Source of the DNA: a virus
Taxonomy: Duplodnaviria; Caudoviricetes
Reading direction: 5' to 3' (one strand)
Length of the DNA: 62,421 nt
Virus record (IMG/VR): IMGVR_UViG_3300035665_000031
Location: 1 to 62,421 of that record
Shown: positions 1 through 62,421 of the stretch, piece by piece
Numbering within the stretch: position 1 is the first letter of the stretch
Layout: each line of letters begins with the position of its first letter
Made by a program: the position numbers and the translations under genes
Notes under the pieces: model-generated
Told to the model about the DNA's origin: nothing
The model's input: only the letters and a program-made list of their open reading frames with translations
Databases searched by the model: none

Positions 1-36
1 AACCGTTATGTGTAATAATTTTTTACCCACCCACAA

Positions 37-396
37 TTAAGATTTTCTTAAACCATACTTCATTAAAATAGAGTTTGTCGGATTACCCCAAGCCCATCTT
101 GGTATTCTATCATAGAACATACCTAAAAATAAATCTTTATTTGATTGTCTATTAGGTTCTTCCTGTTTTTCAAACTCGGTAGCCAATTCAATAGCAATAT
201 TTCTGATTTCTTTATTATCGTAATGTAAATCAGATAATAGACCATCTTTTCTAGCCCTATTCAGTAATTGAAGGTGTATTTCTGTTTTTGGTTTGGGAAA
301 ATCACCAAATCCAAATTCACTTTCATTAACATCCTCATTCACAAACTGTTTCCAGTTCTTTACTCTATCTATTTGTTCTCTTATTTCTTTACTCAT
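37..396 (-). CDS. Cassette-borne hypothetical protein with N-terminal KQFVNE leader
   Basis: ORF track; N-terminus resembles 2489..3121. Confidence 0.75.
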   Translation of the reverse strand: MSKEIREQIDRVKNWKQFVNEDVNESEFGFGDFPKPKTEIHLQLLNRARKDGLLSDLHYDNKEIRNIAIELATEFEKQEEPNRQSNKDLFLGMFYDRIPRWAWGNPTNSILMKYGLRKS

Positions 397-565
397 AGTT
401 TTATCTTTATATATAAATATTCAGAAATTAAATTTTAGTCCAAATCCCACCCACAAAATTACTACACATAACAAGGTGTATAAGAAAGTTTGCTATCAAC
501 AGTAGTGGTAATTTGAAAGTACATTTAAGCAAACCTTCTCATACACCCAACCGTTATATGCAATG

Positions 566-1192
566 CTACATTTGTGCTTCGATTAAACCGTTTGGTGTTA
601 TTATTCTATTCATCCAATGTTCATCTGTTTGAACATGTCCTTTTCTTACCCATTTTACAACAGATTTCTGAAAATCTTCTAACATAAATTCACTTGTTAA
701 TCTAATAACAAATCCTTATTGTTTATCAGTATTTACTTTAAAGTTTTTGATTAACTCAAAATCAAATACACCACGATACAAAACATTCACAGTTGTTAAG
801 TCAAGTAAATTACAATATTCAATTGTTTCATCCCAAGATAAACATTTTTCTTTATCCCAAACTGAAAATACCATAAAATAACTTGGTAAATTATTGTATA
901 TTAATGAATGTTGAGCATATAAATTTTCACCACATATCCTAAAATCAACAGGTATGTTATGTTTTATATTACCCCAAATTCCTTTTACAAAATTTCTTGA
1001 TGGATGATTATTGCTATCCAATGAACGAGCATAATAATACTCATTCATCATTGTTGTATTTTCACCGTCCATTTTTTCAGTAATAACAATCTCTTTACCT
1101 TCAAAATTGGATAAATCAAATTGCGTTTTATCGTCAAAGCCTTTGCCTTCCGACCATTCTAAATGATATGTTCTCGGATATTTAATTTTCAT
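566..1192 (-). pseudogene. ATP-dependent RNA ligase family protein with in-frame TAA
   Basis: KYPRTYHL and EKMDGEN motifs; TAA at 716-718 sits where the Glu of the EG(F/Y)V motif is expected, frame continues GFVIRL...KWVRKGHVQTDEHW to TAG at 566. Confidence 0.85.
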
Positions 1193-1355
1193 ATTATTCG
1201 TTTTAAACCGTACTACTGCTAACATCGTGTATAAAACATAATGGTTTCAGTGGTACATTCAGCGTTTGCATTTCTATTATAGTTCATTTGTTATTGAAAG
1301 TTTAGTGATTCTAATCCATTACGTTCCATACACCCAGCCGTTAGCAAACATAAAA

Positions 1356-1532
1356 TTATTTAGATAAGTCATTCTCATCAAATAACTTCTTTAATTTGTC
1401 TGCAACTTGTTTTATAAAAAATTGTTTACCAATTATACTACCCATTGGTGTTCCATCATCCAACCAACCTTCTGCTTCAATTTGGTCATCAAACGCATCC
1501 TCAACAATTTTTAAAATATCATCTTGTTTCAT
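1356..1532 (-). CDS. Cassette-borne hypothetical protein
   Basis: ORF filling a cassette between attC-like sites. Confidence 0.65.
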   Translation of the reverse strand: MKQDDILKIVEDAFDDQIEAEGWLDDGTPMGSIIGKQFFIKQVADKLKKLFDENDLSK

Positions 1533-1670
1533 AATTTTACGATTTGCTAACAACAAACATAAGCCATTTTATAGTGCTTCTAATTTGCTGTTATGGTTAA
1601 TATTAAAGTTCATTATTTTAATTTAATTTCGTGTTAAACGTCTCATGTTTGCGACCGTTATAAACAATTT

Positions 1671-1829
1671 TTAATCCCAAGACGAACCATTATTTTGTTT
1701 CTTACCACATTTATCACAATATCTATATGAATAGTGTATTCCACCACATATTGTTTCACCCCATTTATGAAAACAAAATAATTTACGAAAAAAACTGTTT
1801 ATAACATCAAATATATTCAATTTTTTCAT
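1671..1829 (-). CDS. Small Cys/His protein (52 aa), start codon inside attC-like hairpin
   Basis: Hand translation MKKLNIFDVINSFFRKLFCFHKW...YCDKCGKK; below the ORF-track cutoff. Confidence 0.65.
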   Translation of the reverse strand: MKKLNIFDVINSFFRKLFCFHKWGETICGGIHYSYRYCDKCGKKQNNGSSWD

Positions 1830-2032
1830 ATTTTTCACTTTTAGTTATTTACAGATACAAAGATACTACTTTTTATTGAAATTAAAAAATAAAACTGAAT
1901 ATATTTGCAACCGTTATACACAATACTACATTTGTGTTTCAAATTAAGTTCTGTGTTAAAAAAATAATACATACTTATAACAAATGATAAACAACATTAA
2001 AACGATTGTTTATCATCGGACGTTATGCACAA

Positions 2033-2305
2033 TTATAACGAGCCTTTCGTTTTCCAATTTGATGGTGATTGATTTATACCACTAATAAAATCTTCTGGTG
2101 AACCACCATCTGTTCCAGTCGGGTCTGTAAATCTTATTCCACCACTTGATACTATAATATCTGAAACCCACATTTCATCATTGTCTTTAATTTCATTCAC
2201 ATTAAAGTTTTGTGGGTGAAATACACCAGATAATGTAATCACTTCAGTTCCATTTTCTAATTTAGCTTTTCTAACTAAATATTTTCCTCTTAAAATTCTT
2301 TCCAT
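2033..2305 (-). CDS. Cassette-borne hypothetical protein
   Basis: ORF fills cassette. Confidence 0.7.
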   Translation of the reverse strand: MERILRGKYLVRKAKLENGTEVITLSGVFHPQNFNVNEIKDNDEMWVSDIIVSSGGIRFTDPTGTDGGSPEDFISGINQSPSNWKTKGSL

Positions 2306-2488
2306 AAATAACTGTGCCTAACAAAGTGTATAAGCAATAGCCGTTAGGTATTTTAAACTATTGCAGTGTTAATATTAAATTTCATACTTCCAATCAAGTT
2401 AAGTGTTCGGCTACTGCTTATACACTCGTCCGTTATGCTCCATGCCTTAGTTCAGTTCTTCGATTTAACATTTGTGATGAAAAAAGAA

Positions 2489-3121
2489 TTATAATAATGT
2501 ATAACCTGTTTTTAAATACCAAAACCCACCGTCTTGTGGCGTAATAGGTGGTATATAATTTTCTGGTGGACCGTTTCTTTTAGCCAACCCTTTTTCAACT
2601 AATTTTTCCCACATATTAAACCCATCATATCCCCCTGTGTTTTTATTGTAAAGAAAAACAAAATCTGAATTAAAATCACCAAAATCATCAAAGTTTGTTT
2701 TTAACCAATTATTAAAATCTTGATAAAAAGTTTTCATAATTGAATTACCCTTATATTTTGGATAGATTTCAACTTTTTGTATTTGTAATGATACTTTTTT
2801 AGTTTTTTTATCTTCATAAAAAAAGGCAACAAATTTACCAACTTTTTCGTCATTTTTTAAAATGTCAATAATAAATTGGTTTGCGCCATCATTTAGGTTG
2901 CGACTATTAAATTTTAAAGTAAAATCATTAAATGTTGCAACAGTTTCTACTTTTTTAATAAACTTATATATGTTTTTTCCGAGAATTATTTTTTTTAATC
3001 CATCTATTGCTTTACCTAAAAAACCACTATCTTTTGTATTGTCGGTTGTTGTTATTTCTTCATTCACAAACTGCTTAAAGTTTTTAACCTTATCAATCAT
3101 TTTACGTATATCTTCACTCAT
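2489..3121 (-). CDS. Cassette-borne putative GNAT-fold protein with KQFVNE leader
   Basis: IQKVEIYPKYKGNSI resembles the GNAT acetyl-CoA binding motif. Confidence 0.55.
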   Translation of the reverse strand: MSEDIRKMIDKVKNFKQFVNEEITTTDNTKDSGFLGKAIDGLKKIILGKNIYKFIKKVETVATFNDFTLKFNSRNLNDGANQFIIDILKNDEKVGKFVAFFYEDKKTKKVSLQIQKVEIYPKYKGNSIMKTFYQDFNNWLKTNFDDFGDFNSDFVFLYNKNTGGYDGFNMWEKLVEKGLAKRNGPPENYIPPITPQDGGFWYLKTGYTLL

Positions 3122-3332
3122 AGTTTTATTTATATATAAATATTCAGATTTAAAATTTCCACCCTAAAATTCTTTTTGTTTTTTATTTCGTGTTTCAAAT
3201 CACCATTATCGGTTAATAAGTCGGCACGAGAGCATAACATGGTGTATAAGAAAGTTTGTTATCAACAGTTGTGGTAACTTGAAAATTTTATCTAAGCAAA
3301 CCTTCTTATACACCCAAACGTTAGCAACAATA

Positions 3333-3704
3333 CTACTCTACTGCTACGATTTTAACTGTTTTGTTCTTCCAACCAGCATAGGGTCTTCGATTACATGGAA
3401 ATAAATCAATCATCAAACATTCAAACCTATCTGCGTCATCAAGAAATAAAACATCACTATCTTTAAAATTTTCTACTTTATCAATAGGTATTAATGCTAA
3501 TCTTCTTGTTGGTCTTCTCCAATTATGTTCAAAGAAATTATTAACGATAAACTTTACTTCCTTACCAACATACTCTTTTTTAACTCTAAATGGTTTTTTA
3601 CCGAATTTTAAAGTTAATATATTTCCAATTTCAATTTTGTTTAAATCATTATATGTGTTGTACATAAATGGTTCACATCGAGTTTCAATTTTTATTTTTC
3701 TCAT
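3333..3704 (-). CDS. Hypothetical protein
   Basis: ORF track. Confidence 0.7.
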   Translation of the reverse strand: MRKIKIETRCEPFMYNTYNDLNKIEIGNILTLKFGKKPFRVKKEYVGKEVKFIVNNFFEHNWRRPTRRLALIPIDKVENFKDSDVLFLDDADRFECLMIDLFPCNRRPYAGWKNKTVKIVAVE

Positions 3705-3790
3705 AATAATCCGTGACTAAATGCAATTGCTCATCATCATTTAACATCCAATCGATATTTTCGTATGGGTTCATATTCTTGTTTTTAAAA

Positions 3791-4099
3791 TTAGCACATA
3801 TTCTCAATTTCATCTTGAAATAAGAAAATTTGTTCTTGATACCACAAAACATTATCGTAGTTCTGTTGTTCATTGTTGATAAAGTTTTTTACAAACTCTT
3901 CAACTCGTTCTTTCTGTCCACCATCTCTAAAACCAAAAACATCTTTATGCCAAAAGTTCATATAACAATAAGAATATCCTATCTCTGATAACATTAACTG
4001 CCTAAGTTCTTTTGTTGTTTTTGGTAAGTGTTCATATGTTTTTGGGTCATCTAAATCAACCTCAAAATCTCCAAGTGGTCTGCAAACAAATTTTCTCAT
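3791..4099 (-). CDS. Hypothetical protein
   Basis: ORF track, ATG start chosen. Confidence 0.7.
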   Translation of the reverse strand: MRKFVCRPLGDFEVDLDDPKTYEHLPKTTKELRQLMLSEIGYSYCYMNFWHKDVFGFRDGGQKERVEEFVKNFINNEQQNYDNVLWYQEQIFLFQDEIENMC

Positions 4100-4267
4100 T
4101 TTATTATACTTTAATTTTAACAAATCCAAATTTTAACCATCTTTGAATAAAATCAGTTGAATAAACCTGGTTATTAGTCACTATGGTTCCATGAATAGGT
4201 TTATTGTTAGCTTTCTTTATGACCTCTAACCTATCTTTAAAGACCAAAAACATTCCCTTTCTTAATT

Positions 4268-5050
4268 TCATATCAATTTTTTCAATAGATTAACAAAATT
4301 ATTCATATCTTCCTCAGAACAACCACTAATGGTATCATGAATCGAATGACAAATTCTCCAGGTATGTGGAAAATCAATTGTTAACTCATTTTCTGGTAAT
4401 AAACCTAAGCACACACTAACAATACCATTGCTTCTTAATATCACTGAGTCATTAAATGGTGTCATCTTAAAATAAACTTCATCATCAAATGAGTTATTCA
4501 AATAATCAATCAAATCAATAAATGGGTGGGTTTGCATATACGGTAATTTACCATCACAAAAAATCTTATTTCCAAAACCAGTTAACTCAAAATTTAATAC
4601 AACCACATTAGAACCAAATATCCCAGACTTTATATCATCACTTAATCTTGCGGCTCCATTTCCACCAAATTCTTCATTGTCAGTAAAATAAAATACTATA
4701 TTCTTATTCAACGTGTTTCTATCGATTGAACTAGCCAAAGCCAATAAATTACAAATACTAGCACTATTATCTTGAGCATTCTGAGAATCCAAATTTACAA
4801 CATCATGGTGTGCTAAAAATATAATAGTATCACGATGGTCAATAATATCAAACCTACCCCATACATTCCTTAAATTACCACCCAAATAATAATGATTGAA
4901 ATCACTAAATCTAGGTTCTAACCCTATTTCAGTTAACTTGTTAGTTATAAAATCTAACCTGGGTGTTTGATAGAAGTTTCTTGGTGATGCATTGTTCACC
5001 ATTGGTTTAATCAAAACCAATTCACTTAATAACTCATAAGGGTTCATCAT
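4268..5050 (-). CDS. M28 family zinc peptidase
   Basis: AHHD, AQDNSAS, NEEFG and C-terminal HSIHDT motifs. Confidence 0.85.
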   Translation of the reverse strand: MMNPYELLSELVLIKPMVNNASPRNFYQTPRLDFITNKLTEIGLEPRFSDFNHYYLGGNLRNVWGRFDIIDHRDTIIFLAHHDVVNLDSQNAQDNSASICNLLALASSIDRNTLNKNIVFYFTDNEEFGGNGAARLSDDIKSGIFGSNVVVLNFELTGFGNKIFCDGKLPYMQTHPFIDLIDYLNNSFDDEVYFKMTPFNDSVILRSNGIVSVCLGLLPENELTIDFPHTWRICHSIHDTISGCSEEDMNNFVNLLKKLI

Positions 5051-5367
5051 AATGGTAATGTGAGTGTGTTAGATATTATCTCATAATCTTCACTTAAACC
5101 AGAATCTAGTTTTAAAATACAAGAACACAAAATTGATAAGTGAATGAACTCATGGTATTCTTGCTTCTTGCTTACCTTATCTAAAAACTTAAATCCATTG
5201 CCATTATCAAACACAGATAATAATTTAATTGAACGATAATGCTCAGACCAACCTGAACTATCAGTTGTCCATAATTCCCATAAACTACCATCCGATGTTT
5301 TAGTTTGGATAACCTCGTAAGGTACCGATTTATCTGTTTTGTTTAAAACACTAAATTTTGTTGTCAT
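5047..5367 (-). CDS. Hypothetical protein
   Basis: ORF track. Confidence 0.7.
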   Translation of the reverse strand: MTTKFSVLNKTDKSVPYEVIQTKTSDGSLWELWTTDSSGWSEHYRSIKLLSVFDNGNGFKFLDKVSKKQEYHEFIHLSILCSCILKLDSGLSEDYEIISNTLTLPL

Positions 5368-5552
5368 AGTACTTCAATTATTTTTATTTTAGTTGGTAAA
5401 TACCATATACCATTTATCTTAACTTGCTTAATACACCCTAGCGAATTGAAGAAACATGGTGGGTTGAATTCAAACATAATATCATCAAAAACACCCAACT
5501 GAGTTTGGTTTTCATCCCCTATAGTAAATATCACTGTATCTCCAATTTGCAT
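5364..5552 (-). CDS. Hypothetical protein
   Basis: ORF track; TAnnTTTG box just upstream. Confidence 0.6.
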   Translation of the reverse strand: MQIGDTVIFTIGDENQTQLGVFDDIMFEFNPPCFFNSLGCIKQVKINGIWYLPTKIKIIEVL

Positions 5553-5657
5553 GTTTGATTGTTTAGTCTACAAATATACTAATTATTTTCCATTTAAACA
5601 AAAAAAAAACACATAAGATAATTCCTATGTGTTTTTTTATATATAAGTTAAACTTAA

Positions 5658-7472
5658 TTACTTAAGCAACTTCACCTCAACTCTACGATTCTTGAATCTA
5701 CCATCACCAGAGTTATTATCCCCAATCGGTTCTGATTCACCACGACCATCAACCAATTGGAAACGATTTGAAGGGATTCCTCTATTGGTTAGATAAGTTT
5801 CCACAGCATTGGCACGACTCTTAGATAATACCAAGTTTGAAGCATCATCACCTTGACCATCAGTATGACCAACAATCTCAATCTTTGAATCCTCAGCTTG
5901 CATTAACAAGTTATAAATGGTTTGCAAATCTTTATTGGATACATCACTAATATCTGAACTGCCAGTTGAGAAGTTGATATGCCAAGCAGCACTAGCCATT
6001 ACATTTGTTTTAGTACCCTCATAAGATGATTTAGTTGCAGTACCAGCATCAATATCGTTGATACTCTTCAAGAAATACATGTTAACTGCATCATCATAAG
6101 GGATAACACCACTCTTAAATGTTTCGTTAAAGCCCATGATATTTAATTGAGTAAGATAATTACCAGTTTGTTCGTAAACGGTCTTATAACGATTAACACC
6201 ATCACTTAAACCATAGTATTGGAATGCATCAGCATAATTCATAACCTTAGTTCCACCTAATGTGTAAGGTCCACTAGAATTTGACCCATCAACACCTTGG
6301 AACATATTGAACCAATAATCACCATTTTCAATATTATAAGTCTTAGCAACACACTCAGCAGCATGTTTTCTCCAATCTTCATACAATTTAAACTGATTAG
6401 CACCAATATAAGTTGCTTTCAATAAATTGATAAGATACTTTTCATTCTTCATTGCCCACTCTTTAATCACAATAAGAGTTGTTGCCATTTGATTGTTGAA
6501 GTCTTTGGTTGAAGTTACAGTAGTTACATCTGATAAAGCATCGAAAACTAACTTATCACCAGGAGTCCAAGTACAACACCCATCAACTGGTCTTTTTACT
6601 AACTTACCAGTCAATTTACCATCAACAACCTCTTTTAATTCAACTGTGAAACCACTTTTTCGTGACTTGATTAATTCTTTAGCTGAATTAATATAATCAT
6701 CATTTTCAGAAGCTATAAAATTTACAGCATTTGCATCATATGTAGTTGGGTCTGGATTTACCAACAAACCATTTGCAAAACAAAAGTTTAACCCTAACAT
6801 ATGGTCACCATCACCATATACCGCTGAAATAACCTTACCAATCATTGAAGATGGGTTGGAAATCCATTCTTTTGGACCAATAAGTTTATCTTCACCAATA
6901 GACATACCATAACAACCAACTACTTGAACATGATATTTATCGGGACCGAATTTTTCATCTATAGCTGATTGTGTTGATGCTAAATAAAACGCACCACCAT
7001 CACCCATGATACTAATACCAAATGCAGTGTTTTCTGATTGTGGAAAACTGTTACCCTTATCAAATTCACTCAAAAAACTAAGTTGCATATTTCTAATATC
7101 AGAAAGCATATCTTTTCTAACAATAGAAAGATTAACCCCATTTTGTTCCATCAATGACCCACTTGTAGTCTTTGGACCACCATTCGCTACAATCATACCT
7201 GAATTTCCATTCCAAGCATATTCAGCGATTCTACCCAATTGGTTGCTAGATACCTTAGTACTAACCTCTTTGGATGGCAACGGAAGCTTTGCGGCATTGG
7301 TTGAATTGTCAATGTTGTCTTTGTTTAACTCCATTACTGCAAGAGTCTTAGACATTGATGCCCCTAATCCTGGAGCGAAGTAATAAATTCCAACCATTAC
7401 TAAGATGATTGCTAGACCTAATAAAACAGCTTCAAAGCCAGTTTTAAATTTTGTTTTTAGGATTTTTCCCAT
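5658..7472 (-). CDS. Membrane-anchored substrate-binding-like protein with C-terminal OmpA domain
   Basis: N-terminal TM helix; IVGHTD, LSKSRA, GRGESEP, NRRVEV OmpA motifs. Confidence 0.85.
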   Translation of the reverse strand: MGKILKTKFKTGFEAVLLGLAIILVMVGIYYFAPGLGASMSKTLAVMELNKDNIDNSTNAAKLPLPSKEVSTKVSSNQLGRIAEYAWNGNSGMIVANGGPKTTSGSLMEQNGVNLSIVRKDMLSDIRNMQLSFLSEFDKGNSFPQSENTAFGISIMGDGGAFYLASTQSAIDEKFGPDKYHVQVVGCYGMSIGEDKLIGPKEWISNPSSMIGKVISAVYGDGDHMLGLNFCFANGLLVNPDPTTYDANAVNFIASENDDYINSAKELIKSRKSGFTVELKEVVDGKLTGKLVKRPVDGCCTWTPGDKLVFDALSDVTTVTSTKDFNNQMATTLIVIKEWAMKNEKYLINLLKATYIGANQFKLYEDWRKHAAECVAKTYNIENGDYWFNMFQGVDGSNSSGPYTLGGTKVMNYADAFQYYGLSDGVNRYKTVYEQTGNYLTQLNIMGFNETFKSGVIPYDDAVNMYFLKSINDIDAGTATKSSYEGTKTNVMASAAWHINFSTGSSDISDVSNKDLQTIYNLLMQAEDSKIEIVGHTDGQGDDASNLVLSKSRANAVETYLTNRGIPSNRFQLVDGRGESEPIGDNNSGDGRFKNRRVEVKLLK

Positions 7473-7539
7473 TTTTTATGTGTTTTTAAAATTAATGATA
7501 CAAAGATAGTAATAATTTTTCATATTACAAAATATATTA

Positions 7540-7573
7540 CAAAAAAAAAAATGATTAGCTTGTGACTAATCAT
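7540..7573 (-). terminator. Intrinsic terminator closing the small-RNA array
   Basis: atgattag/ctaatcat stem with long U run on the minus strand. Confidence 0.7.
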
Positions 7574-7587
7574 AGTTTTTTTTTTTC

Positions 7588-8285
7588 AAATTGGAGTTTT
7601 TAAAAGACAGTTGCTCTAACCAACTGAGCTACGACACGTTACCATGCCGATGGGATTCGAACCCATGACCCACTGTTTGGCTAGTATTTAATATGCTGTT
7701 ACCAATTTTATCAGTTCTACATTTTTTTGTGGAATTGAACCACTAGTTTTCAATATAAGTGAAAAGTTTATCCATTAGGAGTTTGCTGTAGTAGAACTTA
7801 TCAATTCTCGTTAGGGACTCGAACCCTTATACCCACCACCTGGCTTCGTTTTTGTTTCAGAAAAAAATTTATTAATTTGCTGTGTGAGAATTTGTCAAGT
7901 TACGTTTGTTTTCAAATAAAAGTTGATTTTTGTTTTGAGTTGCTGTTTGTAACTTTATTTTCAGATTAGCGTTTTTAAACGTGTTCAAATTAAGAGTTTG
8001 ATGTTCTGTAATTTTGCTGTATCTAATCTTATTTCAGGTAAGTCCGATATTCCACACCAAGTGCCTCGGTTATAGGGCTTCGGGAAACGAACCCGAATCG
8101 TCTTTGTTTACATTAAAGTTGATTTGTTTTTACTTTGCTGTTTCTTACCTTATTTTCAGGGGCTATTTTTTTAATCCGTACTACCATTATACTAACTCCC
8201 AGTGTTTATTTTTTGTTGGGAGCCAAGGAATCGAACCTCAACCTGATGCTGATAATGCAATTTTTAAATATGCTGTTAAGCCCCT
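7588..8285 (-). ncRNA. Tandem array of seven Y-RNA-like small RNAs
   Basis: Units 7588-7708, 7713-7798, 7803-7892, 7897-7955, 7963-8029, 8036-8150, 8158-8285; each closed by its own 7-8 bp stem, with ACAGCA 2 nt after the 5' arm and GA after the 3' arm; five contain T-arm hairpins. Confidence 0.75.
7607..7676 (-). ncRNA. Circularly permuted tRNA-like domain (T arm, loop-closed acceptor stem, D arm)
   Basis: acagt-gggtc-atggg TTCGAAT cccat-cggcatg GTAA cgtgtcg-ta-gctc agttggtta gagc-a-actgt. Confidence 0.85.
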
Positions 8286-8380
8286 TATTAAAAACGAAAT
8301 CGCTGGATTGTTACTTTCTACAATGTGTTCCCATTTATACACTATGGGTATTAGCCTCTCTAGTGAACGATTTCGTTTTT

Positions 8381-10072
8381 TTACATTTCAATCTTATTCA
8401 TCATTTCTTGATTCATTGCTGCCTCAAATAATTCCTTAGCGTTCTTAGGTTCAGAAGACTTACCTTCAACAACCTCAGTTCCTGTTAAGAAAGCAATCAC
8501 AGACCCATCGTACCCACTGAAATAATATACATTATCCACATCACCATATGTTTCAAATTTCTTTCCAGTAGTAGAACCATATGCACGACTTTGTAAGTTC
8601 CACAACACAATCTTGAATTTAGAAACATATTCTTCGCTAAACCCAGCATTTCTTAATGTAGACAACGCTGTTTGTACGTTTGTCTTACCCAATTCTGATG
8701 GATTGAATTCAGCATCTGAAATACATAATATACCAGTTGGGAATTCTGATTCAGAAACACCTGACTGTTTAATGTTAACAAACAATCTAATAACTGATTG
8801 GAAATCTGTACTTCCAACAAATCCTGACCTATCGTTAGTCCATTTTTCGTGAGGTGTTGAACCTTTCCAAGTATGCATCTTAGCTGATGAGTTGAACTCA
8901 ATCCAAGAGTTAGCAAAGTGCCCATTAGGCAACATGTAGCTGAAGAACAAAGCCAAAGCCTTAGCAATATCAAAACAAGATTGTGATGTACCAGTCGCTG
9001 AACTACCCATAGAACCAGATGTGTCTCTTACAACAATCATGGATGTATTTGTAGTTGCATTTTTCATTGCAGTTTCAACCAACCCCATGAATTGAGCATT
9101 AAGGGTATCAATTTGATACTTCTTGCTAGGCATCTTGGTAAACAACTCATGTGGATAACCAGTGAACTTAGCTGTTGGCTTAGATGCAATCCAAGCTTCG
9201 TATTTAGCTTCAAGTCCGTTGTTAGCCAAATATTTACCTGATACCAGCAAAGATAACGCTCTACCATGAATTGTATCGAAATTCACCAATTTATGGTTTC
9301 CTTGTGAAATCAATTGTTGCCATTGGTGGGCAGTACCATTGCTTTTCAACTTACGGTATTTAACATACCCAGTCAACGCACTTGTTTCTTTCTTACCGAA
9401 TAACAATGAGCAAATCCATTTTGAAATGATATTATCTGCTTGTGATTCAATTGTAGTACACTTTTTAGATGCTTTGATTTGAGGCAAGTACTTCTTAACC
9501 AATTCTGACGTATTTGGGTTCTCCAAGCCAGCTAAAATCAATTTACCGAACTTTTCCCAGTCCAATACTCTATTTGCCCAACCATTGTATTGCAAGTCAT
9601 AAGATAACATAACAAAGATGTCTTTCCATGAACCTAAGCTAACAAACAGTCCGATGTTTTTCCAGAAAGTATTTGGATGATTGATGTGTAACCAAATCAT
9701 ACGCATGATACCTTCATGCTTAAGACCACCACCTCTTTGAGTAGTTTCTGTCTTGGTACCATCCATCAAAGATACTGTACGTGTAATCATTCTTAAATAG
9801 AATGCAAACGCAACAGTCATTTGTTTATCTTGTGCCCAAAGAGTACTCATATCTTTTGCGATATCAGCATATGTTCTTGGTGACTTATATGAACCAATTA
9901 CACCAAATTGGTCAACAAAATCATTTCCAGTTGTTGAATATTTCAACGCACCGTTTCCAGATAATGTCTTTGCAGATTCTTTTTTACCAGCATTCAAAAA
10001 CCCATTGGTTGATGATACGGTTGTTGAACCTACATTTGAAGTGATTAATGATTTTTGTTTTGTATTGAACAT
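8381..10072 (-). CDS. DUF2828-type / TROVE(Ro60)-like protein with C-terminal vWA domain
   Basis: MIDAS elements RDTSGSM, STDF, ISDAEF; GSWKD in the N-terminal helical region. Confidence 0.75.
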   Translation of the reverse strand: MFNTKQKSLITSNVGSTTVSSTNGFLNAGKKESAKTLSGNGALKYSTTGNDFVDQFGVIGSYKSPRTYADIAKDMSTLWAQDKQMTVAFAFYLRMITRTVSLMDGTKTETTQRGGGLKHEGIMRMIWLHINHPNTFWKNIGLFVSLGSWKDIFVMLSYDLQYNGWANRVLDWEKFGKLILAGLENPNTSELVKKYLPQIKASKKCTTIESQADNIISKWICSLLFGKKETSALTGYVKYRKLKSNGTAHQWQQLISQGNHKLVNFDTIHGRALSLLVSGKYLANNGLEAKYEAWIASKPTAKFTGYPHELFTKMPSKKYQIDTLNAQFMGLVETAMKNATTNTSMIVVRDTSGSMGSSATGTSQSCFDIAKALALFFSYMLPNGHFANSWIEFNSSAKMHTWKGSTPHEKWTNDRSGFVGSTDFQSVIRLFVNIKQSGVSESEFPTGILCISDAEFNPSELGKTNVQTALSTLRNAGFSEEYVSKFKIVLWNLQSRAYGSTTGKKFETYGDVDNVYYFSGYDGSVIAFLTGTEVVEGKSSEPKNAKELFEAAMNQEMMNKIEM

Positions 10073-10333
10073 CGTTTTAATTTTTAAAAGTTAATTATCT
10101 TATTGCTTGATGATAAAGGAAAGTTTCACCCAACCTAAATCATTAATTACTGTATGGCACCACACCATCATAAACTGTCATCTTCGAACTAGGTTTGGTA
10201 ACCCACAATGAATAAGCATATCAAGCTTAATTAGTTTTGATTGCTAACCCACCCGCTAAGATAGTTAGCCACACACCAGACTTTACTGGTACTATTATGA
10301 TTTCATTGTTGTTCAAATAAGAACAGTAATTTG

Positions 10334-10420
10334 TTGGGAGGGTCTGAATTGAACAGACGACACATGGGTTTTCATGACTATCGCTAGTCTACCACTGCTC
10401 TACCACTGAGCTACCTCCCA
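10334..10420 (-). tRNA. Atypical tRNA-like RNA with extra hairpin in the anticodon arm (possible GAA anticodon)
   Basis: Acceptor tgggagg/cctccca, canonical D arm and T arm; gacta-gcga-tagtc hairpin inserted before TGAAAA. Confidence 0.65.
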
Positions 10421-10673
10421 ATATTTAATTTAATTCTATGTTATGAAATTCTAAAGCATAAAAATTAAGACCACAAGCTAACTCATATATCTCATCAAAT
10501 GACTCCGTTCCTAACACCTGATTTAACATTTGTAATAATGTGTTTGCAATAAATTGTAAAAATATTTTCTTCATGTTAAATTATATGCAAACTTACTACT
10601 TATTTTCCTAACTCAAACAGATTATTTAAAAATATTTTTTAACCGCTTGATTTTCAATGTATTTTTTTTTGTG

Positions 10674-10934
10674 TTAACCTTCGTAATTATATACGTAATG
10701 AATATCATCAATAATTTTATCAATTGCTTCATTTAACCTCATAACTTTGAATTTATCGTAATAGATGAATGGTAGTTTCAATTTCTTAGTATTCTTAAGA
10801 ATCTTATCGTTGAATTCCTCATTTAATTCATCACATTTAAGATTTAGCAACCCATTATCAAAAGAGATGTAATCTTTTATGATATCATTACCTAATGTAT
10901 CAACGATAACATAAGCTTCTGATACTTTTTTCAT
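10674..10934 (-). CDS. Hypothetical protein
   Basis: ORF track. Confidence 0.65.
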   Translation of the reverse strand: MKKVSEAYVIVDTLGNDIIKDYISFDNGLLNLKCDELNEEFNDKILKNTKKLKLPFIYYDKFKVMRLNEAIDKIIDDIHYVYNYEG

Positions 10935-11004
10935 GTTAGTTATTTTTTATTATTAGATGATATTAGTAAAGCTAATACTAATATCACGCAAATGATTAAT
11001 AATT

Positions 11005-11232
11005 TCATACTTCAGCTAATTTACAAGTGCGAATATCCACCACTGAACCATCATCCATAACAAACGCTGGCTTTCCTGAATTTGGGTTGATGGTCAAGTC
11101 AACAACCTTTCCAATCTTAAAACCAGACTTGAATGGCTTACCAGAATGTTTAGTAACAAAGTGTCCCAAGAATTCTTCACTGTTGATAATATCAAATGAG
11201 TTTTTCATAACTTGATTTTTAAAATTACCCAC
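11005..11232 (-). CDS. Hypothetical protein
   Basis: ORF track; real start probably the internal ATG. Confidence 0.6.
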   Translation of the reverse strand: MGNFKNQVMKNSFDIINSEEFLGHFVTKHSGKPFKSGFKIGKVVDLTINPNSGKPAFVMDDGSVVDIRTCKLAEV

Positions 11233-11264
11233 AAATATAAGTTAAATTATTGAATCTACCAAAT

Positions 11265-11807
11265 TTATTTTAATTTAATCCTGGATAACCGTTGCTTAAG
11301 CCTTTTTTCGGGTATAACACTATCACCAATAGCATGTTCATAGATATTATCGATTTTAACCTTGATTTCAGACGCTAAAAACATCAAATCAATGGTTGTT
11401 ACCATTGTGATAACATCCTTCTTCCCATCACGCTTATATAAGCAATATAAGCATTCATCTGGTGATGTAACATATGTTTTCTTGATATTAAGCTTAACAA
11501 ATGATTGAAGCTTATATTTTGGAACCACAATCCAATACTTAAAGGTTTCAAATATAAAGCAATCCGCATCACCATATAACCAACCATGTCTACCATTTAC
11601 ATTCTTTATTTCAATATAATGAAATGATTCATTGGGTTCATTATCTGAACGATTGACCCTCTTAAGACCCTTTACATCGTATTTTATTTCATTTGATTTA
11701 AAATCCCAATGTTGGGTCTTATCCGTATCAGCTAAGCTAAATATTGGATTATCAAACAACTTAGATACACTTAATTCCTTCTCTTTTCCCTCACTTAAAA
11801 AACTCAT
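11265..11807 (-). CDS. Putative PD-(D/E)xK nuclease-fold protein
   Basis: HWDF...YDVKG...IEIKN...GWLYG pattern. Confidence 0.55.
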   Translation of the reverse strand: MSFLSEGKEKELSVSKLFDNPIFSLADTDKTQHWDFKSNEIKYDVKGLKRVNRSDNEPNESFHYIEIKNVNGRHGWLYGDADCFIFETFKYWIVVPKYKLQSFVKLNIKKTYVTSPDECLYCLYKRDGKKDVITMVTTIDLMFLASEIKVKIDNIYEHAIGDSVIPEKRLKQRLSRIKLK

Positions 11808-11828
11808 TCAACAAATATACTAAATTTC

Positions 11829-11902
11829 TGGTGGAGCGTGTCGGAATCGAACCGAAAAATACTTCATTGCAAGTGAAGATTGCTAGCCATCGCATCAGCC
11901 CC
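11829..11902 (-). tRNA. tRNA-Ala(TGC)
   Basis: GGGGC start, cttca-CTTGCAA-tgaag arm, GGTTCGATTCC, encoded CCA; weak D arm. Confidence 0.85.
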
Positions 11903-11930
11903 ATATTTTAATCATATTTTTTTAACTAAC

Positions 11931-12779
11931 TTAAAAACCTAATTTATTATACATTTTAACCCATTTCCTAATAGAATTATCACTGACCCCATATTTTCTA
12001 CCAGTGGCTGAATAACCTAAAACTTCAATATCTTTTATTAATTCTTCATATGATGGTCTTTCAATTTTTCTTTGAGATAAAAAATTATTTTTTTGTTTAT
12101 ATGTTATTCCATTAAGTTCTTTTCTTTCACTATTTAATTTAGTTGAAACTCTAATTTGTTTTGATTTTTGAATTATTATGCCACAATTACCAATTGTTTT
12201 GGATGTACCAATGAAATCTAACAATTCTTTTATTACCAAATCACAATTTTGTAAAACTTGTTTTGCTTCAATTCTATATATGCGCCAATTATTTTTTCTT
12301 AATACTTCATTTTTTTCATTGTCTTTAATTATTCTAGATTCAAGTTTATGTTGTGAACCATCAATTTCAACAGCTACTTTCTCATTTTCAAAAGCAAAAT
12401 CAATAAAATATGGAAAAACAGACCGTTCTCTTATGATTAAAAAATTATTATTTATATTATTTCTAACTAAACCATCCTCAAATAACTTCTCAGGATAACT
12501 CATATTTGATAACCTCCAAGCTGTTTTTTCTGGATTTTCTAACATATATTTTAAACGCTTTTGTTTAAGTGTTTCTTTAACACATCTTATATCACCACAA
12601 GTACTATGAAAAACTAACCCATCTTTATGGTTTACATTTTTACCACAAATACATTTTGGTATTTTAAGATTTTCAAACCGTATCATGTAATCGATTAACT
12701 TACAATTATGATTATAGCTACAATGCCTAGCTAAACCGATATTACCTTTAACGTTTTCATTACAAATTTTACAAACCAT
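11931..12779 (-). CDS. DUF559/Vsr-like endonuclease with Zn-binding N-terminus and C-terminal HTH (probable homing endonuclease)
   Basis: YFIDFAF, VEIDGSQH, WRIYRI motifs; lies inside a tRNA cluster. Confidence 0.8.
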   Translation of the reverse strand: MVCKICNENVKGNIGLARHCSYNHNCKLIDYMIRFENLKIPKCICGKNVNHKDGLVFHSTCGDIRCVKETLKQKRLKYMLENPEKTAWRLSNMSYPEKLFEDGLVRNNINNNFLIIRERSVFPYFIDFAFENEKVAVEIDGSQHKLESRIIKDNEKNEVLRKNNWRIYRIEAKQVLQNCDLVIKELLDFIGTSKTIGNCGIIIQKSKQIRVSTKLNSERKELNGITYKQKNNFLSQRKIERPSYEELIKDIEVLGYSATGRKYGVSDNSIRKWVKMYNKLGF

Positions 12780-12876
12780 ATTTATTGTTTTATTATAAAT
12801 ATGTAATAAAACAATAAACGAACACTTATTTTTCGAATAAGGTTGACGTGCTAAATTTATTTCAAAGAACTACTAG

Positions 12877-12960
12877 TACCCCACATGGGAATCAAACCCA
12901 CTCTATCATTTCTGAATTTTCCTTGAAAGGGAAATCGCTCACTCCTTTGCATTATGGGGC
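12877..12960 (-). tRNA. tRNA-Glu(TTC), enlarged variable region
   Basis: gccccat/gtggggt acceptor, tttcc-CTTTCAA-ggaaa arm. Confidence 0.8.
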
Positions 12961-12965
12961 AAATT

Positions 12966-13045
12966 TGGCGGTCTATCTCGAATTCGAATCGAGCTGTTTG
13001 TACTGCGTGACAGGCAGACGGACACTCCCAGCATCCCCATAGACC
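12966..13045 (-). tRNA. tRNA-Asp(GTC)
   Basis: ggtctat/atagacc acceptor, ctgc-CTGTCAC-gcag arm, GCCA end. Confidence 0.85.
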
Positions 13046-13053
13046 ATATTTTG

Positions 13054-13126
13054 TGCGATGAGAGGGACTTGAACCCCCAACGCCAGCTTCTTCGGAGCTG
13101 CGCTCTACCAATTGAGCTACCAACGC
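13054..13126 (-). tRNA. tRNA-Phe(GAA)
   Basis: Canonical D and T arms, cagct-CCGAAGA-agctg arm. Confidence 0.85.
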
Positions 13127-13134
13127 ATATAAAC

Positions 13135-13163
13135 AAAAAAAGTCCTGATTTTTGGTCAGGACT
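13135..13163 (-). terminator. Attenuator-like terminator ahead of tRNA cluster 1
   Basis: agtcctga/tcaggact stem followed by U run, about 8 nt before tRNA-Phe. Confidence 0.8.
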
Positions 13164-13190
13164 CTTTATCAATTTTATTAAGTTAACGAA

Positions 13191-13280
13191 TTAACTTTTG
13201 ACAATAGTTGACCATCCGAAGATATAATCATCTTCAGCCGCAAAAAACGCACGTTCAAATATGTTGTTAACTGTTCTCAT
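13191..13280 (-). CDS. Leader peptide 1 (MRTVNNIFERAFFAAEDDYIFGWSTIVKS)
   Basis: Hand translation; between promoter and terminator; enriched in F/E/A/D, matching downstream tRNAs. Confidence 0.75.
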   Translation of the reverse strand: MRTVNNIFERAFFAAEDDYIFGWSTIVKS

Positions 13281-13304
13281 TTCTTTTTGTTTAATAAATA
13301 TATG

Positions 13305-13312
13305 CAAAGATA
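13305..13312 (-). promoter_or_regulatory. Bacteroidota-type -7 box (TATCTTTG) for leader 1 and tRNA cluster
   Basis: Matches TAnnTTTG; same context at 36322-36329. Confidence 0.7.
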
Positions 13313-13423
13313 CATATTATTTTCGATATGACAACACATATCTCATATTTATTTTATATAGTATTGATTATCAACTGATTATTTTTAATATATGATATGA
13401 AATATCGTATATATTACTAATAT

Positions 13424-13489
13424 ATGTTGTATATACGATATAATTTGTTGGGTATGCGATAAGAAATTACGCATATAAGTAAGTTATGT
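13424..13489 (+). mobile_element. attI-like site heading array 2
   Basis: Two TGTTG-ATA-CGATA direct repeats then ATAAGTAAGTTAT; conserved at 28027 and 36441. Confidence 0.75.
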
Positions 13490-13495
13490 GCAAGG

Positions 13496-13699
13496 CTACT
13501 TTCTCGTAAAAACGACATTTTGTAACCAAACATCAAAAGAGCTTTCTTGTAATATTTTTTCCTTAGTTTCTTTAGGATGAACAAGTATTCCATAATTCAT
13601 CATGTTCTCTAAATCCATATTTATTCTACCTCTGTGAAAGGCTTCTCGTAAAACTACCTTTGGAAAAAATATCATCAATAATCTTGTCTTAAACTTCAT
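13496..13699 (-). CDS. Cassette-borne hypothetical protein
   Basis: ORF fills cassette. Confidence 0.7.
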   Translation of the reverse strand: MKFKTRLLMIFFPKVVLREAFHRGRINMDLENMMNYGILVHPKETKEKILQESSFDVWLQNVVFTRK

Positions 13700-13856
13700 T
13701 TCGTTTTCAAATTAAATTCAGTGCTGATAAACCGCCCAGCACATAACAGCGGTTTGGCAAAAGCTGCCAGAAACATTGTGCGAACTTTGAACTTTCCGTT
13801 AGGCAGCCTTCGCCAAGCCGCAAAACGTTATAACCAATACTACTTTTCTGTTTCAA

Positions 13857-14069
13857 TTAACTTATCGGTATAAAATGTTTTAAAACTATATCTAAAGGAA
13901 CTAAACGACAATTATAGTCTAATCCGTCTTCTGTTTCTGATTCTATAACAATCACTTGCTTATCATTATCATTTAATTCATTTTTAGCTACCCTTTTATC
14001 TAAAGAATATTCAACACCCTCAATAAATGGTGGTATAGTTTTAATACATTTTATTTTGGTTATCCACAT
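13857..14069 (-). CDS. Cassette-borne hypothetical protein
   Basis: ORF fills cassette. Confidence 0.7.
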   Translation of the reverse strand: MWITKIKCIKTIPPFIEGVEYSLDKRVAKNELNDNDKQVIVIESETEDGLDYNCRLVPLDIVLKHFIPIS

Positions 14070-14153
14070 ATAATATTTTTTATAATTCGTACTGGTTATA
14101 ACAAATGATAAACAACATTAAAACGATTGTTTATCATCGGACGTTAGCTGCCA

Positions 14154-14465
14154 TTAACTGACAACCTCCCATTCTTGAAAATCTGACGGAACAAACGACC
14201 AAAACATAGGATAAATTTGACTGCTTTTCAAGTCTGTTTTTACAAAAAAATCACCCATTACCCATCCTTGCAAATACACAGGCTTATTTTTTATACCATA
14301 CATAGGCAGACTTGAAGAAGTATAAATATGTTTTGGTAGTTTAACCTTTATGCCTTGCAGATTGGTATCTTTTGGTAGGTCCTTGATTTTAACGGCAGCT
14401 AACACAGTATTGCCGACAATAGCGGGTTCTGTGGTATGTTCAACTTTTGTTTTTCTATTTGACAT
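14154..14465 (-). CDS. Cassette-borne hypothetical protein, start inside attC loop
   Basis: PAIVGNTVLAAV is encoded by the hairpin arm. Confidence 0.7.
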   Translation of the reverse strand: MSNRKTKVEHTTEPAIVGNTVLAAVKIKDLPKDTNLQGIKVKLPKHIYTSSSLPMYGIKNKPVYLQGWVMGDFFVKTDLKSSQIYPMFWSFVPSDFQEWEVVS

Positions 14466-14534
14466 TTGTTCTTAATTTTAAGTTTTGTAATTCTAATTCC
14501 GCTACTGCGGCAATACTCGGCACGTTATGTGGCA

Positions 14535-14789
14535 TTAAAAACATACCCAGAATAAAACTTTATCACCATGATTAAACCCACAGTTTAATAAATACTCATT
14601 TATAATTGGTGTATGTTCATTGTGCCCAACCCATTCTAAATTTGCCCTATCATTTCCTTTGCTTCTTTCATTTAGTTGGTATTGTTGTTCTTTGTAAACT
14701 GGGTGTTTTCTATCACCATTTGAAATTTCTTCACAAAGGTCTAATAAATCAATAACCTCCCACCTTTTTATAAAGTTTAAATCACTCAT
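14535..14789 (-). CDS. Cassette-borne hypothetical protein
   Basis: ORF fills cassette. Confidence 0.7.
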   Translation of the reverse strand: MSDLNFIKRWEVIDLLDLCEEISNGDRKHPVYKEQQYQLNERSKGNDRANLEWVGHNEHTPIINEYLLNCGFNHGDKVLFWVCF

Positions 14790-14937
14790 AACAATTAACG
14801 CCACATAACAACGTGTATAAAACATTGCCTTTGTGGTCTTTTTTTAAAGTTTATACTAAATAATTAATTTTATTCATTCTATTAAGTTCTGTGTTGGCAA
14901 CGTTTCATACACGCAGCCGTTATGTTCAATGTTGTTT

Positions 14938-15207
14938 TTAATTTTGAGTTGTTTTATTTTCACCATCACTAATTTTCACCACACCGTAATAGGAAGAATT
15001 TACCACCTTGTTTTTGTAAATGTGTGCATTCTTCAAATATTTTGGTTTAATAAAGAAATGTTTTATCTTCAAAAGTAAATTCTTCCATTTATTTTCATAC
15101 CATACAGTTTCACCATTTATTGATGTTTTTACTATTTTGGTTATGTAAGGTGCTAAAATATAACCTTTACCTAAATCTTCTTTATTTATTTTCGGATAAT
15201 TCTCCAT
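14938..15207 (-). CDS. Cassette-borne hypothetical protein (two-gene cassette)
   Basis: ORF track. Confidence 0.7.
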   Translation of the reverse strand: MENYPKINKEDLGKGYILAPYITKIVKTSINGETVWYENKWKNLLLKIKHFFIKPKYLKNAHIYKNKVVNSSYYGVVKISDGENKTTQN

Positions 15208-15208
15208 T

Positions 15209-15439
15209 TTACTCAGTTATTTTATTTATAAATTCATTTAACTTTTCTTCCATCAAAGAAATTCCTTCATCCATATTACTACAAATAACCATTGTTTTAA
15301 AATTTGGTAGTTCTGGGAACATTGTCCACTGATTAATGGAATTTCTTTTTAAAGAACCAATCACTAAGTTTCCACAAACGAATTCATAAAAACTCTTTTT
15401 GTTGGTTTTATCTCTTAATTCAATATTTTTCGTTTTCAT
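15209..15439 (-). CDS. Cassette-borne hypothetical protein (two-gene cassette)
   Basis: ORF track, ATG start chosen. Confidence 0.65.
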   Translation of the reverse strand: MKTKNIELRDKTNKKSFYEFVCGNLVIGSLKRNSINQWTMFPELPNFKTMVICSNMDEGISLMEEKLNEFINKITE

Positions 15440-15594
15440 AACATTTTTTTTATATGGTAAAATTAAAAACAACACAAAACATAACAAGGTGTATAAGAAA
15501 GTTTTTTACAAAGGTAAGTATAAATTTCGAGATATCCAAATAAAAAACCTTCTCATACACCCAACCGTTATGTGTAATAAAATAAAAATTATGA

Positions 15595-15807
15595 TTATCC
15601 TATATCACATTTGGTTATTAATCCTTTATCAATCTCCAAGTTTATTCTATCAAATCGTAAATCCATTGTGATTGCATAATTATTAGAATCTTCTCTTGTT
15701 ATTCTAACCTTATAATCATTTTCTTTACATAATTCTGTTCCTGATTCTTTATTCATTCCGATTAAAGATTCTAATAATTCATTACTTCCGTTTCTATTTC
15801 TTCCCAT
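15595..15807 (-). CDS. Cassette-borne small protein resembling I78/I13 peptidase inhibitors
   Basis: LIG...VRI...AITMDLRFDRINL...ITKCDIG pattern. Confidence 0.6.
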   Translation of the reverse strand: MGRNRNGSNELLESLIGMNKESGTELCKENDYKVRITREDSNNYAITMDLRFDRINLEIDKGLITKCDIG

Positions 15808-15890
15808 AAATTTAAATTTGTATAATTTTTATTTTACATACACATAACAAATGATAAACAACATTAAAACGATTGTTTATCATCGGAACG

Positions 15891-16229
15891 TTAGGTAACA
15901 TTCAAGTTACCTCGTACCACTAATTTTATCTCTTCGTACTCTTTATTTTCTTTAGCGTATTCAGTTTCAGTAATTTCATCTAAAGCAAGTGAACATAAGT
16001 CACAAACTTTGGAAATACAATAATATGTGGTGCTACCAATTTTAAATCTTCTTCGTGTATCCAACCCATCACGTTTTAAATTATTCTCATTTTTCCAAAG
16101 TTGGAAATCATAGGTGTCTAATGAAATTACTGCAATGGAACGTTGCCTAACACCAGATATATTTAAGTGCTTAGTTTCGTACTCTTGAACTATCCGTTTT
16201 GCTTTTAAATAATCTTTTTCTGTTATCAT
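15891..16229 (-). CDS. Cassette-borne hypothetical protein, start inside attC loop and stop at the GTTA core
   Basis: ORF track; HLNISGVRQ encoded by hairpin arm. Confidence 0.7.
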   Translation of the reverse strand: MITEKDYLKAKRIVQEYETKHLNISGVRQRSIAVISLDTYDFQLWKNENNLKRDGLDTRRRFKIGSTTYYCISKVCDLCSLALDEITETEYAKENKEYEEIKLVVRGNLNVT

Positions 16230-16289
16230 AATTTTTCGTTTTTAAATCGCACCTAAATATATCTGCGAACCGTTATAAGTAATATTACT

Positions 16290-16661
16290 TTAATTTAAAA
16301 TTAGGGTGAATCTGTCTGAAAAATCCAAGGTAAACTCAGCCTCAAAATCAATTGGTTGGTGACATTCACTTATTCTTCTATCCCATTCTTTAGTTTCTTT
16401 TAATTCAGTAATTTCATTTGATAAATTTTCAAGAATATTAGATACATTATTACAAATACATGTAATTGATAGATTTTCTTTTATTTCTCTGAATATTCTA
16501 AATATAATTGGAAAAGCGTAGGATTCTATCTCAAGATGATAATTCTCATCTAATAAATGAATCATGGTCATTTCAGAAGCCAAAGCTATATTTCTTTCAT
16601 TTTCAGTGTCATTTCCGAAAATATGTCGCCATTTTTTAATTAATTCATTTGAATGTTTCAT
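16290..16661 (-). CDS. Hypothetical protein
   Basis: ORF track. Confidence 0.7.
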   Translation of the reverse strand: MKHSNELIKKWRHIFGNDTENERNIALASEMTMIHLLDENYHLEIESYAFPIIFRIFREIKENLSITCICNNVSNILENLSNEITELKETKEWDRRISECHQPIDFEAEFTLDFSDRFTLILN

Positions 16662-16665
16662 ATAT

Positions 16666-17193
16666 TTAATGAAATTTAATCTTAAGTCCCATACTTTGCA
16701 TCGCTAATAAAGCTTCAACATTACCTTTACAGTCATTTACTGGATGATGGTCGTGCTTTGTTTTCCTAAGCTTTCTTTTCCATTCGTAATTCAATGAAGC
16801 ATCCATTTTCATACCACAATACAAATCACCTATTCTTCTACCAGAAAAACCAAATGGATTTTCACCTAAATAAGTTTGAAAGTAATAATTTATAAATTGC
16901 CAATCAAATGCAACATTATCACTAATAAAAACTGGTCTACCATTTGATACTGACTCTAACCATTCATTAAATGATTTCATCACCTTAAATGGTTCATCAA
17001 ACGATTCGTGTTGTTCTCTACTAAACCCAGATACTGCTAATGCATTAGGTACCCATTCATGTGAAATGGGTTTAATCTGACCATAAAAAGTTTTACTTAA
17101 TGTTGGTTCAACCAACACAGCACCAAAACAAACCATAGAATATTTCCCAGGTATCTCACCATCGGCTTCAACATCAACTACTATATAACTCAT
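16666..17193 (-). CDS. DEDDh 3'-5' exonuclease
   Basis: VDVEADG, NVAFDW, HHPVND motifs. Confidence 0.85.
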   Translation of the reverse strand: MSYIVVDVEADGEIPGKYSMVCFGAVLVEPTLSKTFYGQIKPISHEWVPNALAVSGFSREQHESFDEPFKVMKSFNEWLESVSNGRPVFISDNVAFDWQFINYYFQTYLGENPFGFSGRRIGDLYCGMKMDASLNYEWKRKLRKTKHDHHPVNDCKGNVEALLAMQSMGLKIKFH

Positions 17194-17494
17194 AATTTAT
17201 ATTTTTACACAAAGTTACTAATTATTCTCATCAATCTCATCACGAATATTCTTAAGTTGATTAATTAATCTATCCAACTCTTGTAAGTTAGATAACCTTA
17301 ATATTATATTATCGTTGATATGTAATAGTAGACAATCATCAAACTTATCTCCATATTTATCACACATATTAACACTAAACCCTACATTTACCATTATTCA
17401 CTTGTATTTTTAAATTTCAGCATATAATTGAATTCCCCACTTGCCATCTTGGTAAAGTCTTTCTGTTTTGATTTCTTGAATTATATTTTCCATG

Positions 17495-19063
17495 TTAAAG
17501 TAGTGTTGTATATTCTCTTTCATCACCAATAAAAAATAGATGTTGATATTTTCCGTTATTATGAATAATAATATCACATAATGCCCAGGTTGATAATCCG
17601 TTGTTATAACCTAACCTTAGTTTTGTTTTGGTTCCAACTTGTGCCGACCCATTTTTTCTTGATGGTGAGTGTGCGTGTGCTGTAATAATCTTGGTTCCCA
17701 ATTTGGTGTATTGTGTTGGTGAGCCTTTGCTACCATTTACACCATCCATACCATGAACTCCCAATTCAATATCTTTAATCTTATATGATTGGTTTCTATT
17801 TAAGCATTTAACCTTAGGGTACTTCTCGTTAATCAAATAAGCTATAAGACCATTAGGTGCCTTGTCTTCCAATAAAATCTTAGCGTATTCCATATACTCC
17901 AAAGCATTCTTAACATTCCTCTTTGGGTCACCATTGATAATAAACCTATTTAAGAAATCGTCATGATTTGAGAATACAACTGTTAAATTTAAATGTGATA
18001 AGCTATCAACCCAATTTAACATTTCATTTATTTCTTTCTTCAATGAGTTTGAATTCGAAACCTCATTTTGATATTGCTTAATAAAATTATTTGCTTCATG
18101 TGGGTTTATTGAATACCCGTCAAATAGGTCATGAAGTATAATCTCTTTGGGATTAAATGTGGGTATTATTTCCTCTACTGAGCGTTGCATTGACTTGACA
18201 TCATGGTTACCATAGTGAACATCACCCATTACATAAGCTGCAATATCATTTATTTGTGTTACAACACCATCACTAACTGAATTATTTAAATCACAAAATG
18301 AACCATCATTCATTGCGGTTGCTTGTCTAACAAAAAACAACTCATCATCCTTTATTTCAACGATAGCGCAAGCTAAAACATGATGGAATGAAGCCACCTT
18401 ACCTATTTTACTATCTGTGTAGTTTTTAACAGTACAAGTACCAGTTGTCAAAATAATCTTAGGCTTCTCAGCATTCAACACTGGAAGTGTTTTCATATGA
18501 ACTCTAGGATGTCCACCAATGGCCGACATATTGTTTGTAAGAGCTTCTAATGATGAAAGTGGGTCTGAAGCTGTTGGTTGAATCTTAACATCACTTAAAA
18601 TCGATATATTATTATTAAGATTATGTCTATTCAGTGTAAGATATGGAATTACTTCTGGAACCCATACTTCATCCGTTTCATTATTTTTATTCCACATTGA
18701 TGTTGGATTTCTATAACGATATGGAATAACCAATAATTCAGCGTCTAAGTATTCAGCATAAGCTTTAAGGTTATTAAAAAACTTTGCATGTACTTTGGTT
18801 GCATTTTGTGCTGATGTAATAATAAATCTCTTTTTGGACTTATCATGCTTTTTCTTCTTTGCAGTAACCAGTAGTTCTGGTTCGATATCAACTCTTTCTT
18901 TTAGTCCTAATTTGTTTGCGGTCCATTTTCTAATGGTTCTTTCAGAAACCCCGAAATGCTCACCTAATTTGGCTGCTCTTTTTTCCCAAGGGCCACTGTT
19001 GATGTCTTTGTAAGTTGCGATAATATGTAATTTATCTTCATCACTTAAATCTTTAAATTTCAT
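17495..19063 (-). CDS. HTH plus calcineurin-like metallophosphoesterase
   Basis: N-terminal GVSERTIRKW; GDVH, HDLFDG, SNHD, HG, AHAHS motifs. Confidence 0.75.
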   Translation of the reverse strand: MKFKDLSDEDKLHIIATYKDINSGPWEKRAAKLGEHFGVSERTIRKWTANKLGLKERVDIEPELLVTAKKKKHDKSKKRFIITSAQNATKVHAKFFNNLKAYAEYLDAELLVIPYRYRNPTSMWNKNNETDEVWVPEVIPYLTLNRHNLNNNISILSDVKIQPTASDPLSSLEALTNNMSAIGGHPRVHMKTLPVLNAEKPKIILTTGTCTVKNYTDSKIGKVASFHHVLACAIVEIKDDELFFVRQATAMNDGSFCDLNNSVSDGVVTQINDIAAYVMGDVHYGNHDVKSMQRSVEEIIPTFNPKEIILHDLFDGYSINPHEANNFIKQYQNEVSNSNSLKKEINEMLNWVDSLSHLNLTVVFSNHDDFLNRFIINGDPKRNVKNALEYMEYAKILLEDKAPNGLIAYLINEKYPKVKCLNRNQSYKIKDIELGVHGMDGVNGSKGSPTQYTKLGTKIITAHAHSPSRKNGSAQVGTKTKLRLGYNNGLSTWALCDIIIHNNGKYQHLFFIGDEREYTTLL

Positions 19064-19152
19064 TAAATAAATTTAAAATCATGTTATGTTTTGATATACC
19101 TATTAGGTTATCATGAGTACAAATGTACTAATTTATTTTGATATAGTACATA

Positions 19153-20169
19153 TTATATCTTATTTGTGCTGTATCTTTTATTTTTAATTTCATCATATGA
19201 TAATCCATTCATTTCAGCTAGGATAGCTAAGCCAATCAACTTATATAAGCTAAACACAGTAGTGTTTTTAGAAAACAAATAATTGGCATCGGTAGAGTGA
19301 GTATAAATGGAATCTGATACAATTATTTCGCTTATACTTTTCTTATTTAGTTTATTAAAAACATCCCCAGAAAAAACAGCGTGACTACCAATAACGATAA
19401 CTGATGATGCCCCCATTTCCATCATTAAATCAGAAGCTAATCCTATTGTACCACCAGTATCAATAATATCGTCAATAATAATAACCCGTTTATCTTTGAC
19501 ATCACCAATAAGTGTCATCTTATCTATTTGATTTGGGCCACTTCTTTCCTTATCAACTGTAACGTAAGATAAATTAATATCATGATATTTGGATAAATAA
19601 TCTCTCATTTGTTTAACCCTCTTTGAACCACCAGCGTCTGGTGTTGCAAGGATTGTATTAATATTATCATGCTTGATTAACTTGGCTATATAATCACCAA
19701 ATAAATTCTTCCCTTCAATATGGGTGATTGGAATATCGACAAACCCCTCCAATTGTTGAGCATGTAAGTCGAATAATATCATGTCTGTTGCACCCAAATT
19801 TTCAATTATCTTAAGGATTACCTTGGAACCAATTGGACCTCGTTTATCATCCTTCTTATCTTGCCTAGAAAATGGCATATAAGGCATTACAACAATAATC
19901 TTTTCGGCATTTGCTCTAACACAAGCATCAATTGAAAAATACAACCTATGTAGCTTCTCAGAATCATTTGGGGTGGTCAATAAGAATACTCTTTTGCCTC
20001 TAACTGATGAGGTAAAGTCAACACTAAATTCTTTGTCTGAATAATGTGGTGATTTCATTTCACCAAATTGTAAATTTGCGAATTCATTGGTTCGTAAATA
20101 ATTTAATATTGAGTCAACAAACCCATCTTTTTTGTTTCTATTTTCTAAGTCGAAAATGATTGATTCCAT
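19153..20169 (-). CDS. prs: Ribose-phosphate pyrophosphokinase family protein
   Basis: PYMPFSRQDK, DLHAQQ, PDAGG, IIDDIIDTGGT. Confidence 0.9.
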   Translation of the reverse strand: MESIIFDLENRNKKDGFVDSILNYLRTNEFANLQFGEMKSPHYSDKEFSVDFTSSVRGKRVFLLTTPNDSEKLHRLYFSIDACVRANAEKIIVVMPYMPFSRQDKKDDKRGPIGSKVILKIIENLGATDMILFDLHAQQLEGFVDIPITHIEGKNLFGDYIAKLIKHDNINTILATPDAGGSKRVKQMRDYLSKYHDINLSYVTVDKERSGPNQIDKMTLIGDVKDKRVIIIDDIIDTGGTIGLASDLMMEMGASSVIVIGSHAVFSGDVFNKLNKKSISEIIVSDSIYTHSTDANYLFSKNTTVFSLYKLIGLAILAEMNGLSYDEIKNKRYSTNKI

Positions 20170-20216
20170 GATTATTTATTTAAAAATTTTAGTGTAACAA
20201 ATATAGTGAATTTAAA

Positions 20217-20663
20217 TCATTTTACCAAATATTTTGATATATCAGTGTATAAAGCTAACTGTTTTAACCCAGAACTTGATATGTGTTGAAACTCAGGTTC
20301 ACAAAATATCGATATCAGTTGAATATTCGGTAAGAAATCTCTTAGGTATTGATATTGAGTGATTTCATATTGTAAATCAGTTGTGTTTCTTAATCCACGA
20401 ATGATTGTTACATTATCATCCGCTTCAAAATAATCTGTGATGAATTCAGTTAGTAACCCATTATATTCAGCATATGTATAATCACGTTTTATTAACGCTG
20501 GAATTTCATATGTTGGTGAATCTTTTTGTGGGTTCTTACCTCTGGCGATAACAACCTTATCGAATATCCTTGAAGCTTTTTTGATTACATCATAATGACC
20601 GATATGCATTGGTGAAAATGAGCCAGGGTATACACCAATCTTAAGATTTCCACTCATAGTCAT
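20217..20663 (-). CDS. coaD: Phosphopantetheine adenylyltransferase-like HIGH nucleotidyltransferase
   Basis: YPGSFSPMHIGH, IIRGLR, HISSS. Confidence 0.8.
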   Translation of the reverse strand: MTMSGNLKIGVYPGSFSPMHIGHYDVIKKASRIFDKVVIARGKNPQKDSPTYEIPALIKRDYTYAEYNGLLTEFITDYFEADDNVTIIRGLRNTTDLQYEITQYQYLRDFLPNIQLISIFCEPEFQHISSSGLKQLALYTDISKYLVK

Positions 20664-20985
20664 GAAATCTTTTATAGAAGCTACCGACCTTGAATTGCTG
20701 AAACTGGATACATATTTCTAATGCTTTAGGTAGTTCTTTAAAAAGCTTATCAAACCTTTCAACTTCTTCATCAGTATATGTTATTAGTTCAAAATCATTA
20801 TCTGATTTAGTTCTTGTTGCATTTAATATTAAATCCATTCCATCATATAATGAATTTTCACCAAATGAAATCCTGGATACATCCAAGTCATCCGTTGATA
20901 CAATCAAATATTCATCAGTTGTAAATCTAAGGTGCTTAAGTAAATTAAGGTGTTCCTGTGTTAGTTCAAATCTCTCTATCCCCAT
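20641..20985 (-). CDS. Hypothetical protein
   Basis: ORF track, operonic. Confidence 0.7.
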   Translation of the reverse strand: MGIERFELTQEHLNLLKHLRFTTDEYLIVSTDDLDVSRISFGENSLYDGMDLILNATRTKSDNDFELITYTDEEVERFDKLFKELPKALEICIQFQQFKVGSFYKRFHDYEWKS

Positions 20986-21289
20986 TCTTTTTATTTTTAT
21001 ATTTGATTAGTTTCATAAACGTATCTTGGTCCTTCCACATCAATTTCTCCAACACAACCTTATTAAGCCATGCGTTATCCTCATCAATTTTATCTAAAAT
21101 CTTAGTGTTATTCTCCTTTAAGATTACACCAATAACATCAGAGATTGATATTTCATTCTTTAGGATTTCAATTACAATCTTAACCAGTTCCTGATGTGAT
21201 AATAGAATGGCCTCATCTTTTGATTTGAGTAAATAATTTTTAAAACGTTTCTCATCATTAAAAACATTTACATTTGGTATATGAGCCAT
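20966..21289 (-). CDS. Hypothetical protein
   Basis: ORF track, operonic. Confidence 0.7.
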   Translation of the reverse strand: MAHIPNVNVFNDEKRFKNYLLKSKDEAILLSHQELVKIVIEILKNEISISDVIGVILKENNTKILDKIDEDNAWLNKVVLEKLMWKDQDTFMKLIKYKNKKNGDREI

Positions 21290-21805
21290 TTAACAACTAA
21301 TTGGATGATTTTCGTTATCTATATCCTTGTAAAGCGCATAAGAAACCTTTGGATTGTAATCCAATACTACAACATCTTCACCAGCTAATTCTTTTTCTAT
21401 GATATTTCTAATAATATTAGGGTCTCCCACAGCAAGTCCACTTCCTAGTTTCGGTAGTCCAAATCTTTTGCCTGAGAACATTTCTTTAGCGATTCTCAAG
21501 GCTGAAGTCAAGGCTTTGTAATCCAAGTCAACTCTACCGACAGCTTGACCACCATAAGTGTATTGCCCATAAGCATTAACAATGGTTGGTGTTGTGTTTT
21601 TGGTGTATGTGATACCACCTAACTTAAGTCTATCACCAGTTTTGGTTTCCAAGTCAACTTGGTAGGCTTCTGGGTATTTTTCTTTGATGGATTTTGCTAT
21701 ACCACTACCCATTCTACAAAAACAATTTGCACAATGAATTATCACATCAAAATTATTTGCATCACGTAGCAAATCACCAACACCATATTTTATTGTTGTT
21801 TTCAT
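21290..21805 (-). CDS. Macrodomain (ADP-ribose processing) protein
   Basis: GDLL, HCANCFCRMGSGIA, PKLGSGLA. Confidence 0.88.
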   Translation of the reverse strand: MKTTIKYGVGDLLRDANNFDVIIHCANCFCRMGSGIAKSIKEKYPEAYQVDLETKTGDRLKLGGITYTKNTTPTIVNAYGQYTYGGQAVGRVDLDYKALTSALRIAKEMFSGKRFGLPKLGSGLAVGDPNIIRNIIEKELAGEDVVVLDYNPKVSYALYKDIDNENHPISC

Positions 21806-21817
21806 TTTACAAATATA

Positions 21818-22309
21818 CTATTTATTTTTCATTTGTTCGTTACGAATACGTTCTCTTACACGCATTATTGCAATACCAAGCCAGTTTGTTCCTTGCCATT
21901 TACTTTTATCAAGAACATATGGGTTTGTTTCATGTAAACCAATACCCCATATTTTATCTTCTGGACTAGCTTCCACAATTTCTCTATCACCAGAAGCAAG
22001 TAATTCTTCTTTCATCTTGGGGTTTTGTGTGAATTTAGCATAGTTACCATCAGTAACAATATCTATACAATATTTTTCCCACTTTTCTTTATTAAACCCT
22101 ATGACTGTTTTACCAATAGCTTTTTGTGTTGCTGGTTCTTCCTCCAACATTATTTCTCGGTAAGCATCAAAATCATTGAACATAAGAGCTTTTTTAGCCA
22201 TCATGTATTGTTCCGTGCAATTATATTCAACCCCATCGATTATAAAAAATGAGGGACACCATTGGGACATCGTACCGCCCCAGAAAAAAACATAGTTATC
22301 TGTTATCAT
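21818..22309 (-). CDS. NADAR (YbiA-like) family protein
   Basis: TEQYMMAKKA, KFTQN, VEASPEDKIWGIG, GTNWLG. Confidence 0.92.
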   Translation of the reverse strand: MITDNYVFFWGGTMSQWCPSFFIIDGVEYNCTEQYMMAKKALMFNDFDAYREIMLEEEPATQKAIGKTVIGFNKEKWEKYCIDIVTDGNYAKFTQNPKMKEELLASGDREIVEASPEDKIWGIGLHETNPYVLDKSKWQGTNWLGIAIMRVRERIRNEQMKNK

Positions 22310-22560
22310 TATTCTATTGTATATTCAGTTATTTTTGTTATTGGTTTTGGTGATACAACACAACCTTTTATAATCAATACACCATCACCCCAATAGTTCG
22401 TATCATTTTCTTTTGGTAATTTATCAAAAACTTCACGACCAGCCCCATAATACCCATCATTTATGCGTATTAAAAGTTCTTCTTTATTTATGGCTTCAAC
22501 ATTTGTGTCACCATCTGAATTTGTTATTACAAAGTAAGTTTCCATATTAGTTGTTTTCAT
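22309..22560 (-). CDS. Hypothetical protein
   Basis: ORF track, translationally coupled. Confidence 0.7.
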   Translation of the reverse strand: MKTTNMETYFVITNSDGDTNVEAINKEELLIRINDGYYGAGREVFDKLPKENDTNYWGDGVLIIKGCVVSPKPITKITEYTIE

Positions 22561-24188
22561 TAGTAGTTATTTAAATCTTTACTGGGTGCGTACTTCTTAA
22601 GTAGATTACGTCTTTCAGTTATAATTGCTTGTGATGCTGGATAATTATGATTTGTGTCACTATATAAATTCAGTGGCATATTATCCATCTGTTCTCTAAT
22701 ACGTGCCCTAATGGTAGGGAAATCATCATCCTGAGCAATACCAAATGGCTTATTTATACGCAAACCATTAAAGTATTCAACCAAGGCATTTGGGCCAACT
22801 TCATAATCAAAAATAATTGTTCTTTTTGATTCTAAGGCTTCTGGTGTTCTGAGTAGTTTAAAAGGACCACATAAGGTTGTCTTGCCAAGTGTTTCTGAAA
22901 ACTTAACAACACCTTGATGGTCATAACCCATAGCATTCAATGCATATTTGGCTGAAATCATATCTCTACTCAATCCATTTCTTAACCCACCACCTGAACC
23001 AAACAACCCCCAAGCATAAAATGCAAAGTCTTCAGCAATCAATGCATCCATAATTTCAAGCATAACATCAAATGTCATTCCATCACCTTCAATAAATCTA
23101 AGTGATGTTGGAAACTTCCAAGTCTTTCCATCAATTTTTTGATATGATACTAACCCAGCTTTTACTGCTTCTCTAACAATAAACATAACTTCTTCCAATG
23201 GGTTTCCAGAATCTGGTCTAGCTACAACTATCTTTCCATTGGCTTCTTTTATTGAACGTAGGGCTAATGGAATTAAATGTTTAATTACAGCATTCTTGGA
23301 ATCGTAACAATCATCAACCATTGATAGTATTGAATCATCTGGCGATTCGTTATAAAGTGTTTCATAACAATCACCTTCAAACTCATATGATTGAACGTTA
23401 CGGTGAGCTAAGGCGTAAACGGATGCTGCGACAAATGTTTCACCAGCATTTTTCCATGCTTGATATGCACCTGATGTTGTATCAGTATTTGGGAAAGTAT
23501 ATAAATGAACCATTCCAAGTTCTTCGGATTCTTGTTCGGTCATACCAGCCCTATCCCCAAAATCGGTAAGAATCAACGAAGCTGATAAATTTAAATCTTC
23601 ATCACTTATATTTGGGTTAACTAGTTTTATTTTTTCCTTTACCTTTTTATAAAAATGTTCATTCTGAGTAACCCTAGCTGAAGTTGACCAAACTTGCAAT
23701 AGTTTTGATTCGAACCAAGCGGATAATTCACCCTTATGTTTTGATTGAGACCAGATTTGTAGGGCTGGTTCATTTGGATAAACAACACTTCCTTCTGGAA
23801 GTCCTTCAATAAGAATTGGTGGTCTACCATTAAAATGGTCTACAACATCTCTCCACATTTGTTCATCAAACTCATACCTGGCTAACCCTTTGTTTGTTGC
23901 TCTAAAATTAGCTAAGAACCTTTTGGTTTCATCAATTTCCTCATGTGTAATTGGGTCATAGAATAACCTTTCTAATATTCGTTGAATACCAGTAAAAATA
24001 ATTCTATGGTCATCAGCATCATATAACTTAGGGTTTACTGAATGTAGTATACGTCTAAATGTAACGTAATAAACTGATTTATCTTTGGCTAATGTACTTT
24101 GAAATTGACCACTACCTATTGTATAGGCATCAACCAACAATCGTGGTGTCTTAAAAATTTTTCTTTTGGGTAATATTACTTCTGACAT
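22560..24188 (-). CDS. Nicotinamide phosphoribosyltransferase family protein
   Basis: DAY, LPEGS, DFGDR, RPDSG, IEGDG, FGSGGGL motifs. Confidence 0.88.
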   Translation of the reverse strand: MSEVILPKRKIFKTPRLLVDAYTIGSGQFQSTLAKDKSVYYVTFRRILHSVNPKLYDADDHRIIFTGIQRILERLFYDPITHEEIDETKRFLANFRATNKGLARYEFDEQMWRDVVDHFNGRPPILIEGLPEGSVVYPNEPALQIWSQSKHKGELSAWFESKLLQVWSTSARVTQNEHFYKKVKEKIKLVNPNISDEDLNLSASLILTDFGDRAGMTEQESEELGMVHLYTFPNTDTTSGAYQAWKNAGETFVAASVYALAHRNVQSYEFEGDCYETLYNESPDDSILSMVDDCYDSKNAVIKHLIPLALRSIKEANGKIVVARPDSGNPLEEVMFIVREAVKAGLVSYQKIDGKTWKFPTSLRFIEGDGMTFDVMLEIMDALIAEDFAFYAWGLFGSGGGLRNGLSRDMISAKYALNAMGYDHQGVVKFSETLGKTTLCGPFKLLRTPEALESKRTIIFDYEVGPNALVEYFNGLRINKPFGIAQDDDFPTIRARIREQMDNMPLNLYSDTNHNYPASQAIITERRNLLKKYAPSKDLNNY

Positions 24189-24212
24189 GTTTATGTTTTT
24201 TTTACAAATATA

Positions 24213-24569
24213 CTAAAATTTTGGGACAATAATTTCTGGACCTACTTTTTCTACTTCATCCATATAAAAACCATTTGATGAGGAATCACCAATCCCACCT
24301 GGAAGAAAACATTCTTGACCTACTTCATAAGAAGAAAATGAATCTGGCCCCATATACCAACAAGGTATTGGGGTTTTATATCCTTCAAGTAAAACCCAAT
24401 ACCATCCACTTTTAGTTGGTGGTTGTTGTTTATCTAAAGACAAACTAACTAAGATTGATACGGCTGCTTCATGTGAAGCAAAACTACCATTCTCATGTCT
24501 AATTTCAAATGGTGATTCACATTCAACAGTCCAACCATTTTTTTTTAATAATTTAATGTCAATTTTCAT
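24213..24569 (-). CDS. Hypothetical protein
   Basis: ORF track. Confidence 0.7.
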   Translation of the reverse strand: MKIDIKLLKKNGWTVECESPFEIRHENGSFASHEAAVSILVSLSLDKQQPPTKSGWYWVLLEGYKTPIPCWYMGPDSFSSYEVGQECFLPGGIGDSSSNGFYMDEVEKVGPEIIVPKF

Positions 24570-24578
24570 AGTTTTTAT

Positions 24579-24791
24579 TTATTGCTTCGGAAATAATTCT
24601 CTTCGATAATCTTCTTGTTGGAGAAATTCTTGAATTGAATACATGCCAGGTGTTTCGTTAACCATAATTTCGAATCTAGTTAATATCAAAGTTAACTCAC
24701 TAAATGTTAGTGGTCTAGTTAATTTGTTTTCATAACTAACAGCAATTTTTTTCGATATTTCATCTAATTTATTCATCTTTTTCATTATCAA
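24579..24791 (-). CDS. Hypothetical protein
   Basis: ORF track. Confidence 0.6.
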   Translation of the reverse strand: MIMKKMNKLDEISKKIAVSYENKLTRPLTFSELTLILTRFEIMVNETPGMYSIQEFLQQEDYRRELFPKQ

Positions 24792-24972
24792 AATTTAAAT
24801 TTGGTGTTAATTTGTTTTGAATTTGTGGTGGTTCATTTGGTTCTTGTTTTTTAGGTTGCTTAAGCATAAATGGTTTGTTCTCAGCAATCCATTTATAATA
24901 ACTTGGGTCTTTTTCTTTTACCCAATCTATCTCTTTCCCAGCATATTTTCCACTCTTAAAAACTACACCCAT
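24769..24972 (-). CDS. Hypothetical protein
   Basis: FKSGKYAGK...DPSYYKW pattern. Confidence 0.6.
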   Translation of the reverse strand: MGVVFKSGKYAGKEIDWVKEKDPSYYKWIAENKPFMLKQPKKQEPNEPPQIQNKLTPNLNFDNEKDE

Positions 24973-25093
24973 ATATTAAAGAATTTTACACTCAGTAGAA
25001 TATTTATCCAACTATTTTCGAAAACACATAATTTAAGTATTTGATTTATTGGTTATTATGATGATGAAATACATATAGTAGTTACAGGTAATA

Positions 25094-25438
25094 CTACTTC
25101 CCACTAATAGCAGATAGGTTATCCGAATAAGAATATTGTATATCATCTTTTTCGACAACATCTTTCATTAATTGACCTAAGTCTTCACCCTTGGCTGAAA
25201 AGTATAAAAAAGCAGTTGAAAGCATACCGACAAAACTTTCTTTACTTAGCCAAATTGTTGCTTGTGTATTCCTTCCACTTGACTGTGGGTTTTCCACTAC
25301 TGCAACCAAACTACCATCTTCAATTTGACTAATACTAATCAATCTGTGGTCTTTATATTCTGCTTGAACAAAATCTACTATTTCTAATTCTCTTTGCTCA
25401 GTAGTTCCGTAACCCACTGTTATTTTACCTCTTGACAT
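25094..25438 (-). CDS. Hypothetical protein
   Basis: ORF track. Confidence 0.7.
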   Translation of the reverse strand: MSRGKITVGYGTTEQRELEIVDFVQAEYKDHRLISISQIEDGSLVAVVENPQSSGRNTQATIWLSKESFVGMLSTAFLYFSAKGEDLGQLMKDVVEKDDIQYSYSDNLSAISGK

Positions 25439-25458
25439 ATTTTCATTTTTAAAATTTC

Positions 25459-25842
25459 TTATCGTATCATTATAAATTCACTTAGTGAAAAATCAATTGG
25501 GTCAATAAACATTATTGATATTGAATTTTTCAATGCGAAATCAATTTCACTAAGAACACCTATAGACTTGTCCCAACCATCCAATCTAACAATGTACATC
25601 ATGTCTGATTTCTTAAGTAATGTTAAACAAAATAATTCCCAATAAGTGAAATCATCATTTATCAACCAATGTTTATCAATTAACATACAACCATAAGCTA
25701 TTGGTGATATGGCGCAAAACCCATTCTTAATCAAATGAGAACAAACTTTCTCATTGATTTGTTTTCTGTATTCCTTAATAGATTCATCATCATGTGTGAA
25801 TGGTGATGCAACATATATTATACTACCACTGTCTAGTAACAT
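25459..25842 (-). CDS. DUF1937 / nucleoside deoxyribosyltransferase-like protein
   Basis: IYVASPFT, GWDKSIGVLSEIDFA. Confidence 0.75.
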   Translation of the reverse strand: MLLDSGSIIYVASPFTHDDESIKEYRKQINEKVCSHLIKNGFCAISPIAYGCMLIDKHWLINDDFTYWELFCLTLLKKSDMMYIVRLDGWDKSIGVLSEIDFALKNSISIMFIDPIDFSLSEFIMIR

Positions 25843-26026
25843 CTTTAAAGAGATTTAAATTTTGTGTAATCCAACCGTATATATAACCTTGCATATCAGG
25901 TGGCAACATAAACCCACCCATGTAGACAACATCTCTTACAATGGTAAATTCAGCTCCTTTTTTGAATTGCAAATTATATTTCAATTCAACATCATTTTTT
26001 AATTCTAGTACTTGGCTAACAATCAT
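25823..26026 (-). CDS. Hypothetical protein
   Basis: ORF track. Confidence 0.65.
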   Translation of the reverse strand: MIVSQVLELKNDVELKYNLQFKKGAEFTIVRDVVYMGGFMLPPDMQGYIYGWITQNLNLFKDVTRQW

Positions 26027-26047
26027 ATTAATTTTTCAACAAATATA

Positions 26048-26365
26048 CTACTTTTTATTTTCTATTTGAACCAATAAGGAATCTATCTTAGATTTATTAA
26101 CTAAACATTGTTTAGCTAAGCTAATCACTATATTCTTAATCTCTGGTTTTTCATCTAATCTTAATATAACTTGTGCCAAATTATAAATGGGAGTTAATTG
26201 ATTTCTTAGTTGAGCCTCTGGGGTTTCCTCTTGTCTTTTATCATCAACCAAATGAAACTCAACCCCACCGCAATGAATACATGCGTGAAGTTCCAATTCA
26301 ATTTCTGGAATAGAATCAGTGAAATTTGCAAAATCACATTCGTTACAAACCCAATTTTTGTTCAT
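26048..26365 (-). CDS. Zn-ribbon hypothetical protein
   Basis: CNEC...CIHC. Confidence 0.65.
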   Translation of the reverse strand: MNKNWVCNECDFANFTDSIPEIELELHACIHCGGVEFHLVDDKRQEETPEAQLRNQLTPIYNLAQVILRLDEKPEIKNIVISLAKQCLVNKSKIDSLLVQIENKK

Positions 26366-26369
26366 ATGC

Positions 26370-27191
26370 TTAAGAATTTCTCATTACTGAAGTTATATCT
26401 TTTACCAATTCCAAGTGTTGGTCACCATAAGGTTGCCAAGCTAACCCAAGTGTTTTCAAATCATATGATTTAACTATGGTACTATATGTTGTAACACCTT
26501 CTGGATGTCCTATCACATGGATTGAGTCAGCTAACTCAACTGCTAAGTGTAAATCGTGAGTTGAAAAGATAATTGTATTCATTTCATGTGCGGCCTGGTA
26601 TTTTTTGATTGCTTCCTTCAATTTCTCAATGGAAATAACATCTAATGATGCCGCTGGTTCATCAAATATCATAAAATGCTTATTTGATAAGATATTTTCT
26701 AGAATAGCCAAACGTTGCCTTTGTCCACCACTAAGGTCACATGAAAATTTATCTTTATGCTCCAATAACCCCCATTCAGATAAATAACCATCTATAATGG
26801 TCTTTTTTTCTTGTTTTGAAGCATTATTACCCCTTAAGGCATACTCACACATAGAATAAACTGATTTGTGTCTAAAAAGCGTGTATTTTTGACTCACTAG
26901 ACCAATATCACCAACATCAATTGGCTTAGCCACGTCATTATCGGTAATATTCAAATCTTTTATCAATATTGAACCTTGTGTTGGCTTAAGCAAACCAGTT
27001 AGTCCTTTGAATAGGGTTGATTTGCCTCTACCTGACCTACCCAATATTGCTATAATTTGACCAGTTGCTTCGAAATCATTTCTAACCACATTTCTTTCTG
27101 TGAAAGAAATTGATTTAAGGATGGGATTGTCTTTAGAGTAACCCAAATCAACATTTTGTAACTCTAAGAGTGTATTTGTTAAGCTGTACAT
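26370..27191 (-). CDS. ABC transporter ATPase (NitT/TauT-like)
   Basis: GRSGRGKST, LSGGQRQR, FDEP, STHD. Confidence 0.92.
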   Translation of the reverse strand: MYSLTNTLLELQNVDLGYSKDNPILKSISFTERNVVRNDFEATGQIIAILGRSGRGKSTLFKGLTGLLKPTQGSILIKDLNITDNDVAKPIDVGDIGLVSQKYTLFRHKSVYSMCEYALRGNNASKQEKKTIIDGYLSEWGLLEHKDKFSCDLSGGQRQRLAILENILSNKHFMIFDEPAASLDVISIEKLKEAIKKYQAAHEMNTIIFSTHDLHLAVELADSIHVIGHPEGVTTYSTIVKSYDLKTLGLAWQPYGDQHLELVKDITSVMRNS

Positions 27192-27193
27192 AA

Positions 27194-27958
27194 TTAAAAT
27201 TTTGAATAAGGAAATGATAATTTTCTTATTTGGGTTAATAACCAATCCAAAACAACACCTATGATAATAATTATGATTTGTACGGCAATTACTCTACCGT
27301 TGCTTCCAATTCTATCACCATTTTTTATCAAAAACCCAAGACCACCAGCTGAAATCAAAATTGATTCAACCGTGACAATTGACATCCAAACAATTGCTAA
27401 ATTTTGTCTTAAGCACTCAATAACATAATCTAATCTACCTACAATAATAACTTCATAAAGAGTCTCCCATTTGGTACAACCTTGTGTTCTAGCATGTTCA
27501 AATTCATCATCTGGAATATCTTTTATCATAGCTAATAATGATGTTATCAAAAAAGATGTCATAAATGCAACCAAGACCCATATCTGAATCATTCTAGCGT
27601 CAGTCACGAACATTGTTATGTAAAATGTTATTCCAGTAAGTGGTAAATACCTTAGCTTTGAAATAATGATTGATAGTGGTTTTAATTCACTTATTGGTGA
27701 CGAATACACTATCAGTAAAGAAATAATTAAAGATATAGCTATTGCTGAAAAACATAAAGTTAATGAGGATAGAATATGAACCACCAACCCATCACGCCAT
27801 AAATCACCAAAACCAGTAAAAACCTGGTTGATGCTTGGAAACATGTGGGTTGTGTTAAAAAGTGAATGTGACCCCCACAATAATAATAAAATAAAAACCC
27901 ATCCACCTAATATGAGTTGGTTTTGACTCTGGGTTAGTTTTGAAAAAGGTTTGAACAT
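27194..27958 (-). CDS. ABC transporter permease (NitT/TauT-like)
   Basis: Multiple TM helices, EHARTQG EAA-like loop, GGLGFLI. Confidence 0.88.
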   Translation of the reverse strand: MFKPFSKLTQSQNQLILGGWVFILLLLWGSHSLFNTTHMFPSINQVFTGFGDLWRDGLVVHILSSLTLCFSAIAISLIISLLIVYSSPISELKPLSIIISKLRYLPLTGITFYITMFVTDARMIQIWVLVAFMTSFLITSLLAMIKDIPDDEFEHARTQGCTKWETLYEVIIVGRLDYVIECLRQNLAIVWMSIVTVESILISAGGLGFLIKNGDRIGSNGRVIAVQIIIIIIGVVLDWLLTQIRKLSFPYSKF

Positions 27959-28026
27959 GAATTTTAATTATTTTTGAATCACAAAGATATGTAATAATTT
28001 ACAATAAACCAAATTTAATTTACTAA

Positions 28027-28092
28027 ATGTTGTATATGCGATATAAATTGTTGAATATACGATATAAAGTTGCGTCAATAAGTAAGTTATAT
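28027..28092 (+). mobile_element. attI-like site heading array 3
   Basis: atgttgtatatgcgatataaattgttgaatatacgata...aataagtaaGTTAT, matching 13424 and 36441. Confidence 0.75.
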
Positions 28093-28170
28093 ACAATGCT
28101 ACATTATCGCTTCGTATTAAGTTTCGTGGTTATATTCTTTTTGTTTTATTTTTTTTACCTAACACACTTT

Positions 28171-28647
28171 TTAAATTTTAGTTTCTTTATCAAGAAATTT
28201 TACATCATATTTTTTTGATAGTTTATTAAACAGTGGTTTTAATTTTAGAAATCCAGTTTCACTATATGATGATGTTTCAAATTGATAATCATTTTCAGAG
28301 AACCATCTAAAAATATAATCACTTAATTTAGAAGCATAACCCATATTTTCAAAATTATTTAATATTGATAAGTATGATAACCAATATGTATTTTCAATAT
28401 ATGGTGATTTTCTTATATGTGCGAGTCCCACCATCTTATCATCAATGTATAATACGAAAAAATATACATTATCAATACCGCTAAAATCAGAACTATTATC
28501 AAAGTATTTAAAACTATTAATTTCTTTTATTTTTTCATTATAAAATCTCAAAAATTCTCTACCCGTATAATGATTAATTTTATAATCTGTATTCTGTTCA
28601 TTCAAATATTCACGTATAGTTGTCTTTATAAATTTTCTTAATTTCAT
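28171..28647 (-). CDS. Cassette-borne GNAT acetyltransferase-like protein with EYLNE leader
   Basis: LSYLSILNNFENMGYASKL resembles GNAT motif A. Confidence 0.65.
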   Translation of the reverse strand: MKLRKFIKTTIREYLNEQNTDYKINHYTGREFLRFYNEKIKEINSFKYFDNSSDFSGIDNVYFFVLYIDDKMVGLAHIRKSPYIENTYWLSYLSILNNFENMGYASKLSDYIFRWFSENDYQFETSSYSETGFLKLKPLFNKLSKKYDVKFLDKETKI

Positions 28648-28866
28648 AATAATAAATAGTTGTTATTCTATATATAAATATTCAAATTTTAAATTCCCAC
28701 CCACAAAAATAAAACAAAAAGATTTCGTTCTTCGTAAGTAGTTTAGTGGTAAATTTCCGCACTGCATATAACAGCGTATATAAGAAATGGTACATAAACA
28801 TTTGTGTTAAATTCCAATATTCTACAAGTGCCACTTCTCATATACGCAAACCGTTAGGCGAAAGTG

Positions 28867-29217
28867 CTACGTTCCTCGTTCTACCCATCGTTCCAATTCT
28901 TCGAGTGTTAAATTTCCAAATGTTGTTATTTGGCTTTCTGTATATGGTTCATCCCAATACTCAATCAACTTACCTTCTTTTGTTGTAAAAGATTGCCATA
29001 TCTTAAATTCTCTTTGTGTCCAATTTTTTACTTTATCTGCCGTTTCAGTTCTGATGCTTAATCCTATTCTGTGGTCAGAAAAGCCAAAATAATGCTTTCC
29101 GTTTAACACTCTATGTAAGTGCCAATAACCAAATAGCGATACTAAATTAACCGCACCTTCGCCTAACAGCACATTGCCAAAAGTGGGGTTTTCGTTTTTC
29201 AAATCAACATTTTCCAT
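28867..29217 (-). CDS. Cassette-borne hypothetical protein, start inside attC loop
   Basis: PTFGNVLLGEG encoded by hairpin arm. Confidence 0.7.
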   Translation of the reverse strand: MENVDLKNENPTFGNVLLGEGAVNLVSLFGYWHLHRVLNGKHYFGFSDHRIGLSIRTETADKVKNWTQREFKIWQSFTTKEGKLIEYWDEPYTESQITTFGNLTLEELERWVERGT

Positions 29218-29307
29218 ATTATCAAATTTTGTATTTCAATTAAAGTTTAGTGGTTCAATGCCCCACCTTCGGCAATCTGCAAAACGTTATAAGTAATAAA
29301 ACAAAAA

Positions 29308-29553
29308 TTATGATTTATTTAATTCTCTATCTATAACTTTACCAAAATGTTCCCAATAAAATTCAGCACTATCTTGTTGTCTTAACAATCTATCATCATC
29401 AATGAGTTTGAAAAGTTGTCCAAAATCTGCTTTACATTCTAATGTTTTATTGTCTTTTTTTACCAATAAAGTATCTCCATTCTTTTCAAATGAACATTTT
29501 GGTAAAAGTTTTCTGAGAATTTCTAATCCTCGTTCATCAAATTCATTTTTCAT
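29308..29553 (-). CDS. Cassette-borne hypothetical protein
   Basis: ORF fills cassette. Confidence 0.7.
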   Translation of the reverse strand: MKNEFDERGLEILRKLLPKCSFEKNGDTLLVKKDNKTLECKADFGQLFKLIDDDRLLRQQDSAEFYWEHFGKVIDRELNKS

Positions 29554-29638
29554 ATTGTATAATTTTTGTTTTACATACTTATAACAAAGTGTAAAAAACA
29601 TTAAAACGATTTTTTACACCCAACCGTTATAACCAATA

Positions 29639-29941
29639 CTACATTTGCGTTTCAAATTTATCTGGATATGCAGTTTTTATAATATTGTAAACAAACTCAT
29701 TTGCTATCATTTCACCATAAGGAGAACAAGCAATATCTTCTGCAAAATCATTGTAACTTAAAAATGTTTTTACACCCATAATTTCAATATCAACCCCAAT
29801 TTTTCCAGCTTTAGCATCTTCTGTTGGTTCTAATCTATACATTTCGGTACTAATTAACTTTACATCAGTTCCACAAAAACATTTTTTCATCACCTCAATT
29901 GCTCCATAAACTATTGGTGAAATTTCTTTATTTGTTTCCAT
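29639..29941 (-). CDS. Cassette-borne hypothetical protein
   Basis: ORF fills cassette. Confidence 0.7.
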   Translation of the reverse strand: METNKEISPIVYGAIEVMKKCFCGTDVKLISTEMYRLEPTEDAKAGKIGVDIEIMGVKTFLSYNDFAEDIACSPYGEMIANEFVYNIIKTAYPDKFETQM

Positions 29942-30090
29942 ATTTTTATTTGTTTTTCAATTTAAGTTTTTTATTAAATAAACCGTACTGGTTATAACAA
30001 GGTGTATAAGAAAGTTTGCTATAAAGTTTAGTAGTAATTTGAAAGTTCATCTAAGCAAACCTTCTCATACACCCAACCGTTATGTGTAAT

Positions 30091-30312
30091 TTATACTTGA
30101 CCTCCAGTAATCATAAAATAATTATCAACAATCTTCTTACCACCTTCTATATCAGTATTGAATCTATGACCAACCAATTCATATGTTTTATCAGTTAGTT
30201 CCATATGACAATCGCAGTTGAAGTGTTGGTGGTTCATATCCCACGCTTTAGGTACTACCTTTAATGTTCTCATAATTATTTTATGAATATCCAGCATTTC
30301 ACTTTGTTCCAT
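30091..30312 (-). CDS. Cassette-borne hypothetical protein
   Basis: ORF fills cassette. Confidence 0.7.
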   Translation of the reverse strand: MEQSEMLDIHKIIMRTLKVVPKAWDMNHQHFNCDCHMELTDKTYELVGHRFNTDIEGGKKIVDNYFMITGGQV

Positions 30313-30404
30313 ATTTCAATTTAATTTTAAGTTTGATAAACCACACATAACAAATGATAAACAACATTAAAACGATTGTTTATCATCAGACGTTATAACC
30401 AATA

Positions 30405-30713
30405 CTACTTTAGTTCTTCGATTTTAGTTTCGTTTGGAAACTTTTTAAAATCATATCGAACACTATATAATATGTCCTCAAACCAATCATCTTTGTTTGA
30501 ACCATTAACTATTTTATCTTTCCAAGATTTTATTTCATATAAATAAATTACATCTGGATTAACTCGTTCAATTTCTTTAAACCATAACTTCATACCACCA
30601 TCGCCTTCTCTATACATTGAAGTTTTGACACACCATTTTTCATTAGGATATTGTACTTCTTCTGGTTTAGTATTTTCATCTTGTAGTGGTCGTTTCACTA
30701 ATTTAATTTCCAT
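30405..30713 (-). CDS. Cassette-borne hypothetical protein
   Basis: ORF fills cassette. Confidence 0.7.
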   Translation of the reverse strand: MEIKLVKRPLQDENTKPEEVQYPNEKWCVKTSMYREGDGGMKLWFKEIERVNPDVIYLYEIKSWKDKIVNGSNKDDWFEDILYSVRYDFKKFPNETKIEELK

Positions 30714-30832
30714 AATTTAAAAAGTTTTATTTTGTTTTAAATTTAAGTTCCTACTAATTTTACCGTACTGGTTATAACAGTAAATATATTGCATTAAAAC
30801 GACAATATATTTGCAAACGTTATAACCAATTG

Positions 30833-31069
30833 TTAATCAAACTCTGGTTCATTATATATACCTCCATAATATTCTGTTCCACATTTATCAGAACAAAAAA
30901 TTTCATCATAATCACCGCTTTCAATCATTATCCAAGTTTCAAATTCTTCACCGCATTTAACGCAAGAATTTTTTGTTCTTTCACGTAAACAACTGGTTAT
31001 AACATCAGATATACGCAATTCTTTTTCTGCGTTGTCTGATACATTTTCTTCGTTTTTTAGTTTTTCCAT
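30833..31069 (-). CDS. Cassette-borne Zn-finger-like protein, start inside attC loop
   Basis: CVKC...FCSDKC; ELRISDVITS from hairpin arm. Confidence 0.7.
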   Translation of the reverse strand: MEKLKNEENVSDNAEKELRISDVITSCLRERTKNSCVKCGEEFETWIMIESGDYDEIFCSDKCGTEYYGGIYNEPEFD

Positions 31070-31118
31070 ATCTATTAAGTTTGTGTTAGAACTGCGTATA
31101 TCTGAGAACCGTTATGTG

Positions 31119-31346
31119 TCATTTTAGACGAGCATACCATTTCAATCTATCATCATTACCAATTTCAACCAATTCAAACTTAACATTACAATTTTCTAAT
31201 ATTTTCCAAGGGTGAAAATTAAAACTCAAAGGGTCTATTGGTAATTCACCATTTCTATTACCAGTTAAATTTGAATTATCACACTTTACAACCCAATAAG
31301 GTTCAATGTTGAAATTGGTTGATTTAATTAAAGTTCCTGTTTCCAT
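31119..31346 (-). CDS. Cassette-borne hypothetical protein
   Basis: ORF fills cassette. Confidence 0.65.
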   Translation of the reverse strand: METGTLIKSTNFNIEPYWVVKCDNSNLTGNRNGELPIDPLSFNFHPWKILENCNVKFELVEIGNDDRLKWYARLK

Positions 31347-31491
31347 ATTAATTTGAATTAAAAACGACACATAACAAGGTGTATATGTAATGTGAGGTTC
31401 AGTGGTTTATCAAAGTTTATCATTCTAATCATCATTTGTGGTTAAGCCAAGTGTAGTGTTTCAAATCTCACACTACATATAGACCCAACCG

Positions 31492-31829
31492 TTAGCTGCA
31501 AGTGCTAAAAGCATCATACAACTTTTTGGCTTTATCTCCACAAATACCAACTACTTTTTCAGCTGCTTCTTGTGCTGACAATCCTTCGCCCAAAAACTTA
31601 GTATCAAATCCAAGTTCATAGCAATGAAAAACCCAAGAAGGTTTATAATCACGGTGTCCACAAGTAATTGTTATTCTACATTCACCAACATTTGTACTAA
31701 AACCAGTTGGTATTTTTCTTTAGAATCTCTACTATATGAAGTGGTATCTTTCCAAACCACACCAGCAGCTAACAGTACCTTTGCAAAGGTAAGGCAGCTT
31801 TCTTGTAATTTTGATAGTTCTCGTTCCAT
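31492..31829 (-). pseudogene. Frameshifted cassette gene
   Basis: MERELSK...SRDSKEK then a one-base loss in an A run near 31715; the other frame runs IPTGFST...LYDAFSTCS to TAA at the GTTA core. Confidence 0.65.
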
Positions 31830-31840
31830 TTGATTTTAAT

Positions 31841-32110
31841 TTATTGTGCGAATTTTATGGCACCTTTTAAGGTTTTATATTCTTTTTCAGTTTTACCACC
31901 CCAATCTCTAACCCTCCAAAGTGTGTCATCTTTTTCACAATCACCATAACTGATTCTTTTACCCGTATCTATAGCTTCAAGCCATAAACCTTCATTATAA
32001 AGCATATCACCAATTTCATCTTCATGTTTAGTTGAAATCATTTCTATCATTTCTGATGTTAAAGTCTTACCTTTATGTAGTGAAAGCCATTTTTTAAAAT
32101 CTTGCTTCAT
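31841..32110 (-). CDS. Hypothetical protein
   Basis: ORF track; TAnnTTTG box upstream. Confidence 0.7.
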   Translation of the reverse strand: MKQDFKKWLSLHKGKTLTSEMIEMISTKHEDEIGDMLYNEGLWLEAIDTGKRISYGDCEKDDTLWRVRDWGGKTEKEYKTLKGAIKFAQ

Positions 32111-32235
32111 TTTACCTAATTTTAAATTCCCCACAAATATACAACAATAATTTTTAATAACCTAATTTTTAAACAAAAAAAAATGGGTGAACATATGTTC
32201 ACCCATCCTGGAATCCTACCTCGTAAAATTAAATA

Positions 32236-32478
32236 CTAGATTGTTGAGTTGTAAACCTTCAACGCTCTGTTAAAAGCACGATAAGTTTCACGGTTGATGT
32301 TACGTTTAGAGTAATTATCTTCTAAACGTTGCTTGATGTCAGAAACGAAGTTACGACTCTTGTTATGTTGTCTTGATGCTTCAGATAACGAAATACGTTC
32401 CTTAGTTGCTGTTTCGATTACTCTAATTCCAGTTTCAACACTAGACTGAGATTTTGGGTTTGTAGATGCTGTTCTCAT
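32236..32478 (-). CDS. Small basic protein
   Basis: ORF with its own terminator hairpin at about 32175-32205. Confidence 0.7.
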   Translation of the reverse strand: MRTASTNPKSQSSVETGIRVIETATKERISLSEASRQHNKSRNFVSDIKQRLEDNYSKRNINRETYRAFNRALKVYNSTI

Positions 32479-32539
32479 AATTTTTTTATACAAACTTACT
32501 AACAATATTTGTAACATTATCACAAAATATGTTAAAATA

Positions 32540-32827
32540 TTATGCTGTGCCCTTTATGAAATTATGGAATTTATTGATTATAGCGTCTAATGACTTGGCT
32601 GTATTATATGCCCTATGTGTGTTAGTGACATATGTTATGTCACCATTTTTATTTTTAGATTTCCACACAGCTGATTGTTCTTTGCCATTAACACCATTAT
32701 GCCAAACAGCTTTCTTTTTAAAAACAATATCACGTTCTTCGTCAGTTAATGGAATCTCATTGTCTTTTAATTTCTCAATTTCAGATTTACCTTCAAATAT
32801 CATATTAAATATATCACTTATTTTCAT
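32540..32827 (-). CDS. Hypothetical protein
   Basis: ORF track. Confidence 0.7.
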   Translation of the reverse strand: MKISDIFNMIFEGKSEIEKLKDNEIPLTDEERDIVFKKKAVWHNGVNGKEQSAVWKSKNKNGDITYVTNTHRAYNTAKSLDAIINKFHNFIKGTA

Positions 32828-33126
32828 TTTAATTGGTTTAGTATTTTATTCTTATTGATATGCTTGATTAAGACATCCCCATGACATGAATTAGGCTTAC
32901 AAACACAACCTAATCTTTTCCCTTCCAATTCATGCAAACAAGACATCAAATATGGATTACCCAATAAATATTCTTCATACTTGATTATAGCTTCCTCTCT
33001 TGAATCAACAATAAATTTAGCATTTGTAACTCCAGATTTAATATGAGTGAATGGGTTACCCCATTTGGATGGTCTACATATCAACACATCATATGGTTCA
33101 TGTTTTATGTTTACAACAGTTGTCAA
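32824..33126 (-). CDS. DUF4326 family protein
   Basis: RPSKWGNPF, LGCVCKP..CHGDVL. Confidence 0.85.
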   Translation of the reverse strand: MTTVVNIKHEPYDVLICRPSKWGNPFTHIKSGVTNAKFIVDSREEAIIKYEEYLLGNPYLMSCLHELEGKRLGCVCKPNSCHGDVLIKHINKNKILNQLK

Positions 33127-34079
33127 TTAATTGGGGTTATGTCTAATGAACTAATATTTGAATCCGTACCACCCTTGGCGAATTTAACCTTATAATACTT
33201 TCCATCCCCATTTATTTTTTTTAACATAGAGTCTTTCCAGTATTTAACAAATGCATCACTCATCTTATCGGTTATTTTAAAGTCTGAATTATTCTTAACC
33301 CACTCTATATGTTGTGGTGATATATCTCTGATATCAATAATAACCCCTTTGGTTCCCTTGTTTATTGAAACCCTAACATCCCGTTGAGGTTCGCTTGAAT
33401 CAGCTGAATAATGATTTGTTGGTGTTAAAATATCATTATTTAATATTACCTTAGAACCAACCATCAACCCACTAGCTTCTGAATCATCTTTCAAATAAAT
33501 ATTGTTAGTATCAAAAACACATATCTGATTTCCATCTAATAATCTACCAGTAACTGAACGACCAGTAAATAAAACAGCATCATATTTCGCTTTTAAGCTA
33601 TCTGTTAAATTAATTGTAGCTTGTATTCTACCAGGTTCACCTGATTTAGCTAATTCTAGGTCATAACCATTATCAACCCACCATTGCATCATCTTTTTGG
33701 GTGATGCAAAATTAATGGTTTCCAATCGTGGAACATTCAAATAAAACTCTTTTAAATTTTTTGTTGTATCACCATTAAATTTTTTAGCTATAGCTTTTAC
33801 TGTTGTAAAATATATTCCATAACCTAAATGATGTATTGGTGGTGGTGGACCCATTGGATAATATGGGTTTGGTGGGTAACCATGCTTAACAGAACCACTT
33901 CTGGGTGAATCGATGAATATCTTGAAACCATCGGATTGAATCAGATTATGTCTATCGGAATCTGTACCATGATAGACTGGACCAAATAAGTTATCTTGTT
34001 TTGCTGTATGTGTTGATACCTTATTAAGTGTCTCATTAAATAAAGCCTCATGTAAAAATTGTTTGATTAATTCACTCAT
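33123..34079 (-). CDS. Putative ADP-ribosyltransferase-fold protein
   Basis: VYHGT...GYGIYFT...QICVFD. Confidence 0.6.
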   Translation of the reverse strand: MSELIKQFLHEALFNETLNKVSTHTAKQDNLFGPVYHGTDSDRHNLIQSDGFKIFIDSPRSGSVKHGYPPNPYYPMGPPPPIHHLGYGIYFTTVKAIAKKFNGDTTKNLKEFYLNVPRLETINFASPKKMMQWWVDNGYDLELAKSGEPGRIQATINLTDSLKAKYDAVLFTGRSVTGRLLDGNQICVFDTNNIYLKDDSEASGLMVGSKVILNNDILTPTNHYSADSSEPQRDVRVSINKGTKGVIIDIRDISPQHIEWVKNNSDFKITDKMSDAFVKYWKDSMLKKINGDGKYYKVKFAKGGTDSNISSLDITPIN

Positions 34080-34094
34080 ACTAATAAATATGAG

Positions 34095-34475
34095 TTACTT
34101 AATCAATCCTTGACTTTTTAATAAGTCTTCAACTGTATACCAATCCACATATGGTCTTTCATTATCTGTATGAATCAACGGACACCCTAATGCAGCATCA
34201 TCAATATAAAGGCTACAATAACATTTAGGACTTGTTGTCCAGGTATGTTGTGTTGGGTTTGTTTGAACCCCATAAAGAGGTATTTCATTATCTTTAAACC
34301 AATTAACGGCATCACTCAAATAATCACCACTTCTCATGGTAAATAAAATTAATTGGTGACCATTTTCTATTAACTTCTTTAGTGTGGGTACCGCACCTAT
34401 TATATCTCTTCCTACTTTAGGATACTCATGTGTGACACATGTACCATCAAAATCAATTCCAATTGTGTATTTCAT
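34095..34475 (-). CDS. HAD-family phosphatase (BT0820-like)
   Basis: IDFDGT, LFTMR, YIDD. Confidence 0.85.
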   Translation of the reverse strand: MKYTIGIDFDGTCVTHEYPKVGRDIIGAVPTLKKLIENGHQLILFTMRSGDYLSDAVNWFKDNEIPLYGVQTNPTQHTWTTSPKCYCSLYIDDAALGCPLIHTDNERPYVDWYTVEDLLKSQGLIK

Positions 34476-34530
34476 ATATTTTTTTTACAAATATACTAAA
34501 TAATTTTAATTTTGTAAAAGTGTTGACATG

Positions 34531-34629
34531 TGATTAGGGTTGGACTTGAACCAACAACTGATGTGTCTCTCTGCGTACATCAACGCTACAGTTGCGACCT
34601 GTTCTTGGGTTTATATTCCACTCCTAATC
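34531..34629 (-). ncRNA. Aberrant tRNA-like RNA
   Basis: gattagg/cctaatc acceptor and gttgg-TTCAAGT-ccaac T arm; enlarged D region and oversized anticodon loop. Confidence 0.55.
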
Positions 34630-34817
34630 AAAATAATCACCCAAAACCCTAGATTGGTTATTAACAGTGATTCGGATATCTAGTAGTAGCACATTCACTC
34701 AAATACGTTTTTTAAATGAAATTATGTGTTCGTTAAGGTTACTAGAGTCTATTAGTCTTTGTTTGCCTTTGACTACTGGTTATTTCGATATCGTTTTTTA
34801 CAAATATACTAAATATA

Positions 34818-35555
34818 TTAATCATCTAAATATTTTTGAATATTATCTTCATAAGATTTAACCCATTTTCTTATTGCGTTATCACTAACACCATATTTTC
34901 TACTAAGTGAAAGATAACTATTATTTTTTAAATCATTAATTAATTCTTCATATGTTGGTCTATTAACTCTACGTTGTTTTAATGCTCTATCAATTTCTTT
35001 TTGTGTTTGAACTCTAGGTTGTTTAATTAATGGAGGTAGGTTTTTATTTAACTCAATTAATTTTAATTTATTCTGATGAATTTTAGTGTTCTTCCCACAA
35101 TAATTATGGGTTAATGCGTGACAATTAGGACATAATATTTGTATATTTTTTAAATTATTATCAAATCTATCACCATTTATGTGGTGTAATTCTAGTGGTA
35201 TTGGTTTATCAGCCCAAATATATAATTTGCAATTCTCACATTTATGTTCTTTATAACCCTCTCTAATTAAACGAATTCGTAAATTATTTGATGAAATATA
35301 TTTAACTTTATTTGTTAAAATATCTTCCATTTTAATTCTAAAATTAAATGTCTCTTTTCTACCCAACTTGGTTCCGAGTGACCATTTATGTCCAAGAAAA
35401 TGTGATATGTCTATATTAAATGATTTCAATCTTTTCTTTAAAGTCATAAAATTACTACCACATATAACTATATTTAGTTTACGACAAACATCAGATATTG
35501 TTTTTGAATCACTAACCGCTTTTTTTAATTCTTCTTCTGTAAATTTATATTTCAT
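34818..35555 (-). CDS. HNH endonuclease with C-terminal HTH (probable homing endonuclease)
   Basis: CENC, LELHHINGD, NIQILCPNCH; directly after tRNA-Leu. Confidence 0.9.
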   Translation of the reverse strand: MKYKFTEEELKKAVSDSKTISDVCRKLNIVICGSNFMTLKKRLKSFNIDISHFLGHKWSLGTKLGRKETFNFRIKMEDILTNKVKYISSNNLRIRLIREGYKEHKCENCKLYIWADKPIPLELHHINGDRFDNNLKNIQILCPNCHALTHNYCGKNTKIHQNKLKLIELNKNLPPLIKQPRVQTQKEIDRALKQRRVNRPTYEELINDLKNNSYLSLSRKYGVSDNAIRKWVKSYEDNIQKYLDD

Positions 35556-35559
35556 ATTG

Positions 35560-35632
35560 TACTCTTAGAGAGATTCGAACTCTCAAACACGGGTTCTAAA
35601 GCCGTGACGGTTACCAATTACGTCATAAGAGC
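35560..35632 (-). tRNA. tRNA-Leu(TAG), no long variable arm
   Basis: gctctta/taagagt acceptor, TTTAGAA loop, gagag-TTCGAAT-ctctc. Confidence 0.75.
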
Positions 35633-35682
35633 ATGTTAATCTGTCCAACCATTACATCAGACGGATTTTTATTTATTAAAGG

Positions 35683-35771
35683 TGGGCCTTGAGGGGGTCG
35701 AACCCTCACCCTACTATTACTTCAGAACACTGTTTAAGAGTGTCGTGTACTGCCAATTTCACCAAAGGCCC
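35683..35771 (-). tRNA. tRNA-Leu(TAA)
   Basis: gggcctt/aaggccc acceptor, acact-CTTAAAC-agtgt arm, long variable region. Confidence 0.88.
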
Positions 35772-35780
35772 ATTTTATCT

Positions 35781-35984
35781 TTACACCAAAAAATGTCTCA
35801 ATTTTGAATTATTCATTTCTTTTTGTTCTTTTATTTTTGTGGTTAATTCATCAATAATATTAGTATAGAGTTCTTCTCTATCACTATTGATATTTTTCTC
35901 ACACTCTGGGTGTAAGGTATAGATTTTATCTACCACCTTAACCAGCCCAGTTATTTCTTTATTGCAATATTCACACGTAAACAT
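35781..35984 (-). CDS. Small Zn-binding hypothetical protein within tRNA cluster
   Basis: CEYC...HPEC. Confidence 0.6.
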   Translation of the reverse strand: MFTCEYCNKEITGLVKVVDKIYTLHPECEKNINSDREELYTNIIDELTTKIKEQKEMNNSKLRHFLV

Positions 35985-36000
35985 AATTTCTTTTTTTTAG

Positions 36001-36073
36001 TACCGCTAAATGGAATCCAACCATTGTATCTACTTTGTAAGAGTAGTGTTCTGAAGCACTGAACTATAGCGGC
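36001..36073 (-). tRNA. tRNA-Val(TAC), divergent D and T loops
   Basis: gccgcta/tagcggt acceptor, ctact-CTTACAA-agtag arm. Confidence 0.75.
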
Positions 36074-36090
36074 ATATTTTTTATTTCCAG

Positions 36091-36161
36091 AGCGTGGTGA
36101 TGGACTCAAACCATCATACCATGTTTTGCAGACATGTCCCTAATCTTTCGGGCAACCAGGC
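36091..36161 (-). tRNA. tRNA-Cys(GCA)
   Basis: catgt-CTGCAAA-acatg arm, U73 discriminator. Confidence 0.82.
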
Positions 36162-36169
36162 TTATAATG

Positions 36170-36205
36170 AAAAAACCCTCAGATTTTTAACGTCTGAGGG
36201 TTTTT
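36170..36205 (-). terminator. Attenuator-like terminator ahead of tRNA cluster 2
   Basis: aaaaaccctcaga/tctgagggttttt stem with U run, about 8 nt before tRNA-Cys. Confidence 0.8.
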
Positions 36206-36225
36206 AAATATTCTTTAAAGTTAAT

Positions 36226-36297
36226 TTAAACGCACAGACAACCATTACCTAATAATAGGCATAACACTAGGACTAATATGTTGTTTGATGTTCTCAT
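36226..36297 (-). CDS. Leader peptide 2 (MRTSNNILVLVLCLLLGNGCLCV)
   Basis: Hand translation; 13 of last 16 codons are Leu/Val/Cys, matching downstream tRNAs. Confidence 0.75.
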   Translation of the reverse strand: MRTSNNILVLVLCLLLGNGCLCV

Positions 36298-36506
36298 TTC
36301 TTTTTGTTTAATAAATATATGCAAAGATACTACTTATTTATGATATAGCAATACTTTATTTATATTTATTTCTTATTTTGTTGATTATCAACTGATTATT
36401 TTTAATATATGATATGAAATATCGTATATATTACTAATAAATGTTGTATATGCGATATAAATTGTTGGATATACGATATGAATTATCGTCAATAAGTAAG
36501 TTATAA
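36275..36506. repeat. About 230-bp duplicated module (leader start, promoter, attI-like site), second copy near 13259-13489
   Basis: Long identical blocks, e.g. tgttctcatttctttttgtttaataaatatatgcaaagatac and ttgattatcaactgattatttttaatatatgatatgaaatatcgtatatattactaata. Confidence 0.9.
36441..36506 (+). mobile_element. attI-like site heading array 4
   Basis: Same direct repeats and AATAAGTAAGTTAT core as 13424 and 28027. Confidence 0.75.
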
Positions 36507-36532
36507 GTAATATTATTTTTGTTTTGAATTAG

Positions 36533-36772
36533 TTAAATATCACTTTCTGGATTATGTAGATATTCATTAGGAAATTCTATAATGAAAAGTTTTCTTATTT
36601 TTTTATATGGATATTTAACTAATTCTTTCATATCATATTTTCCTAACTTTTCCAATTTTTGAATATGGTACATCCTAACCATCATTTTTCTAAATCCTAT
36701 TTTTCTTTTTTTAACTAAATGTCTTAATATTTTCCATTTACATTTAATTGACATTTTTTTAATTAACCACAT
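36533..36772 (-). CDS. Cassette-borne basic hypothetical protein
   Basis: ORF fills cassette. Confidence 0.65.
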   Translation of the reverse strand: MWLIKKMSIKCKWKILRHLVKKRKIGFRKMMVRMYHIQKLEKLGKYDMKELVKYPYKKIRKLFIIEFPNEYLHNPESDI

Positions 36773-36905
36773 ATTTAATTTTTTATAAGGTAAAACAAAA
36801 ATAATACATACTTATAACAACAAATATAAGGAATAAATTTTGATTTATGTATTTTTATAGGTAAAATTTACTTCTCATATTTGCAACCGTTATAAACAAT
36901 AAAAA

Positions 36906-37091
36906 TTATTCATTAGGCATCAGGTCTTTTTTGATAATTTCTACCATGTCATCAAATGAAATTTTTCGTTCATCTGCTTGTTGCTGTATAAATTCTTCAC
37001 TTAGGTGAATATAATTGGCATTCGATTTTCTATTTTTAGAAATTTCATTTGATGCCTTAATCAACTTTTCTATTAACTTTTTCTGTTCCAT
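36906..37091 (-). CDS. Cassette-borne hypothetical protein
   Basis: ORF fills cassette. Confidence 0.7.
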   Translation of the reverse strand: MEQKKLIEKLIKASNEISKNRKSNANYIHLSEEFIQQQADERKISFDDMVEIIKKDLMPNE

Positions 37092-37190
37092 AATTTTTAC
37101 AGTTTATAACAAGGTATATGTGAAATACCTCATAAAGTTTCTACTAATTATTTAAGTTTCGTGGTAAGGTACTTCACATATACCCAACCG

Positions 37191-37403
37191 TTATGTGCTA
37201 TGCTGTGCGACAAACAAATCATAGACCTCCATCGTTGTAAATCCTTTAGTGCCGTAAAATTCGCTTTTGTCATACCATAACTGCATATGCGGTGATTTCC
37301 AAAAGTGAGTATGTAAGTTTACCCAATCAAGAAAAGCACAGCACATAACAGCCGTTTGCTGCAATGGCGGGGTTTGTGGTGTATTCAAGTTTTCGTGTTC
37401 CAT
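37191..37403 (-). CDS. Cassette-borne hypothetical protein, start inside attC loop and stop at GTTA core
   Basis: PPLQQTAVMCC from hairpin arm. Confidence 0.7.
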   Translation of the reverse strand: MEHENLNTPQTPPLQQTAVMCCAFLDWVNLHTHFWKSPHMQLWYDKSEFYGTKGFTTMEVYDLFVAQHST

Positions 37404-37481
37404 TTTACATTTATTTTAGTTTGACAATTTTGTATTCCAAAGCCGCCACTGACAGCAAGCGGCAAAACGTTATGTGTAATA

Positions 37482-37748
37482 CTACTTTTGTTCTTCGATT
37501 TTAGTTTCCGTGTTAGAACTTTTTAAAAATCTGTTGTATAAATTTTCATCTTTTCCACACCAATATACAAATTCTAAAAACGTGTAGTGTCTATGTGGAT
37601 GTGGATGAACAACAGACCTACCCATCATAATATACCACCTATTTGTATATAGTTCTGTTTCTCTATTCACACCACTACACTCCGCTTTCGGTAGTTTTAA
37701 ATACTCTTCATACCCAAGTTTAAGTTTTTCTTCAAATTTATTTTCCAT
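37482..37748 (-). CDS. Cassette-borne hypothetical protein
   Basis: ORF fills cassette. Confidence 0.7.
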   Translation of the reverse strand: MENKFEEKLKLGYEEYLKLPKAECSGVNRETELYTNRWYIMMGRSVVHPHPHRHYTFLEFVYWCGKDENLYNRFLKSSNTETKIEEQK

Positions 37749-37948
37749 AATTTTATTTTTAAAAAGTTCTTATTCGTTTTCTAATTAAATTTCTACTAAA
37801 TTAACCGTACTACACATAACAAGGTGTATATGTAATGGTGGTTTCATCTGTAATTCAACATTAGTGGTTTCTATGAAGTTCGTTGGTTAATCAAAGTTCA
37901 GTTCTTTCTATCCACCACTACATATACACCCAACCGTTATCGGCAACC

Positions 37949-38344
37949 CTAAGACACCGACAATTCGACACCAGTAAGTGCATAATAAAGGTTTTGTAAT
38001 TCGTGGACATACTTAGGACTTTTAAAGTTTCTATCCATATACCAATAAGACTTACCTGAATTAATATTCCAATGACCATCTTTAGAAAAACACATAAAAT
38101 CAATTCCTACTTGTTTTTCATAAAACCTTGCTCCCAATTCTTCAGTCTTAAATGTAAATCCAAGTTTTAAAAACCACTCGTCTGTAATTTCAATAGGTTC
38201 GTAAAAATATGGATTTGGTTTGCCTTCAATTTGTGAAAGTTCTAACAATCCAGCAGGTGTTATCTGAAATGGATTTTGATTTGTATTGAAAATAACGTAA
38301 TTCCCAATTCTCAAATCTTTTGCTTTTAAAGTTTGTATTTGCAT
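37949..38344 (-). CDS. Cassette-borne phage hypothetical protein
   Basis: DLRIGNYV...PIEITDEW...YVHELQNLYYALTG. Confidence 0.75.
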   Translation of the reverse strand: MQIQTLKAKDLRIGNYVIFNTNQNPFQITPAGLLELSQIEGKPNPYFYEPIEITDEWFLKLGFTFKTEELGARFYEKQVGIDFMCFSKDGHWNINSGKSYWYMDRNFKSPKYVHELQNLYYALTGVELSVS

Positions 38345-38538
38345 TTTATTTATCTTTTAGTTGTTAATAATCATTCCGAAAGAAGGGCAGCCGATAACAA
38401 GTGCTATACAATATGGCGGCTGACGTGCTTCGATTAAACATTTGTAATTAATTCAACTTTGGTGCATCGTATTGGGCTTTCGTGCTAAAAGCCCGCCACA
38501 TCGTATAGCACCGATACGTTATAAGTAATAAAAATCAT

Positions 38539-38871
38539 TTAGATTTCGTGTAATCTACAAAGATGTACAACTTGTCTTAACTCGTCTATGTTTTTTATAT
38601 AACCTTCAAATAACTTATTATCATCTTTGCCTTGTTCAACAATAGTAGTGAAACCATCATTTTTGTATCTTCTCATATAAAAAACATATCCATCCTCTTT
38701 TGTACTTTTGTGTTTCCAAAAATACCCTTCCATTAAGTTTATATAATCCGCTTCGTACCAATCACCAGTTGATAGTATTTCATCTTTTGTTAAATGATTT
38801 TTACTACTTATAACATCAGATATATTCAATTCTGAGTTCTCGTTAAATCTCTTAATTCTGTTCTCTTTCAT
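38539..38871 (-). CDS. Cassette-borne hypothetical protein, start inside attC loop
   Basis: KRFNE leader; ELNISDVISS from hairpin arm. Confidence 0.7.
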   Translation of the reverse strand: MKENRIKRFNENSELNISDVISSKNHLTKDEILSTGDWYEADYINLMEGYFWKHKSTKEDGYVFYMRRYKNDGFTTIVEQGKDDNKLFEGYIKNIDELRQVVHLCRLHEI

Positions 38872-38933
38872 AAGTTTCTTGTTAATTTTAAGTTTATATA
38901 TTAAATCTCAGAACTAAATATATCTGAGGAACG

Positions 38934-39290
38934 TTATGTTAAATTAAAAATTACTACCTTCACCTTTAATTCATAACGCTTTGCCAAATCAATCATATGT
39001 TTAGTACCTTTGCTTTTACCATCCCAAAAAGCAATTAAAGCATCTCCGTATTTAGCCATTTCTTCATTCCGTTTGTATCCTGCACTTTTGCCATATTTAT
39101 CCCAATCGGCAGGAAATTGCTTTATTGGGTATCCCTTTTCGTTTGCATACTTTTCGCCAAGTTTATCAGCACCATTGGCAGTTCCACTTACTATTTCAAT
39201 TTCTGTTTGCAAACTCAATGCCTTGTCACAATTTTGGCAAAGCAAATCGTAATCATTAAATTCTCGTCCACCTGCAATTATTATCTTCAT
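38934..39290 (-). CDS. Cassette-borne SLOG-family (DUF2493/YspA-like) protein
   Basis: IIIAGGR, SGTANGAD, ADWDKYGKSAGYKRN, AFWDGKSKGT. Confidence 0.85.
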   Translation of the reverse strand: MKIIIAGGREFNDYDLLCQNCDKALSLQTEIEIVSGTANGADKLGEKYANEKGYPIKQFPADWDKYGKSAGYKRNEEMAKYGDALIAFWDGKSKGTKHMIDLAKRYELKVKVVIFNLT

Positions 39291-39357
39291 AATCCGTAAT
39301 TTTAACTAAACATAACACAGTATTTGCGCCATTAAAACAAGCGCAAATACTCGTCCG

Positions 39358-39621
39358 TTATCGGTAATTATTAGCAAACTCCAATCCTTTATTGGTAATT
39401 TCAGTAATAAGAGGCGTTATATATACATCATCATATCCATTGTTTTTCATATAATCTAACAATATTCTAATCATATCCATTGTTAATATGGCTATATCAC
39501 CTCTTAAAATTTCTTTAGTGTAATCCTGTTCAACACCATAAAGAATATAACTACCGATAACATCAGGTATAAGTAATGACGGGTTAGTCGCTTCTTGAAG
39601 TTTCGTTTTTTCTTTTGACAT
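39358..39621 (-). CDS. Terminal cassette hypothetical protein, stop at GTTA core
   Basis: SLLIPDVIGS from the lone left arm. Confidence 0.65.
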   Translation of the reverse strand: MSKEKTKLQEATNPSLLIPDVIGSYILYGVEQDYTKEILRGDIAILTMDMIRILLDYMKNNGYDDVYITPLITEITNKGLEFANNYR

Positions 39622-39623
39622 TT

Positions 39624-39863
39624 TTATCTATTATTTAAAATTTCTATAACCATCTTTGCACACTTTCTAGTAAGTCCATAACCCTCACCTATACAATCTG
39701 GGTGGTCTTTATTATTTGATGTCATTACAAAATTATTTTTTTGACTTGGTAACATATCATTAACATCATCAATTATACAATAGCATTTAACATTATGGTC
39801 ATCAATATATTGTTGAATGGTGGCTTTAATTGATTTTCTTGATTTCATATCAATAAATACCAT
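39624..39863 (-). CDS. HAD-like domain fragment
   Basis: YCIIDDVNDML...GLT; N-terminal DxD motif absent. Confidence 0.45.
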   Translation of the reverse strand: MVFIDMKSRKSIKATIQQYIDDHNVKCYCIIDDVNDMLPSQKNNFVMTSNNKDHPDCIGEGYGLTRKCAKMVIEILNNR

Positions 39864-40090
39864 TAAAGTTGCTCATCCAATAATTTTAAAATCTTGCTCC
39901 ACATTGTTTTGTTATCGTAAGTCATATAATCTGAATGTTTTTTGCACCAAATTTTAATAATATATAACTTAGAATCACCCTCAACCCAACTATGAATCTT
40001 AGTTTTTTTGTCTCTAGGTATTCTTAAATGTAGCAATCCATCAATATATATCCTAATATCTTCCGAATCACCCTTGGCTTCAATTTTCAT
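39863..40090 (-). CDS. Hypothetical protein
   Basis: ORF track. Confidence 0.65.
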   Translation of the reverse strand: MKIEAKGDSEDIRIYIDGLLHLRIPRDKKTKIHSWVEGDSKLYIIKIWCKKHSDYMTYDNKTMWSKILKLLDEQL

Positions 40091-40095
40091 TTATT

Positions 40096-40533
40096 TTAAC
40101 TCAAAATTCTTTTAATAATTTCCTCATGTGTTTGAGCATCAATTAAGCTTGAATCATCACCCAAATAAGCGTCACACCTACCTAAGTTATATGCTTTTAA
40201 CACTAATTTGTCATCATAGAGTAATTTTTCTTCACCATTTAACTCATCATTGAAACCATTCATATAATACTTTAATAAAGTCTCTGTTGTAAATTCAACC
40301 CCATCTTTTGTGAATATCTTTTTTTCATTATCTATTAAATCTTTATCCACTGGCTTGGTGATTCCATCAGTAAAATCAGCCAGGTCATTTCTAAGCTTTG
40401 ATAACTCACATATAATATTTGTTAATTTAACATCGCAACCCATCTTCTCAACCTCTTGAATTGCATTTAATATAGCTAATTCAGCTGGTGTGTTTAATTC
40501 TAATATATTTATTCTTGGTATTTCGTTTATCAT
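40096..40533 (-). CDS. Hypothetical protein
   Basis: ORF track; TAnnTTTG box upstream. Confidence 0.7.
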   Translation of the reverse strand: MINEIPRINILELNTPAELAILNAIQEVEKMGCDVKLTNIICELSKLRNDLADFTDGITKPVDKDLIDNEKKIFTKDGVEFTTETLLKYYMNGFNDELNGEEKLLYDDKLVLKAYNLGRCDAYLGDDSSLIDAQTHEEIIKRILS

Positions 40534-40706
40534 AAGTTTTATTGTTTATTTTACAAATATACTAATTTTTACTGAATGATTTATCATTCAAAAACACATA
40601 TAATCTTAGTATTAAATGATAAATCATTCAATAAGTGTGTTTGATTTATTATTATGGTCAATAAAAAAACACATAAATTTATTAAGTAACCCAAATAACA
40701 TATTGG

Positions 40707-41711
40707 TCATTTATTAAAACGCTTGAATGCTTTATCCGTTATCATTTCGATTCTAACTTCACCAATAAATTCATCAAGGTTCTTCGCACCACAATAAGAC
40801 ATTGATGATTTAAGGTAATCTCTAAAATTTGAAACCCAATCTTTTAGTTCATATTCCACTCTTTGAACTTTAACCACACCTTCAGATGACCTAAGTTTTG
40901 ATTTACCCCATTTTCTTTGAACCTCCTTGGTTGACATACCTCTGAATTTCTTATAGACTGGTATACCCAAATTATATAATTTATGAGCCATATTTAGGCT
41001 TACAGGTATTTTACCTCTTAAGATATAATTTTGTCCACATGATTCAAGTGCTTTATTAAAAATACTTCCAATCATGACATAATCTGCCCCTAAAGCTAAA
41101 CACTTTATGACATCACTATATTTTTTCATTCCACCATCAGCAACAATCTTTGCTGGGTTATTCAACTCCAGTGATTTCTTATAACAATCATTAACAAGAC
41201 TAGCTAAGGGGTAATAAACCCCCAAATGTTCAGCTGTAAGGCAAGCATTTCCAGAACCTATTGATACTCTAATTAGGTCAGCACCAGCATCAGATAGTAT
41301 AGCGTATGTTTCTGGGTTTGCTACGTTTCCAACCATAAGAGTCATCTTTGGATGTTTGTTTTTTAACATCTTAACTACCTTAGTCAACTTAGACATATGA
41401 CCATTGGCGATATCAATCAAATATTGACCTTCTGGGTCTAACTGATTATATATGGATGCTAAAACTATTTCTTCCAATGACATTGAAGTAAATCCGTATT
41501 TAGACTTGATACCTCTAGGTAAACAAGTTATTATTGAATGAACTGAGAAATAGTGTTCATTAGATTCATCTATTACAGTATCCATAGGTGCTGTTATAAT
41601 TGGAAGCATCATAAAACTATTATCGTGAATATTGATATCATCACGACTATTTACATCACTTTGAATTACTGGGATGAGTGATATATCATCCAAATCAAAT
41701 AGTTTACTCAT
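40707..41711 (-). CDS. IMP dehydrogenase / GMP reductase family protein
   Basis: TAPMDTV, IDIANGH, IGSGNACLT, ADGG, FRGMS, SEG. Confidence 0.9.
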   Translation of the reverse strand: MSKLFDLDDISLIPVIQSDVNSRDDINIHDNSFMMLPIITAPMDTVIDESNEHYFSVHSIITCLPRGIKSKYGFTSMSLEEIVLASIYNQLDPEGQYLIDIANGHMSKLTKVVKMLKNKHPKMTLMVGNVANPETYAILSDAGADLIRVSIGSGNACLTAEHLGVYYPLASLVNDCYKKSLELNNPAKIVADGGMKKYSDVIKCLALGADYVMIGSIFNKALESCGQNYILRGKIPVSLNMAHKLYNLGIPVYKKFRGMSTKEVQRKWGKSKLRSSEGVVKVQRVEYELKDWVSNFRDYLKSSMSYCGAKNLDEFIGEVRIEMITDKAFKRFNK

Positions 41712-42282
41712 GTATAATCAAATTATTTTTAATAAATTCATCTACCTTATAAAAAAGGTCATTTAACCCACCATCATTAATAATTTCAGAATCAACATCT
41801 AAATTTAAAATGTTTTTTTCAGAATCGTGCATATCTGAATTATCAATATCTGGTCTAACAACACGAATTATGGTTCCACCCATCTCTTTTATTGCTTCAA
41901 CCTCATGAGCAAATCTAATATCTGGTATTACCAACAATAGGTCATCTTTATCTTGACTATCATACCATGTTTTAAAGCGTTGTACCCATATTTTCCTACC
42001 AAAAGGTAATTCACCTTCATTTAAGTAATTGTGTATGTCTAATTGAAGTAATTCAGTACCTAGTATTTGAAGGATTTTTCTTGGGGTTACATTCCAATTC
42101 TCATCAATAACCTCTTTTTTAGAACCCCACATTTGTTCTTCTGAAAAACCAAATAATTCCATACACCCACGTTTAATTGGGTCAGCAAATGAGTACTTTT
42201 TATACCCATACTTTAGTATAAGATAATCAGCTACTGTGTCTTTTCCGTTATGTTTGCAACCAGCTATTCCTAATATTTTCAT
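41704..42282 (-). CDS. Deoxynucleoside monophosphate kinase
   Basis: GCKHNGKDT, FADPIK, PRKILQILGTE, DIRFAHE, HDSE. Confidence 0.88.
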   Translation of the reverse strand: MKILGIAGCKHNGKDTVADYLILKYGYKKYSFADPIKRGCMELFGFSEEQMWGSKKEVIDENWNVTPRKILQILGTELLQLDIHNYLNEGELPFGRKIWVQRFKTWYDSQDKDDLLLVIPDIRFAHEVEAIKEMGGTIIRVVRPDIDNSDMHDSEKNILNLDVDSEIINDGGLNDLFYKVDEFIKNNLIIHE

Positions 42283-42344
42283 ATAATTTTTAACAAAGTT
42301 ACTAATCTTTTTAGAAAGTTTAATGTATTTATAAATAAAAAGAC

Positions 42345-42584
42345 ATGAAATTTTTAGCAAACATGAAACAACTCTTTTATGAGTTGACAACAGAAAATCT
42401 AGGTAGAATTATTCTATCTATAGGACTAATCTTATTGGGTTGGTTATTGGGGTTGTTATATCAACCACTACAATTCATAATGGTAATTGGATTTGGTATA
42501 TTTATATTCCAAGGACTATACTTGATAGGTGCTGGGTTCTATTTCACGATAAAAGATTTCTTCGACAGACGTAAAAAAAAATAA
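42345..42584 (+). CDS. Small two-TM membrane protein
   Basis: Two hydrophobic segments, basic tail. Confidence 0.7.
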   Translation: MKFLANMKQLFYELTTENLGRIILSIGLILLGWLLGLLYQPLQFIMVIGFGIFIFQGLYLIGAGFYFTIKDFFDRRKKK

Positions 42585-42706
42585 AAATTAATTATGAAAG
42601 CAAACACAAACACAAACAGAGGTTGCGGTTGTAAAAAACCTAAACCAGCTACCACTACAACGGAAAGTAAATAGTATAAGGGACATCAAGTCCCTTTTTT
42701 TTTTAT

Positions 42707-43201
42707 TTATATCTTTTTTAACTCTATATTCATATCATGTGGTGCTGTTTTATTCCCACCAAAATACGGCCATAAATTATAACCAAACCAATGATTTTTA
42801 GTTTTAATAACATCTATTCGATTAAATACCGAATCTTCTGAAATAACAGAAAATACATATTTAGTTTTAGTTTCTTTTAGTATCATATTATATGTTTTAT
42901 TGGTCTTTATAACTCCAATAAATTTAATCACTCGAACACCATCTACATAACAATAAGCATAAATGTTTATCTTCCCATTTAAACAATTCCAACCAAATCT
43001 AGCTGAATTTTTTTTATGGTTCATTTCAGAATAACCAAATAATTTGTTAACATCTAATTTATCAACACTTGTATCATTATAAAGTGTATTTTCATGAAAT
43101 ATAACCTTATAGGCTAACATTTTTTTGAATGTGAACAGGTTTAATAACTTGTACAAAAACCCATTTGATGAATGGTTCCCTTTTTTGATTGTAAATAACA
43201 T
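42707..43201 (-). CDS. Hypothetical protein
   Basis: ORF track. Confidence 0.75.
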   Translation of the reverse strand: MLFTIKKGNHSSNGFLYKLLNLFTFKKMLAYKVIFHENTLYNDTSVDKLDVNKLFGYSEMNHKKNSARFGWNCLNGKINIYAYCYVDGVRVIKFIGVIKTNKTYNMILKETKTKYVFSVISEDSVFNRIDVIKTKNHWFGYNLWPYFGGNKTAPHDMNIELKKI

Positions 43202-43275
43202 GGTTTTTTATTTATAAATACTAACCATAGTTATGATAATAACAAAAAAAAAGGATACCAATTGATATCCTTTTG

Positions 43276-43597
43276 TGGAGTGTACAAGTTTTGAGCTTGT
43301 GTGTTACAGATTCTTCAAAGCGTTTCTACGTGTGTAGCTATTAAATCATAGCTGATTAAAATAAAATAAACATTGTCCAAATTTTGTTACTCCTAATATT
43401 GGTAAAGAGGTTCTTTGTTTGCTATAATTTAGGCTAAAGCTACCTCTCCAACTTCAACACCTATGGTGCATTCGTTAAGGAAATTTTTTGATACGAAAAA
43501 TTCGTTGTCGGTTGTTTTTTGATTAAGATTTAACTGATTAATCATGCAGTACACGCTTGGTTTTTACGACTATCCATAGTCAAGGCAATCCCACCCC
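43276..43597 (-). ncRNA. ssrA: tmRNA
   Basis: GGGGTG...TTGAC 5' end, CACTCCA 3' end with G3-U wobble, tag frame 43509-43429 DNEFFVSKNFLNECTIGVEVGEVALA-stop. Confidence 0.85.
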
Positions 43598-43635
43598 ATA
43601 TTCAATAAATATGTTATTGATTAACAAAAAGTTAA

Positions 43636-44070
43636 TTAATTAACAATACTTTCGGATTCATCTTCTTCAGCTTCAACATTACTCATAGCTGATTTAATCG
43701 ATTCAATCAATACCTCATAATCATTATATGAGTATTTCTTTAATATTCCAGAGAATGTTACAACATCTGGTTTACTCATTACTAATCTATCATTCTCAAA
43801 ATCATACCCAATACAAGCCAAAGCTTCTTCAGCAACCATGATTTGTTGTTCTGGTGATAACTTAGTAAAAATGTTCTCATTCAACACAATTATAACATCA
43901 TTATCAGTTAGATATGAAAGAATATCATTTGCTTTACTAACCGAATACAACTTCTTAGCATTATTATCTACCAAGATTTTAATTGTAAGTACATTTGATA
44001 ACTCTAATTTAACGATTAAATCACTGAATGTTTTTTCCGTATCATCAAACGGTTCATTGAAATTTTTCAT
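43636..44070 (-). CDS. Hypothetical protein
   Basis: ORF track. Confidence 0.75.
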   Translation of the reverse strand: MKNFNEPFDDTEKTFSDLIVKLELSNVLTIKILVDNNAKKLYSVSKANDILSYLTDNDVIIVLNENIFTKLSPEQQIMVAEEALACIGYDFENDRLVMSKPDVVTFSGILKKYSYNDYEVLIESIKSAMSNVEAEEDESESIVN

Positions 44071-44166
44071 ACTTTTTTTTTATACAAACTTACTTACTAT
44101 TTTGATAAAATTACCAGATATTGCCAGATTATTTTTTAAATGCTTGATAATTAAATAGATAACTTT

Positions 44167-45165
44167 TTAATTATTACCAGATATTGCCGCTTTATCAATA
44201 TCGAACAATTTGTTAATCAATTCTTTTTGTTCATCTGATAATTCTTTTGGTATTACCACTGTTAATTCAATCAATAAATCACCAAACCCAGTCTCTCTAA
44301 ATATAGGTAATCCTTTACCTGGAACCCTAAGTAATTTACCAACATCTGAATTTGGTGGTATCGTTACCATTATTTTATTACCATCTATTAATTCTATAGG
44401 TAATTTATCACCTAACACCAATTGAGAATAGGTCAATGGTAATTTTATTTTTAAATCACTATTATTTCTTTCAAATTTTTCATGTGGTAATACATTTAAT
44501 TTAATTATTAAATTACCTGGTTTACCATTTGGTGTATTAGGGAAATGCCCAAAACCAGATTGATTGAATGCCATTCCATTAATAATTCCAGGTGGTATTT
44601 GAATATTTATATTTTGATTTTCATTAGTAACTCCTTGCCCATAGCATGTGTTACACTTTTCATCAACAATATAGCCAGTTGAGTTACAATTGGTACAGGC
44701 TGTTTCAGTAAATACACCACCAAATTCAGTGTTAACCAATTTAGTTTTGGTACCATGTCCACCACAATGTGTACATGTTTTTTTATTTGTTCCACCATCA
44801 CCATTACAAGTTGAACATAATATTTGTCTTTTATAAGACAAATTTTTATCAACACCAGTAAAAACCTCATTTAATGTTAAATCTAATGTGATAATAACAT
44901 CTTGACCTATAAAGATTTTATTTGTTCTATTAAATGGGTTATATCGTCTAAAAAATGATGACATATCATCAAAATCTGAGTTACCAGCATTTTGTTTAGG
45001 GGATGGGTTTGTTAATTCTTTATATGCTTCAGATATTTCTTTAAATTTTTCCTCATCACCACCTTTATCTGGGTGGTGTTTCATAGATAATTTCCTATAA
45101 GCTTTTTTTATTTCTTCTGGTGTTGCATTATCATCAACACCCAAAATTTTATGGTAGTTTTTCAT
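44167..45165 (-). CDS. dnaJ: DnaJ chaperone
   Basis: J domain HPD, four CxxCxGxG-type repeats, C-terminal domain. Confidence 0.95.
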
Positions 45166-45208
45166 TAAATTGAATTAATTTTCCACAAATATACGTATAT
45201 TTGCAGAT

Positions 45209-45871
45209 ATGTTTAGAGTAATAATAACAAAAAATGGAAAATATCAATCTACAATAAGACGATTTATTGGTAGGAAGAAAGCTTTTGCTAAATTTAATGA
45301 GGTAAAAAAAGCTAATAAAGTTATTTTCGAAAAAAAATATGTCTTAAGCTATAAGATTAAGCCAGTAAAATATGAATTATGTGTTGTTAAGATTACAGAA
45401 CCTAATGATGTATTTAGAATCCTTAGAGATGATTTAGGTAGACAGTACCTAGAAGAACCTCTTGGTGATTGGACAATATTACATTCGGCACCATATGCTG
45501 TTGAAGAAACATTTAATGTATATGGGTTTAGTTTTATTGATGAAAGATTTACATTTATGGATGTCTATAATAAGATATTAAAAGATAAACAGAAGAGTCT
45601 AAGTTTAAGACAAGTTATTGTTATTGGTAGTATGCTTATGGTTTACAATGAAGTAAGTTTTGACCTTATTTTTTGTAAATGTATATTTGATGCACAAAGG
45701 TTACATCATATGTTACATGATAAGATAAAAAAAGAAAAACTAAAACATCTAATATTTATGGGAACTTGTGCTGAAAGTAATTATTCCAAGATGTATGATG
45801 TTATTCAAGCCAATACTAATTGGGATAGGAAAAAAATTGGTAAAAAAATTCTAAAAGTTTGGAAAAATTAA
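45209..45871 (+). CDS. Hypothetical protein
   Basis: 220-aa ORF; TATTTG box just upstream. Confidence 0.75.
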   Translation: MFRVIITKNGKYQSTIRRFIGRKKAFAKFNEVKKANKVIFEKKYVLSYKIKPVKYELCVVKITEPNDVFRILRDDLGRQYLEEPLGDWTILHSAPYAVEETFNVYGFSFIDERFTFMDVYNKILKDKQKSLSLRQVIVIGSMLMVYNEVSFDLIFCKCIFDAQRLHHMLHDKIKKEKLKHLIFMGTCAESNYSKMYDVIQANTNWDRKKIGKKILKVWKN

Positions 45872-46048
45872 TCGCATTTTTTCTTCAACCAAAACCATTT
45901 GTCTTTTTAATGTATTGATTTCATCAATAATATTTTGTGGCATATTAAATGCGTAATCTGATTTTAGTTTATTTATCTTTCTTAAGATAATATCGCCTTC
46001 AGCAACAATTCTATCATATTCCTCAGCTTTTGGATTGGATTTATTCAT
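45851..46048 (-). CDS. Hypothetical protein
   Basis: ORF track. Confidence 0.6.
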   Translation of the reverse strand: MNKSNPKAEEYDRIVAEGDIILRKINKLKSDYAFNMPQNIIDEINTLKRQMVLVEEKMRLIFPNF

Positions 46049-46565
46049 TTATTTTTTCGTTTAATGGAAAATTAGTTTTTATATCGTTTATAATAGATTC
46101 AATTTTTTTGTTATCTTCTTCACTCATTGTTAATGGGTTTAAACACTCAATTCTTTCAGATGTGTCTGTTGGCATAAAAAATGCAATTACATTGGCTTCT
46201 TTTTCTGCAATTAAATTATTAATACCATCACTAATTGATTTAATCATTTCTGGTTGAGTAAATATTTCCCTATCTAAATATATGGATAATATTAATGGGT
46301 AATTATTGTTTATCATTTTATCGTTTATATTTTCTAACGTTATTCTTTCTGTGGTAAAATCACTATAACCCTGTAAAGTCAAAAATTTGGTTATATCCTC
46401 TACCCTTCTATTAAGAGCTTCCTCACCAAATTCAAGTATACTATATATTGGTGTGTCTTCATGATATATGTATACCAAATATTCACTTACAACTTGTTTT
46501 TTGAAATAGCTAATTAATTTGTCCACTTCTTTGATTAAAATTCTCATATGTTTTATTTTAATCAA
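46041..46565 (-). CDS. Hypothetical protein
   Basis: ORF track. Confidence 0.7.
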   Translation of the reverse strand: MIKIKHMRILIKEVDKLISYFKKQVVSEYLVYIYHEDTPIYSILEFGEEALNRRVEDITKFLTLQGYSDFTTERITLENINDKMINNNYPLILSIYLDREIFTQPEMIKSISDGINNLIAEKEANVIAFFMPTDTSERIECLNPLTMSEEDNKKIESIINDIKTNFPLNEKINE

Positions 46566-46602
46566 ATGTGAACAAAATAAGGGATATAGTAAATAAATTA
46601 CA

Positions 46603-47124
46603 CTAAATATTACTCATAAACATAAAAAATAATTTATCATTTGTATAAAAATCATAAAATGTGCCGAATATTCTTGGTTGATTTGAGGAAATTAAACCTG
46701 GATATAAATTATCTGTATAACAATAAGCACCGTTAAACGCTGTAAAATTATAAAGTGTTAGTGTGAGTCTATTTCTAACTGAAAACACCTTATAATCTAA
46801 CGTATCACCATTTAAAACATATTTATTGACGTTTATAAAACGTATGGTATCTGATTGAGGTGTTATTTGAATTGGAAATGGGGATAGAACGATAATTCTT
46901 TCAATTAACCACGTAGAACCAATAAGAATCTTAGTGTAGTTATTAGTTGTATCACCAGGTAATGTTCCACCAAATGTATATTGATTTAGGTAATTGGTTG
47001 TATCTTTTGGTTGTTTGCCTACTGAGTAACTTCCAGGTGTTATTGTTTCTATTTCACATGAAGTTAAACCCAATAGTATAAAAAATGTTAAAATTTTGCT
47101 CATATTATTAAAATTAATCAACAA
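46603..47124 (-). CDS. Putative lipoprotein
   Basis: MSKILTFFILLGLTSC lipobox. Confidence 0.7.
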   Translation of the reverse strand: MLINFNNMSKILTFFILLGLTSCEIETITPGSYSVGKQPKDTTNYLNQYTFGGTLPGDTTNNYTKILIGSTWLIERIIVLSPFPIQITPQSDTIRFINVNKYVLNGDTLDYKVFSVRNRLTLTLYNFTAFNGAYCYTDNLYPGLISSNQPRIFGTFYDFYTNDKLFFMFMSNI

Positions 47125-47154
47125 AGATACAAAATTTATTTGGTAATAGCAAAT

Positions 47155-47376
47155 TTATTTTTTAATAAACACAACCCTAACATTTTCTATTACAACATCA
47201 AATAAGTCAGACGGTTCAAATTTGGTTGTTTGTTCGGTTCTATAAAATAGTTCCTCATTCATTTTAATATGTGTTTCTGGGTCTAACTCATATTGTAAAA
47301 CTAACCCTTGTTTGTATATCTTATCGTTATTTATAATTTCAGTAAGGGTTTCAATTATAGTATCAAAATTCATCAT
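47155..47376 (-). CDS. Hypothetical protein
   Basis: ORF track. Confidence 0.65.
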   Translation of the reverse strand: MMNFDTIIETLTEIINNDKIYKQGLVLQYELDPETHIKMNEELFYRTEQTTKFEPSDLFDVVIENVRVVFIKK

Positions 47377-47594
47377 ATAACATTAAATAACTTCTTTAAA
47401 AATAACTTTAATTTTTGACCAACCGAATATTTTAGAATAATTGGTTGTGGTGATGATTTAATCTTATCAGCTAATCCATTTTTTAATTCATGTATTAACT
47501 TTTTACGTTCAAGTTCACCAATTTTTTTTGCAAACTCTATTTCTTTCTCATTTTGTTTGATATCTGCAATTAATTCATCTAATTTATTTTCCAT
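47373..47594 (-). CDS. Hypothetical protein
   Basis: ORF track. Confidence 0.65.
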   Translation of the reverse strand: MENKLDELIADIKQNEKEIEFAKKIGELERKKLIHELKNGLADKIKSSPQPIILKYSVGQKLKLFLKKLFNVI

Positions 47595-48015
47595 AAATGG
47601 TTTTTATTTTTTCTTTCATTTTAGGATATAATGGTTCTGGGAGTGAATCAAAATCACACCATTTATATTCCAAATTTTCATAGTCTAATTCTAATTTTAA
47701 TTCTGAATTAACAAAACCATGATAATAATAGAAGTATGTATTATCTTTTTCATTAAACTCATCACCAATGTATTCAAATTCTATTTTATCTGGGTCTAAT
47801 TTAGTTTCTTCAACAATTTCACGCTTAAGACCTTTTAATATTGGTTCGCCTTTTTTTATCCCACCAGCAATACAAGACCAAGTTGGTTTTTTATCGTTTC
47901 TAAGTAATAATAAAACTTTATTTGTTTTAGTACAAAGAATTAAAACGCCAGCCGCATGTTTTACTGAATTTACATTTTCTAAGAATAATCTTACTTGCTC
48001 TTTAATTGATTCCAT
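47584..48015 (-). CDS. NUDIX hydrolase
   Basis: GGIKKGEPILKGLKREIVEETK Nudix box. Confidence 0.88.
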   Translation of the reverse strand: MESIKEQVRLFLENVNSVKHAAGVLILCTKTNKVLLLLRNDKKPTWSCIAGGIKKGEPILKGLKREIVEETKLDPDKIEFEYIGDEFNEKDNTYFYYYHGFVNSELKLELDYENLEYKWCDFDSLPEPLYPKMKEKIKTIYGK

Positions 48016-48067
48016 CCCTATAAATATTTATTTTTTATTTCAAAAGGCTATATTTAAAATAAAAATT

Positions 48068-48391
48068 ATGACAACACTATTAATCTTTGCTCTTATTTGT
48101 TATTCAACTTGTAATATACTGATATTTGGTTCTATTTTCGAATGGTTTAGAAACTTATTGAAATTATTAGGAACTGGTGGTTATTCGCTTCATAAATTAT
48201 TTAGTTGCTTCCTATGTTTAGGAACGTGGGTTGGTGGATTGTTTGCCCTATTGATTACTCATTTAAATGTCGCTCACTTATCTCCAATAACCCAAGTTGA
48301 TAACATCTACTTATTTGTTGCTTTAAATGCTATATTAGGTAGTGGTTGTTCGTGGTTGATACATACTATTCAGGAGTGGTTTGAACGTTAA
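48068..48391 (+). CDS. Small membrane protein
   Basis: Hydrophobic, CFLCLGTWVG motif. Confidence 0.7.
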   Translation: MTTLLIFALICYSTCNILIFGSIFEWFRNLLKLLGTGGYSLHKLFSCFLCLGTWVGGLFALLITHLNVAHLSPITQVDNIYLFVALNAILGSGCSWLIHTIQEWFER

Positions 48392-49095
48392 AAACCTTTC
48401 TCTAACATACATTTAGAACAATACTTATCTGGTGGACAATTACATCCACCAGAATTTGACTCAACTGATACTTTTTGTTGAACAATTTTTTTTTGTTTTG
48501 GTTGATGTGGTGGAATCAACTTTGATTTATTTTCCAGGAACTTCTTAGCTCTTTCATCTTCCTCTAATTGTTCAAGCTCTTCTTCGGATAATTTAATTTC
48601 ATTACCTTCATCATCAACATAATGTGTTATTGGTTGTTCTGCGTTTATTTTTACAGTTTCTTCCTTATTTATAATCACAATTTCTGGGGTAGTATCAACA
48701 TGTGTTGTTGGTTCATCTAAATCATATAGTGAATCATTAGGTTTTTCTATATCGAATTTTAAATTTAATAAATCATTATAAGGTAAATTCTTAAATATAG
48801 TTTTTAATTCATCAACTATTTTTTTAAAAAGTTCACCCTTTTTTTCTTTTTCTAAATTTCTATTTATGTTTGATTCAATAAAATCCATTAATTCATCAAC
48901 ACCATGACTTTTTGATTCAGAATAAACCATAAAATAATTGGCTTCATTTTTACCTGGAAGTGCTTTTATTAAAGTTGAATCGATGAATGACCAACCAGAT
49001 GGAAATACAACGTCAATTAGAATTGACCCCTCAATGTAACGTATACCTATAACGTGTGGATGTAATTCATCCAATCTTTTTTGAAAACTAGACAT
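48388..49095 (-). CDS. Hypothetical protein
   Basis: ORF track. Confidence 0.75.
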   Translation of the reverse strand: MSSFQKRLDELHPHVIGIRYIEGSILIDVVFPSGWSFIDSTLIKALPGKNEANYFMVYSESKSHGVDELMDFIESNINRNLEKEKKGELFKKIVDELKTIFKNLPYNDLLNLKFDIEKPNDSLYDLDEPTTHVDTTPEIVIINKEETVKINAEQPITHYVDDEGNEIKLSEEELEQLEEDERAKKFLENKSKLIPPHQPKQKKIVQQKVSVESNSGGCNCPPDKYCSKCMLEKGF

Positions 49096-49099
49096 TTAT

Positions 49100-49282
49100 T
49101 TATTTTATAATATATGTTATAATGTATGATATTGAAGCCCCTAAAATGATTAATTTATCTCTAGATATAATATATTTAGCGTTATCATCAGATAATAATT
49201 TTTGAATGAAGAAATATGAATGTCTAATAACATTCAACATAGCTAAAATGAAAAAAAATAAAATTATTTGTTTATTGCTCAT
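49100..49282 (-). CDS. Small membrane protein
   Basis: Two hydrophobic segments. Confidence 0.6.
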   Translation of the reverse strand: MSNKQIILFFFILAMLNVIRHSYFFIQKLLSDDNAKYIISRDKLIILGASISYIITYIIK

Positions 49283-49502
49283 GGTTATTTTCTATTAATA
49301 TTAAATCACAAAACTTAGTTAAAATTGCTTCATTTTGAGTTATTTTTTTCATTATTTTTTGTATTTTTTTATTCGTTAGTATTACATCATCACAATACTC
49401 TATATGATTCTTTAAATCTTGGGTTAATTTTTCATTTTTGATTTTTATATCAGTAATGAATAACTCTACTAATTTTTTTTTATTTGATTTTGATTCCATC
49501 AC
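49272..49502 (-). CDS. Hypothetical protein
   Basis: ORF track. Confidence 0.6.
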   Translation of the reverse strand: MMESKSNKKKLVELFITDIKIKNEKLTQDLKNHIEYCDDVILTNKKIQKIMKKITQNEAILTKFCDLILIENNHEQ

Positions 49503-49932
49503 AAAACATTTTATATACTTTTATAAACTCATCGAAATCCTCTGGACTTTTTAATTGGTTATAGTTTAGTATGTGTGACCATAATTTTTTAATTGAACCA
49601 TATATGTATTGATTTTCCTCTTTTGCGGAAAGAACATAAAAAGTTCTAATGATAAAATTTAAAAGATGTTCATATAAGTCTAAATTTTCAAACTCAATAC
49701 CTTCTTCTCTAAAATTATCATTATTTTTATCCCAACACCACTTGAAGTGTTTTAACCTATTGATGTTTGATGTTGATTCATCACCCAAATAGGTGTCGAA
49801 TATTAAACAAAATAATGATTGAACATAATCACTAAGTAATTCTGTTAAATCATATCTAACATGATTAGCATTGTATAATATAACCATATTTTCAGCGGTT
49901 AAAGGTTTATTGATATGGGTTAACATAGTCAC
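49480..49932 (-). CDS. Hypothetical protein
   Basis: ORF track. Confidence 0.7.
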   Translation of the reverse strand: MTMLTHINKPLTAENMVILYNANHVRYDLTELLSDYVQSLFCLIFDTYLGDESTSNINRLKHFKWCWDKNNDNFREEGIEFENLDLYEHLLNFIIRTFYVLSAKEENQYIYGSIKKLWSHILNYNQLKSPEDFDEFIKVYKMFCDGIKIK

Positions 49933-49969
49933 GATACAATTATAATCTTATTTAACTAAATAGTCAATA

Positions 49970-50662
49970 TCATAATGACTTTAACATAGAAATTAAATTT
50001 GGTTGTGGTGATACGTCTGATTTATCTTTCCTATATGATGTATGCGACCAAATACCACTCTTACCTGAAATTGCGCTAAAATTATATTCAAAACCACCAC
50101 CATTAGGTTTGTTTATAACTTCAAATAACCCACTTTTTAAATTGATATTGTGTTTATTTGATAAATCGATTAACAATTCTTTTAATGATTGGATTTGATT
50201 ATCGGTATATTTGTGATAATATCTACTACCCCTAAATTCAAAACCTAAATCACATACCTGAGATTCATCTATTATTGAATTTACATAAGTTAAATACCTT
50301 CCATCTTTAGTTTTAGTTATTGGTCCATAATTACAAATTTCGATACCAATACTTGATGAATTTAAAAAAGTGTTGTTTGCGTTTTTTGTTCCCAAATGAT
50401 GCGCCCAATAGATATCATCAAATGTTTGATATATTTTACCATCCATATTATCAGTATCTAAACCAGTTTTATTTAATCCACCAATAACATAACCTGTGGC
50501 AACTCTAAGACGTTCTTTTTTAGATGTTCTATCTTTATTCCAACCATCTATTGTCCAATCTGCTCTATGTGAACCACTAGTGTGGTGTAACACCAATATT
50601 TTTTTAGGTGTGTTTTGTTGGTAATATTCACCAACTTCTAAATTTTTTTTGATTATCTTCAT
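49970..50662 (-). CDS. N-acetylmuramoyl-L-alanine amidase (Amidase_2), candidate endolysin
   Basis: VLHHT, WAHHLG, SIGIEI, WSHTSYRKDKSDVSP. Confidence 0.85.
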   Translation of the reverse strand: MKIIKKNLEVGEYYQQNTPKKILVLHHTSGSHRADWTIDGWNKDRTSKKERLRVATGYVIGGLNKTGLDTDNMDGKIYQTFDDIYWAHHLGTKNANNTFLNSSSIGIEICNYGPITKTKDGRYLTYVNSIIDESQVCDLGFEFRGSRYYHKYTDNQIQSLKELLIDLSNKHNINLKSGLFEVINKPNGGGFEYNFSAISGKSGIWSHTSYRKDKSDVSPQPNLISMLKSL

Positions 50663-50714
50663 ATCATTATAAATATAAAAAAAACCTTAAGTGTTTAGCT
50701 TAAGGTTTTTAATT

Positions 50715-52832
50715 TTATTTTTTAGGTTTAATATTTTTTACCGCATCATCCGTTTTAATTGGATGTTCATTACCATATTCATCCAATTCTTCTGGTTCCA
50801 TATCTGGTTCCATAGTTTCTTGGTCTTCCATAAATCTAGCTAACGCTTTAACTGCACCAAATTTCTTGGCCATTTCAACATATTTATCATCTATTTCAAT
50901 TGGTGAACCACCTTTCTTTAATAAGAAATGTTTACCAGTTGACTTAGATACAACTAATTTAACCTCACTAGAAACTGGTACTTTGGGTGATGAATCATCA
51001 TCGTCATCAGAAGAGTCCATTGGAACTTCTGGTTCTGGTGTTGGAGTTGCGTCATCGTCAGATGGTGTTGTATCATCATCTGATTCATCACTTATTCTAT
51101 CCATTGAATCCGTTTCATCATCGTCATCTTCTTCCCCACCCATTTCATCATTTTCTTTCAAATGAACATGTTTTTTTGCTTCAGGGGCTTGATTGATACC
51201 TGATTTCTTTAAATCATCTTTTTTAGGTTCTGGTGCTGTACCATCTTTTTTCTGAGAAACAGTACCTTCAACATGTTCAGTTGCTTCTGGTGCTACAGAA
51301 ACAGCGTCATCTAATCCTTCTAATGAAGTTGTTTTAGGTTTAGGTGCTGTACCATCTTTTTTCTGAGAAACACTTCCAGTAACTTCTTTTTTAGCTTCTG
51401 GGGCTTGTTTAATACCAGCTTTATCAAATTCACCAACCTTTGACGGTTTTGTTCCTTCAATATCATCTGATTCATTAATTATTGATTTTGATTTGTTCAA
51501 AATTTTATTGAACATTTTTTCCTCATCCAATCTTGATTTACCTTTAAGATTTCCAATAGTCTTTTCTGACTTATAATTAAATAAATCTTTCATTCTTTGC
51601 AAATCTTCATTGATTTCAGTTTTGTTTGATGCTAGTAATACTACCGCTTTTCCTTCGTTAAGTGTTCCCTCCCAACGTAGTCTATAGTTTTCATTACCAT
51701 CGGTCATTTCAAATTCTTTATTATCTACTTTGTAGTTTTCAGGAATTAATTTGATTGCATTTCTCAAGCCACCAAATTCATTTTTGAATTTAAGTCTTTT
51801 CATTGATTCTTTTGTTTGTTTTTTATCATTGTTTTTATTTTCATTTACTCCGAATTCCACGCTTCTAGAATCCTTCTCATAATCTTTATTGAAATCTTCA
51901 TCACCTGGTTGTGTTGATTCTGGTTTTGATTTTTTACGTACTGAATCACTATAATCTTTATCCATCTTAGATGTGTTATTAACATAACCAGCTGTACCTT
52001 TTGATGAGGTTACACCACCCATTTGAGGTGAATTAAAAATATTTTCAGAAACATCATTTTTATCCCAACAATTTAAGTCATTTTGATTTATATTGTTATT
52101 AGTCAAATACTTCTTATTCACTATCTTAACATCTGGTGTGTTATAACCCATATCTCTTAAATCAGATAAAAAATAATCAGATTTAAATTGTGATAAGTCT
52201 TCTTTATCAATTCCTTTGTAATCCCAACCAGTAATAATCTTGTTATTACCTTTATTTATTGCAAAATGAGTGTAGTTACCAGCAGCAACAGCTTCATTCA
52301 AACCAGTTGGTTTACCTTTTGTTTTTTTACCAATTGGTGATAATAATTCAACATCATCACCCATTTGCAATCTAGGGATTCTATTCACATCATCAATATC
52401 AGCACCCTTCTTTATTGTTTTAACTTTATCTTTTCCAAAATTATCTGATGATGCACCAAAAGTCGCTTCGGCATTGCCACCCTTCTCATTGCCCATTATT
52501 GATGAACCTTCGATAGCTTGTTTAACTCTGTCTTTGAATCTTTTTGGTGGGTCTATATCATATCTAATTTTTTCTTGACCGTTTCCGATTTCAACTTCAT
52601 CATGAAAATCCTTCTCAGCTGAGTTATTATAATTAAACATATTATCTTTAACTTCATCTTTACCTTTAGATTTGGTATCAAATGATTTAACATCCTTTTC
52701 CACAGCTTTAACACCATCTTTATTTATTTTGGTTTCTTGTTTCTTGATTTTATTCAAGATATCAATACCAGGTGTTGACACTTCGTTTACGAATGTATCC
52801 TTAAGATATTTTGTTATTAATTTTTTATCCAT
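50715..52832 (-). CDS. Large charged protein with internal repeats, possible head/scaffold protein
   Basis: Repeated VSQKKDGTAP and QAPEAKK, acidic tail, several (V/L/I)NE motifs. Confidence 0.6.
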   Translation of the reverse strand: MDKKLITKYLKDTFVNEVSTPGIDILNKIKKQETKINKDGVKAVEKDVKSFDTKSKGKDEVKDNMFNYNNSAEKDFHDEVEIGNGQEKIRYDIDPPKRFKDRVKQAIEGSSIMGNEKGGNAEATFGASSDNFGKDKVKTIKKGADIDDVNRIPRLQMGDDVELLSPIGKKTKGKPTGLNEAVAAGNYTHFAINKGNNKIITGWDYKGIDKEDLSQFKSDYFLSDLRDMGYNTPDVKIVNKKYLTNNNINQNDLNCWDKNDVSENIFNSPQMGGVTSSKGTAGYVNNTSKMDKDYSDSVRKKSKPESTQPGDEDFNKDYEKDSRSVEFGVNENKNNDKKQTKESMKRLKFKNEFGGLRNAIKLIPENYKVDNKEFEMTDGNENYRLRWEGTLNEGKAVVLLASNKTEINEDLQRMKDLFNYKSEKTIGNLKGKSRLDEEKMFNKILNKSKSIINESDDIEGTKPSKVGEFDKAGIKQAPEAKKEVTGSVSQKKDGTAPKPKTTSLEGLDDAVSVAPEATEHVEGTVSQKKDGTAPEPKKDDLKKSGINQAPEAKKHVHLKENDEMGGEEDDDDETDSMDRISDESDDDTTPSDDDATPTPEPEVPMDSSDDDDDSSPKVPVSSEVKLVVSKSTGKHFLLKKGGSPIEIDDKYVEMAKKFGAVKALARFMEDQETMEPDMEPEELDEYGNEHPIKTDDAVKNIKPKK

Positions 52833-53035
52833 TTCTATGGTTTATAATGTCTTTTTGTGTGACATACACACTTAAATTTATTATTTGTTTTCTTATTTTA
52901 TTTATCACTGTTAAGTCTTTATCTTCTTTGTTCAATTCAGATTCTAACTCCATTTTTAACTTAACAATCTTATCTAAAATAGTCATTTTATCATAAATAT
53001 ATAGTTAAATATGTAAAGATTAGTTTATTTGAATT

Positions 53036-54430
53036 TTAACCTACTATTTTCTTTATTTCTTCAATAGATTTACCAGTTCTTTTGACTAATGTTTCATATA
53101 TTGAATTTTTGGAAATAATTGAATTTTTTGATTGTTTTGTTTTTACAACATTATCAATAGCACCAGTACTACAACCTCCATTTTGTGCTGATTTATTATT
53201 GTTTAAAGATGTACAATCGTCCATTTCAATAAATTCACCTTTTGGGTATTGTGTTGAATTAAAAGCTTTAATTTTGGGTTGTTTTTTAAACGAACCATCC
53301 CTTGATATTCCAGGTAAAGCATTTGCGTCATATTGTCCAGATGTTGCAATTCCTTGTTCAACAATTTCTAATGGTTTTTTATTTAATCCCATTGGTGGGC
53401 TAAATGGACCACTTGAACCACCAGATGATGAGGCACCAGCAACTGTAGTTTCTTTTACATCTGTTTCTGTTTTTCTTCTATCTAATTCTTGTTGTCTTTT
53501 TGCGTTTATATTACTTTGTAACTCAGCCTTTGTAAACTTATTAGTTGGTTTTGTTTCAATTTGATTCTTGATTGATTCTTTTGAGTTTGCTGTAGTAATA
53601 TTCTCCATCATTGGATTCAATACATTTGTGATTGATTTACTCTCACTATACATATTTCTAAGATATTGGTTTAGTTCTGGGTCAATCTTAACCAAATCTT
53701 TATTTTGTTCAAAATCATTTAGACCAACACCACCAGAAAGACTAGGTAAATTTTCATTAACGTAATAATCTATCATTTGTGCATCTATTTTTGTGTTTTC
53801 TGGTGTCCCATAATCTAACTCACCATCTAAATCTTTACCTATAGTTGTTTTTACTTGTGATTTTAAATCATTAATTAAATCTAAAAAATAAAATACAAAT
53901 TTATCACCAGATGGTGTTTTTAATATTGCTATTTCATTATTAAACGCTATCGTTTTAAATTGATTTGATTTAGTTGTTGGTCTTCTTAATTCTGGTTCAT
54001 CAATATTCCAAGGTTCATTACCTGACTCATCCAATTCATTTTTGGTTATACTTTTAGGTTTTGTTTTATATGAACCTAAGTGTTCTGCCACCGCTTCTAA
54101 CGCATCTTCTGGTTTAGGGAACAACATTCCTTTGAATTTTCTGGTTAGAACATATGAATTTTTATCTTTCAATATCAAACCTTTATCTAACATATCAGTC
54201 ATGGCCTGTTCATATGAAATACCATTTTTACCCCAAAATTCATATGTTTTTATTGCTTCTGGGTTATTATATAAATCACTAACAAACATCTTAGTAAATG
54301 ATGTCATATCTTCAACTGAATGGTTTTCGAATAGTCTATTAAATTGTTCTTTGGTTATATTAACCTTTTTCCTATTCAATAATCCGTGAATTTTCTTGGC
54401 TTGTTTCTCTGTTATTATAATTCTTTTCAT
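53036..54430 (-). CDS. Hypothetical protein, possible virion component
   Basis: MKRIIITEKQ N-terminus; clustered with similar proteins. Confidence 0.6.
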   Translation of the reverse strand: MKRIIITEKQAKKIHGLLNRKKVNITKEQFNRLFENHSVEDMTSFTKMFVSDLYNNPEAIKTYEFWGKNGISYEQAMTDMLDKGLILKDKNSYVLTRKFKGMLFPKPEDALEAVAEHLGSYKTKPKSITKNELDESGNEPWNIDEPELRRPTTKSNQFKTIAFNNEIAILKTPSGDKFVFYFLDLINDLKSQVKTTIGKDLDGELDYGTPENTKIDAQMIDYYVNENLPSLSGGVGLNDFEQNKDLVKIDPELNQYLRNMYSESKSITNVLNPMMENITTANSKESIKNQIETKPTNKFTKAELQSNINAKRQQELDRRKTETDVKETTVAGASSSGGSSGPFSPPMGLNKKPLEIVEQGIATSGQYDANALPGISRDGSFKKQPKIKAFNSTQYPKGEFIEMDDCTSLNNNKSAQNGGCSTGAIDNVVKTKQSKNSIISKNSIYETLVKRTGKSIEEIKKIVG

Positions 54431-54432
54431 TA

Positions 54433-54678
54433 TTATGAATTTTTATTTGATAAATTATCTCTCCAAAAACTTCTTTTAACCCACAATGATTTATACAATT
54501 GAGTTAATACATTTTTAGATATTTCAACCATCTTGTCTTCCAGTTCTTTATTATTCTTAAGCTTTTCCTTAACTATTTTTTCAATCTTATTAGTAAACTC
54601 AGCAGAGTCAATGTAGACTTTAATATCTTTTTTTATGTCTGATTTTGTAATATCTTCTTTAACTAATCTTATTGCCAT
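54433..54678 (-). CDS. Hypothetical protein
   Basis: ORF track, ATG start chosen. Confidence 0.7.
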   Translation of the reverse strand: MAIRLVKEDITKSDIKKDIKVYIDSAEFTNKIEKIVKEKLKNNKELEDKMVEISKNVLTQLYKSLWVKRSFWRDNLSNKNS

Positions 54679-54741
54679 AGAGTTTTTATTTATAAATACA
54701 CGTAAAAATAGGAAACCCACAAAATATTTTGTGGGTTTCTT

Positions 54742-55206
54742 TTAATTTTCTAGCAAAATTGTTATTGTTAGTGGGATTACTATCATCCCTACAAAAAAAA
54801 TACTTTTTAATAGTTTTTGTTTCCTTATTTCTCGTTTTAAAGCTTTGTTTTCCTCAACACGTTTATTATCAATAACCAGGTTATTATTATTTATTTTATT
54901 TAGGTTAGTTATCTCAATATCTTTGTTTGTAATTAATTTGGATAATGAATCAACTTTTGATTTGTATAAATAAATCCTGTCATCGTTTATTGAATCTTTA
55001 TATTCGCAAGCAACCAACAAGGAATCCGTTATTTTATACTTTAATAAGTCAGATAATATCTTTCGACCATCACTTAATGGAATTACTAAGAATGTGTCAT
55101 TTTTTATAACAATAACTTTTACATTATCATTATTTTTGTAAATATTTGTCGAATTCGCTGGCGACATCATTAGCACCAAGGCTATTAACGTTAATATCAA
55201 TTTCAT
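54742..55206 (-). CDS. Secreted coiled-coil protein, spanin-like partner
   Basis: Signal peptide, coiled coil, C-terminal TM; overlaps 55130..55471. Confidence 0.5.
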   Translation of the reverse strand: MKLILTLIALVLMMSPANSTNIYKNNDNVKVIVIKNDTFLVIPLSDGRKILSDLLKYKITDSLLVACEYKDSINDDRIYLYKSKVDSLSKLITNKDIEITNLNKINNNNLVIDNKRVEENKALKREIRKQKLLKSIFFVGMIVIPLTITILLEN

Positions 55207-55471
55207 TTAATCTATTTTTAAGTTTTTTTATTCTTGTGTCAGCAATTGATATTAGTGAATCCTTTGCTTTGATATCAGCATCTAATTTTTTAATACTTTT
55301 AATTATTTCAAAATTAGCTTTATTTAAGCTATCATTTTTATTTTCAAGGGTTTGGTTGATTTTTTTGATGTCGTTTATGGTTGAATCTCTTTTATTTATT
55401 CTTCTATTATTAATAAAAAAAAGAATCAAACATAGAGACGCTAAGCCAATTATTAAATAATTTTTATTCAT
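55130..55471 (-). CDS. N-anchored coiled-coil protein, spanin-like
   Basis: N-terminal TM then coiled coil. Confidence 0.5.
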   Translation of the reverse strand: MNKNYLIIGLASLCLILFFINNRRINKRDSTINDIKKINQTLENKNDSLNKANFEIIKSIKKLDADIKAKDSLISIADTRIKKLKNRLNEIDINVNSLGANDVASEFDKYLQK

Positions 55472-55901
55472 TTGATGTTGGTTTGTATTCAGTATTTAAT
55501 TTTTTAGCCCACTCTCTAACCCAGTTTTCATAGTAACCATTTAACTTACGAAGAATTTCATTAATTTCACCAGTTAAATCAATATCACTCATTGATGTCA
55601 TCACTTTACCAGCCTGGAATGACATTCTAAAGTTAATACCACCATTATCATCATTAGTTTTTAATAAGATACCATCAAATTCGACATTTCTATCATTTGG
55701 ATAAATCTTAAATTTTGTTACCTCAACTCTTGGGTCAACAGTATCCATGAATTTATTAACCTCATCCTTATAAACTGGGTCATTTGGTGATGGTGATATT
55801 GTATCGGTTCTATTATCTTCTTCATTTAATAATTTTTTATAACCATGCTTAAAAATGTCCATCATTTTCTTAGTCATGTCATGTTCGTTTAATTTTTCCA
55901 T
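55464..55901 (-). CDS. Hypothetical protein
   Basis: ORF track. Confidence 0.75.
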   Translation of the reverse strand: MEKLNEHDMTKKMMDIFKHGYKKLLNEEDNRTDTISPSPNDPVYKDEVNKFMDTVDPRVEVTKFKIYPNDRNVEFDGILLKTNDDNGGINFRMSFQAGKVMTSMSDIDLTGEINEILRKLNGYYENWVREWAKKLNTEYKPTSNE

Positions 55902-56509
55902 TTGTTTGTAAGTAATTCTTTAAATTTTAAAAATTCCCATGCTGGTGAAATATCAGTGTATGGATGACTTATGTTTGAGCGATATAACACACCAGAGTAA
56001 TCATCTAATTCTGATATAGTTAAATTATCATTAGGTATTTTTTTATCAATTCCCAATTTATTAATTAAATAATCAACCAAATCAACGCATGATTTAAGTT
56101 GTTTATCATTAAATTTAGCCCAAGTTGTGTTCCCTCTCCAAAGTTTTTCAATAACACCAAGGTCTTTATTATAAATACTACCGTTTATTGTAATATATCT
56201 ATCATTATCATAATCATTTATTAACCAACCATAATTCTCAATAATAATTATAACACTTTCCTCATCTAATATTAAATTACCCATAAAATTAGACCGATAA
56301 TTTTCATCAAAATGTTTGTAGATTGTTCCATCGGTAGCTATAGTGAAATGTGCGGTTTTTTTATTATTACCGTTAAATCGTTTAGTCCACCCAATAAAGT
56401 GTTTCATTCCAGAATTATATGATGATGCTAATATAATCTTACTTTTAGGGTAAAAAACCTGAAAATAATTATCATTATCTAATTTATATGAATTTTCATC
56501 TATTTTCAT
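55889..56509 (-). CDS. Amidase_2-fold paralog lacking Zn ligands
   Basis: Aligns by eye with 49970..50662 but HHT is ASS and WSH is LYR. Confidence 0.7.
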   Translation of the reverse strand: MKIDENSYKLDNDNYFQVFYPKSKIILASSYNSGMKHFIGWTKRFNGNNKKTAHFTIATDGTIYKHFDENYRSNFMGNLILDEESVIIIIENYGWLINDYDNDRYITINGSIYNKDLGVIEKLWRGNTTWAKFNDKQLKSCVDLVDYLINKLGIDKKIPNDNLTISELDDYSGVLYRSNISHPYTDISPAWEFLKFKELLTNKWKN

Positions 56510-57495
56510 TTATTAATTCGTTGAATTACATTAGTGCCACTATTTTTCTTTTCCCTAATATCCGTTAATTTAATTTTTTTTGGTTCTTCTATTTGTGATG
56601 GTTCCACTATATTATCTTCATTAACTGGTGTATTATGTTGAATAATTGGGTCTGGATTGATTAACGTATTATCCACATCATTACCATTGATAGTTACAAT
56701 ATTTGATTTATTTTTTTCTTCTGATATAATCTTATTATAAGCCAAAATCATCGCAATAGCTAATGGGTCAAATACAAAAATCAATAACAATATGAACCAA
56801 TTTACAACAACACCCATTGGTTTACCAGTTAGTTCTGATAAATACTTTAACGGTCCTATCTCTGAAGCAACAGAACTATTCATATTCAATTCCATTATTT
56901 TTAAATCATACTTACCAATGGAATCATTTGTTGCTATTATATCATTATTCAATTTATCTATATCATTATTTAATGTTTGGATTTCTGATGATGCTTTATC
57001 GATATCTAACCTACTTTTATCTCTACCACTATTTGTCTTTGCTGAATCTAATCTAGTTTCTTGTCTTAAACGAATATCCGATAAACCATTTACCCTACTA
57101 GTTTTTGTTTCTATTAATTCTGACGCAATTTTATTTTTGTTTACAAATAATTGTTTTTTTGACTCCAATAATCCTATTGAATTATTATGAATTTCATATT
57201 TATTGGCTGTATTTTGGTAAGCACTTGATAAAAAACCATAAATACCACCAGATGTAATACACATTAATATGAAAACACCCAATGATAAATAAAATCTTAA
57301 TATCTTAGATAAAGTTCCCCAATAATTATGTAAAAGGGTTGTCACAATAAGTTTAGCTATTTCTAATATTGAGGCCATTATTATTACAGATAATGCAGCC
57401 CCAGCAAATAGTTGGCTTAAACCAAAAATAGAAAAATAAGCTGAAGTTAAAGCAACAGCTAATGATATTATTAATAGTAATTTAGAAAATCGCAT
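56506..57495 (-). CDS. Membrane protein with coiled coil
   Basis: Three N-terminal TMs, EIGPLKYL, FVFDPLA. Confidence 0.75.
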   Translation of the reverse strand: MRFSKLLLIISLAVALTSAYFSIFGLSQLFAGAALSVIIMASILEIAKLIVTTLLHNYWGTLSKILRFYLSLGVFILMCITSGGIYGFLSSAYQNTANKYEIHNNSIGLLESKKQLFVNKNKIASELIETKTSRVNGLSDIRLRQETRLDSAKTNSGRDKSRLDIDKASSEIQTLNNDIDKLNNDIIATNDSIGKYDLKIMELNMNSSVASEIGPLKYLSELTGKPMGVVVNWFILLLIFVFDPLAIAMILAYNKIISEEKNKSNIVTINGNDVDNTLINPDPIIQHNTPVNEDNIVEPSQIEEPKKIKLTDIREKKNSGTNVIQRINK

Positions 57496-57497
57496 AA

Positions 57498-58340
57498 TTA
57501 TTCGTTTAAAACCATAAATAGTTCGTTGGAGTTATGTTTTAATTTCCTTAACGTTTTATTTTTTATTTGACGTACTCTTTCTTTGGTTAATTGAAATTTA
57601 TCACCAATAGCTTCTAATGTCATTGGTTCACAATCAGAATCCAATCCGAAATATGCTTTTATTATATCGGATTCTCTAATTGGTAATTCAGATAACAAAT
57701 CATTTAATGTTGTTTTTACTTTATCAGTAACATTATAATGTGATTCCTCCACAATATCATTCTGAATAAATTCACCCAATTCTTCACCTGTTTCACCTAT
57801 AACTTCATTTAATGATTTACAATAACTAAATTCTGGTAAATTCATTGATTTGTGAAGTTTTATAGAGTCTGAAGTTATTAATTCATTATATGATGGTTCT
57901 CGGCCATTTGATAACTCAAATGTATTTATTTCTTTCTTTAAATCAGTTAATTTCTGCATCATACTAATAGGTAACCTAATAGTCCTAGAATGCTCACTCA
58001 AAGCCTTTAAAATTGAACTTCTTATCCAAAAAACAGCATATGTTATAAATTTGATGTTCATATCTAAATCAAATTTATCTACCGCTGTAATCAGTCCAAT
58101 ATTACCCTCATTTATTAAATCACTTATAGGTAACCCAGCACCTTGGTATTGTTTGGCTATGCTAACTACAAATTTTAAATTACATTCAATTATTTTAGTC
58201 TTAGATGATTCTGACCCATCTTTTATTTTTTTAAAAAGTTCTCTTTCTTCTTTTAAAGACAGAATTTTAGAATTTTTAATTTCTGAAAAGTATTTCCCAA
58301 TATTATCATTGTGATTTACATTTAAAAAGCGTTTGTTCAT
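57498..58340 (-). CDS. Sigma70-family RNA polymerase sigma factor
   Basis: NLKFVVSIAKQY, DLINEGNIGL, KFITYAVFWIR, TLEAIG...TKERVRQI. Confidence 0.93.
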   Translation of the reverse strand: MNKRFLNVNHNDNIGKYFSEIKNSKILSLKEERELFKKIKDGSESSKTKIIECNLKFVVSIAKQYQGAGLPISDLINEGNIGLITAVDKFDLDMNIKFITYAVFWIRSSILKALSEHSRTIRLPISMMQKLTDLKKEINTFELSNGREPSYNELITSDSIKLHKSMNLPEFSYCKSLNEVIGETGEELGEFIQNDIVEESHYNVTDKVKTTLNDLLSELPIRESDIIKAYFGLDSDCEPMTLEAIGDKFQLTKERVRQIKNKTLRKLKHNSNELFMVLNE

Positions 58341-58417
58341 TCATGTTTATGTTTTTTTTATGTTATGTTTATGTATTATTAATAAATACATCTTTAACTA
58401 ATCAATTTCTATTGTTT

Positions 58418-58834
58418 TTAACTTATTTTCTTTAATAAATTCAACTCTTCATTAGTTAAATTTTGAATACCCTTATCTAATAATGAGTCTATTAATTCAA
58501 GCCTAGATTCTTCACTTAATCCTTCACTTATTGTATCAATTTCAAATCGTTCTTTAACATCCAAATCAAATGATAATTGAAACAAAGTATTTAATATTGA
58601 ATCGTCACTCATAGATACAAATGATTCATCATTTACCTCATATATGAAAAAATTATACTTACCAACGTAATCTTTTAATATGGACTTAATATCATCAATA
58701 TTAATTGAACACACAAATGTAGCGATACTAACACCCTTGGCATCCAAAAAAGCCACTCTCTCAGATGGTATAAGCATTAGCATTTCAGCCCTCTTAGAAT
58801 TATCCCCTAATATTATTATACAAAACTTTTTCAT
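58418..58834 (-). CDS. Hypothetical protein
   Basis: ORF track. Confidence 0.7.
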   Translation of the reverse strand: MKKFCIIILGDNSKRAEMLMLIPSERVAFLDAKGVSIATFVCSINIDDIKSILKDYVGKYNFFIYEVNDESFVSMSDDSILNTLFQLSFDLDVKERFEIDTISEGLSEESRLELIDSLLDKGIQNLTNEELNLLKKIS

Positions 58835-61176
58835 GATACACTTAAGGTTGATATGTTATTTTCTTTAGTTACAGTAACGATGTTATCTGCCCATTCCTTC
58901 ACAAGTGGGTTGTGTGTGACTAAAAAAACAACATCATACATTTCTTTTATTTTCTTAAATAACCCCTCAACCTTGTATAGATTTTCATTACCAATCTTAC
59001 CAAGAACCTCATCAAATGTTATCATATTCGGCATTGGTAACTTAGATACTTTACCCAACACAGCCCTTAACGCTAAACTAGCTACAGTTTTTTCTAACCC
59101 ACTAGCTGACCTTAAATTGTTGACTATACCATCCTTAATAAAAAGGAATTTAACATCGTTCTTATCATCAATATAAACTTCAACTTCAAAGTCACATACA
59201 TCTTCCAATAATGATTGTAATTGTGAATTAATAATGGGTAACACAGACCTTAAAACAATCTTAGAAATACCCTTCTTACCAACTATGGATGTATAAATCT
59301 TGAATATCCTATCAACCTCATCTTCAGCAATAAGTTCTTTAATCAAATTCTCTTTTGATGTGATTTCTTTTTCATTATTTAGAACCTCATTACCTAAATC
59401 TGATATGTTTTTTATTAGTTTCTCCAATAGTGTCCTTTTAACTACTAAATCAGTCTTTATTTTACTAATATCAATATCAATACTCTTATTTAAATCAATG
59501 ATAGTTAAATTCAAATTATATTTGTTTAAGTCATTTCTCTTTTCAACTAACTTATTACGCAATGAATCTAAATCAACTTCAAATCTACAAATATCTAACT
59601 CTAATTGTGTTTTTTCATCAAATAATTTCTTGGTTTCTTTCATTGATTCCAATAATTCTTTTTTGATAGTTAAATTATTATCTGTGGATGCTTTATCAGC
59701 TAATTTAGATGTTAAGGTTAACTTATGTTTATTTATGTGTTCAGAGTTGTCTACATCATCTAATTTTCTATTACAAGACTTACATATACCACCATCAATC
59801 AATTGTTGTATGTTATTTTCTAATTCGCTTATTTGTGATGTTAACATAGATATTTCAGCGTTTAGTTTACCAATATCATTTAACGTATTAACATAAGTTA
59901 ATTCTTCATATTTAACATCACCAATATCCTTAATCCTAACTTTAACTTCAGCGATTTTATTGGATATATCCTTACCCTGTTTTGTTATTGTTTGAATATC
60001 ACTTTCAATGTTACTTGGGTTTAAGGTTGCAATTTGTACATCTAATGGTTTTTTAGACTCTAATAAATTAGTTATCTTAGCCTCTAATTCCTTTATCTCA
60101 TCTTTTGTTTTTTCAGTTGATTCTGTTGTTACCTTAAGTGTTTCAGCTAAAAATTTTAATGAGTCATTATGTCCTTCTATTTCATTTTGAAGTGTTGGTA
60201 CGTTATATAAGTTACCCTTTTTGGTTGTGTTAAATGTATTGTGCATTTTTCTAACAACAGCCTCTTTATTAATTATAACCTCTAACCCAATAAATCTATT
60301 TAATATTTCAGTTGACTTAGCACTAGTTAAACCAATTAAATTATCTAAATTAGATTCAGTAGCCAAAACCAACATCTCAAAATCATCTTGATTTGATATT
60401 GTACGGTTGATAAGTTTAGTTGTTTCTTTTGATTGCTCTTCATTGTGTGATTTTTCAGTACCATCTGGTAATATGGAATAATAATTAACCTTACCAGATG
60501 TCTTAACACCAGCCTTTCCATTAGTCCTAGTTAGTTTTCTTTCAATAATAACATCTTCACCATTTAATTCCAATAACCCTCTAACTAGAACTTCATTCTT
60601 ATCCGTAAATTTATTAAATATCTCTTCCTGTTTGTCAGTCTTTGTTGTTACACCAAATAACAAAAACATAATTGCATCAATGGTTAATGTTGATTTACCA
60701 CCTTGATTTGGTGATGGGGTTGAGTTAACTATGTTTAAACCTTTCAACTTGGAAACATGGAACATATTATTATTACCATATGATAAAAAATTATCCAAAG
60801 TTATCCATTTTAATGACCATCTACTACTTGAATTGTAATCATCTGAAACATTCAACTCAGCATTAACTTTATCATCTAATTTAAATAATCTTTCAATGTT
60901 AACAGTAATATTCTCTCTCAATAACCATTCTTTCATCAAAGACCTTTGATATTCCTTATCCAGGATATTATCAATTGTTGCCCCATCAATGATAATCTTA
61001 TCCCCTTTATCATTGAATTTTACTGCTGTGTAAATAACATCAATACTTTCCTTAGAAACACCATATTTTTTAGAAAAGTAATTCCTAATTTTATTCTTAG
61101 CATCTCTACTATAATTTTCTGGTCTATCTGACCATTGAACTCTTATCTTACCATTAAGTGATACATTATTCACCAT
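58831..61176 (-). CDS. Rad50/SbcC-like (gp46-like) ATPase
   Basis: NFLSYG, NQGGKST, coiled coil with CKSC hook, ASGLE, FDEV, VTH. Confidence 0.92.
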   Translation of the reverse strand: MVNNVSLNGKIRVQWSDRPENYSRDAKNKIRNYFSKKYGVSKESIDVIYTAVKFNDKGDKIIIDGATIDNILDKEYQRSLMKEWLLRENITVNIERLFKLDDKVNAELNVSDDYNSSSRWSLKWITLDNFLSYGNNNMFHVSKLKGLNIVNSTPSPNQGGKSTLTIDAIMFLLFGVTTKTDKQEEIFNKFTDKNEVLVRGLLELNGEDVIIERKLTRTNGKAGVKTSGKVNYYSILPDGTEKSHNEEQSKETTKLINRTISNQDDFEMLVLATESNLDNLIGLTSAKSTEILNRFIGLEVIINKEAVVRKMHNTFNTTKKGNLYNVPTLQNEIEGHNDSLKFLAETLKVTTESTEKTKDEIKELEAKITNLLESKKPLDVQIATLNPSNIESDIQTITKQGKDISNKIAEVKVRIKDIGDVKYEELTYVNTLNDIGKLNAEISMLTSQISELENNIQQLIDGGICKSCNRKLDDVDNSEHINKHKLTLTSKLADKASTDNNLTIKKELLESMKETKKLFDEKTQLELDICRFEVDLDSLRNKLVEKRNDLNKYNLNLTIIDLNKSIDIDISKIKTDLVVKRTLLEKLIKNISDLGNEVLNNEKEITSKENLIKELIAEDEVDRIFKIYTSIVGKKGISKIVLRSVLPIINSQLQSLLEDVCDFEVEVYIDDKNDVKFLFIKDGIVNNLRSASGLEKTVASLALRAVLGKVSKLPMPNMITFDEVLGKIGNENLYKVEGLFKKIKEMYDVVFLVTHNPLVKEWADNIVTVTKENNISTLSVS

Positions 61177-61453
61177 ATAAATCTAAATTTTCTTTTTTAA
61201 TTTCAATTATTTCTTTAACCTCTTCTTTTATTTCTCCCTCCACCTCTATTTCTTCTATTATTGGTTCCTCAACAATAGATACCTTAACTTCAGCCTTTTC
61301 GGTTTTTTTAACATGCGGTTTAGTACCATATTTCTCAATATTAAACCCAGTTACCAATAACTTTATAATAAATGCATCAATATCAACAATATTATTTGCC
61401 TCACAAAATGCCTTTATATCGACATGTAAATTATGTGGGAGATTATTAAGCAT
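61166..61453 (-). CDS. Hypothetical protein
   Basis: ORF between nuclease subunits. Confidence 0.65.
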   Translation of the reverse strand: MLNNLPHNLHVDIKAFCEANNIVDIDAFIIKLLVTGFNIEKYGTKPHVKKTEKAEVKVSIVEEPIIEEIEVEGEIKEEVKEIIEIKKENLDLYGE

Positions 61454-62282
61454 TTTTTAATATCTCCCCACCATTAGTCAACACATCCAATGAATCCATT
61501 GTGAAATTATAATACAAATATGGGTTATCAACTTCGAAATGCTTATACCTTAAGCTATCAATATCCCACATTAAAAATCCATGTTTTTTAATTGATTCCC
61601 CATAATTCTGTTGAATTAAACTGGAACAATAAGCAATTGGAATAACCTTACCATCATTCGTGGTAAATGGCATATCTTGTTGCATGTGAATATCACCAAG
61701 CATTGCTGCGTCTAAACCATTGAATATATTGGTGTTTGAGCCATGTTCAACAACAAAACCAAGGTCTGTTTTGCTTCCAATTATCGGGCCATGAAATAAT
61801 CCAATATAAGTCTTGTCAGCACCAAATTGTTCTATAGCCGCTTCAATATTTGGTCGTTTGTTTTCTTCAAATATCGAATAAACACACCAAACAATGTTGT
61901 TATCTAAATAACAATTAGATTCCTTAAAATAAGATATATTTTTATCCTTTAAGGCTATATATACTGGTGTTATAGAGTCTGTTCTATTTTTATTTGTCTC
62001 CAATAAGTCATGATTTCCAGCTATAATTATAACGTTCCCTATTTTCTCCAATTCTGAAATAAAATTAACACACATAATGTATAATTCATTTGATATCGTA
62101 ATCTTTGAGTGAACCAAATCACCAGCAATTACAATTCTAATTTCATCTCTAGTTAAATCCTTTGATAAATCATATAATTGTTCCAATAAATTATTGAAGC
62201 ATTCAATGTATTCTTTATGGAATTTCATATTTCTAATGTGTATATCACCCATATGAAATACTATTTTTATTTTTTTATTCAT
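61446..62282 (-). CDS. Mre11/SbcD-like (gp47-like) nuclease
   Basis: GDIH, AGDLVH, GNHD, FHG, LGDIH. Confidence 0.92.
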   Translation of the reverse strand: MNKKIKIVFHMGDIHIRNMKFHKEYIECFNNLLEQLYDLSKDLTRDEIRIVIAGDLVHSKITISNELYIMCVNFISELEKIGNVIIIAGNHDLLETNKNRTDSITPVYIALKDKNISYFKESNCYLDNNIVWCVYSIFEENKRPNIEAAIEQFGADKTYIGLFHGPIIGSKTDLGFVVEHGSNTNIFNGLDAAMLGDIHMQQDMPFTTNDGKVIPIAYCSSLIQQNYGESIKKHGFLMWDIDSLRYKHFEVDNPYLYYNFTMDSLDVLTNGGEILKNA

Positions 62283-62421
62283 ATTTTTTTATGCTAACGA
62301 TAAGTTATATTTATGTCTTTGTAACAGTAATTTAGCTTCATTTTTTAAATAAATCATGTTTATTTTTTTAAATGACTCAAGAACCCTATCCCAATATAGT
62401 ACATACATTTGTCTACATTTT

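Follow-up and report, generated by a model that had tools for sequence, protein, structure and literature searches.

Four probable integron-like cassette arrays in a large lake phage, with a site family found in Bacteroidota and their phages

The window analyzed here is the whole of IMG/VR record IMGVR_UViG_3300035665_000031 (62,421 nt), a linear fragment of a large lake phage that is rated 18% complete. Since this rating places the full genome at roughly 340 kb, the 'jumbo phage genome' of an earlier, sequence-only reading is an estimate. The approximately 29 palindromes described in that reading are present where they had been placed. We find 29 complete imperfect palindromes (TAAC...GTTA) in four blocks on one strand (7, 7, 8, and 7 sites), plus a cut site at bases 1 to 8. 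On the + strand, all 29 open with TAACA and close with CGTTA, and their cores of 48 to 128 bp equal the claimed 54 to 134 bp once 3-base flanks are counted. The block limits were likewise correct, with the ends at 31830 and 39621 taking in two more cassettes whose truncated sites, at 31770 and 39558, retain just the left arm. The left end of array 1, including any attI or recombinase, was removed by the contig end, which falls inside a site. The features are as follows.

1..3323 (+): array 1, 7 complete sites, 7 cassettes
469..556 (+): attC-like site, 88 bp
1220..1343 (+): attC-like site, 124 bp; cassette with RNA-ligase-like gene 716-1225
1548..1660 (+): attC-like site, 113 bp
1802..1916 (+): attC-like site, 115 bp; start of ORF 1671-1829 lies within the site
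1978..2025 (+): attC-like site, 48 bp; ends a 109-bp cassette without a gene
2319..2435 (+): attC-like site, 117 bp
3235..3323 (+): attC-like site, 89 bp
13258..13502 and 36275..36519: duplicated 245-bp block, copies 84% identical
13418..13486 (+): attI-like head of array 2; two direct repeats that open with GTT precede the GTTA core (13483-13486)
13484..16275 (+): array 2, 7 cassettes
13744..13830 (+): attC-like site, 87 bp
14099..14146 (+): attC-like site, 48 bp
14400..14527 (+): attC-like site, 128 bp; loop holds start of ORF 14154-14465
14806..14922 (+): attC-like site, 117 bp
15482..15570 (+): attC-like site, 89 bp; cassette with two ORFs
15567..15893 (+): cassette A2c6; own site 49 bp, 15845-15893
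16148..16275 (+): attC-like site, 128 bp; loop holds start of ORF 15891-16229
28021..28089 (+): attI-like head of array 3, with its GTTA core at 28086-28089
28087..31830 (+): array 3, 8 complete cassettes and a decayed ninth (31492 to about 31830; ORF frameshifted, only left arm of site remaining)
28769..28856 (+): attC-like site, 88 bp; ends GNAT acetyltransferase cassette (ORF 28171-28647)
29164..29289 (+): attC-like site, 126 bp; loop holds start of ORF 28867-29217
29582..29629 (+): attC-like site, 48 bp
29995..30082 (+): attC-like site, 88 bp
30348..30395 (+): attC-like site, 48 bp
30775..30822 (+): attC-like site, 48 bp
31000..31114 (+): attC-like site, 115 bp; loop holds start of ORF 30833-31069
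31372..31494 (+): attC-like site, 123 bp
31765..31803 (+): truncated site retaining just R'' and the left arm; complementary to the flank of the last GTTA in array 3
36435..36503 (+): attI-like head of array 4, with its GTTA core at 36500-36503
36501..39621 (+): array 4, 7 complete cassettes and an eighth (39358-39621; ORF intact, right arm of site lost)
36815..36892 (+): attC-like site, 78 bp
37107..37193 (+): attC-like site, 87 bp
37346..37472 (+): attC-like site, 127 bp; loop holds start of ORF 37191-37403
37817..37939 (+): attC-like site, 123 bp
38395..38521 (+): attC-like site, 127 bp
38811..38936 (+): attC-like site, 126 bp; loop holds start of ORF 38539-38871
39313..39360 (+): attC-like site, 48 bp; ends YspA/SLOG-family cassette (ORF 38934-39290)
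39553..39591 (+): truncated site retaining just R'' and the left arm; within ORF 39358-39621; complementary to the flank of the last GTTA in array 4

As a control for chance, an untuned arm-pairing score was applied to the whole window and to 20 block-wise dinucleotide shuffles. At a score of at least 22, the window held 16 sites (shuffle mean 1.15, maximum 4), and at a score of at least 18 it held 36 (shuffle mean 7.0, maximum 10). A tuned detector run over the window returned the same 29 sites on the + strand, together with one weak match at 55107 (+), and 0 sites on the minus strand.

All 29 sites have R'' and R' boxes with a conserved AAC/GTT core that form a hairpin, with an outer stem of about 15 bp. 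The flank preceding a site is complementary to the flank following the previous GTTA, perfectly so in 22 of 29 cases (P < 1e-5), the RNA-ligase-like cassette being a mismatched one (1/5). Overall, 133/145 bases are complementary to the previous core (permutation mean 64.7, maximum 94 in 100,000), compared with just 2.1/5 for the site's own core. Because the outer arm pairs with the previous core, the pattern fits a circular intermediate and not an RNA fold. The minus strand gives the better fold in 27/29 sites, by a mean of 3.5 kcal/mol, with 48 G·T pairs versus 4 on the plus strand. A G·T skew is likewise described for the attC bottom strand (PMC5027507). The attC architecture claimed earlier holds for the AAC/GTT core and the hairpin; it fails in three other respects. 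Under the definition of extrahelical bases given in PMC5027507, none occurs on the L'' arm, and in the 22 long sites the inner arm is unbulged along 16 positions. The spacer is asymmetric (4 versus 7 to 8 nt). Finally, both arms carry a fixed mispair at position 11, which is Watson-Crick in 0/29 outer arms and 1/22 inner arms, and T·G in 23/29 and 21/22, respectively. The same mispair recurs at other loci (145/188 and 120/129). At least five sites are near-identical copies of 48 to 49 bp.

Each mobile unit spans the interval between two successive GTT cores, with a small gene inside it, and takes along the hairpin at its right (+ strand). A minus-strand ORF of 52 to 210 amino acids is present in 28/29 cassettes, the exception being the 109-bp cassette. 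With genes on the bottom strand, every site stands in front of its gene, and seven ORFs begin within a site's loop. Among 170 viral cassettes, 151 are inverted in this way and 1 is canonical; being inverted, the genes run with the general minus-strand transcription of the phage. In bacteria, genes lie on the other strand relative to the same sites (33/39). Among the loci fetched, a homolog in a cassette-like context was found for only 3/29 cassettes. The product of ORF 15891-16229 has a homolog in L076 (79% across all 112 amino acids), and the sites neighboring the homologs of A3c8 and A4c7 are not conserved. In an all-versus-all test of which hairpin accompanies a gene, the right side was closer in 4/4 informative pairs (P = 0.125). 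Nine cassette pairs have both ends alike and unrelated bodies (0.14 expected). Such reused ends bear on how cassettes form, which has been named an outstanding question (PMC8618304).

Arrays 2 to 4 are headed by a homologous non-hairpin site ending in GTTA, and these attI-like sites complement the R'' of the first cassette at 5/5, 4/5, and 5/5 positions (arrays 2, 3, and 4). They are putative targets of cassette insertion. The arrays are polar, starting on the left with the attI-like site and finishing on the right with decayed cassettes. New cassettes would join the row at its downstream end, and their expression would therefore depend on read-through or on signals within cassettes rather than on an attI promoter. 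The 245-bp duplicated block comprises the attI-like site and the region upstream of a tRNA cluster. The three attI-like sites common to arrays 2 to 4 had been overlooked in the sequence-only reading.

The cassettes are discrete mobile units bounded at the GTT core. A copy of cassette A2c6 with 98.5% identity stands first after attI in phage G003, and the identity begins and ends at GTTA cores; G003 has no DNA match to 19.9 kb of the backbone of our phage. The exchange partners here are a hairpin and an attI-like site, with only the core in common. The cultured sister phages Polaribacter P12002L and P12002S have the same design and are 99.7% identical over 5 kb, diverging exactly at the GTT of an attI-like site. 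They carry two methyltransferase cassettes in reversed order, and they differ in cassettes and order at GTT cores. P12002L carries two identical attI-like sites and has no match to the recombinase profile. Ongoing shuffling in the lake phage was not seen in four lake-water runs (2020 to 2025). Where contigs from these runs span array 3 or 4, they are colinear with it, and none of the 15 joints listed (76 further) is a clean GTTA-to-GTTA excision; note that contigs drop rare variants.

No tyrosine recombinase is encoded in the 62-kb window, and the enzyme is therefore assigned only by association in other genomes. The 40-nt site core is unchanged in at least 129 viral stretches, 80 of these with flanks. 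A complete recombinase gene is present at 17 of the 80 flanked loci (15 distinct contigs) and a partial one at 5. It always lies opposite to the top strand of the sites, and at 9 loci its start is 37 to 53 bp from the attI-like GTTA. The IntI-type enzyme proposed earlier is not supported, because the recombinase beside this site family (264 to 268 amino acids in phages, roughly 280 to 400 in Bacteroidota) is without the IntI insertion. About 45 residues are absent, and the distance from the catalytic K to HxxR is 59 to 67 residues, compared with 105 to 107 in IntI. Against the IntI model TIGR02249 it scores 152 to 191 bits (cut-off 265) and matches in two pieces. The insertion has been called essential for integron function (PMC8138268). 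The recombinase shares its fold and the N-terminal PF13495 domain with IntI4, its best profile and PDB matches are XerA-like, and in a tree the family is separate from XerC/D as well as from IntI, though support is weak (84/94). The complete phages G002 and G003 carry only truncated recombinase genes.

Sites of this kind are present in 39/81 genomes sampled from the phylum to which a Crocinitomicaceae MAG belongs. In a Crocinitomicaceae array, the first cassette is frameshifted and of phage type. Recombinase and sites co-occur (22/27 versus 16/53, Fisher P = 1.6e-5, with the cut-off set after seeing the data and kinship not corrected).

We therefore read the four blocks as integron-like cassette arrays whose site family is common to Bacteroidota chromosomes and their phages (probability about 0.8). 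Of the integron-cassette reading first offered, recombination-bounded mobile cassettes at several loci with crossover at the GTT core are supported; classical attC anatomy and an IntI-type enzyme are not. The arrays are not a classical integron, and their sites and enzyme form a distinct family, of which we found no account in the literature searched. As we envisage it, the single-stranded minus (bottom) strand of a site would fold into two arms of about 15 bp with a loop of 4 versus 7 to 8 nt, each arm being marked by the T·G mispair at position 11. An IntI-related tyrosine recombinase without the IntI insertion would bind the arms and cut at the AAC/GTT core, and cassettes would be excised as circles (site × site) and inserted at the attI-like site. 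More speculatively, Bacteroidota and phages might share one cassette pool, with hairpins recognized by the T·G mispair and not by flipped-out bases. Phages might then multiply enzyme-free attI docking sites served in trans by a host or co-infecting phage, cassettes might also pass from phage to host, and new cassettes might be gene bodies swapped into reusable ends. For this phage, the enzyme may well be encoded next to the lost start of array 1 or in some other part of the genome that was not assembled, although we put this at slightly under even odds; supply in trans, from the host or from a co-infecting phage, is nearly as plausible.

A third, unlikely prospect is that once-mobile cassettes are now frozen in this phage as a CALIN-like relic that no enzyme serves. 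The missing recombinase, the colinear contigs of the four runs, the decayed array ends and gene-less cassette, and the truncated genes of G002 and G003 all point that way. However, 22/29 flanks are still perfect, A2c6 is near identical in an unrelated backbone, the sister phages differ at cores although P12002L lacks a recombinase match, and 82% of the genome is unseen.

It is very unlikely that these are classical integron cassettes on which a true IntI from the host acts, as first proposed. The core, the TAACA...CGTTA ends, the G·T skew on the bottom strand, and the domain and fold that the enzyme shares with IntI4 would agree with this, and IntI1 recombined 5/6 phage-borne sites (Qi et al. 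2023, PMC9892861). Nonetheless, the absent extrahelical bases, asymmetric spacer, and sub-threshold enzyme with its short K-HxxR distance argue against it. A model of our sites also gave 0 matches when run on two phages that carry classical integron arrays, the one direction of cross-match tested. Furthermore, P12002L_attC1, the sole site of this family tried and the only one of the six not reported as verified with IntI1 (PMC9892861), has the same 11-nt loop as the 48-bp sites of this phage. The P12002L 'attC2' of that study is the duplicated attI-like site, and the P12002L genes are inverted. Against our main reading, IntI1 is reported to have recombined the sequence that we read as attI-like (PMC9892861 and its supplement).

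Least probable of all is that the hairpins are RNA signals (terminators or processing sites) or dispersed miniature repeats, with gene content changing through homologous recombination or slippage between similar repeats and with no site-specific enzyme: the genes all lie on the better-folding strand so that transcripts would fold, seven ORFs begin inside a loop, the near-identical 48- to 49-bp sites could recombine homologously, and short cassettes are known to undergo slippage between attC sites without an integrase (PMC5371416), but the flank with which the outer arm pairs is hundreds of bases distant, A2c6 was swapped between sites sharing the core only, a dedicated recombinase abuts the array head at 17 loci, and bacteria have genes on the other strand of the same sites.

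Integrons have been treated as bacterial and defined by IntI and its insertion, very few are reported from Bacteroidota (PMC9024848), and only small clusters are reported from phages (PMC9892861). Here, about 30 small accessory genes stand in four rows, in a family that is common in phages and occurs in roughly half of the Bacteroidota genomes sampled. If these hairpins are substrates of the insertion-less recombinase, it would be a second structural solution for single-strand site-specific recombination, phages would own a programmable store of accessory genes, and phage and host would trade genes cassette by cassette. P12002L and P12002S with their Polaribacter host are a ready system for testing the in-trans question.

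The arrays resemble sedentary chromosomal integrons in their single-gene cassettes, folded sites, AAC/GTT core, circular-form flank complementarity, and G·T-stabilized bottom strand. They also share a simple attI-like head with direct repeats, older cassettes that decay away from attI, and a related tyrosine recombinase sharing the N-terminal domain. Unlike integrons, they lack extrahelical bases, have the 4 versus 7 to 8 nt spacer and a T·G mispair in both arms, and carry inverted genes, so cassette genes are neither on the top strand nor read from an attI promoter; the site precedes the gene and in 7 cassettes contains its start. The recombinase lacks the IntI insertion, and there are three or four attI-like sites in a single genome, none beside an integrase. 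Like Xer-type recombinases (archaeal XerA, XerC/D), the enzyme has no catalytic-domain insertion, and its best matches are XerA-like. The dif sites of XerC/XerD are 28 bp long and double-stranded, and dif modules alternate in orientation, whereas all 29 sites here share one orientation and form hairpins of 48 to 128 bp. Also comparable are phage-borne CALINs, attC-like clusters without an integrase in virulent phages (PMC9892861). By the IntegronFinder/HattCI definition, a CALIN has at least two attC sites recognized by classical models in a replicon that lacks intI. One described example, P12002L, carries this very site family; that study treats it as a classical CALIN whose attC sites are divergent. 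The tabulated clusters have 2 to 4 sites predicted with classical models, whereas this phage has 29 in four arrays with attI-like heads.

The window behaves, as far as can be read from its DNA, like an integron that fails three defining features: it holds 29 complete TAAC...GTTA hairpins on a single strand in four cassette arrays.

1-3323, same strand as the others, array 1 with seven sites
13484-16275, same strand, array 2 with seven sites
28087-31830, same strand, array 3 with eight sites
36501-39621, same strand, array 4 with seven sites

An untuned scan of the window found 16 such hairpins at the strict score against 1.15 in shuffles, and the sequence-only reading, which had already reported about 29 complete sites in four blocks, agrees with the scan in site lengths and block limits. 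The ends of the sites are invariant (TAACA at the start, CGTTA at the end). Site anatomy ruled out CRISPRs, tandem repeats, and plain terminators. G.T pairs number 48 on the minus strand versus 4 on the plus strand, and the minus strand is the better folder in 27 of 29 sites. The minus strand thus bears the G.T-favored, better-folding mark described for the bottom strand of attCs, the cassette sites of integron integrases (IntIs) (PMC5027507). Unlike attCs, the window sites have no extrahelical bases; two bulge-free arms flank a spacer of 4 versus 7-8 nt, and position 11 is mispaired in both arms. In the outer arm, this position is never a Watson-Crick pair (0/29) and is T.G in 23/29; in the inner arm of the 22 long sites, Watson-Crick pairing occurs once and T.G 21 times. 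T.G also fills position 11 at other loci (outer arm, 145/188; inner arm, 120/129). A model built from the 29 sites had no matches in two phages carrying classical integron arrays. In 28 of 29 cassettes the gene lies on the bottom strand; the first ATG falls inside the hairpin in seven, three of which have no ATG outside it. The seventh cassette of array 2 encodes an ORF with a homolog 79% identical across all 112 residues. Sequences resembling the window sites were also seen in uncultured phages of 462-642 kb (H26-H28; LR745206, LR756502, and LR756500).

Cassette limits are written into the flanks. For each site, the five bases before TAAC were compared with the five bases after the previous GTTA, and in 22 of 29 cases the two complemented each other perfectly (133 of 145 bases overall; permutation expectation 64.7, maximum 94 in 100,000), while the match to the site's own GTTA was only 2.1 of 5. 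Pairing extends for about 15 bases. Such complementarity to the previous core is what a circular intermediate predicts. Among the fetched loci and the window together, 212 of 345 neighboring pairs, duplicates included, were perfect against the previous core versus 5 against their own. The sixth cassette of array 2 (15567-15893) is 98.5% identical to one in a 309-kb phage (G003), where it directly follows an attI-like site, that is, one resembling the array-head site of integrons. The identity runs from the left GTTA to the GTTA of the right-hand hairpin, and G003 has no DNA match to window positions 40001-59900; the unit therefore moves between unrelated backbones, carrying its right-hand hairpin. 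Counting against the generality of such movement, cassette-like homologs were present among the fetched loci for only 3 of 29 cassettes, and an all-versus-all polarity test had four informative pairs (P = 0.125). Nine cassette pairs are alike at both ends beyond the arms and have unlike bodies (0.14 expected; the pairs are non-independent and AT-rich), and these could be diverged homologs.

Arrays 2, 3, and 4 start with a homologous, non-hairpin element of 70-90 bp, with two GTT-led direct repeats and a terminal GTTA. Its flank complements the R'' (left TAAC end) of the first cassette at 5, 4, and 5 of 5 bases, respectively. The heads of arrays 2 and 4 lie in the two copies of a 245-bp block that precedes tRNA clusters, and that of array 1 is missing, cut by the contig end. 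Arrays 3 and 4 each finish with an exact partner of their last GTTA flank, at 31770 and 39558, respectively (chance expectation about 0.001-0.002), and then a left arm that lacks its right counterpart. These remnants are cassettes that have decayed, which fits their distance from attI; none occurs in array 1 or 2. Taken together, the analysis establishes the cassette unit, its limits, array polarity, the attI-like heads, and mobility between phages. Several arrays with repeated attI-like heads were also seen in other large phages (L139 in G001; L080/L194 in G002), and no intact recombinase was found in these phages.

The same site family occurs in the cultured Polaribacter phages P12002L (L346:29172-32300 and 37190-39260) and P12002S (L347). 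Six phage sites were tried with IntI1 by Qi et al. 2023 (PMC9892861), and recombination was verified for all but P12002L_attC1, a site listed in the supplement; its 11-base loop and 4 versus 7 spacer match those of the window's 48-bp sites. The published attC2 occurs twice in P12002L, and the terminal GTTA of each copy heads a row of minus-strand genes separated by sites of the window's family. Its sequence resembles the attI-like site of a Crocinitomicaceae array, and on this reading of the sequence attC2 corresponds to P12002L's two identical attI-like heads. IntI1 recombined the attC2 sequence in the verified set (PMC9892861), so IntI1 is not blind to it. A recombinase profile search of P12002L gave no match. 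P12002S is described as a sister phage from the same sample of origin (PMC4615864); the two share 99.7% identity across 5 kb, diverge from the GTT of an attI-like site onward, and carry two methyltransferase cassettes in opposite order, with breakpoints at GTT cores. These differences appear to be the best evidence for array rearrangement at cores without an adjacent enzyme. Several P12002L cassettes encode DNA methyltransferases.

A 40-base site core is unchanged in at least 129 viral stretches, and flanks were fetched for 80. Profiles identified a full tyrosine recombinase of 264-268 amino acids at 17 of these 80 loci (15 contigs) and a fragment at 5, replacing a motif-based count of 13/80. 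The gene always lies on the strand opposite the sites' top strand, and in nine loci it starts 37-53 bp from the attI-like GTTA. The protein has PF00589 and PF13495 domains, matches the IntI model below cut-off and in two pieces, and separates the catalytic K from HxxR by 59 residues versus 105-107 in two IntIs. The predicted structure has no helix between K and HxxR, and its closest matches are XerA and IntI4. In a 45-protein tree, the family separates from IntI and XerC/D with weak support; the phage recombinases cluster together with support, and the integrases of the cultured phages Ingeline and Freya fall in this cluster. No sites lie near those two integrases, so membership of the family does not always come with an array. 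The window has no gene of this family. Ten array-bearing records searched whole had the recombinase intact in two, truncated or split in three, and absent in five. All five without it are incomplete; two of the three with a truncated or split gene have a completeness rating of 100% and carry arrays at two distant loci apiece. In a 465-kb phage (L193; G004:C1:13309-14732), about 800 bp of inserted DNA splits the gene.

We propose that the minus strand of a site would fold, that the recombinase would recognize both mispaired arms and cut at AAC, and that the resulting circular intermediates would be inserted at attI-like sites. The minus strand is G-rich along the entire window; if this reflects replication direction, the bottom strand would be the lagging-strand template, an orientation reported to favor folding and excision in integrons (PMC5371416). 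More speculatively, gene inversion would then align genes with transcription yet keep the sites active. Cargo is mostly unnamed: Pfam matches among the cassette ORFs are limited to a GNAT, a YspA/SLOG protein, and an RNA ligase domain. Three cassettes (37-396, 2489-3121, and 28171-28647) share an upstream TATTTATA motif, a common N-terminal leader, and 88-89 bp sites, a build that by our reading 16 of 210 cassettes of the loci have. The leader ends in an L/V-N-E motif, and many cassettes of other phages have both the upstream motif and the leader. By analogy with T4, TATTTATA may be a late promoter and the leader a capsid-targeting peptide. Phage CALINs (attC clusters without an integrase) are already reported (PMC9892861). 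Our literature search, which lay outside subscription journals and bioRxiv supplements, found no description of this site family or recombinase. In this analysis, the window adds several attI-like heads in one genome, the twin position-11 mispair, exact-boundary cassette transfer, and the link to the cultured pair.

A search with the attI-like motif gave no matches in viral or metagenome contigs; hence no near relative of the window phage was obtained, and flanking-gene searches returned distant relatives only. The ABC permease gave 54 loci, all at 64% identity or less, with sites in 1/54 by the site model; the IMP dehydrogenase-like gene gave 242, of which 80 were kept (59% or less; two or more sites in 2/80); and the peptidase M28 gene gave none. 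Among jumbo records sharing the permease, sites occurred in 1/5. The GNAT gene found one metagenome locus (L345), where it is not closed by a site. Contigs from 4 of 24 runs placed on 25001-41000 (arrays 3 and 4) had no clean excision joint among the joints listed, which were attributed to paralogous cassette ends. One run had loose contig ends right after the GTTA at 28089, and two runs had them after that at 38522; these probably stem from other phages with shared sites.

Sites also occur on chromosomes. Of 81 genomes from the phylum to which a Crocinitomicaceae MAG belongs, 39 had sites and 28 a close recombinase homolog, and the two co-occur (P = 1.6 × 10−5, uncorrected for kinship). Bacterial sites are mostly 124-128 bp, cassette genes are canonical in 33/39 (54 intervals examined), and the recombinase is usually upstream on the same strand. 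The first cassette of the Crocinitomicaceae array (L055:10051-10740), which neighbors housekeeping genes, is frameshifted, inverted, and phage-type; later cassettes are canonical. This hints at phage-to-host transfer, with MAG binning as a caveat. The intended proteobacterial control proved to be a phylum of small genomes and is a weak one: sites matched in 5 of 80 others, four marginally, and an IntI family search gave no signal, controls included. Its seed genome had 25 site matches, located on short contigs that are probably viral DNA binned in error. MAGs labeled Methanolobus or Gammaproteobacteria (L056, L057, L060, and genome G089) contain short contigs packed with inverted cassettes, probably misbinned phage DNA.

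The window record is linear, 62,421 bases long, and rated 18% complete in IMG/VR; lake or fresh water accounts for 23 of 24 rows of public runs containing the phage. The distribution of the site family, with a Bacteroidota-type promoter motif, points to a probable Bacteroidota host. The window shows no strand enrichment of that motif (74 versus 66), and we therefore propose no promoter for the cassettes. Nearly all long ORFs are on the minus strand. Genes were identified for a sigma factor, amidases, an ABC transporter, NAD-salvage enzymes, and an SbcC-like nuclease subunit, and neither capsid nor terminase was found among scanned ORFs. An NAD-salvage and ADP-ribose cluster (PRPP synthetase, cytidylyltransferase-like, Macro, NADAR, and NAMPT-like) spans 17495-24188, and an ADP-ribosyltransferase-like gene lies at 33123-34079. 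Genes for an OmpA-domain protein and for an ABC transporter permease and ATPase are divided between 5658-7472 and 26370-27958, and the permease, with 54 loci, is frequent in large phages. At 58831-62282, an SbcC-like gene and a phosphoesterase (SbcD-like) gene would form a hairpin-cutting nuclease pair in this hairpin-site-rich genome. A TROVE/Ro-like RNA-binding protein (DUF7788, DUF2828) at 8381-10072 adjoins ORF-poor stretches (7473-8380 and 10073-10670) that may hold non-coding RNAs; an Rfam search of the window matched tRNAs only. The window has seven tRNA genes. Ahead of each of two tRNA clusters, on the minus strand (13123-13312 and 36161-36329), a promoter-like motif and a very short ORF are accompanied by a hairpin with a T run after it, possibly attenuating tRNA transcription.

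What the first reader, a model, noticed from the sequence alone, without database searches (positions are those of the whole stretch)
11829..13312. Leader-peptide attenuator whose codons match its own tRNA operon (Phe/Asp/Glu/Ala)
Seen: on the minus strand the order is promoter, 29-codon ORF MRTVNNIFERAFFAAEDDYIFGWSTIVKS, strong terminator, then tRNA-Phe, -Asp, -Glu and (after an endonuclease gene) -Ala. Ten of codons 8-18 are F/E/A/D. UGGUCA late in the leader can pair with UGACCA in the terminator arm/loop. Known: this is the layout of trp/his/pheST ribosome-dependent attenuators. Inference: the phage transcribes these tRNAs only when the matching host tRNAs are depleted, for example by anticodon-nuclease defence or starvation. 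I know of no described attenuator controlling phage tRNA operons.
Basis: partly seen in the sequence, partly recalled or inferred. Interest (0 to 1): 0.93.

Follow-up and report, generated by a model that had tools for sequence, protein, structure and literature searches.

The report
Codon-matched attenuators before phage tRNA operons
A giant lake phage places a tiny test gene and a transcription stop signal in front of each block of its tRNA genes, and the test gene is written in the very codons those tRNAs read, which looks like a supply-and-demand switch for tRNA production that has not been described before.

Summary
On the minus strand lie a Bacteroidota-type promoter, a 29-codon ORF, a strong intrinsic terminator, then tRNA-Phe, -Asp, -Glu, an endonuclease gene and tRNA-Ala. 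The Glu and Ala calls are weak.

The window holds a second, paralogous module at 36329-36170. It shares about 220 nt of upstream DNA, the promoter and the first 7 codons. From codon 8 it diverges into a Leu/Val/Cys-rich ORF placed before tRNA-Cys, -Val, -Leu and -Leu.

In related huge phages (345-389 kb) a codon-blind filter found 14 such modules in 7 records:
- 12 of 14 leaders are enriched for the residues of their own downstream tRNAs.
- The own set ranks first of 8 operon types in 13 of 14 (permutation: 1 of 40,320).
- The far end of each leader ORF is complementary to the 5' arm of its own terminator (0 of 20,000 random pairings do as well).
- Stop-to-hairpin spacing is 21-29 nt.

Best reading: these are ribosome-dependent transcription attenuators that open a tRNA operon when the matching charged tRNAs run short.

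There are no expression data. The antiterminator of the window's first leader is weak when judged alone, and the physiological trigger is only inferred. Eight literature searches found no precedent.

The parts
13370..13470 (-). Upstream block shared almost letter for letter with the second module. It contains a tandem operator-like 20-nt repeat.
   Evidence: Alignment of the two upstream regions. The repeat occurs at 5 places, against 0.04 expected.
13305..13312 (-). -7 promoter box (TAnnTTTG type). The transcript is predicted to start near 13300.
   Evidence: Position rule from passages of PMC9723704.
13191..13280 (-). Leader ORF 1: 29 codons plus stop. Codons 1-7 are shared with leader 2.
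13227..13259 (-). Control codons 8-18: 10 of 11 are Phe/Glu/Ala/Asp.
   Evidence: Against the orthologue, changed codons here are 5 synonymous, 2 within the set and 1 into the set.
13216..13237 (-). Hairpin inside the leader ORF. It may act as a pause or 1:2-like element.
   Evidence: Minimum-energy and centroid folds. Its function was not tested.
13206..13214 (-). Candidate antiterminator strand (codons 23-25). It pairs with 13163-13161 and 13158-13153 of the terminator's 5' arm and loop.
   Evidence: It sits in the same relative place as in 13 of 14 modules, but its energy alone is not significant (z -0.35).
13180..13197 (-). Small hairpin overlapping the stop codon. The antiterminator fold encloses it.
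13131..13167 (-). Intrinsic terminator: 5' arm 13167-13156, loop 13155-13149, 3' arm 13148-13137, then a T-run.
   Evidence: (dG -14.0).
13053..13126 (-). tRNA-Phe (GAA)
   Evidence: (54.7 bits).
12966..13045 (-). tRNA-Asp (GTC), atypical
   Evidence: ARAGORN. Not listed by Rfam.
12877..12960 (-). tRNA-Glu (TTC) with a long variable arm; weak call
   Evidence: Rfam 30.7 bits against a gathering score of 29. Called only by relaxed ARAGORN.
11931..12779 (-). Homing-endonuclease-like ORF inserted in the operon
   Evidence: Pfam DUF559, E 1.4e-11. PHROG HNH endonuclease.
11829..11902 (-). tRNA-Ala (TGC); weak call
   Evidence: Rfam 27.6 bits, below the gathering score of 29. Called by relaxed ARAGORN. 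An Ala gene follows the same operon in a related genome.
36322..36329 (-). -7 promoter box of the paralogous second module
36226..36297 (-). Leader ORF 2: 23 codons plus stop. 13 of codons 8-23 are Leu/Val/Cys.
   Evidence: (binomial 1.1e-8).
36170..36205 (-). Intrinsic terminator of module 2. It ends 8-11 nt before tRNA-Cys.
   Evidence: (dG -16.8).
35559..36161 (-). tRNA-Cys (GCA), tRNA-Val (TAC), a 67-codon ORF, tRNA-Leu (TAA) and tRNA-Leu (TAG)

Best explanation
The region is a ribosome-dependent (leader-peptide) transcription attenuator that gates a phage tRNA operon. It is one member of a family of such attenuators in a clade of huge phages whose promoters are of the Bacteroidota type.

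Proposed sequence of events:
1. Transcription starts at the TAnnTTTG promoter.
2. A ribosome translates the short leader. The middle of the leader is written in codons read by the tRNAs encoded just downstream (here Phe, Asp, Glu, Ala).
3. If charged tRNAs for those codons are plentiful, the ribosome runs on over the far end of the ORF. That covers the strand that could pair with the terminator's 5' arm, so the terminator forms 21-29 nt after the stop codon and transcription ends before the tRNAs.
4. If any of those tRNAs is scarce, the ribosome stalls on the control codons. The downstream strand pairs with the terminator's 5' arm (the antiterminator) and the polymerase reads into the tRNA genes.

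Because the operon's products are the sensed molecules, the circuit is a negative feedback on tRNA supply.

Shown: the anatomy, the codon/tRNA co-variation, the leader/terminator complementarity, and the constrained spacing.

Inferred: that the leader is translated, the direction of the switch, and the physiological trigger.
For: **Within the window**
1. A second module shares about 220 nt of upstream DNA, the promoter and codons 1-7. It diverges from codon 8 into a leader matching its own, different tRNAs.
2. Leader 1 has 11 of 22 variable codons in Phe/Asp/Glu/Ala and 1 of 22 in Cys/Val/Leu. Leader 2 has 0 of 16 and 13 of 16. Fisher P = 2.7e-6.

**Across relatives**
3. Relatives were found through the A1-like protein, and tRNA regions of five complete or near-complete genomes were fetched.
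4. A pipeline blind to codon content printed 37 ORF-hairpin candidates upstream of 107 gap-preceded tRNAs.
5. A filter on hairpin strength, spacing and ORF length kept 14 modules in 7 records. 12 of 14 are enriched for residues of their own tRNAs at P<0.05.
6. The own set ranks first of 8 operon types for 13 of 14. Only 1 of 40,320 permutations (the true pairing itself) reaches the observed score.
7. 98 of 122 codons in multi-box families can be decoded by the operon's own anticodons, against 83.0 expected (z 3.55).

**Antiterminator**
8. The best duplex between each leader and the 5' arm of its terminator beats dinucleotide shuffles: mean z -2.33, and 10 of 14 at <=0.05.
9. That duplex lies in the far part of the ORF in 13 of 14.
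10. The pairing is specific to each module's own terminator: 0 of 20,000 random pairings do as well among 13 modules, with L029 dropped as a near-duplicate.
11. In a ribosome-footprint simulation the 5' arm is sequestered while the A-site is on control codons and freed once the ribosome has passed, in 13 of 14.

**Selection in the reading frame**
12. Window versus the G002 orthologue, codons 8-18: of 8 changed codons, 5 are synonymous, 2 swap Glu and Asp, and 1 becomes Phe. Elsewhere only 2 of 10 changes are synonymous.

**Layout**
13. Stop-to-hairpin spacing is 21-29 nt in all 14 modules.
14. A -7 box lies within 150 nt upstream in 12 of 14, against a background density of 0.134 per 150 nt.
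15. There is no room for a promoter between terminator and tRNA in the window, about 10 nt.
Against: - No RNA or ribosome data exist for this phage, so translation, termination and read-through are all unobserved.
- For leader 1 alone the antiterminator is weak: -8.9 to -9.4 kcal/mol, z -0.35. Its own pairing ranks 6th of 13.
- In equilibrium folds of the full leader, the terminator forms at every ribosome position. The switch therefore has to be kinetic, as I recall it is in the classical cases.
- Without any ribosome, the truncated leader 1 still forms the antiterminator. That differs from the trp paradigm.
- The filter thresholds were set after I had seen the candidate list.
- Several modules are orthologues, so counts over 14 are not independent. 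The 8-type permutation addresses this only in part.
- One of the 14 (L109, ORF start 4259) fails every test and is probably not a leader.
- Not every tRNA cluster has a module. The Phe cluster of G003 is preceded by an ordinary gene. The window's tRNA-Val (GAC) follows a 49-codon ORF with no terminator.
- In 5 of the 14 modules, 100-440 nt separate the terminator from the first called tRNA.
- tRNA identities rest on ARAGORN at a relaxed threshold.
Confidence: 0.8

Rival explanations
1. Translation of the leader matters, but by another route. Ribosome stalling might control processing or stability of the tRNA precursor. The logic might be inverted, so that smooth translation gives read-through. 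Or the hairpin might act mainly as a processing or stability element.
For: - The full-length equilibrium fold keeps the terminator at all ribosome positions.
- Leader 1's antiterminator is weak.
- In several modules the antiterminator strand is free again when the ribosome sits at the stop codon.
- The terminator abuts the tRNA 5' end, where RNase P cuts. That last point is established knowledge of tRNA processing, not tested here.
Against: - The hairpins are followed by T-runs, as in intrinsic terminators.
- The far end of each leader is specifically complementary to the 5' arm of its own terminator.
- That strand sits where a stalled ribosome leaves it free and a passing ribosome covers it, in 13 of 14. 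This is what the standard logic predicts.
Confidence: 0.12
2. The short ORFs encode small functional peptides, and the terminators simply end those genes. The tRNAs would then be made by constitutive leak-through. The Leu/Val/Cys-rich ORF, for example, looks like a signal or membrane peptide.
For: - Leader 2 and its orthologues are hydrophobic.
- The N-terminal codons are conserved between the two window leaders.
Against: - Eight different operon types each have a leader whose composition tracks its own tRNAs.
- The peptide sequence is poorly conserved outside the control codons: 7 of 10 changed codons there are non-synonymous changes between residues outside the tRNA set, while control codons change synonymously or within the set.
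- There is complementarity to the terminator.
Confidence: 0.05
3. Chance: incidental ORFs in AT-rich leader regions, upstream of leaky terminators.
For: Short ORFs are common: 282 of 20-45 codons in the window. The first leader's enrichment alone is modest (P 3.4e-3).
Against: - Only the two leaders reach their thresholds among the 282 small ORFs.
- Permutation: 1 of 40,320.
- Constrained spacing of 21-29 nt.
- Frame-specific substitution pattern.
Confidence: 0.03

Closest known systems
Leader-peptide attenuators of amino-acid biosynthesis operons (trp, his, pheA, leu, thr, ilv). Details are recalled from textbook knowledge. Modelling is described in the abstract of PMC1183508 (search listing). 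Passages of PMC9723704 suggest such attenuators in Flavobacterium.
   Same: A short ORF with a run of regulatory codons, an intrinsic terminator before the regulated genes, and an alternative pairing with the terminator's 5' arm placed so that a stalled ribosome permits it. Leaders covering several amino acids are also known (ilv, thr; recalled).
   Different: - The regulated genes are tRNA genes rather than enzymes.
- The setting is a phage.
- Leaders combine up to 6-11 amino acids that mirror the operon's tRNA set.
- The sensed molecules include the operon's own products.
- No clear 1:2 element was shown.
- Rfam leader models do not reach threshold.
pheST attenuator (pheM leader) of E. coli, which controls phenylalanyl-tRNA synthetase
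   Same: Leader-peptide attenuation applied to the translation apparatus rather than to biosynthesis, sensing charged tRNA-Phe.
   Different: It controls a synthetase, not tRNA genes. It senses a single amino acid and is a bacterial chromosomal gene.
T-box riboswitches (recalled)
   Same: They match a codon-like specifier to one tRNA, and they gate a terminator upstream of genes of the translation apparatus.
   Different: T-boxes bind uncharged tRNA directly, without translation, and regulate synthetase and amino-acid genes. Nothing in the window reached the Rfam threshold for any family other than tRNA, and no T-box match appeared among the sub-threshold hits around either module.
Phage tRNA gene clusters in general (T4, T5, huge phages). 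Only search listings were seen.
   Same: Clustered phage tRNA genes interrupted by homing-endonuclease genes.
   Different: None of the listings or abstracts returned by the searches mentions a leader-peptide attenuator before a tRNA cluster. The papers themselves were not read.

Membership tests
Ribosome-mediated (leader-peptide) transcription attenuators | Short translatable ORF with regulatory codons cognate to what the operon supplies | tested here: met
   - 10 of 11 codons 8-18 are Phe/Glu/Ala/Asp.
- 12 of 14 family members are enriched.
- The own set ranks first in 13 of 14.
- Codon-level match: 98 of 122 against 83.0 expected.
Ribosome-mediated (leader-peptide) transcription attenuators | Intrinsic terminator between the leader and the regulated genes, with no promoter in between | tested here: met
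   Hairpin plus T-run at 13167-13131, with about 10 nt to tRNA-Phe. All 14 modules have hairpins of -13 to -19 kcal/mol, 21-29 nt after the stop codon.
Ribosome-mediated (leader-peptide) transcription attenuators | Antiterminator: a leader segment that pairs with the terminator's 5' arm, free when the ribosome stalls on control codons and covered when it runs on | tested here: inconclusive
   Met at family level: mean z -2.33, specific to each module's own terminator (0 of 20,000), and a positional switch in 13 of 14. For this window's leader 1 alone the pairing is no better than chance (z -0.35), although it sits at the expected place.
Ribosome-mediated (leader-peptide) transcription attenuators | Upstream 1:2 (pause or anti-antiterminator) hairpin that synchronises the ribosome with the polymerase | tested here: inconclusive
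   A hairpin lies inside the ORF at 13237-13216. It does not sequester the antiterminator strand in the ribosome-free fold. Pausing cannot be tested here.
Ribosome-mediated (leader-peptide) transcription attenuators | Read-through responds to the supply of the cognate charged tRNA and depends on leader translation | not testable with these tools
   No run holding this DNA is on record as RNA. Reporter or in vitro assays are needed.
Rfam leader families (His_leader RF00514, Phe_leader RF01859) | Score at or above the family's gathering threshold | tested here: not met
   Leader 2 scores 27.9 bits against 49, and 23.1 bits against 55. Leader 1 has no hit to a leader family at E<=1. The gathering scan of the whole window found only tRNAs.
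T-box riboswitch | Match to the T-box covariance model (specifier loop and T-box sequence) | tested here: not met
   No match in the Rfam scans of the region or of the window.

The most novel reading that the evidence does not exclude
In this clade of huge phages, tRNA genes are sorted into operons by amino-acid set because each operon is run by its own demand sensor. That sensor is a composite leader peptide that measures the supply of exactly those charged tRNAs and opens the operon when any of them runs short. The operon's products feed back on their own sensor, so the phage would hold a tRNA pool matched to its codon usage. It could also replace host tRNAs lost to host shut-off or to anticodon-nuclease defences. 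This would be the first case of leader-peptide attenuation controlling tRNA genes, and the first supply-sensing control of phage tRNA expression.
Probability: 0.6. Interest if true: 0.92.

Novelty: new variant of a known kind. Interest (0 to 1): 0.9.

Why it matters
Phage tRNA genes are usually discussed as constitutive helpers for codon usage, or as spare parts against tRNA-cutting defences. How their expression is controlled is largely unknown.

A leader-peptide attenuator in front of each tRNA operon would mean the phage measures translational demand codon by codon and makes tRNAs only when needed.

It would extend a classic bacterial mechanism to a new target, tRNA genes, and to a new setting, phages. 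It would also explain why these genomes group tRNAs by amino-acid set.

The elements are compact, about 170 nt, and modular: a common promoter and leader start with an exchangeable codon cassette. They could serve as natural sensors of charged-tRNA supply in Bacteroidota.

The prediction can be tested directly with reporter fusions.

Tried and rejected
**Pattern scans for close relatives of the promoter and leader start.** Two scans of viral contigs and one of metagenome contigs returned only chance matches. Loci L003-L005 and L007-L016 hold ordinary genes and no tRNAs.

**Other scans.**
- A scan with part of the tRNA-Cys gene hit an unrelated GC-rich phage, L006.
- A scan with the operator-like repeat found nothing.
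- The search for related loci with two single flanking proteins found no relatives.
- blastn of the region against the 'phages' collection matched only tRNA or endonuclease fragments.

**Sequencing runs.**
- No RNA holder is listed for this DNA.
- Contigs of four lake-water DNA runs were laid on 10200-13600. The leader, terminator and tRNA stretch was identical in the long pieces, apart from one low-depth difference at 13181. This gave no covariation.
- Variant pieces over 13291-13461 match the second module. Some may come from a further copy, but I could not fetch them.

**Structure tests on the window alone.**
- Equilibrium folding with a masked ribosome did not remove the terminator at any position.
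- Duplex energy against random segments was not significant.
- Both tests became informative only at family level.

**Other rejected leads.**
- Sub-threshold Rfam hits (STnc370, GibS, His_leader, Phe_leader) were treated as chance or generic hairpin likeness.
- I looked for a promoter between terminator and tRNA. There is no room for one, and no conserved box.

**Tools and files.**
- The look-up of encoding contigs is marked closed and was not called.
- No supplements of any paper were asked for.
Full report
**What the window is.** The window is one IMG/VR virus record of 62,421 bases. It is estimated to be 18% complete, has about 30% G+C, and carries nearly all genes on the minus strand.

Its A1-like protein (17495-19063) is most similar to those of phages of Flavobacteriia (43% identity). 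It has 50-61% identical relatives on contigs of 300-540 kb.

About 25 genes are preceded by a clear TAnnTTTG box 12-36 nt before the start codon. Passages of PMC9723704 describe this as the flavobacterial sigma-A -7 box, placed at -12 to -5. The DNA occurs in lake-water metagenomes from 19 studies. I read it as a fragment of a huge phage of a Bacteroidota host.

**The observation.** On the minus strand lie, in order:
- the -7 box at 13312-13305;
- a 29-codon ORF at 13280-13191;
- a 12-pair hairpin with a T-run at 13167-13131;
- about 10 nt later, tRNA-Phe (GAA), tRNA-Asp (GTC) and a tRNA with a Glu anticodon loop and a long variable arm;
- a DUF559 endonuclease-like gene;
- a tRNA with an Ala anticodon loop.

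The Glu and Ala genes are weak calls. Default ARAGORN misses them, and Rfam gives 30.7 and 27.6 bits against a threshold of 29. Relaxed ARAGORN calls them. Ten of codons 8-18 are Phe/Glu/Ala/Asp.

**An internal replicate.** A search of the record with the leader region found a second copy at 36346-36275.

The two upstream regions align over about 220 nt at very high identity. That stretch includes the promoter, the 5' leader and codons 1-7, and the two sequences diverge from codon 8.

The second ORF has 23 codons (36297-36226). It is followed by a strong terminator (dG -16.8) and, 8-11 nt later, by tRNA-Cys (GCA), tRNA-Val (TAC), a small ORF, tRNA-Leu (TAA) and tRNA-Leu (TAG). Thirteen of its 16 variable codons are Leu, Val or Cys, and none is Phe/Asp/Glu/Ala.

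In leader 1 the figures are 1 of 22 and 11 of 22 (Fisher P 2.7e-6; binomials 1.1e-8 and 3.4e-3 against the window's own protein composition). Among 282 small ATG ORFs on both strands, only the leader itself reaches each threshold.

The leaders also use codons that are rare in this phage but read by the operon's own anticodons: two rare Ala codons in leader 1 and three rare Leu codons in leader 2.

**Relatives.** Direct pattern scans found no close relatives. An alignment of the A1-like protein with 21 of the 120 listed homologues retrieved 80 loci out of 301 matches. Eight of the 81 sources, counting the window, held tRNAs.

In L028, L029 and L030 I found the same kind of promoter and a 34-codon ORF beginning like the window's leaders. 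A strong terminator follows, and then tRNA-Pro, Pro, Gln, Tyr, Thr, Gly, Gly and Lys. The ORF is dominated by Thr, Gly, Tyr, Gln, Pro and Lys.

I then located all tRNAs in five complete or near-complete related records, G001-G005 (291-389 kb, with 3 to 65 tRNA matches), and fetched their tRNA regions. The same groupings of tRNAs recur in these genomes: Cys/Val/Leu; Phe/Glu/Asp/Ala; and Pro/Gln/Lys/Gly/Tyr/Thr.

**A codon-blind survey.** A script examined the 600 nt upstream of every tRNA preceded by a gap of at least 90 nt. That made 107 places among 191 ARAGORN calls in 21 sources.

It looked for an ATG ORF of 9-71 codons whose stop lies from 6 nt inside to 70 nt before a hairpin followed by a T-run. 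It printed 37 candidates.

I then kept those with a hairpin of -11 kcal/mol or stronger, a stop-to-hairpin distance of 15-35 nt and an ORF of at least 20 codons. I set these thresholds after seeing the list, but without using codon content. This left 14 modules in 7 records.

- Twelve of the 14 leaders are enriched at P<0.05 for the residues of the tRNAs between them and the next module. The two that are not give P 0.064 and 0.13.
- Grouped into 8 operon types, the own tRNA set scores highest for 13 of 14 leaders.
- Taking the first member of each type, only the true assignment among 40,320 permutations reaches the observed score.
- The exception, a 44-codon ORF in L109, fails the later tests too and is probably not a leader.
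- At codon level, 98 of 122 leader codons in four- and six-codon families can be read by the operon's own anticodons under strict wobble, against 83.0 expected from the clade's codon usage (z 3.55).

**Is the frame read?** The window's Phe/Asp/Glu/Ala leader and its orthologue in G002 have the same length and 66 of 90 identical bases.

In codons 8-18, the 8 changed codons are 5 synonymous changes, 2 Glu/Asp exchanges and 1 change to Phe. Outside that stretch, only 2 of 10 changed codons are synonymous. Selection therefore acts on which tRNA reads the control codons, not on the peptide as such.

**Terminator and antiterminator.** The stop-to-hairpin distance is 21-29 nt in all 14 modules. The hairpin ends 6-18 nt before the first tRNA in 7 of them.

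In the window, full-length equilibrium folds keep the terminator whatever stretch a ribosome masks. When the RNA is cut after the terminator loop, as during transcription, the terminator's 5' arm pairs with a strand in codons 23-25 of leader 1. In leader 2 it pairs with codons 20-21. That pairing survives while the A-site is at or before codon 18 (leader 1) or codon 15 (leader 2), and is lost once the ribosome moves on.

Taken alone, these two duplexes are no better than chance. Across the family they are:
- The best leader/5'-arm duplex beats dinucleotide shuffles with mean z -2.33. Ten of 14 are at <=0.05; the window's two modules give z -2.04 and -0.35.
- It lies in the far part of the ORF in 13 of 14.
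- In a 13 x 13 cross-comparison, with L029 dropped as a near-duplicate, own pairs are specifically favoured. The own leader is the best partner for 7 of 13 arms, and 0 of 20,000 random pairings match the observed score. The window's modules rank 5th and 6th.
- The footprint simulation shows the same switch in 13 of 14.
- Between the window and G002, both the terminator's apical sequence and the complementary leader strand differ while complementarity is kept. I read this from the alignment together.
- A -7 box lies 24-92 nt before the start codon in 12 of 14 modules, against a background density of 0.134 per 150 nt.

**Mechanism.** The best-supported reading is a classical ribosome-dependent attenuator. 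Hungry control codons stall the ribosome, the antiterminator forms and the tRNA genes are transcribed. Smooth translation covers the antiterminator strand, and the terminator stops transcription.

The anatomy and the co-variation are shown. Translation, the direction of the switch and its kinetic nature are inferred.

The operon's tRNAs read the control codons, so the circuit should be self-limiting. What makes the codons hungry in nature cannot be told from sequence. It could be a mismatch between the phage's AT-rich codon usage and host tRNAs, loss of host tRNAs after shut-off, anticodon nucleases, or amino-acid starvation.

**Comparison with what is known.** It works like the trp/his/leu/thr/ilv/pheA and pheST leader-peptide attenuators, which I recall from textbook knowledge. 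The abstract of PMC1183508 (listing) and passages of PMC9723704 show that the mechanism is well established and is suspected in flavobacteria.

It is not a member of any Rfam leader family, since scores are well below threshold, and it is not a T-box.

The differences are the target (tRNA genes), the phage setting, the composite leaders that mirror a whole tRNA set, and the feedback through the operon's own products.

Eight full-text searches found nothing on an attenuator or leader peptide before tRNA genes. For all the papers listed I saw only listings and abstracts, except PMC9723704, where I read passages. The library lacks most subscription journals, so this is not proof of absence.

**Limits.**
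- There are no expression data.
- Filter thresholds were set after the fact.
- Orthologous modules are not independent.
- tRNA identities come from relaxed ARAGORN calls.
- Some tRNA clusters have no module.
- In 5 modules, 100-440 nt separate the terminator from the first called tRNA. In G002 that space holds an endonuclease-like ORF.
- The window's first leader has the weakest antiterminator of the family.

**Verdict.** The element belongs to a conserved family of codon-matched attenuators in front of phage tRNA operons, for which my searches found no earlier description. I class it as a new variant of a known mechanism. Interest 0.9; confidence in the mechanism 0.8.

Noticed in passing
window 13424-13464, 36441-36481 and 28027-28067 (minus strand): A tandem operator-like 20-nt repeat lies upstream of both tRNA-operon promoters. 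It also lies upstream of a pair of ABC-transporter genes (permease 27958-27194, ATPase 27245-26370). There are 5 matches against 0.04 expected. This may be a shared binding site for a regulator.
   Followed up: partly
window 10595-10582, 13312-13299, 36329-36316: The three promoters linked to tRNA genes share the same six bases after the -7 box. Most other promoters of the window continue with an A-rich stretch instead. This may mark a distinct promoter class or timing class.
   Followed up: partly
window 10333-10574 (minus strand): A third tRNA, called Val (GAC), has a 24-nt insertion in the anticodon region. It follows a promoter and a 49-codon ORF with no terminator, and that ORF is not rich in Val. 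Not every tRNA here has an attenuator.
   Followed up: partly
window 11931-12779 and 34818-35555 (minus strand); L101 between the Phe/Asp/Glu/Ala leader's terminator and tRNA-Phe: Homing-endonuclease-like genes sit inside or at the end of both tRNA operons. They share a similar C-terminal helix-turn-helix part. In the related genome G002, a similar ORF is inserted between the terminator and the first tRNA.
   Followed up: partly
window 13291-13280 with 13141-13130; 36298-36291 with about 36173-36166: The A-rich 5' untranslated region and start-codon region is complementary to the U-rich tract just after each terminator: 12 pairs in module 1 and 8 in module 2. This could be chance pairing of A-runs with U-runs, or a way to sequester the start site in terminated transcripts.
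   Followed up: no
L028 about 5360-5446, L029 about 4480-4565, L055 about 1155-1244: A 14-15 codon mini-ORF with a run of Lys codons ends 42-43 nt before a group of tRNA-Lys genes. A hairpin without a T-run follows it. Another ORF, beginning with Lys and Met codons, runs into tRNA-Lys/tRNA-Met at L028:2701. These may be reduced relatives of the leaders, or chance in A-rich DNA.
   Followed up: no
L044:219, L098 and L102 (tRNA with anticodon CTA): Related huge phages carry a tRNA with an amber-reading anticodon, which ARAGORN labels 'Pyl'. This hints at stop-codon suppression or recoding in part of the clade. The window itself reads well under code 11.
   Followed up: no
window 12877-13045: The phage's Asp and Glu tRNAs are structurally unusual. 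Rfam misses the Asp gene, and the Glu gene has a long variable arm. Whether both are functional is open.
   Followed up: partly
window 13291-13461, in coded runs X2 and X17: Lake-water contigs carry a version of the shared upstream block that differs from both window copies at a few places. This could be a third module elsewhere in the genome or a strain variant. I could not fetch it.
   Followed up: no
window 22560-24188, 26370-27958, 8381-10072: Auxiliary genes typical of large phages: a nicotinamide phosphoribosyltransferase-like gene, ABC-transporter genes, and a DUF7788/DUF2828 protein that PHROGs labels as RNA-binding.
   Followed up: no

Follow-up and report, generated by a model that had tools for sequence, protein, structure and literature searches.

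Three copies of a conserved element of about 65 bp, each at the head of a cassette array, lie within 23 kb of one another in a 62-kb fragment (62,421 nt, all of it referred to here as the window; CheckV completeness, 18%) of a freshwater jumbo phage of the Bacteroidota type. These elements are probably the double-stranded, attI-type sites at which cassettes enter an integron-like system belonging to Bacteroidota and to their phages. An initial annotation had placed them at 13424, 28027, and 36441, and all three are present there. The elements and surrounding features are as follows.

13424..13494, plus strand: entry site 1; 21-nt repeat units start at 13424 and 13445, left arm 13466-13476, spacer 13477-13483 (7 bp, its last base the G of GTT), right arm 13484-13494, the start of the first cassette
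28027..28097, plus strand: entry site 2; G of GTT at 28086
36441..36511, plus strand: entry site 3; G of GTT at 36500; weakest core of the three
13258..13502, no strand: 245-nt duplicated block around copy 1 (block copy A), with a promoter motif, the entry site, and the first part of a short leftward ORF that precedes tRNA genes
36275..36519, no strand: the same block around copy 3 (block copy B), 84% identical to 13258..13502
13305..13312, minus strand: TAnnTTTG, which we take to be a Bacteroidota-type -7 promoter box, pointing away from the array
27982-27989 and 36322-36329: further TAnnTTTG boxes, likewise firing away from the arrays
469..3323, plus strand: array A0; 7 attC-like hairpins, one cassette encoding an RNA ligase; head off the contig
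13483..16275, plus strand: array A1; 7 cassettes whose longest ORFs are on the minus strand; attC-like hairpins 48-128 nt long
28086..31790, plus strand: array A2; 8 cassettes, the first encoding a GNAT acetyltransferase, and a distal decayed cassette
36500..39570, plus strand: array A3; 7 cassettes, one with a SLOG-family gene, and a distal decayed cassette

The repeat pattern starts at 13425/13446, 28028/28049, and 36442/36463, with a period of 21 nt in all copies and at fixed positions, -59 and -38, from the GTT; five of the six units are exact and one has a single mismatch. In the core that follows, left and right arms of 11 bp each flank a 7-bp spacer whose last base is G. The dif layout is two 11-bp arms around a 6-bp spacer, and the longer spacer sets these cores apart from Xer/dif sites. 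Pairwise, the copies are identical at 51, 52, and 58 of 63 nt (81-92%); just beyond the right arm they match at only 18-24 of 60. The initial annotation had the sequences diverging after the GTT. Divergence is complete, but only past the right arm, TTA[TG]NNNN[AC]A[TG], which begins with TT and is the first cassette's own start. The description "nonpalindromic" holds for the element overall, but in copies 1 and 3 its second repeat and left arm make up a short inverted repeat (read off the sequence and then folded). A core motif built from the three sites themselves occurs three times in the window, always on the plus strand, against 0.21 expected, and at least three occurrences were seen in 0 of 100 shuffles.

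A hairpin detector, itself asymmetric, found 29 hairpins on the plus strand and none on the minus strand; the arrays headed by the element hold 7 (A1), 8 (A2), and 7 (A3). The bottom strand folds better in 25 of the 29, and the earlier assignment of the plus strand as the att top strand is supported. Cassette starts are complementary to their own R'' flank at 5.3 of 6 positions, against 2.6 of 6 for non-own pairs (28 cassettes), a value equaled in 0 of 20000 permutations; for the three first cassettes the figures are 9, 9, and 10 of 10. An R''...R' imperfect palindrome, complementary cassette ends, and a favored bottom strand are the marks of attC, and the hairpins have all three. The arms are asymmetric in all 29 (by 3 nt in 19 and 4 nt in 10), a feature that the detector partly imposes and with which a free-offset scan agrees. 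Stems are predicted to be mostly uninterrupted in the 8 hairpins that were folded, and the unpaired central spacer and extrahelical bases of canonical attC do not appear in the predicted folds. The longest ORF is antisense in 28 of 28 cassettes; judged from the sequence, the cassettes do not seem to carry sense ORFs read from a Pc at attI, as integrons do. Clusters of attC without a nearby intI, as seen here, constitute CALINs, a call that rests on the purpose-made detector and not on the IntegronFinder covariance model. A long-gap attC pattern gave two matches over five records, and PADLOC matched none of 22 cassette and neighboring proteins.

A lone GTT stands at the head of each of A1 to A3, and decayed cassettes stand at the tails of A2 and A3; that of A2 retains its R'' and lacks the attC right arm. 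We also considered whether the elements are themselves decayed attC hairpins. This was ruled out, since no matching R'' lies upstream and the GTT is unpaired.

The cores resemble sites that stand beside recombinase genes. We scored all 1462 GTTs of the window with a matrix from 17 Bacteroidota-dominated chromosomal attI-like sites, which are mostly from Flavobacterium and so not independent; it ranked the three element GTTs 1, 2, and 4. A matrix from phage sites ranked them 1, 8, and 83. Copy 1 was first under both, and copy 3 was fourth and 83rd, respectively; the host-matrix score of copy 3, 4.4, lies under the host leave-one-out range of 6.5-21.5. In the bacterial set, all 17 sites are found downstream of the recombinase gene, at a distance of 90-140 nt. 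A site from a Crocinitomicaceae MAG has 15 nt exactly in common with copy 1, and the same spacer type is found downstream of an integrase at two loci (L479, whose host-type recombinase has 376 amino acids, and L505). Among bacterial loci generally, 61 of 67 have no array upstream of the integrase; many have a site downstream, and others have neither. In 62 of 65 viral integrase loci whose flank is long enough, such hairpins lie upstream in divergent orientation, and the entry GTT is mostly 42-52 nt from the integrase gene start. A simple, nonhairpin site with G|TT at the array head is what defines attI, and each element is of this form. The matrix ranks, the lone GTTs at array heads, and the sister element described below support the earlier proposal of several attI-like entry sites in one genome. 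In Bacteroidota, the likely hosts, similar sites adjoin the gene for a simple Xer-like recombinase.

Pfam and PHROGs identified no tyrosine recombinase among the 79 ORFs of the window, and a six-frame PF00589 search and tblastn were equally empty, so the statement that no integrase is adjacent was borne out. The intI gene that stands beside attI in an integron is lacking in this ~18%-complete 62-kb contig. PF00589 is also absent from five of five records with a related core, these records being only 10-60% complete. In other contigs, the recombinases that accompany sites of this type lack the IntI (I2) insertion: 10 of 10 score below the TIGR02249 cut-off, and the phage-type protein of locus L086 (266 amino acids) has 34 residues in a stretch that takes up 82 in VchIntIA and aligns collinearly with archaeal XerA. 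The short integrase matched 23 records of GenBank phages, at <60% identity. Because of these recombinases and the one-sided bulges and missing extrahelical bases of the hairpins, the system is not a classical integron. The initial annotation further held that the sites are served in trans. That no integrase adjoins them stands; service itself we can only infer, since the contig covers ~18% of the genome and the head of the fourth array, A0, where an integrase could sit, is off the contig. The enzyme may be encoded by the host or by the phage off the contig, or none may be left.

The last of these options, that the arrays were built when an integrase stood adjacent or elsewhere and that nothing serves them now, we regard as quite unlikely. 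It draws on other phages in which entry sites follow integrase remnants of 24, 43, and 116 amino acids (G007, G002, and G001, respectively), the latter two genomes being rated complete and having no intact integrase, as well as on the degenerate left arm of copy 3 and the long near-identical pieces that cover the arrays in four lake runs. Against it, no integrase remnant was found near the three sites, all three array heads are intact while the tails decay, the copies are still 81-92% identical, and the same lakes contain further copies of the element and a different first cassette. In the complete phages with an intact integrase, the single gene is accompanied by a remnant-free entry site (G008) or by a second site, the one behind the 24-amino-acid remnant (G007); the last 10 nt of the G001 site are those of copies 2 and 3.

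Observations bearing on cassette turnover at the GTT came from relatives of the element. A sister element is identical to copy 2 at 33 of its last 40 nt, after which 11 of 11 sites carry different sequences; 4 of the 11 stand in front of a homologous left gene. One lake contig tracks copy 2 up to the GTT and then continues into another cassette start; this is one contig from one of the four lake runs and may derive from another copy of the element. Joints in the lake data have short sides and mostly stem from shared hairpins of other organisms, and they were not used. Among 50 related cores with at least 1 kb downstream, a hairpin follows in 28 (background, 88 of 2150) and a complement of at least 9 of 10 positions in 18 (background, 0 of 2150), the search pattern having already demanded the cassette-start consensus; no hairpin was detected downstream of the other 22. 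Exact-pattern scans for the full repeat-plus-core element gave no match in the available viral contigs, genomes, or metagenomes, and pattern and relative searches of these records recovered no orthologous locus of this phage. Searches for relatives through the ABC permease gave 54 loci (51-64% identity), none with an array; those through the M28 peptidase, aimed at the head of A0, gave none; and a blastn comparison of the element region with GenBank phages yielded nothing beyond weak matches to the promoter part.

Related cores also bear on whether the element is a fixed platform. It could instead be a cassette terminal site of the delta-attI type that travels with the DNA on its left. A0 to A3 would then be parts of a single super-array containing three blocks of phage genes, each 5-12 kb long and closed by an attI-type site, that attI x attI or attI x attC recombination could move. 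Such cores do occur inside arrays at cassette-like spacing (G011, G012, and G015), one lies at the right end of a former 126-nt attC, different antisense genes have the sister element in front of them, and every inter-array block in the window begins with a cassette-type GTT; for IntI1, both delta-attI cassettes and attI x attI reactions have been described (PMC12901181; PMC4792948). On a reading of the sequence, however, the block starts are not especially complementary to the left arm at the terminating site; moreover, A2 and A3 finish in ordinary decayed cassettes, and the blocks hold tRNAs and metabolic gene clusters. We consider this reading unlikely, and it is compatible with the sites functioning as entry points.

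The two 21-bp repeats probably provide accessory, dispensable binding sites. Their units score as arm-like (P = 0.002-0.06, uncorrected), and they are missing from most related cores; the sister element, the closest to these sites, has one unit, not two, and compact phage attI sites beside an integrase have no such repeats. In host sites the left arm is repeated 42 nt upstream as the best self-match in 13 of 17, compared with 0 of 3 in this phage. The close analogy to attI1 is not supported in the form drawn initially: the linked recombinases lack the IntI insertion, the repeats are not universal, and related cores also occur in midarray. A very improbable alternative is that a phage sigma factor or activator acts on the element, or on the two repeats at least, to control transcription of the leftward tRNA and ABC-transporter operons, the cassettes having merely inserted alongside. 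A leftward promoter motif does lie 40-120 nt from each copy and was duplicated with copies 1 and 3, the phage encodes a sigma-70-type factor, and the scarcity of repeats at related cores would fit. The repeats, however, are locked to the GTT and not to the promoter box, whose distance from the element varies among copies; they are absent at other promoter-like boxes of the window, and the core resembles integrase-linked sites. Transcription control could hold for the repeats alone.

Compared with attI1 and its DR1/DR2 repeats in class 1 integrons (PMC8946536), the entry sites share a double-stranded site with L and R arms, a crossover at G|TT, which we predict for them, two upstream direct repeats, and hairpin-bounded cassettes whose bottom strand folds better; they differ in the missing intI and Pc-style sense reading, the antisense ORFs, the 3-4-nt one-sided bulge, the three copies in 23 kb, and the I2-less linked recombinases. 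The CALINs and integrons of phages reported by Qi et al. in 2023 (PMC9892861) were found with IntegronFinder/HattCI and are IntI-type systems; in the portion of that report available to us, a multisite jumbo phage, systematically antisense cassettes, and an I2-less recombinase are not found. Delta-attI-type cassettes have been described in mobile integrons of classes 1 and 2, with IntI1 (PMC12901181); they resemble the related cores within arrays in having attI-derived cassette ends, whereas the three copies here head arrays after 5-12 kb of ordinary phage genes. With Xer/dif and CTXphi, which hijacks host XerCD (PMC4792948), the system shares 11-bp arms, a short spacer, and an Xer-like enzyme without I2; the exploitation of a host enzyme by a phage, at a folded single-stranded site that has no extrahelical bases, is a likeness that we propose, and the outcome here is a growing cassette array in the phage genome, not integration into dif. 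No published description of this integron-like system was found in the literature searched. What is added here is a host-type entry site present three times with repeats upstream of it, a classification of entry sites into two types, and polarity data at the GTT.

We propose that an Xer-like recombinase without the I2 insertion would join the folded bottom strand of a circular cassette's hairpin to the site at G|TT, so that new cassettes enter at the left and old ones decay at the right. The enzyme would most likely be supplied by the host during infection, which we favor because the core is host-type, or otherwise by a single phage gene outside the contig. The sites may have multiplied through duplication, as copies 1 and 3 have 245 nt in common. 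Because the cassette genes are antisense, they would be read by leftward phage transcription or from promoters inside some hairpins rather than from a Pc at the entry site. More tentatively, and with less than even confidence, we suggest that the jumbo phage scatters copies of its host's chromosomal attI-type site, that a host I2-less Xer-like integrase fills the arrays in parallel, and that the cassettes are reversed to match phage transcription. In that case the enzyme and the hairpins, bulged and free of extrahelical bases, would be living survivors of a stage in integron evolution that preceded I2, and the copies could recombine with one another (attI x attI) and so shuffle 5-12-kb blocks of phage genes.

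These results define an entry site, amenable to testing, for an integron-like system whose linked recombinases lack the IntI insertion, and tools that rely on that insertion would probably overlook such systems. In the view of Escudero et al. (PMC4792948), how the I2 domain and attC sites arose is a chicken-and-egg problem; an I2-less enzyme with matching entry and hairpin sites would make that question directly testable. For jumbo phages, several entry sites in one genome would mean parallel points of gene capture, possibly run by a host enzyme, and cassettes could also pass by this route between phages and the chromosomes of Bacteroidota.

Three attI-like elements head arrays in the window, each comprising two repeats with a 21-nt period that lead into a core ending in GTT, as the initial annotation had described. 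The copies are identical to one another at 51-58/63 positions, and identity falls to 18-24/60 directly beyond the right arm. A 245-nt block is common to copies 1 and 3 (84% identity). A core motif derived from these same sites occurs exactly 3 times in the window, versus 0.21 expected.

13424-13494, plus strand: copy 1, G of the entry GTT at 13483
28027-28097, plus strand: copy 2, G of the entry GTT at 28086
36441-36511, plus strand: copy 3, G of the entry GTT at 36500

The reported lack of an adjoining integrase also held: neither the 79 ORFs nor a six-frame search nor tblastn revealed a tyrosine recombinase in the window.

Four arrays emerged from a scan for TAAC...CGTT hairpins, whose asymmetric detector found 29 sites on the plus strand and 0 on the minus strand, and 0 to 2 matches on 5 shuffles. 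Three of the arrays begin at the elements; the remaining one, A0 (469-3323), runs off the contig. In a comparison over 28 cassettes, the hexamer following GTTA agreed with the complement of the R'' flank of its own cassette at 5.3/6 positions, versus 2.6/6 for other pairs, a score reached by 0 of 20,000 permutations. The corresponding match for the three first cassettes was 9, 9, and 10 of 10, and each element's GTT is thus a true cassette junction. That the elements instead control transcription strikes us as highly improbable. No hairpin accompanies the lone GTT at the array heads, the tails of A2 (28086-31790) and A3 (36500-39570) retain R'' but not the right arm, and the bottom strand is the better folder in 25/29 hairpins; together, these support the earlier assignment of the plus strand as the att top strand.

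The hairpins have a one-sided bulge of 3 to 4 nt, and the eight that were folded have mostly unbroken stems. The longest ORF is antisense in 28/28 cassettes. Four hairpins contain a promoter-like box on the minus strand, CAAA..TA, which we take to be the Bacteroidota -7 promoter and which could drive the antisense gene to its left.

1548-1660, hairpin with CAAA..TA box on the minus strand
1802-1916, hairpin with CAAA..TA box on the minus strand
15482-15570, hairpin with CAAA..TA box on the minus strand
36815-36892, hairpin with CAAA..TA box on the minus strand
716-1225, cassette gene, RNA ligase
28171-28647, cassette gene, GNAT acetyltransferase, first cassette of A2
38934-39290, cassette gene, SLOG family

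Most other cassette ORFs gave no family match, and PADLOC gave 0/22 for proteins of the cassettes and their neighbours. A cassette of 113 nt (1913-2021) has no real ORF, and A0 flanks are mismatched at 553-1339 and 1913-2021, which suggests deletions inside A0.

One hairpin type matched at least 133 viral stretches, 80 of them with flanks. At ten of these viral loci a divergent ORF starts near the array's entry GTT; all ten encode tyrosine recombinases with an IntI-type N-terminal domain (one truncated) and score below the integron-integrase cut-off, and catalytic residues are invariant across the nine aligned. In the phage-type recombinase L086, 34 residues stand in place of 82 in VchIntIA, and the protein is collinear with archaeal XerA, which indicates that the I2 insertion is missing. 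Hairpins lie upstream in 62 of the 65 viral integrase loci, from a set of 80, that had enough flank; a bacterial set of 80 loci, almost entirely from Bacteroidota, often has the site downstream of the gene, and 17 such sites, defined via cassette complementarity, lie 90 to 140 nt downstream. Host and phage site types share a layout of 11-bp arm, 7-bp spacer, and 11-bp arm. In the comparison with host attI sites that had been proposed, the host matrix ranked the window GTTs 1, 2, and 4 of 1462, with copy 3 scoring under the host leave-one-out range; the phage matrix ranked them 1, 8, and 83 of 1462. Copy 1 and a Crocinitomicaceae MAG site have 15 nt exactly in common, and the copies' spacer type was found downstream of an integrase at 2/63 scanned sites. 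The host ranks, the MAG match, and the spacer type mark the window cores as host-type. The host-type locus L479 encodes a 376-aa enzyme, and its first cassette gene is in sense. Related short recombinases occur outside Bacteroidota (L238, from Desulfitobacterium sp., L231, L233, and L247); L238 has a 7-hairpin array downstream, and the system may extend to Bacillota.

We consider it probable, with reservations, that the elements are attI-type entry sites. The enzyme acting on them in trans would be a Xer-like recombinase without I2, whose source is more likely the host than a phage gene beyond the contig; it would work on folded bottom-strand hairpins with the junction at G|TT.

The repeats put arm-like 11-mers at -59 and -38, in register with that of the core at -17 (p 0.002-0.06, uncorrected). 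In the 17 host sites, mostly from one genus, the left arm recurs 42 nt upstream (best or joint best offset in 13/17). The first repeat of the window copies stands at this position, and offset 42 is the best self-match in 0/3 of them (7, 5, and 6 of 11). No such repeat was seen within the 52 nt examined at integrase-adjacent phage sites. All three copies share with attI1 a pair of upstream repeats; the closest sister element carries one repeat unit and most related cores none. DR1 and DR2 of attI1 favour attI x attC reactions (PMC8946536), and a similar accessory role here is plausible, if unproven.

Whole-record scans covered six large phages (G001, G002, G006, G007, G008, and G009). In G008, a single intact integrase stands with its own site, and a further site has no integrase remnant; G007 has one intact integrase and a second site, near 173986, behind a 24-aa remnant. 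In G001, complete with terminal repeats, the sole integrase is a form shortened by deletion to 116 aa (15098-15433), and a separate six-hairpin array has a site whose last 10 nt are those of copies 2 and 3 and which scores poorly on both matrices. The sole integrase trace in G002 is a 43-aa remnant (235186-235305). The scan found no second entry site in G006 or G009. The remnants in G001, G002, and G007 directly precede intact entry sites and record integrases lost more than once while the sites stayed. Given G001, G002, G007, and G008, orphan entry sites are common and arise at least partly through integrase loss, which supports service in trans and equally allows the elements to be inactive relics; these remnants ahead of kept sites favour the relic reading, which we nevertheless regard as quite unlikely.

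None of three collections contained an exact match to the full element. Relaxing the core pattern, while also requiring a consensus cassette start, turned up 63 distinct sites across 10 viral and 72 metagenome loci. Fifty of these related sites have 1 kb or more of downstream sequence: 28 have a hairpin within 2.4 kb (88/2150 background positions) and 18 show a complement of at least 9/10 (0/2150); no hairpin was detected downstream at 22. Relatives may gain new cassettes at the GTT, a point that had been proposed for checking. A sister element (30-33/40 identical to the window copies) is followed by different sequences at 11/11 sites, with a homologous left gene at four, and a single lake contig, in one of four runs, matches copy 2 until 28089, beyond which at least 255 nt differ, opening with another consensus cassette start. 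A copy 3 variant occurs on 2 to 6 contigs per run, at a summed depth of 17-89 versus ~4-13 for most non-array bins, which suggests further element copies; this comparison used contigs only. Against a simple platform, several related cores lie mid-array, spaced 330 to 1650 nt, and one ends a former 126-nt hairpin. With the start constraint dropped, G011 has five cores, all with cassette-type starts. The mid-array cores resemble delta-attI cassettes (PMC12901181), and both they and the hairpin-ending core favour delta-attI sites at cassette ends that bound large movable blocks, a reading we hold to be unlikely. A 63-nt variant of the element with an internal inverted repeat lies within arrays at 83572, 80078, and 36606 in G011 and at 30267 in G015, where it stands in place of the right arm of an attC.

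The 62,421-nt record (29.7% G+C, rated 18% complete) has 7 tRNA genes and, nearly all on the minus strand, NAD-salvage genes, SbcCD, DnaJ, amidases, and a sigma-70-type factor. We read it as part of a jumbo-phage genome, probably one infecting Bacteroidota, given the promoter motif and the relatives; the sequencing runs that hold it best are lake-water metagenomes. A cluster at 19153-24188 (PRPP-synthetase-like, nucleotidyltransferase-like, macro, NADAR, and NAMPT-like genes) presumably resembles the NAD-rebuilding counter-defence pathways of phages (NARP). Odd cargo for a phage includes a 604-aa protein with a C-terminal OmpA domain (5658-7472), an ABC ATPase and permease (26370-27958), and a 563-aa RNA-binding protein adjoining tRNAs (8381-10072). 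A weak ART-PolyVal (ADP-ribosyltransferase) match at 33123-34079 falls under the curated cut-off. Alike short leftward ORF starts, possibly of leader peptides, precede both tRNA clusters (13258-13300 and 36275-36317) and are duplicated jointly with promoter and entry site.

An attI at the head of a prophage CALIN has been published (PMC9892861). The account of IntegronFinder 2.0 notes that attI is poorly described beyond class 1 and names one complete Bacteroidetes integron (PMC9024848). Smyshlyaev et al. place incomplete conservation of the insertion in their integron-like subgroup (PMC8138268), and the appendix to that paper may bear on novelty. A description of the system was not found in open-access full text, subscription journals being outside this scope. 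Cultured phages, including Cellulophaga phage Ingeline and Polaribacter phage Freya (among GenBank matches H6-H25), have recombinases 39-42% identical, and Freya isolates vary in length from 44 to 49 kb; these two are possible tractable models, provided cassettes adjoin. The three-copy entry-site observation is real. The system works as an integron does but differs in I2, extrahelical bases, and sense orientation; it is a variation on an integron kind already known, and the variant itself is new.

What the first reader, a model, noticed from the sequence alone, without database searches (positions are those of the whole stretch)
35560..36329. Second paralogous attenuator retuned to Leu/Val/Cys tRNAs
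Seen: same promoter and MRTxNNI start as leader 1, but it continues LVLVLCLLLGNGCLCV (TTA x4, CTA x2, CTG, three Val, three Cys) before a terminator and tRNA-Cys(GCA), Val(TAC), Leu(TAA), Leu(TAG). The Leu codons used are those read by the two encoded Leu isoacceptors. GUCUG...UUUAAAU at the leader end can pair with AUUUAAA...CAGAC overlapping the terminator 5' arm. Two paralogs each matching a different tRNA set makes chance unlikely.
Basis: partly seen in the sequence, partly recalled or inferred. Interest (0 to 1): 0.92.

Follow-up and report, generated by a model that had tools for sequence, protein, structure and literature searches.

The report
Leader-peptide attenuators that gate phage tRNA genes
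A phage places a tiny gene, spelled mostly with leucine, valine and cysteine codons, and a stop signal in front of its own Leu, Val and Cys tRNA genes; related phages do the same with other amino-acid sets, so these look like sensors that turn each tRNA cluster on when those tRNAs run short.

Summary
On the minus strand there is a promoter-like block, a 23-codon ORF (36297-36226), an intrinsic terminator (36205-36170), then tRNA-Cys(GCA), Val(UAC), Leu(UAA) and Leu(UAG). After a seven-codon start shared with the paralogue at 13280, 13 of 16 codons are Leu, Val or Cys (binomial 1e-8; 1 of 46,144 six-frame windows).

Comparative data decide the interpretation. Two homologues of this leader, in a metagenome contig and an IMG/VR contig, are also Leu/Val/Cys-rich and precede Cys/Val/Leu tRNAs. 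Other leader types precede other sets: Phe/Glu/Asp/Ala, Pro/Glu/Gln/His/Leu/Arg, Ala/Lys/Ile/Gly, Tyr/Ser/Asn/Trp/Phe/Cys and Leu/Ser/Tyr. These occur in Maribacter phage Panino, Cellulophaga phage phi38:1 and uncultured contigs.

Leaders match their own tRNA set in 0 of 200,000 permutations. Each leader's 3' part is complementary to its own terminator's 5' arm (0 of 200,000).

Best reading: three-element ribosome-mediated attenuators that gate phage tRNA arrays. Three limits apply. Synonymous-codon tuning is not shown. The window's own antiterminator is weak. Nothing is tested experimentally. Ten literature searches found no prior report.

The parts
36275..36504 (-). Duplicated module shared with 13258-13487. 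It holds an upstream block with repeated short motifs, the promoter, the 5' UTR and the first 7.7 codons of the leader.
   Evidence: Pairwise alignment: high identity from column 57 to 286, then abrupt divergence. A 39-base exact repeat.
36315..36351 (-). Inferred promoter of Bacteroidota type, with a -33-like element near 36351-36349 and a -7 box at 36329-36322.
   Evidence: Read from the sequence. The same block recurs before the leader homologues in L109, L113 and L135. The promoter consensus itself is recalled, not tested. The sigma-70 scan is not applicable.
36226..36297 (-). Leader ORF 2: 23 codons plus TAA.
   Evidence: Composition test.
36250..36276 (-). Proposed regulatory codon run, codons 8-16: nine consecutive Leu, Val or Cys codons.
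   Evidence: Codon list. Enrichment.
36228..36240 (-). Proposed antiterminator strand, an imperfect copy of the terminator's 3' arm. It covers the last four sense codons and the first base of the stop codon.
   Evidence: Best duplex with the terminator 5' arm is -8.5 kcal/mol. RNAfold gives -8.0. Its own arm is its best partner among 14 arms.
36170..36205 (-). Intrinsic terminator: A tract, stem 36200-36176, T tract 36175-36170. It lies 25 nt after the stop codon.
   Evidence: The same hairpin is listed on the + strand.
36090..36161 (-). tRNA-Cys(GCA)
   Evidence: Rfam 45.6 bits.
36000..36073 (-). tRNA-Val(UAC)
   Evidence: Rfam 64.6 bits.
35781..35984 (-). 67-residue Cys-rich (zinc-ribbon-like) ORF lying between the tRNAs.
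   Evidence: Function not tested.
35681..35771 (-). tRNA-Leu(UAA)
   Evidence: Rfam 50.3 bits.
35559..35632 (-). tRNA-Leu(UAG)
   Evidence: Rfam 51.1 bits.
13191..13280 (-). Paralogous leader ORF 1: 29 codons, rich in Phe, Ala, Glu and Asp.
   Evidence: Homologues.
13135..13162 (-). Terminator of cassette 1.
11832..13126 (-). tRNAs behind leader 1: Phe(GAA) 13053-13126; Asp(GUC) 12966-13045 (ARAGORN only); a Glu(UUC)-like tRNA with a long extra arm at 12877-12960; and, after a 282-residue ORF, a marginal Ala(UGC)-like tRNA at 11832-11902.
   Evidence: (54.7 and 30.7 bits; no Rfam match for the Asp call). (27.6 bits, below the cut-off of 29).

Best explanation
The element is a ribosome-mediated transcription attenuator that gates a phage tRNA cluster.

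How it would work: transcription starts at a Bacteroidota-type promoter and the 23-codon leader is translated at once. If charged Leu, Val and Cys tRNAs are plentiful, the ribosome runs through codons 8-16 to the stop codon. It then sits on, or between, the antiterminator strand (36240-36228) and the terminator. The terminator hairpin (36200-36176 plus the T tract) forms, and transcription ends 9 bases upstream of tRNA-Cys.

If any of those aminoacyl-tRNAs is scarce, the ribosome stalls in the Leu/Val/Cys run. The antiterminator strand stays free and pairs with the terminator's 5' arm. RNA polymerase then reads into tRNA-Cys, Val, Leu, Leu and whatever follows. The result is negative feedback: each tRNA sub-array is made when its own codons are read slowly.

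The paralogue at 13280 does the same for Phe, Asp, Glu and Ala tRNAs.

What is shown: the parts, the composition match, its conservation and co-variation across phages, and the co-variation of antiterminator with terminator.

What is inferred: that the ORF is translated, that stalling causes read-through, the direction of the response, and the physiological trigger (a host tRNA pool that fits poorly, tRNA loss during infection, or tRNA-cleaving defence).
For: 1. Anatomy in the window.

2. Composition: 13 of 16 divergent residues are Cys, Val or Leu, P=1.1e-8. Leader 2 holds none of leader 1's Phe/Asp/Glu (0 of 22). Leader 1 holds 2 of 28 Cys/Val/Leu.

3. Homologues of leader 2. L109 has a 30-codon leader with 14 of 29 residues in its set, followed by Cys, Val, Leu, Met, Val, Leu, Leu tRNAs. 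L135 has a 26-codon leader followed by Cys, Val, Val before the contig ends.

4. Homologues of leader 1 precede Phe/Glu/Asp/Ala tRNAs: L113 and L110, and 8 of 8 distinct leader-1-type leaders.

5. Unrelated leader types in Panino, phi38:1/Calle, IMG/VR contigs and a Lacinutrix MAG contig each list the amino acids of their own array.

6. Permutation of leader and tRNA-set pairings:
- 14 cassettes: 0 of 200,000 permutations reach the observed match.
- Two sets of six representatives, one per set type: only the true pairing of 720 reaches it in each.
- 18 cassettes, including two eroded ones: 0 of 200,000.

7. Coverage: in 13 of 14 cassettes every amino acid of the downstream tRNAs occurs in the leader (0 of 200,000).

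8. Antiterminator: in 11 of 14 cassettes the leader's 3' part pairs with its terminator's 5' arm better than 95% of shuffles. Leaders prefer their own arm (0 of 200,000 permutations; own arm best in 9 of 14, including window leader 2). The three leader-2-type cassettes have three different terminators, each with a matching upstream copy.

9. Negative controls. Terminator-before-tRNA sites outside these cassettes had ORFs matching 0 of 39, 1 of 56, 2 of 28, 5 of 31, 6 of 34 and 2 of 32 residues. The 2-of-32 site, at L113 4973, is in fact a third leader at a contig end, where only tRNA-Pro is visible. T5's small ORFs, inspected by eye, show no match.
Against: - There is no experimental evidence of translation, termination or read-through.
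- The window's own antiterminator is weak: -8.0 to -8.5 kcal/mol against -11.4 for the terminator stem, z -0.36 and p=0.09. Leader 1's is not distinguishable from shuffles (p=0.62).
- No anti-antiterminator or pause pairing was found (0 of 14 with p<0.05). Untranslated RNA would therefore read through, unlike trp-type attenuators.
- In several cassettes the antiterminator strand lies 19-42 nt before the stop codon. A ribosome parked at the stop would not cover it, so the occlusion step rests on timing and topology that I cannot test.
- Synonymous codon choice is not tuned beyond ordinary codon usage: 159 of 185 against 151.4 expected. Window leader 2 gives 11 of 13 against 10.2, and two of its three Val codons are not strict matches to the UAC anticodon.
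- Exceptions exist. L093 and L127 keep a Ser/Asn/Phe/Trp/Tyr/Cys-type leader but only one tRNA is found behind it (2 of 30 and 3 of 29). L183's array holds Pro and Gln tRNAs that are absent from its leader.
- Of 36 short ORFs with the shared start motif in IMG/VR, 23 have no tRNA within 450 nt.
- Cassettes of one type are homologous, so there are about six independent lineages, not 18.
Confidence: 0.8

Rival explanations
1. The match of leader and tRNA set is real and selected, but the read-out is not classical termination versus antitermination. Translation of the leader might instead control processing or stability of the precursor, or Rho access. Alternatively the logic might be inverted, so that smooth translation promotes read-through.
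For: No fourth element or pause hairpin was found. The antiterminator strand is often outside the footprint of a ribosome at the stop codon. The window's antiterminator is weak. RNA-library contigs of phi38:1 run from leader through terminator into the tRNAs, which fits leaky termination. DNA carry-over cannot be excluded, and contigs do not show single transcripts.
Against: Every cassette has a canonical intrinsic terminator 23-55 nt after the stop codon. Every cassette also has an upstream copy of its 3' arm that co-varies with it. That is what an antiterminator predicts, and other read-outs do not require it.
Confidence: 0.12
2. Leader 2 is a small hydrophobic membrane peptide, or the stump of a signal peptide. 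Its Leu/Val/Cys richness is ordinary hydrophobicity that happens to sit before Leu/Val/Cys tRNAs. The terminator is constitutive or leaky.
For: The peptide is hydrophobic. Leu is the commonest residue (9%). An ORF continuing for 16 codons after a duplicated start is not improbable in 30% G+C DNA (my estimate, about 0.26). Small membrane ORFs do occur next to such cassettes (the 49- and 44-residue ORFs in Panino and L130).
Against: Five other leader types are not hydrophobic: they are rich in Gln/Glu/His/Pro/Arg, in Ser/Asn/Tyr/Trp/Cys, in Ala/Lys/Ile/Gly, or in Phe/Asp/Glu/Ala. Each still matches its own tRNA set. Two homologues of leader 2 keep the composition but not the sequence, and keep the tRNA set. 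Only 1 of 410 small ORFs in the window reaches this composition.
Confidence: 0.03
3. The window copy is a decayed relic. The family is a real attenuator, but in this phage leader 2 no longer regulates, and termination is constitutive or read-through is fixed.
For: Its antiterminator is the weakest of the three leader-2-type cassettes: -8.5 against -15.7 kcal/mol in L109, plus a clean 7-bp pairing that I read by eye in L135. Several tRNAs behind leader 1 are marginal.
Against: The leader ORF is intact, with the strongest composition bias of all. The terminator is intact. All four tRNAs score well. The leader's best partner among 14 arms is its own.
Confidence: 0.05

Closest known systems
Classical leader-peptide attenuators of amino-acid operons (trp, his, phe, leu, thr, ilv leaders). 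The multi-amino-acid ones, thr (Thr, Ile) and ilv (Ile, Leu, Val), are the nearest. Named from memory.
   Same: Promoter-proximal short ORF enriched in regulatory codons, an intrinsic terminator before the first regulated gene, and an alternative pairing that overlaps the terminator's 5' arm. Rfam's His_leader and Phe_leader models align end to end with 36167-36292, but far below threshold: 27.9 against 49 bits and 23.1 against 55 bits.
   Different: The regulated genes are tRNA genes, not biosynthetic enzymes. The leaders list up to eight different amino acids, one for nearly every tRNA in the array. No 1:2 anti-antiterminator was found. The elements are phage-borne and in Bacteroidota-type promoter contexts.
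pheM leader of the E. coli pheST (phenylalanyl-tRNA synthetase) operon. Named from memory.
   Same: Leader-peptide attenuation applied to a gene of the translation apparatus that serves the sensed codons. It acts as a homeostat for decoding capacity.
   Different: It regulates a synthetase and senses a single amino acid. Here the product is the tRNA itself, so the sensed molecule and the product are the same species.
T-box riboswitches. Named from memory.
   Same: They sense the state of a specific tRNA and decide between a terminator and an antiterminator in a leader.
   Different: T-boxes bind uncharged tRNA directly and need no translation. No T-box match was found in the window at Rfam's thresholds, nor at E up to 10 in 36150-36520.
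tRNA region of coliphage T5, with small ORFs and HNH endonucleases between tRNA genes.
   Same: A phage tRNA region interspersed with small ORFs and homing endonucleases. The window encodes a relative of T5's A1 DNA-transfer protein.
   Different: By eye, none of T5's 12 small ORFs next to tRNAs shows a composition match. The record annotates promoters there but only two terminators, at either end of the fetched stretch.

Membership tests
Ribosome-mediated (leader-peptide) transcription attenuators | Short ORF just downstream of the promoter, enriched in codons for the sensed amino acids | tested here: met
   23-codon ORF at 36297-36226. 13 of 16 divergent codons are Leu, Val or Cys, P=1.1e-8. 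The feature is conserved in L109 and L135.
Ribosome-mediated (leader-peptide) transcription attenuators | Intrinsic terminator between the leader ORF and the first regulated gene | tested here: met
   Stem 36200-36176 plus six T, 25 nt after the stop codon and 9 nt before tRNA-Cys. Present in all 14 cassettes examined.
Ribosome-mediated (leader-peptide) transcription attenuators | Antiterminator pairing that competes for the terminator's 5' arm | tested here: met
   For the family: 11 of 14 cassettes beat 95% of shuffles, and own-arm preference gives 0 of 200,000 permutations. For the window alone the result is marginal: -8.5 kcal/mol, p=0.09 and z -0.36, but its own arm is its best partner of 14.
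Ribosome-mediated (leader-peptide) transcription attenuators | Anti-antiterminator (1:2) or pause hairpin that gives termination when the leader is not translated | tested here: not met
   In 0 of 14 cassettes does the antiterminator strand have an upstream partner better than 95% of shuffles. A hairpin inside the coding part of window leader 2 overlaps the strand by about two bases only.
Ribosome-mediated (leader-peptide) transcription attenuators | Regulated genes make or charge the sensed amino acid | tested here: not met
   The first genes after the terminator are tRNA genes.
Ribosome-mediated (leader-peptide) transcription attenuators | Read-through rises when the cognate aminoacyl-tRNA is limiting | not testable with these tools
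   This needs experiments. The RNA-library contigs of phi38:1 cannot show ends or levels.
Rfam leader families (His_leader RF00514, Phe_leader RF01859) | Score at or above the family's gathering threshold | tested here: not met
   27.9 against 49 bits and 23.1 against 55 bits at 36167-36292. Nothing at gathering thresholds in the whole window except tRNAs.
T-box riboswitch | Match to the T-box covariance model | tested here: not met
   No match.
Secreted or lipoprotein signal peptide | Hydrophobic N-terminal segment followed by a mature protein | tested here: not met
   The ORF stops after 23 codons and a terminator follows.

The most novel reading that the evidence does not exclude
Flavobacteriia phages run an on-demand tRNA supply. 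Their tRNA arrays are split into sub-arrays, each behind a composite leader peptide that spells out the amino acids of that sub-array. A sub-array is then transcribed only when decoding of its own codons slows, for instance in a host whose tRNA pool fits poorly, when host tRNAs decay during infection, or when a defence system cleaves particular tRNAs.

This would be the first case of leader-peptide attenuation acting on tRNA genes. It would also be the first attenuators that sense up to eight amino acids at once. The leaders would serve as a built-in label of which tRNAs, including non-canonical ones that tRNA finders miss, belong to each unit.
Probability: 0.6. Interest if true: 0.93.

Novelty: new variant of a known kind. 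Interest (0 to 1): 0.9.

Why it matters
Why phages carry tRNAs, and how they set tRNA levels, are open questions. A sensor that measures decoding speed for exactly the codons served by the genes it controls would show that phages monitor translational capacity codon by codon and correct it by feedback.

It would extend leader-peptide attenuation in three ways: to RNA genes, to phages, and to composite sensing of many amino acids.

It also has practical uses. The leader predicts the identity of odd tRNAs behind it. Examples are the Glu-like and Ala-like elements behind leader 1, and tRNAs in phi38:1 that its record does not annotate. The cassettes are compact, portable sensors of specific tRNA availability.

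Cellulophaga phage phi38:1 is culturable and already has RNA-seq data, so the idea can be tested directly.

Tried and rejected
Searches for close relatives
- No DNA relative of the region was found among 50,697 phage records. The only hit was one tRNA-Leu match.
- The exact 36-base promoter-plus-start string was absent from IMG/VR.
- A neighbouring 318-residue protein had no relative in IMG/VR.

Loci fetched through the A1 protein
- Of the 80 IMG/VR loci fetched, 10 had any tRNA within the fetched flanks.
- L037 and L050 were read by eye and show no such leaders.
- Elemovirus has one doubtful tRNA and no leader.
- T5: no leader-like ORFs.

Pattern scans that gave little
- One IMG/VR pattern scan gave a single chance hit.
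- Metagenome hits L111 and L112 were chance hits without tRNAs.
- 14 of the 16 genome-contig hits were ordinary genes behind a similar promoter.

Automatic leader picking
- A 'longest ORF' rule picked wrong ORFs in several cassettes, either in-frame extensions through the promoter or a neighbouring membrane ORF.
- The final tables therefore use the ORF that starts after the promoter, given by coordinates.

Rows left out of the 14-cassette table
- L084 (the IMG/VR copy of phi38:1).
- L088 (identical to L086).
- L103 (Calle, near-identical to phi38:1).
- The leader-1 copies in L108 and L109 (identical to L113).
- L093.
- The third leader of L113, where only its first tRNA is on the contig.
- L093, L127 and the two L130 cassettes were added. 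The leaders were tabulated separately and were not added to the permutation tests.

Tests that came out negative or uninformative
- Codon-level tuning beyond amino-acid level: not found.
- Anti-antiterminator: not found.
- The sigma-70 promoter scan is not meaningful for this promoter type.
- RNA evidence: five RNA-library runs from two studies hold most of the phi38:1 tRNA region. Contigs of the four runs laid cover it, bridge leader, terminator and tRNAs, and break at the repeated promoter blocks. They show neither ends nor levels nor single transcripts, and DNA carry-over is possible. This counts neither for nor against.

Literature
- Ten searches found no report of leader-peptide attenuation of tRNA genes or phage tRNA arrays.
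- I read passages of PMC5335546 (the phi38:1 RNA-seq paper). It does not use the word 'leader', and its only use of 'attenuation' is in a reference title.
- I read one passage of PMC3082878 and passages of PMC2965389. Neither passage set bears on tRNA genes.
- All other papers were seen as search listings only.
- Subscription-only literature and supplementary files were not visible. The per-gene expression tables of PMC5335546 could bear on the phi38:1 leader ORFs (gp066, gp070) and tRNAs.

Tools not used or not available
- Structure, complex and protein-homology tools were not used, because they do not bear on 23-codon leaders.
Full report
What the window is. The window is its own whole assembly: one contig of 62,421 bases at 29.7% G+C, with nearly all long ORFs on the minus strand. 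It encodes a relative of the T5 A1 DNA-transfer protein (PHROG 1745, E 6e-139). The best tblastn matches are in Maribacter phage Panino (44% identity) and Flavobacterium elemoviruses (42%). It also encodes an SbcC-like nuclease and NAD-salvage enzymes. It is therefore part or all of a phage genome. The promoter-like blocks look like the Bacteroidota type; that consensus is recalled, not tested.

The observation. ARAGORN and Rfam agree on four tRNAs on the minus strand: Cys(GCA) 36090-36161, Val(UAC) 36000-36073, Leu(UAA) 35681-35771 and Leu(UAG) 35559-35632. Upstream lie three elements:
- a promoter-like block;
- a 23-codon ORF at 36297-36226;
- an intrinsic terminator, 25 nt after the stop codon, with stem 36200-36176 and six T. 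It ends 9 nt before tRNA-Cys.

A 39-base string covering the promoter's -7 region, the 5' UTR and the first three codons is identical at 36289-36327 and 13272-13310. The two loci align at high identity over about 230 bases and diverge abruptly inside codon 8. The second locus has its own 29-codon ORF and terminator. Behind them lie tRNA-Phe, an ARAGORN-only tRNA-Asp, a Glu(UUC)-like tRNA (Rfam 30.7 bits) and, about 1 kb on, a marginal Ala(UGC)-like tRNA (27.6 bits).

Is it more than chance within the window? After the shared seven codons, 13 of 16 residues of leader 2 are Cys, Val or Leu. These three residues make up 15.6% of the window's 62 long minus-strand ORFs (binomial 1.1e-8). No 16-residue window in those ORFs reaches 13 (0 of 12,915). 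One of 46,144 does in all six frames, and one of 410 small ORFs reaches the whole-peptide fraction; in both cases this is presumably the leader itself. The two leaders are reciprocal. Leader 2 has 0 of 22 residues from leader 1's set (Phe/Asp/Glu). Leader 1 has 2 of 28 from Cys/Val/Leu. Leader 1's own match is modest alone: 8 of 22 divergent residues, P=0.035, rising to 11 of 22, P=0.004, if Ala is counted.

Comparative evidence for this leader type. A metagenome pattern scan returned contigs from a relative. L109 carries a 30-codon leader that shares promoter block, start and several codons with window leader 2 (alignment). The rest differs in sequence but is again Val/Leu/Cys-rich and ends in a Met codon. 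It is followed by a different terminator, a small Cys-rich ORF, and then tRNAs Cys(GCA), Val(AAC), Leu(UAA), Met(CAU), Val(UAC), Leu(UAG) and Leu(AAG). That leader contains a CTT codon and a terminal Met codon, and its array holds Leu(AAG) and Met(CAU). The window has none of the four. This is a single anecdote.

An IMG/VR scan added L135. It has a near-identical promoter block and a 26-codon Leu/Val/Cys-rich leader, a third different terminator, and then tRNA-Cys, Val, Val before the contig ends.

Comparative evidence for the paralogue. Homologues of leader 1 occur in L113, L108, L109 and L110 and as eight further distinct leaders in IMG/VR. All are Phe/Asp/Glu/Ala-rich, and all are followed by combinations of Phe, Glu, Asp and Ala tRNAs. 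This explains leader 1's three Ala codons and the marginal Ala tRNA in the window. L113 has a third cassette with the same promoter block, a leader rich in Gly, Thr, Gln, Pro and Lys, a terminator and tRNA-Pro at the contig's end.

The same design in other phages. Four sources carry it.

- Maribacter phage Panino. Directly after its A1 gene it has a promoter block, a 26-codon leader and a terminator, then tRNAs Pro, Glu, Gln, His, Leu, Leu, Arg. Codons 4-13 of that leader all belong to this set. A second, 24-codon leader and terminator follow, before Ala, Lys, Ile, Gly.
- Cellulophaga phage phi38:1. It has three cassettes behind an identical repeated promoter block. One precedes Lys, Ile, Gly, Met, Asp, Thr, Val, Arg, Ile. 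One precedes Tyr, Ser, Ser, Asn, Trp, Phe, Cys; here codons 7-22 of the leader all belong to the set. One precedes Pro, Glu, Gln, His, Leu, Arg. Its GenBank record annotates two of the leaders, as longer ORFs, as hypothetical proteins (gp066, gp070). It misses several tRNAs that ARAGORN finds at a relaxed threshold.
- IMG/VR contigs found with the shared promoter-start pattern. These add more leaders of these types and a new one, L107, a 15-codon leader of Ser, Leu, Tyr and Thr before Leu, Leu, Ser, Tyr tRNAs.
- A contig binned with a Lacinutrix MAG, which adds three more.

Statistics across cassettes. For 14 non-redundant cassettes, the fraction of leader residues (start Met excluded) that belong to the cassette's own downstream tRNA set is 0.29-0.75. 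The match was tested by permutation:
- Shuffling the pairing of leaders and sets never reached the observed sum (0 of 200,000).
- With one representative per set type, only the true pairing of 720 reached it, in two different choices of six.
- Five of six leaders matched their own set best, in each choice.
- Adding four more cassettes gave 0 of 200,000 again. Two of these are 'eroded': L093 and L127, where a Ser/Asn/Phe/Trp/Tyr/Cys-type leader is followed by a single detectable tRNA (2 of 30 and 3 of 29).
- In 13 of 14 cassettes every amino acid of the array occurs in the leader (0 of 200,000 permutations). The exception is a relaxed-threshold 'Pro(CGG)' call in L100, at the position where the similar array in L086 has Tyr.

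Cassettes of one type are homologous, so the independent evidence is about six lineages. Within a type, however, the order of residues changes while the composition is kept.

Sites with a terminator before a tRNA outside these cassettes had ORFs matching 0 of 39, 1 of 56, 2 of 28, 5 of 31, 6 of 34 and 2 of 32 residues. The 2-of-32 site is L113's third leader at the contig end, where only tRNA-Pro is visible, so it is not a true outside control.

What is not shown. Given the amino acid, the leaders' codons are no more often strict-wobble matches to the encoded anticodons than the phages' own codon usage predicts (159 of 185 against 151.4; window leader 2, 11 of 13 against 10.2). In leader 2, CTA plus CTG make up 3 of 7 Leu codons against 10% in the genes. 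That is a hint (my estimate, P about 0.03) that both Leu isoacceptors are probed. Val(UAC) strictly reads only one of the three Val codons.

Alternative RNA structures. In all 14 cassettes the terminator lies 23-55 nt after the stop codon. The strongest partner of its 5' arm in the leader lies in the last third of the ORF, except in L107 where it lies just after the ORF. In 11 of 14 this pairing beats 95% of shuffles; window leader 2 gives -8.5 kcal/mol, p=0.09, and leader 1 gives p=0.62.

Pairing each leader with each of the 14 arms and removing row and column means, leaders prefer their own arm (0 of 200,000 permutations). The own arm is best in 9 of 14, including window leader 2. The clearest compensatory case is L113 against L110: a two-base exchange in the leader segment is mirrored in both terminator arms. 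The three leader-2-type cassettes have three unrelated terminators, each with its own upstream copy.

Freed of the ribosome-covered part, the RNA folds into the antiterminator at -8.0 (window leader 2), -19.0 (L109), -16.2 (window leader 1) and -24.2 kcal/mol (L113). No upstream partner for the antiterminator strand was found (0 of 14). The design therefore has three elements, not four.

Mechanism proposed. A ribosome that stalls in the regulatory run leaves the antiterminator strand free, and read-through follows. A ribosome that runs on covers that strand or stands between it and the terminator, and termination follows. Untranslated RNA would read through. The step from 'ribosome runs on' to 'terminator forms' is inferred. 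In several cassettes the strand lies 19-42 nt before the stop codon, outside a terminating ribosome's footprint. Timing, or the topological separation of the two strands by the ribosome, would have to do the work. In window leader 2 the strand covers the last four sense codons and reaches the first base of the stop codon, so it would be covered.

Comparison with what is known. The parts and logic are those of leader-peptide attenuation. Rfam's His and Phe leader models even align end to end with 36167-36292, but far below threshold. The differences are:
- the target is tRNA genes;
- composite sensing of up to eight amino acids;
- the missing fourth element;
- the phage setting.

It is not a T-box. 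T5, which shares the A1 gene and has small ORFs among its tRNAs, shows nothing similar. Ten full-text searches found no description of such elements. The phi38:1 transcriptome paper does not mention leaders or attenuation of phage tRNAs in the passages I read. Subscription journals and supplements were out of reach.

Verdict. It opens onto a family of tRNA-array attenuators in phages of Flavobacteriia and their uncultured relatives. I rate it a new variant of a known kind, of high interest, and in need of experiment. A culturable model, phi38:1, is at hand.

Noticed in passing
window 36330-36504 and 13313-13487 (-): The duplicated module extends about 175 bases upstream of the promoter. It is full of short repeated and inverted motifs that resemble the promoter's -7 region. 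It could hold decayed tandem promoters or binding sites for a regulator. The relatives L109, L113 and L135 have a shorter, different upstream part.
   Followed up: partly
window 12877-12960, 12966-13045, 11832-11902, 10333-10420 (-): Non-canonical tRNA-like genes. There is a Glu(UUC)-like tRNA with a long extra arm (30.7 bits); an 80-nt 'Asp' called only by ARAGORN; an Ala(UGC)-like tRNA with a poor acceptor stem (27.6 bits); and an 88-nt Val(GAC) (50.4 bits). The Val(GAC) sits behind a 58-residue ORF, without leader or terminator.
   Followed up: partly
window 34818-35555 (-): An HNH endonuclease gene (PHROG 10822, E 2e-44) starts 4 bases after tRNA-Leu(UAG). Read-through of the attenuator would therefore also transcribe it. 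This echoes the homing endonucleases in T5's tRNA region.
   Followed up: no
L001 25321-26129; L083 5412-6217; L089; L130: In the Pro-Glu-Gln-His-Leu-Leu-Arg cassettes, the leader lists the amino acids roughly in the reverse order of the tRNA genes. In phi38:1 the six codons after the first four are the exact reverse of the first six tRNAs. No such order is evident in the other types. It may be coincidence.
   Followed up: no
L107 1140-1212: A tRNA with anticodon CUA (amber-reading; ARAGORN labels it Pyl; Rfam 67.4 bits) sits behind a promoter-like block in an IMG/VR contig that also has a leader cassette.
   Followed up: no
L093 and L127: Two contigs keep a Ser/Asn/Phe/Trp/Tyr/Cys-type leader and terminator, but only one tRNA (Phe or Tyr) is detectable behind it. 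Either the array was lost recently or the leader has another role there.
   Followed up: partly
L136-L139, L144, L145, L152, L161, L163, L174, L179, L180, L185, L193 and others: Of 36 short ORFs in IMG/VR that begin with the same seven-residue start motif, 23 have no tRNA within 450 nt. Several recur in many contigs. The start module may be a general expression cassette in these phages, or some of these ORFs may be leaders for other genes.
   Followed up: no
L001 26186-26335; L130 (between the Arg and Ala tRNAs); L083 2487-2633: In the Ala/Lys/Ile/Gly-type cassettes, the promoter is followed first by a 44-49-residue hydrophobic ORF and only then by the leader. The leader is therefore the second ORF of the transcript.
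   Followed up: no
window 36171-36205: The leader-2 terminator has an A tract on one side and a T tract on the other. By sequence it could terminate transcription in both directions.
   Followed up: no
window 19153-20169 and 22560-24188 (-): The phage carries ribose-phosphate pyrophosphokinase and nicotinamide phosphoribosyltransferase homologues (an NAD salvage pair).
   Followed up: no
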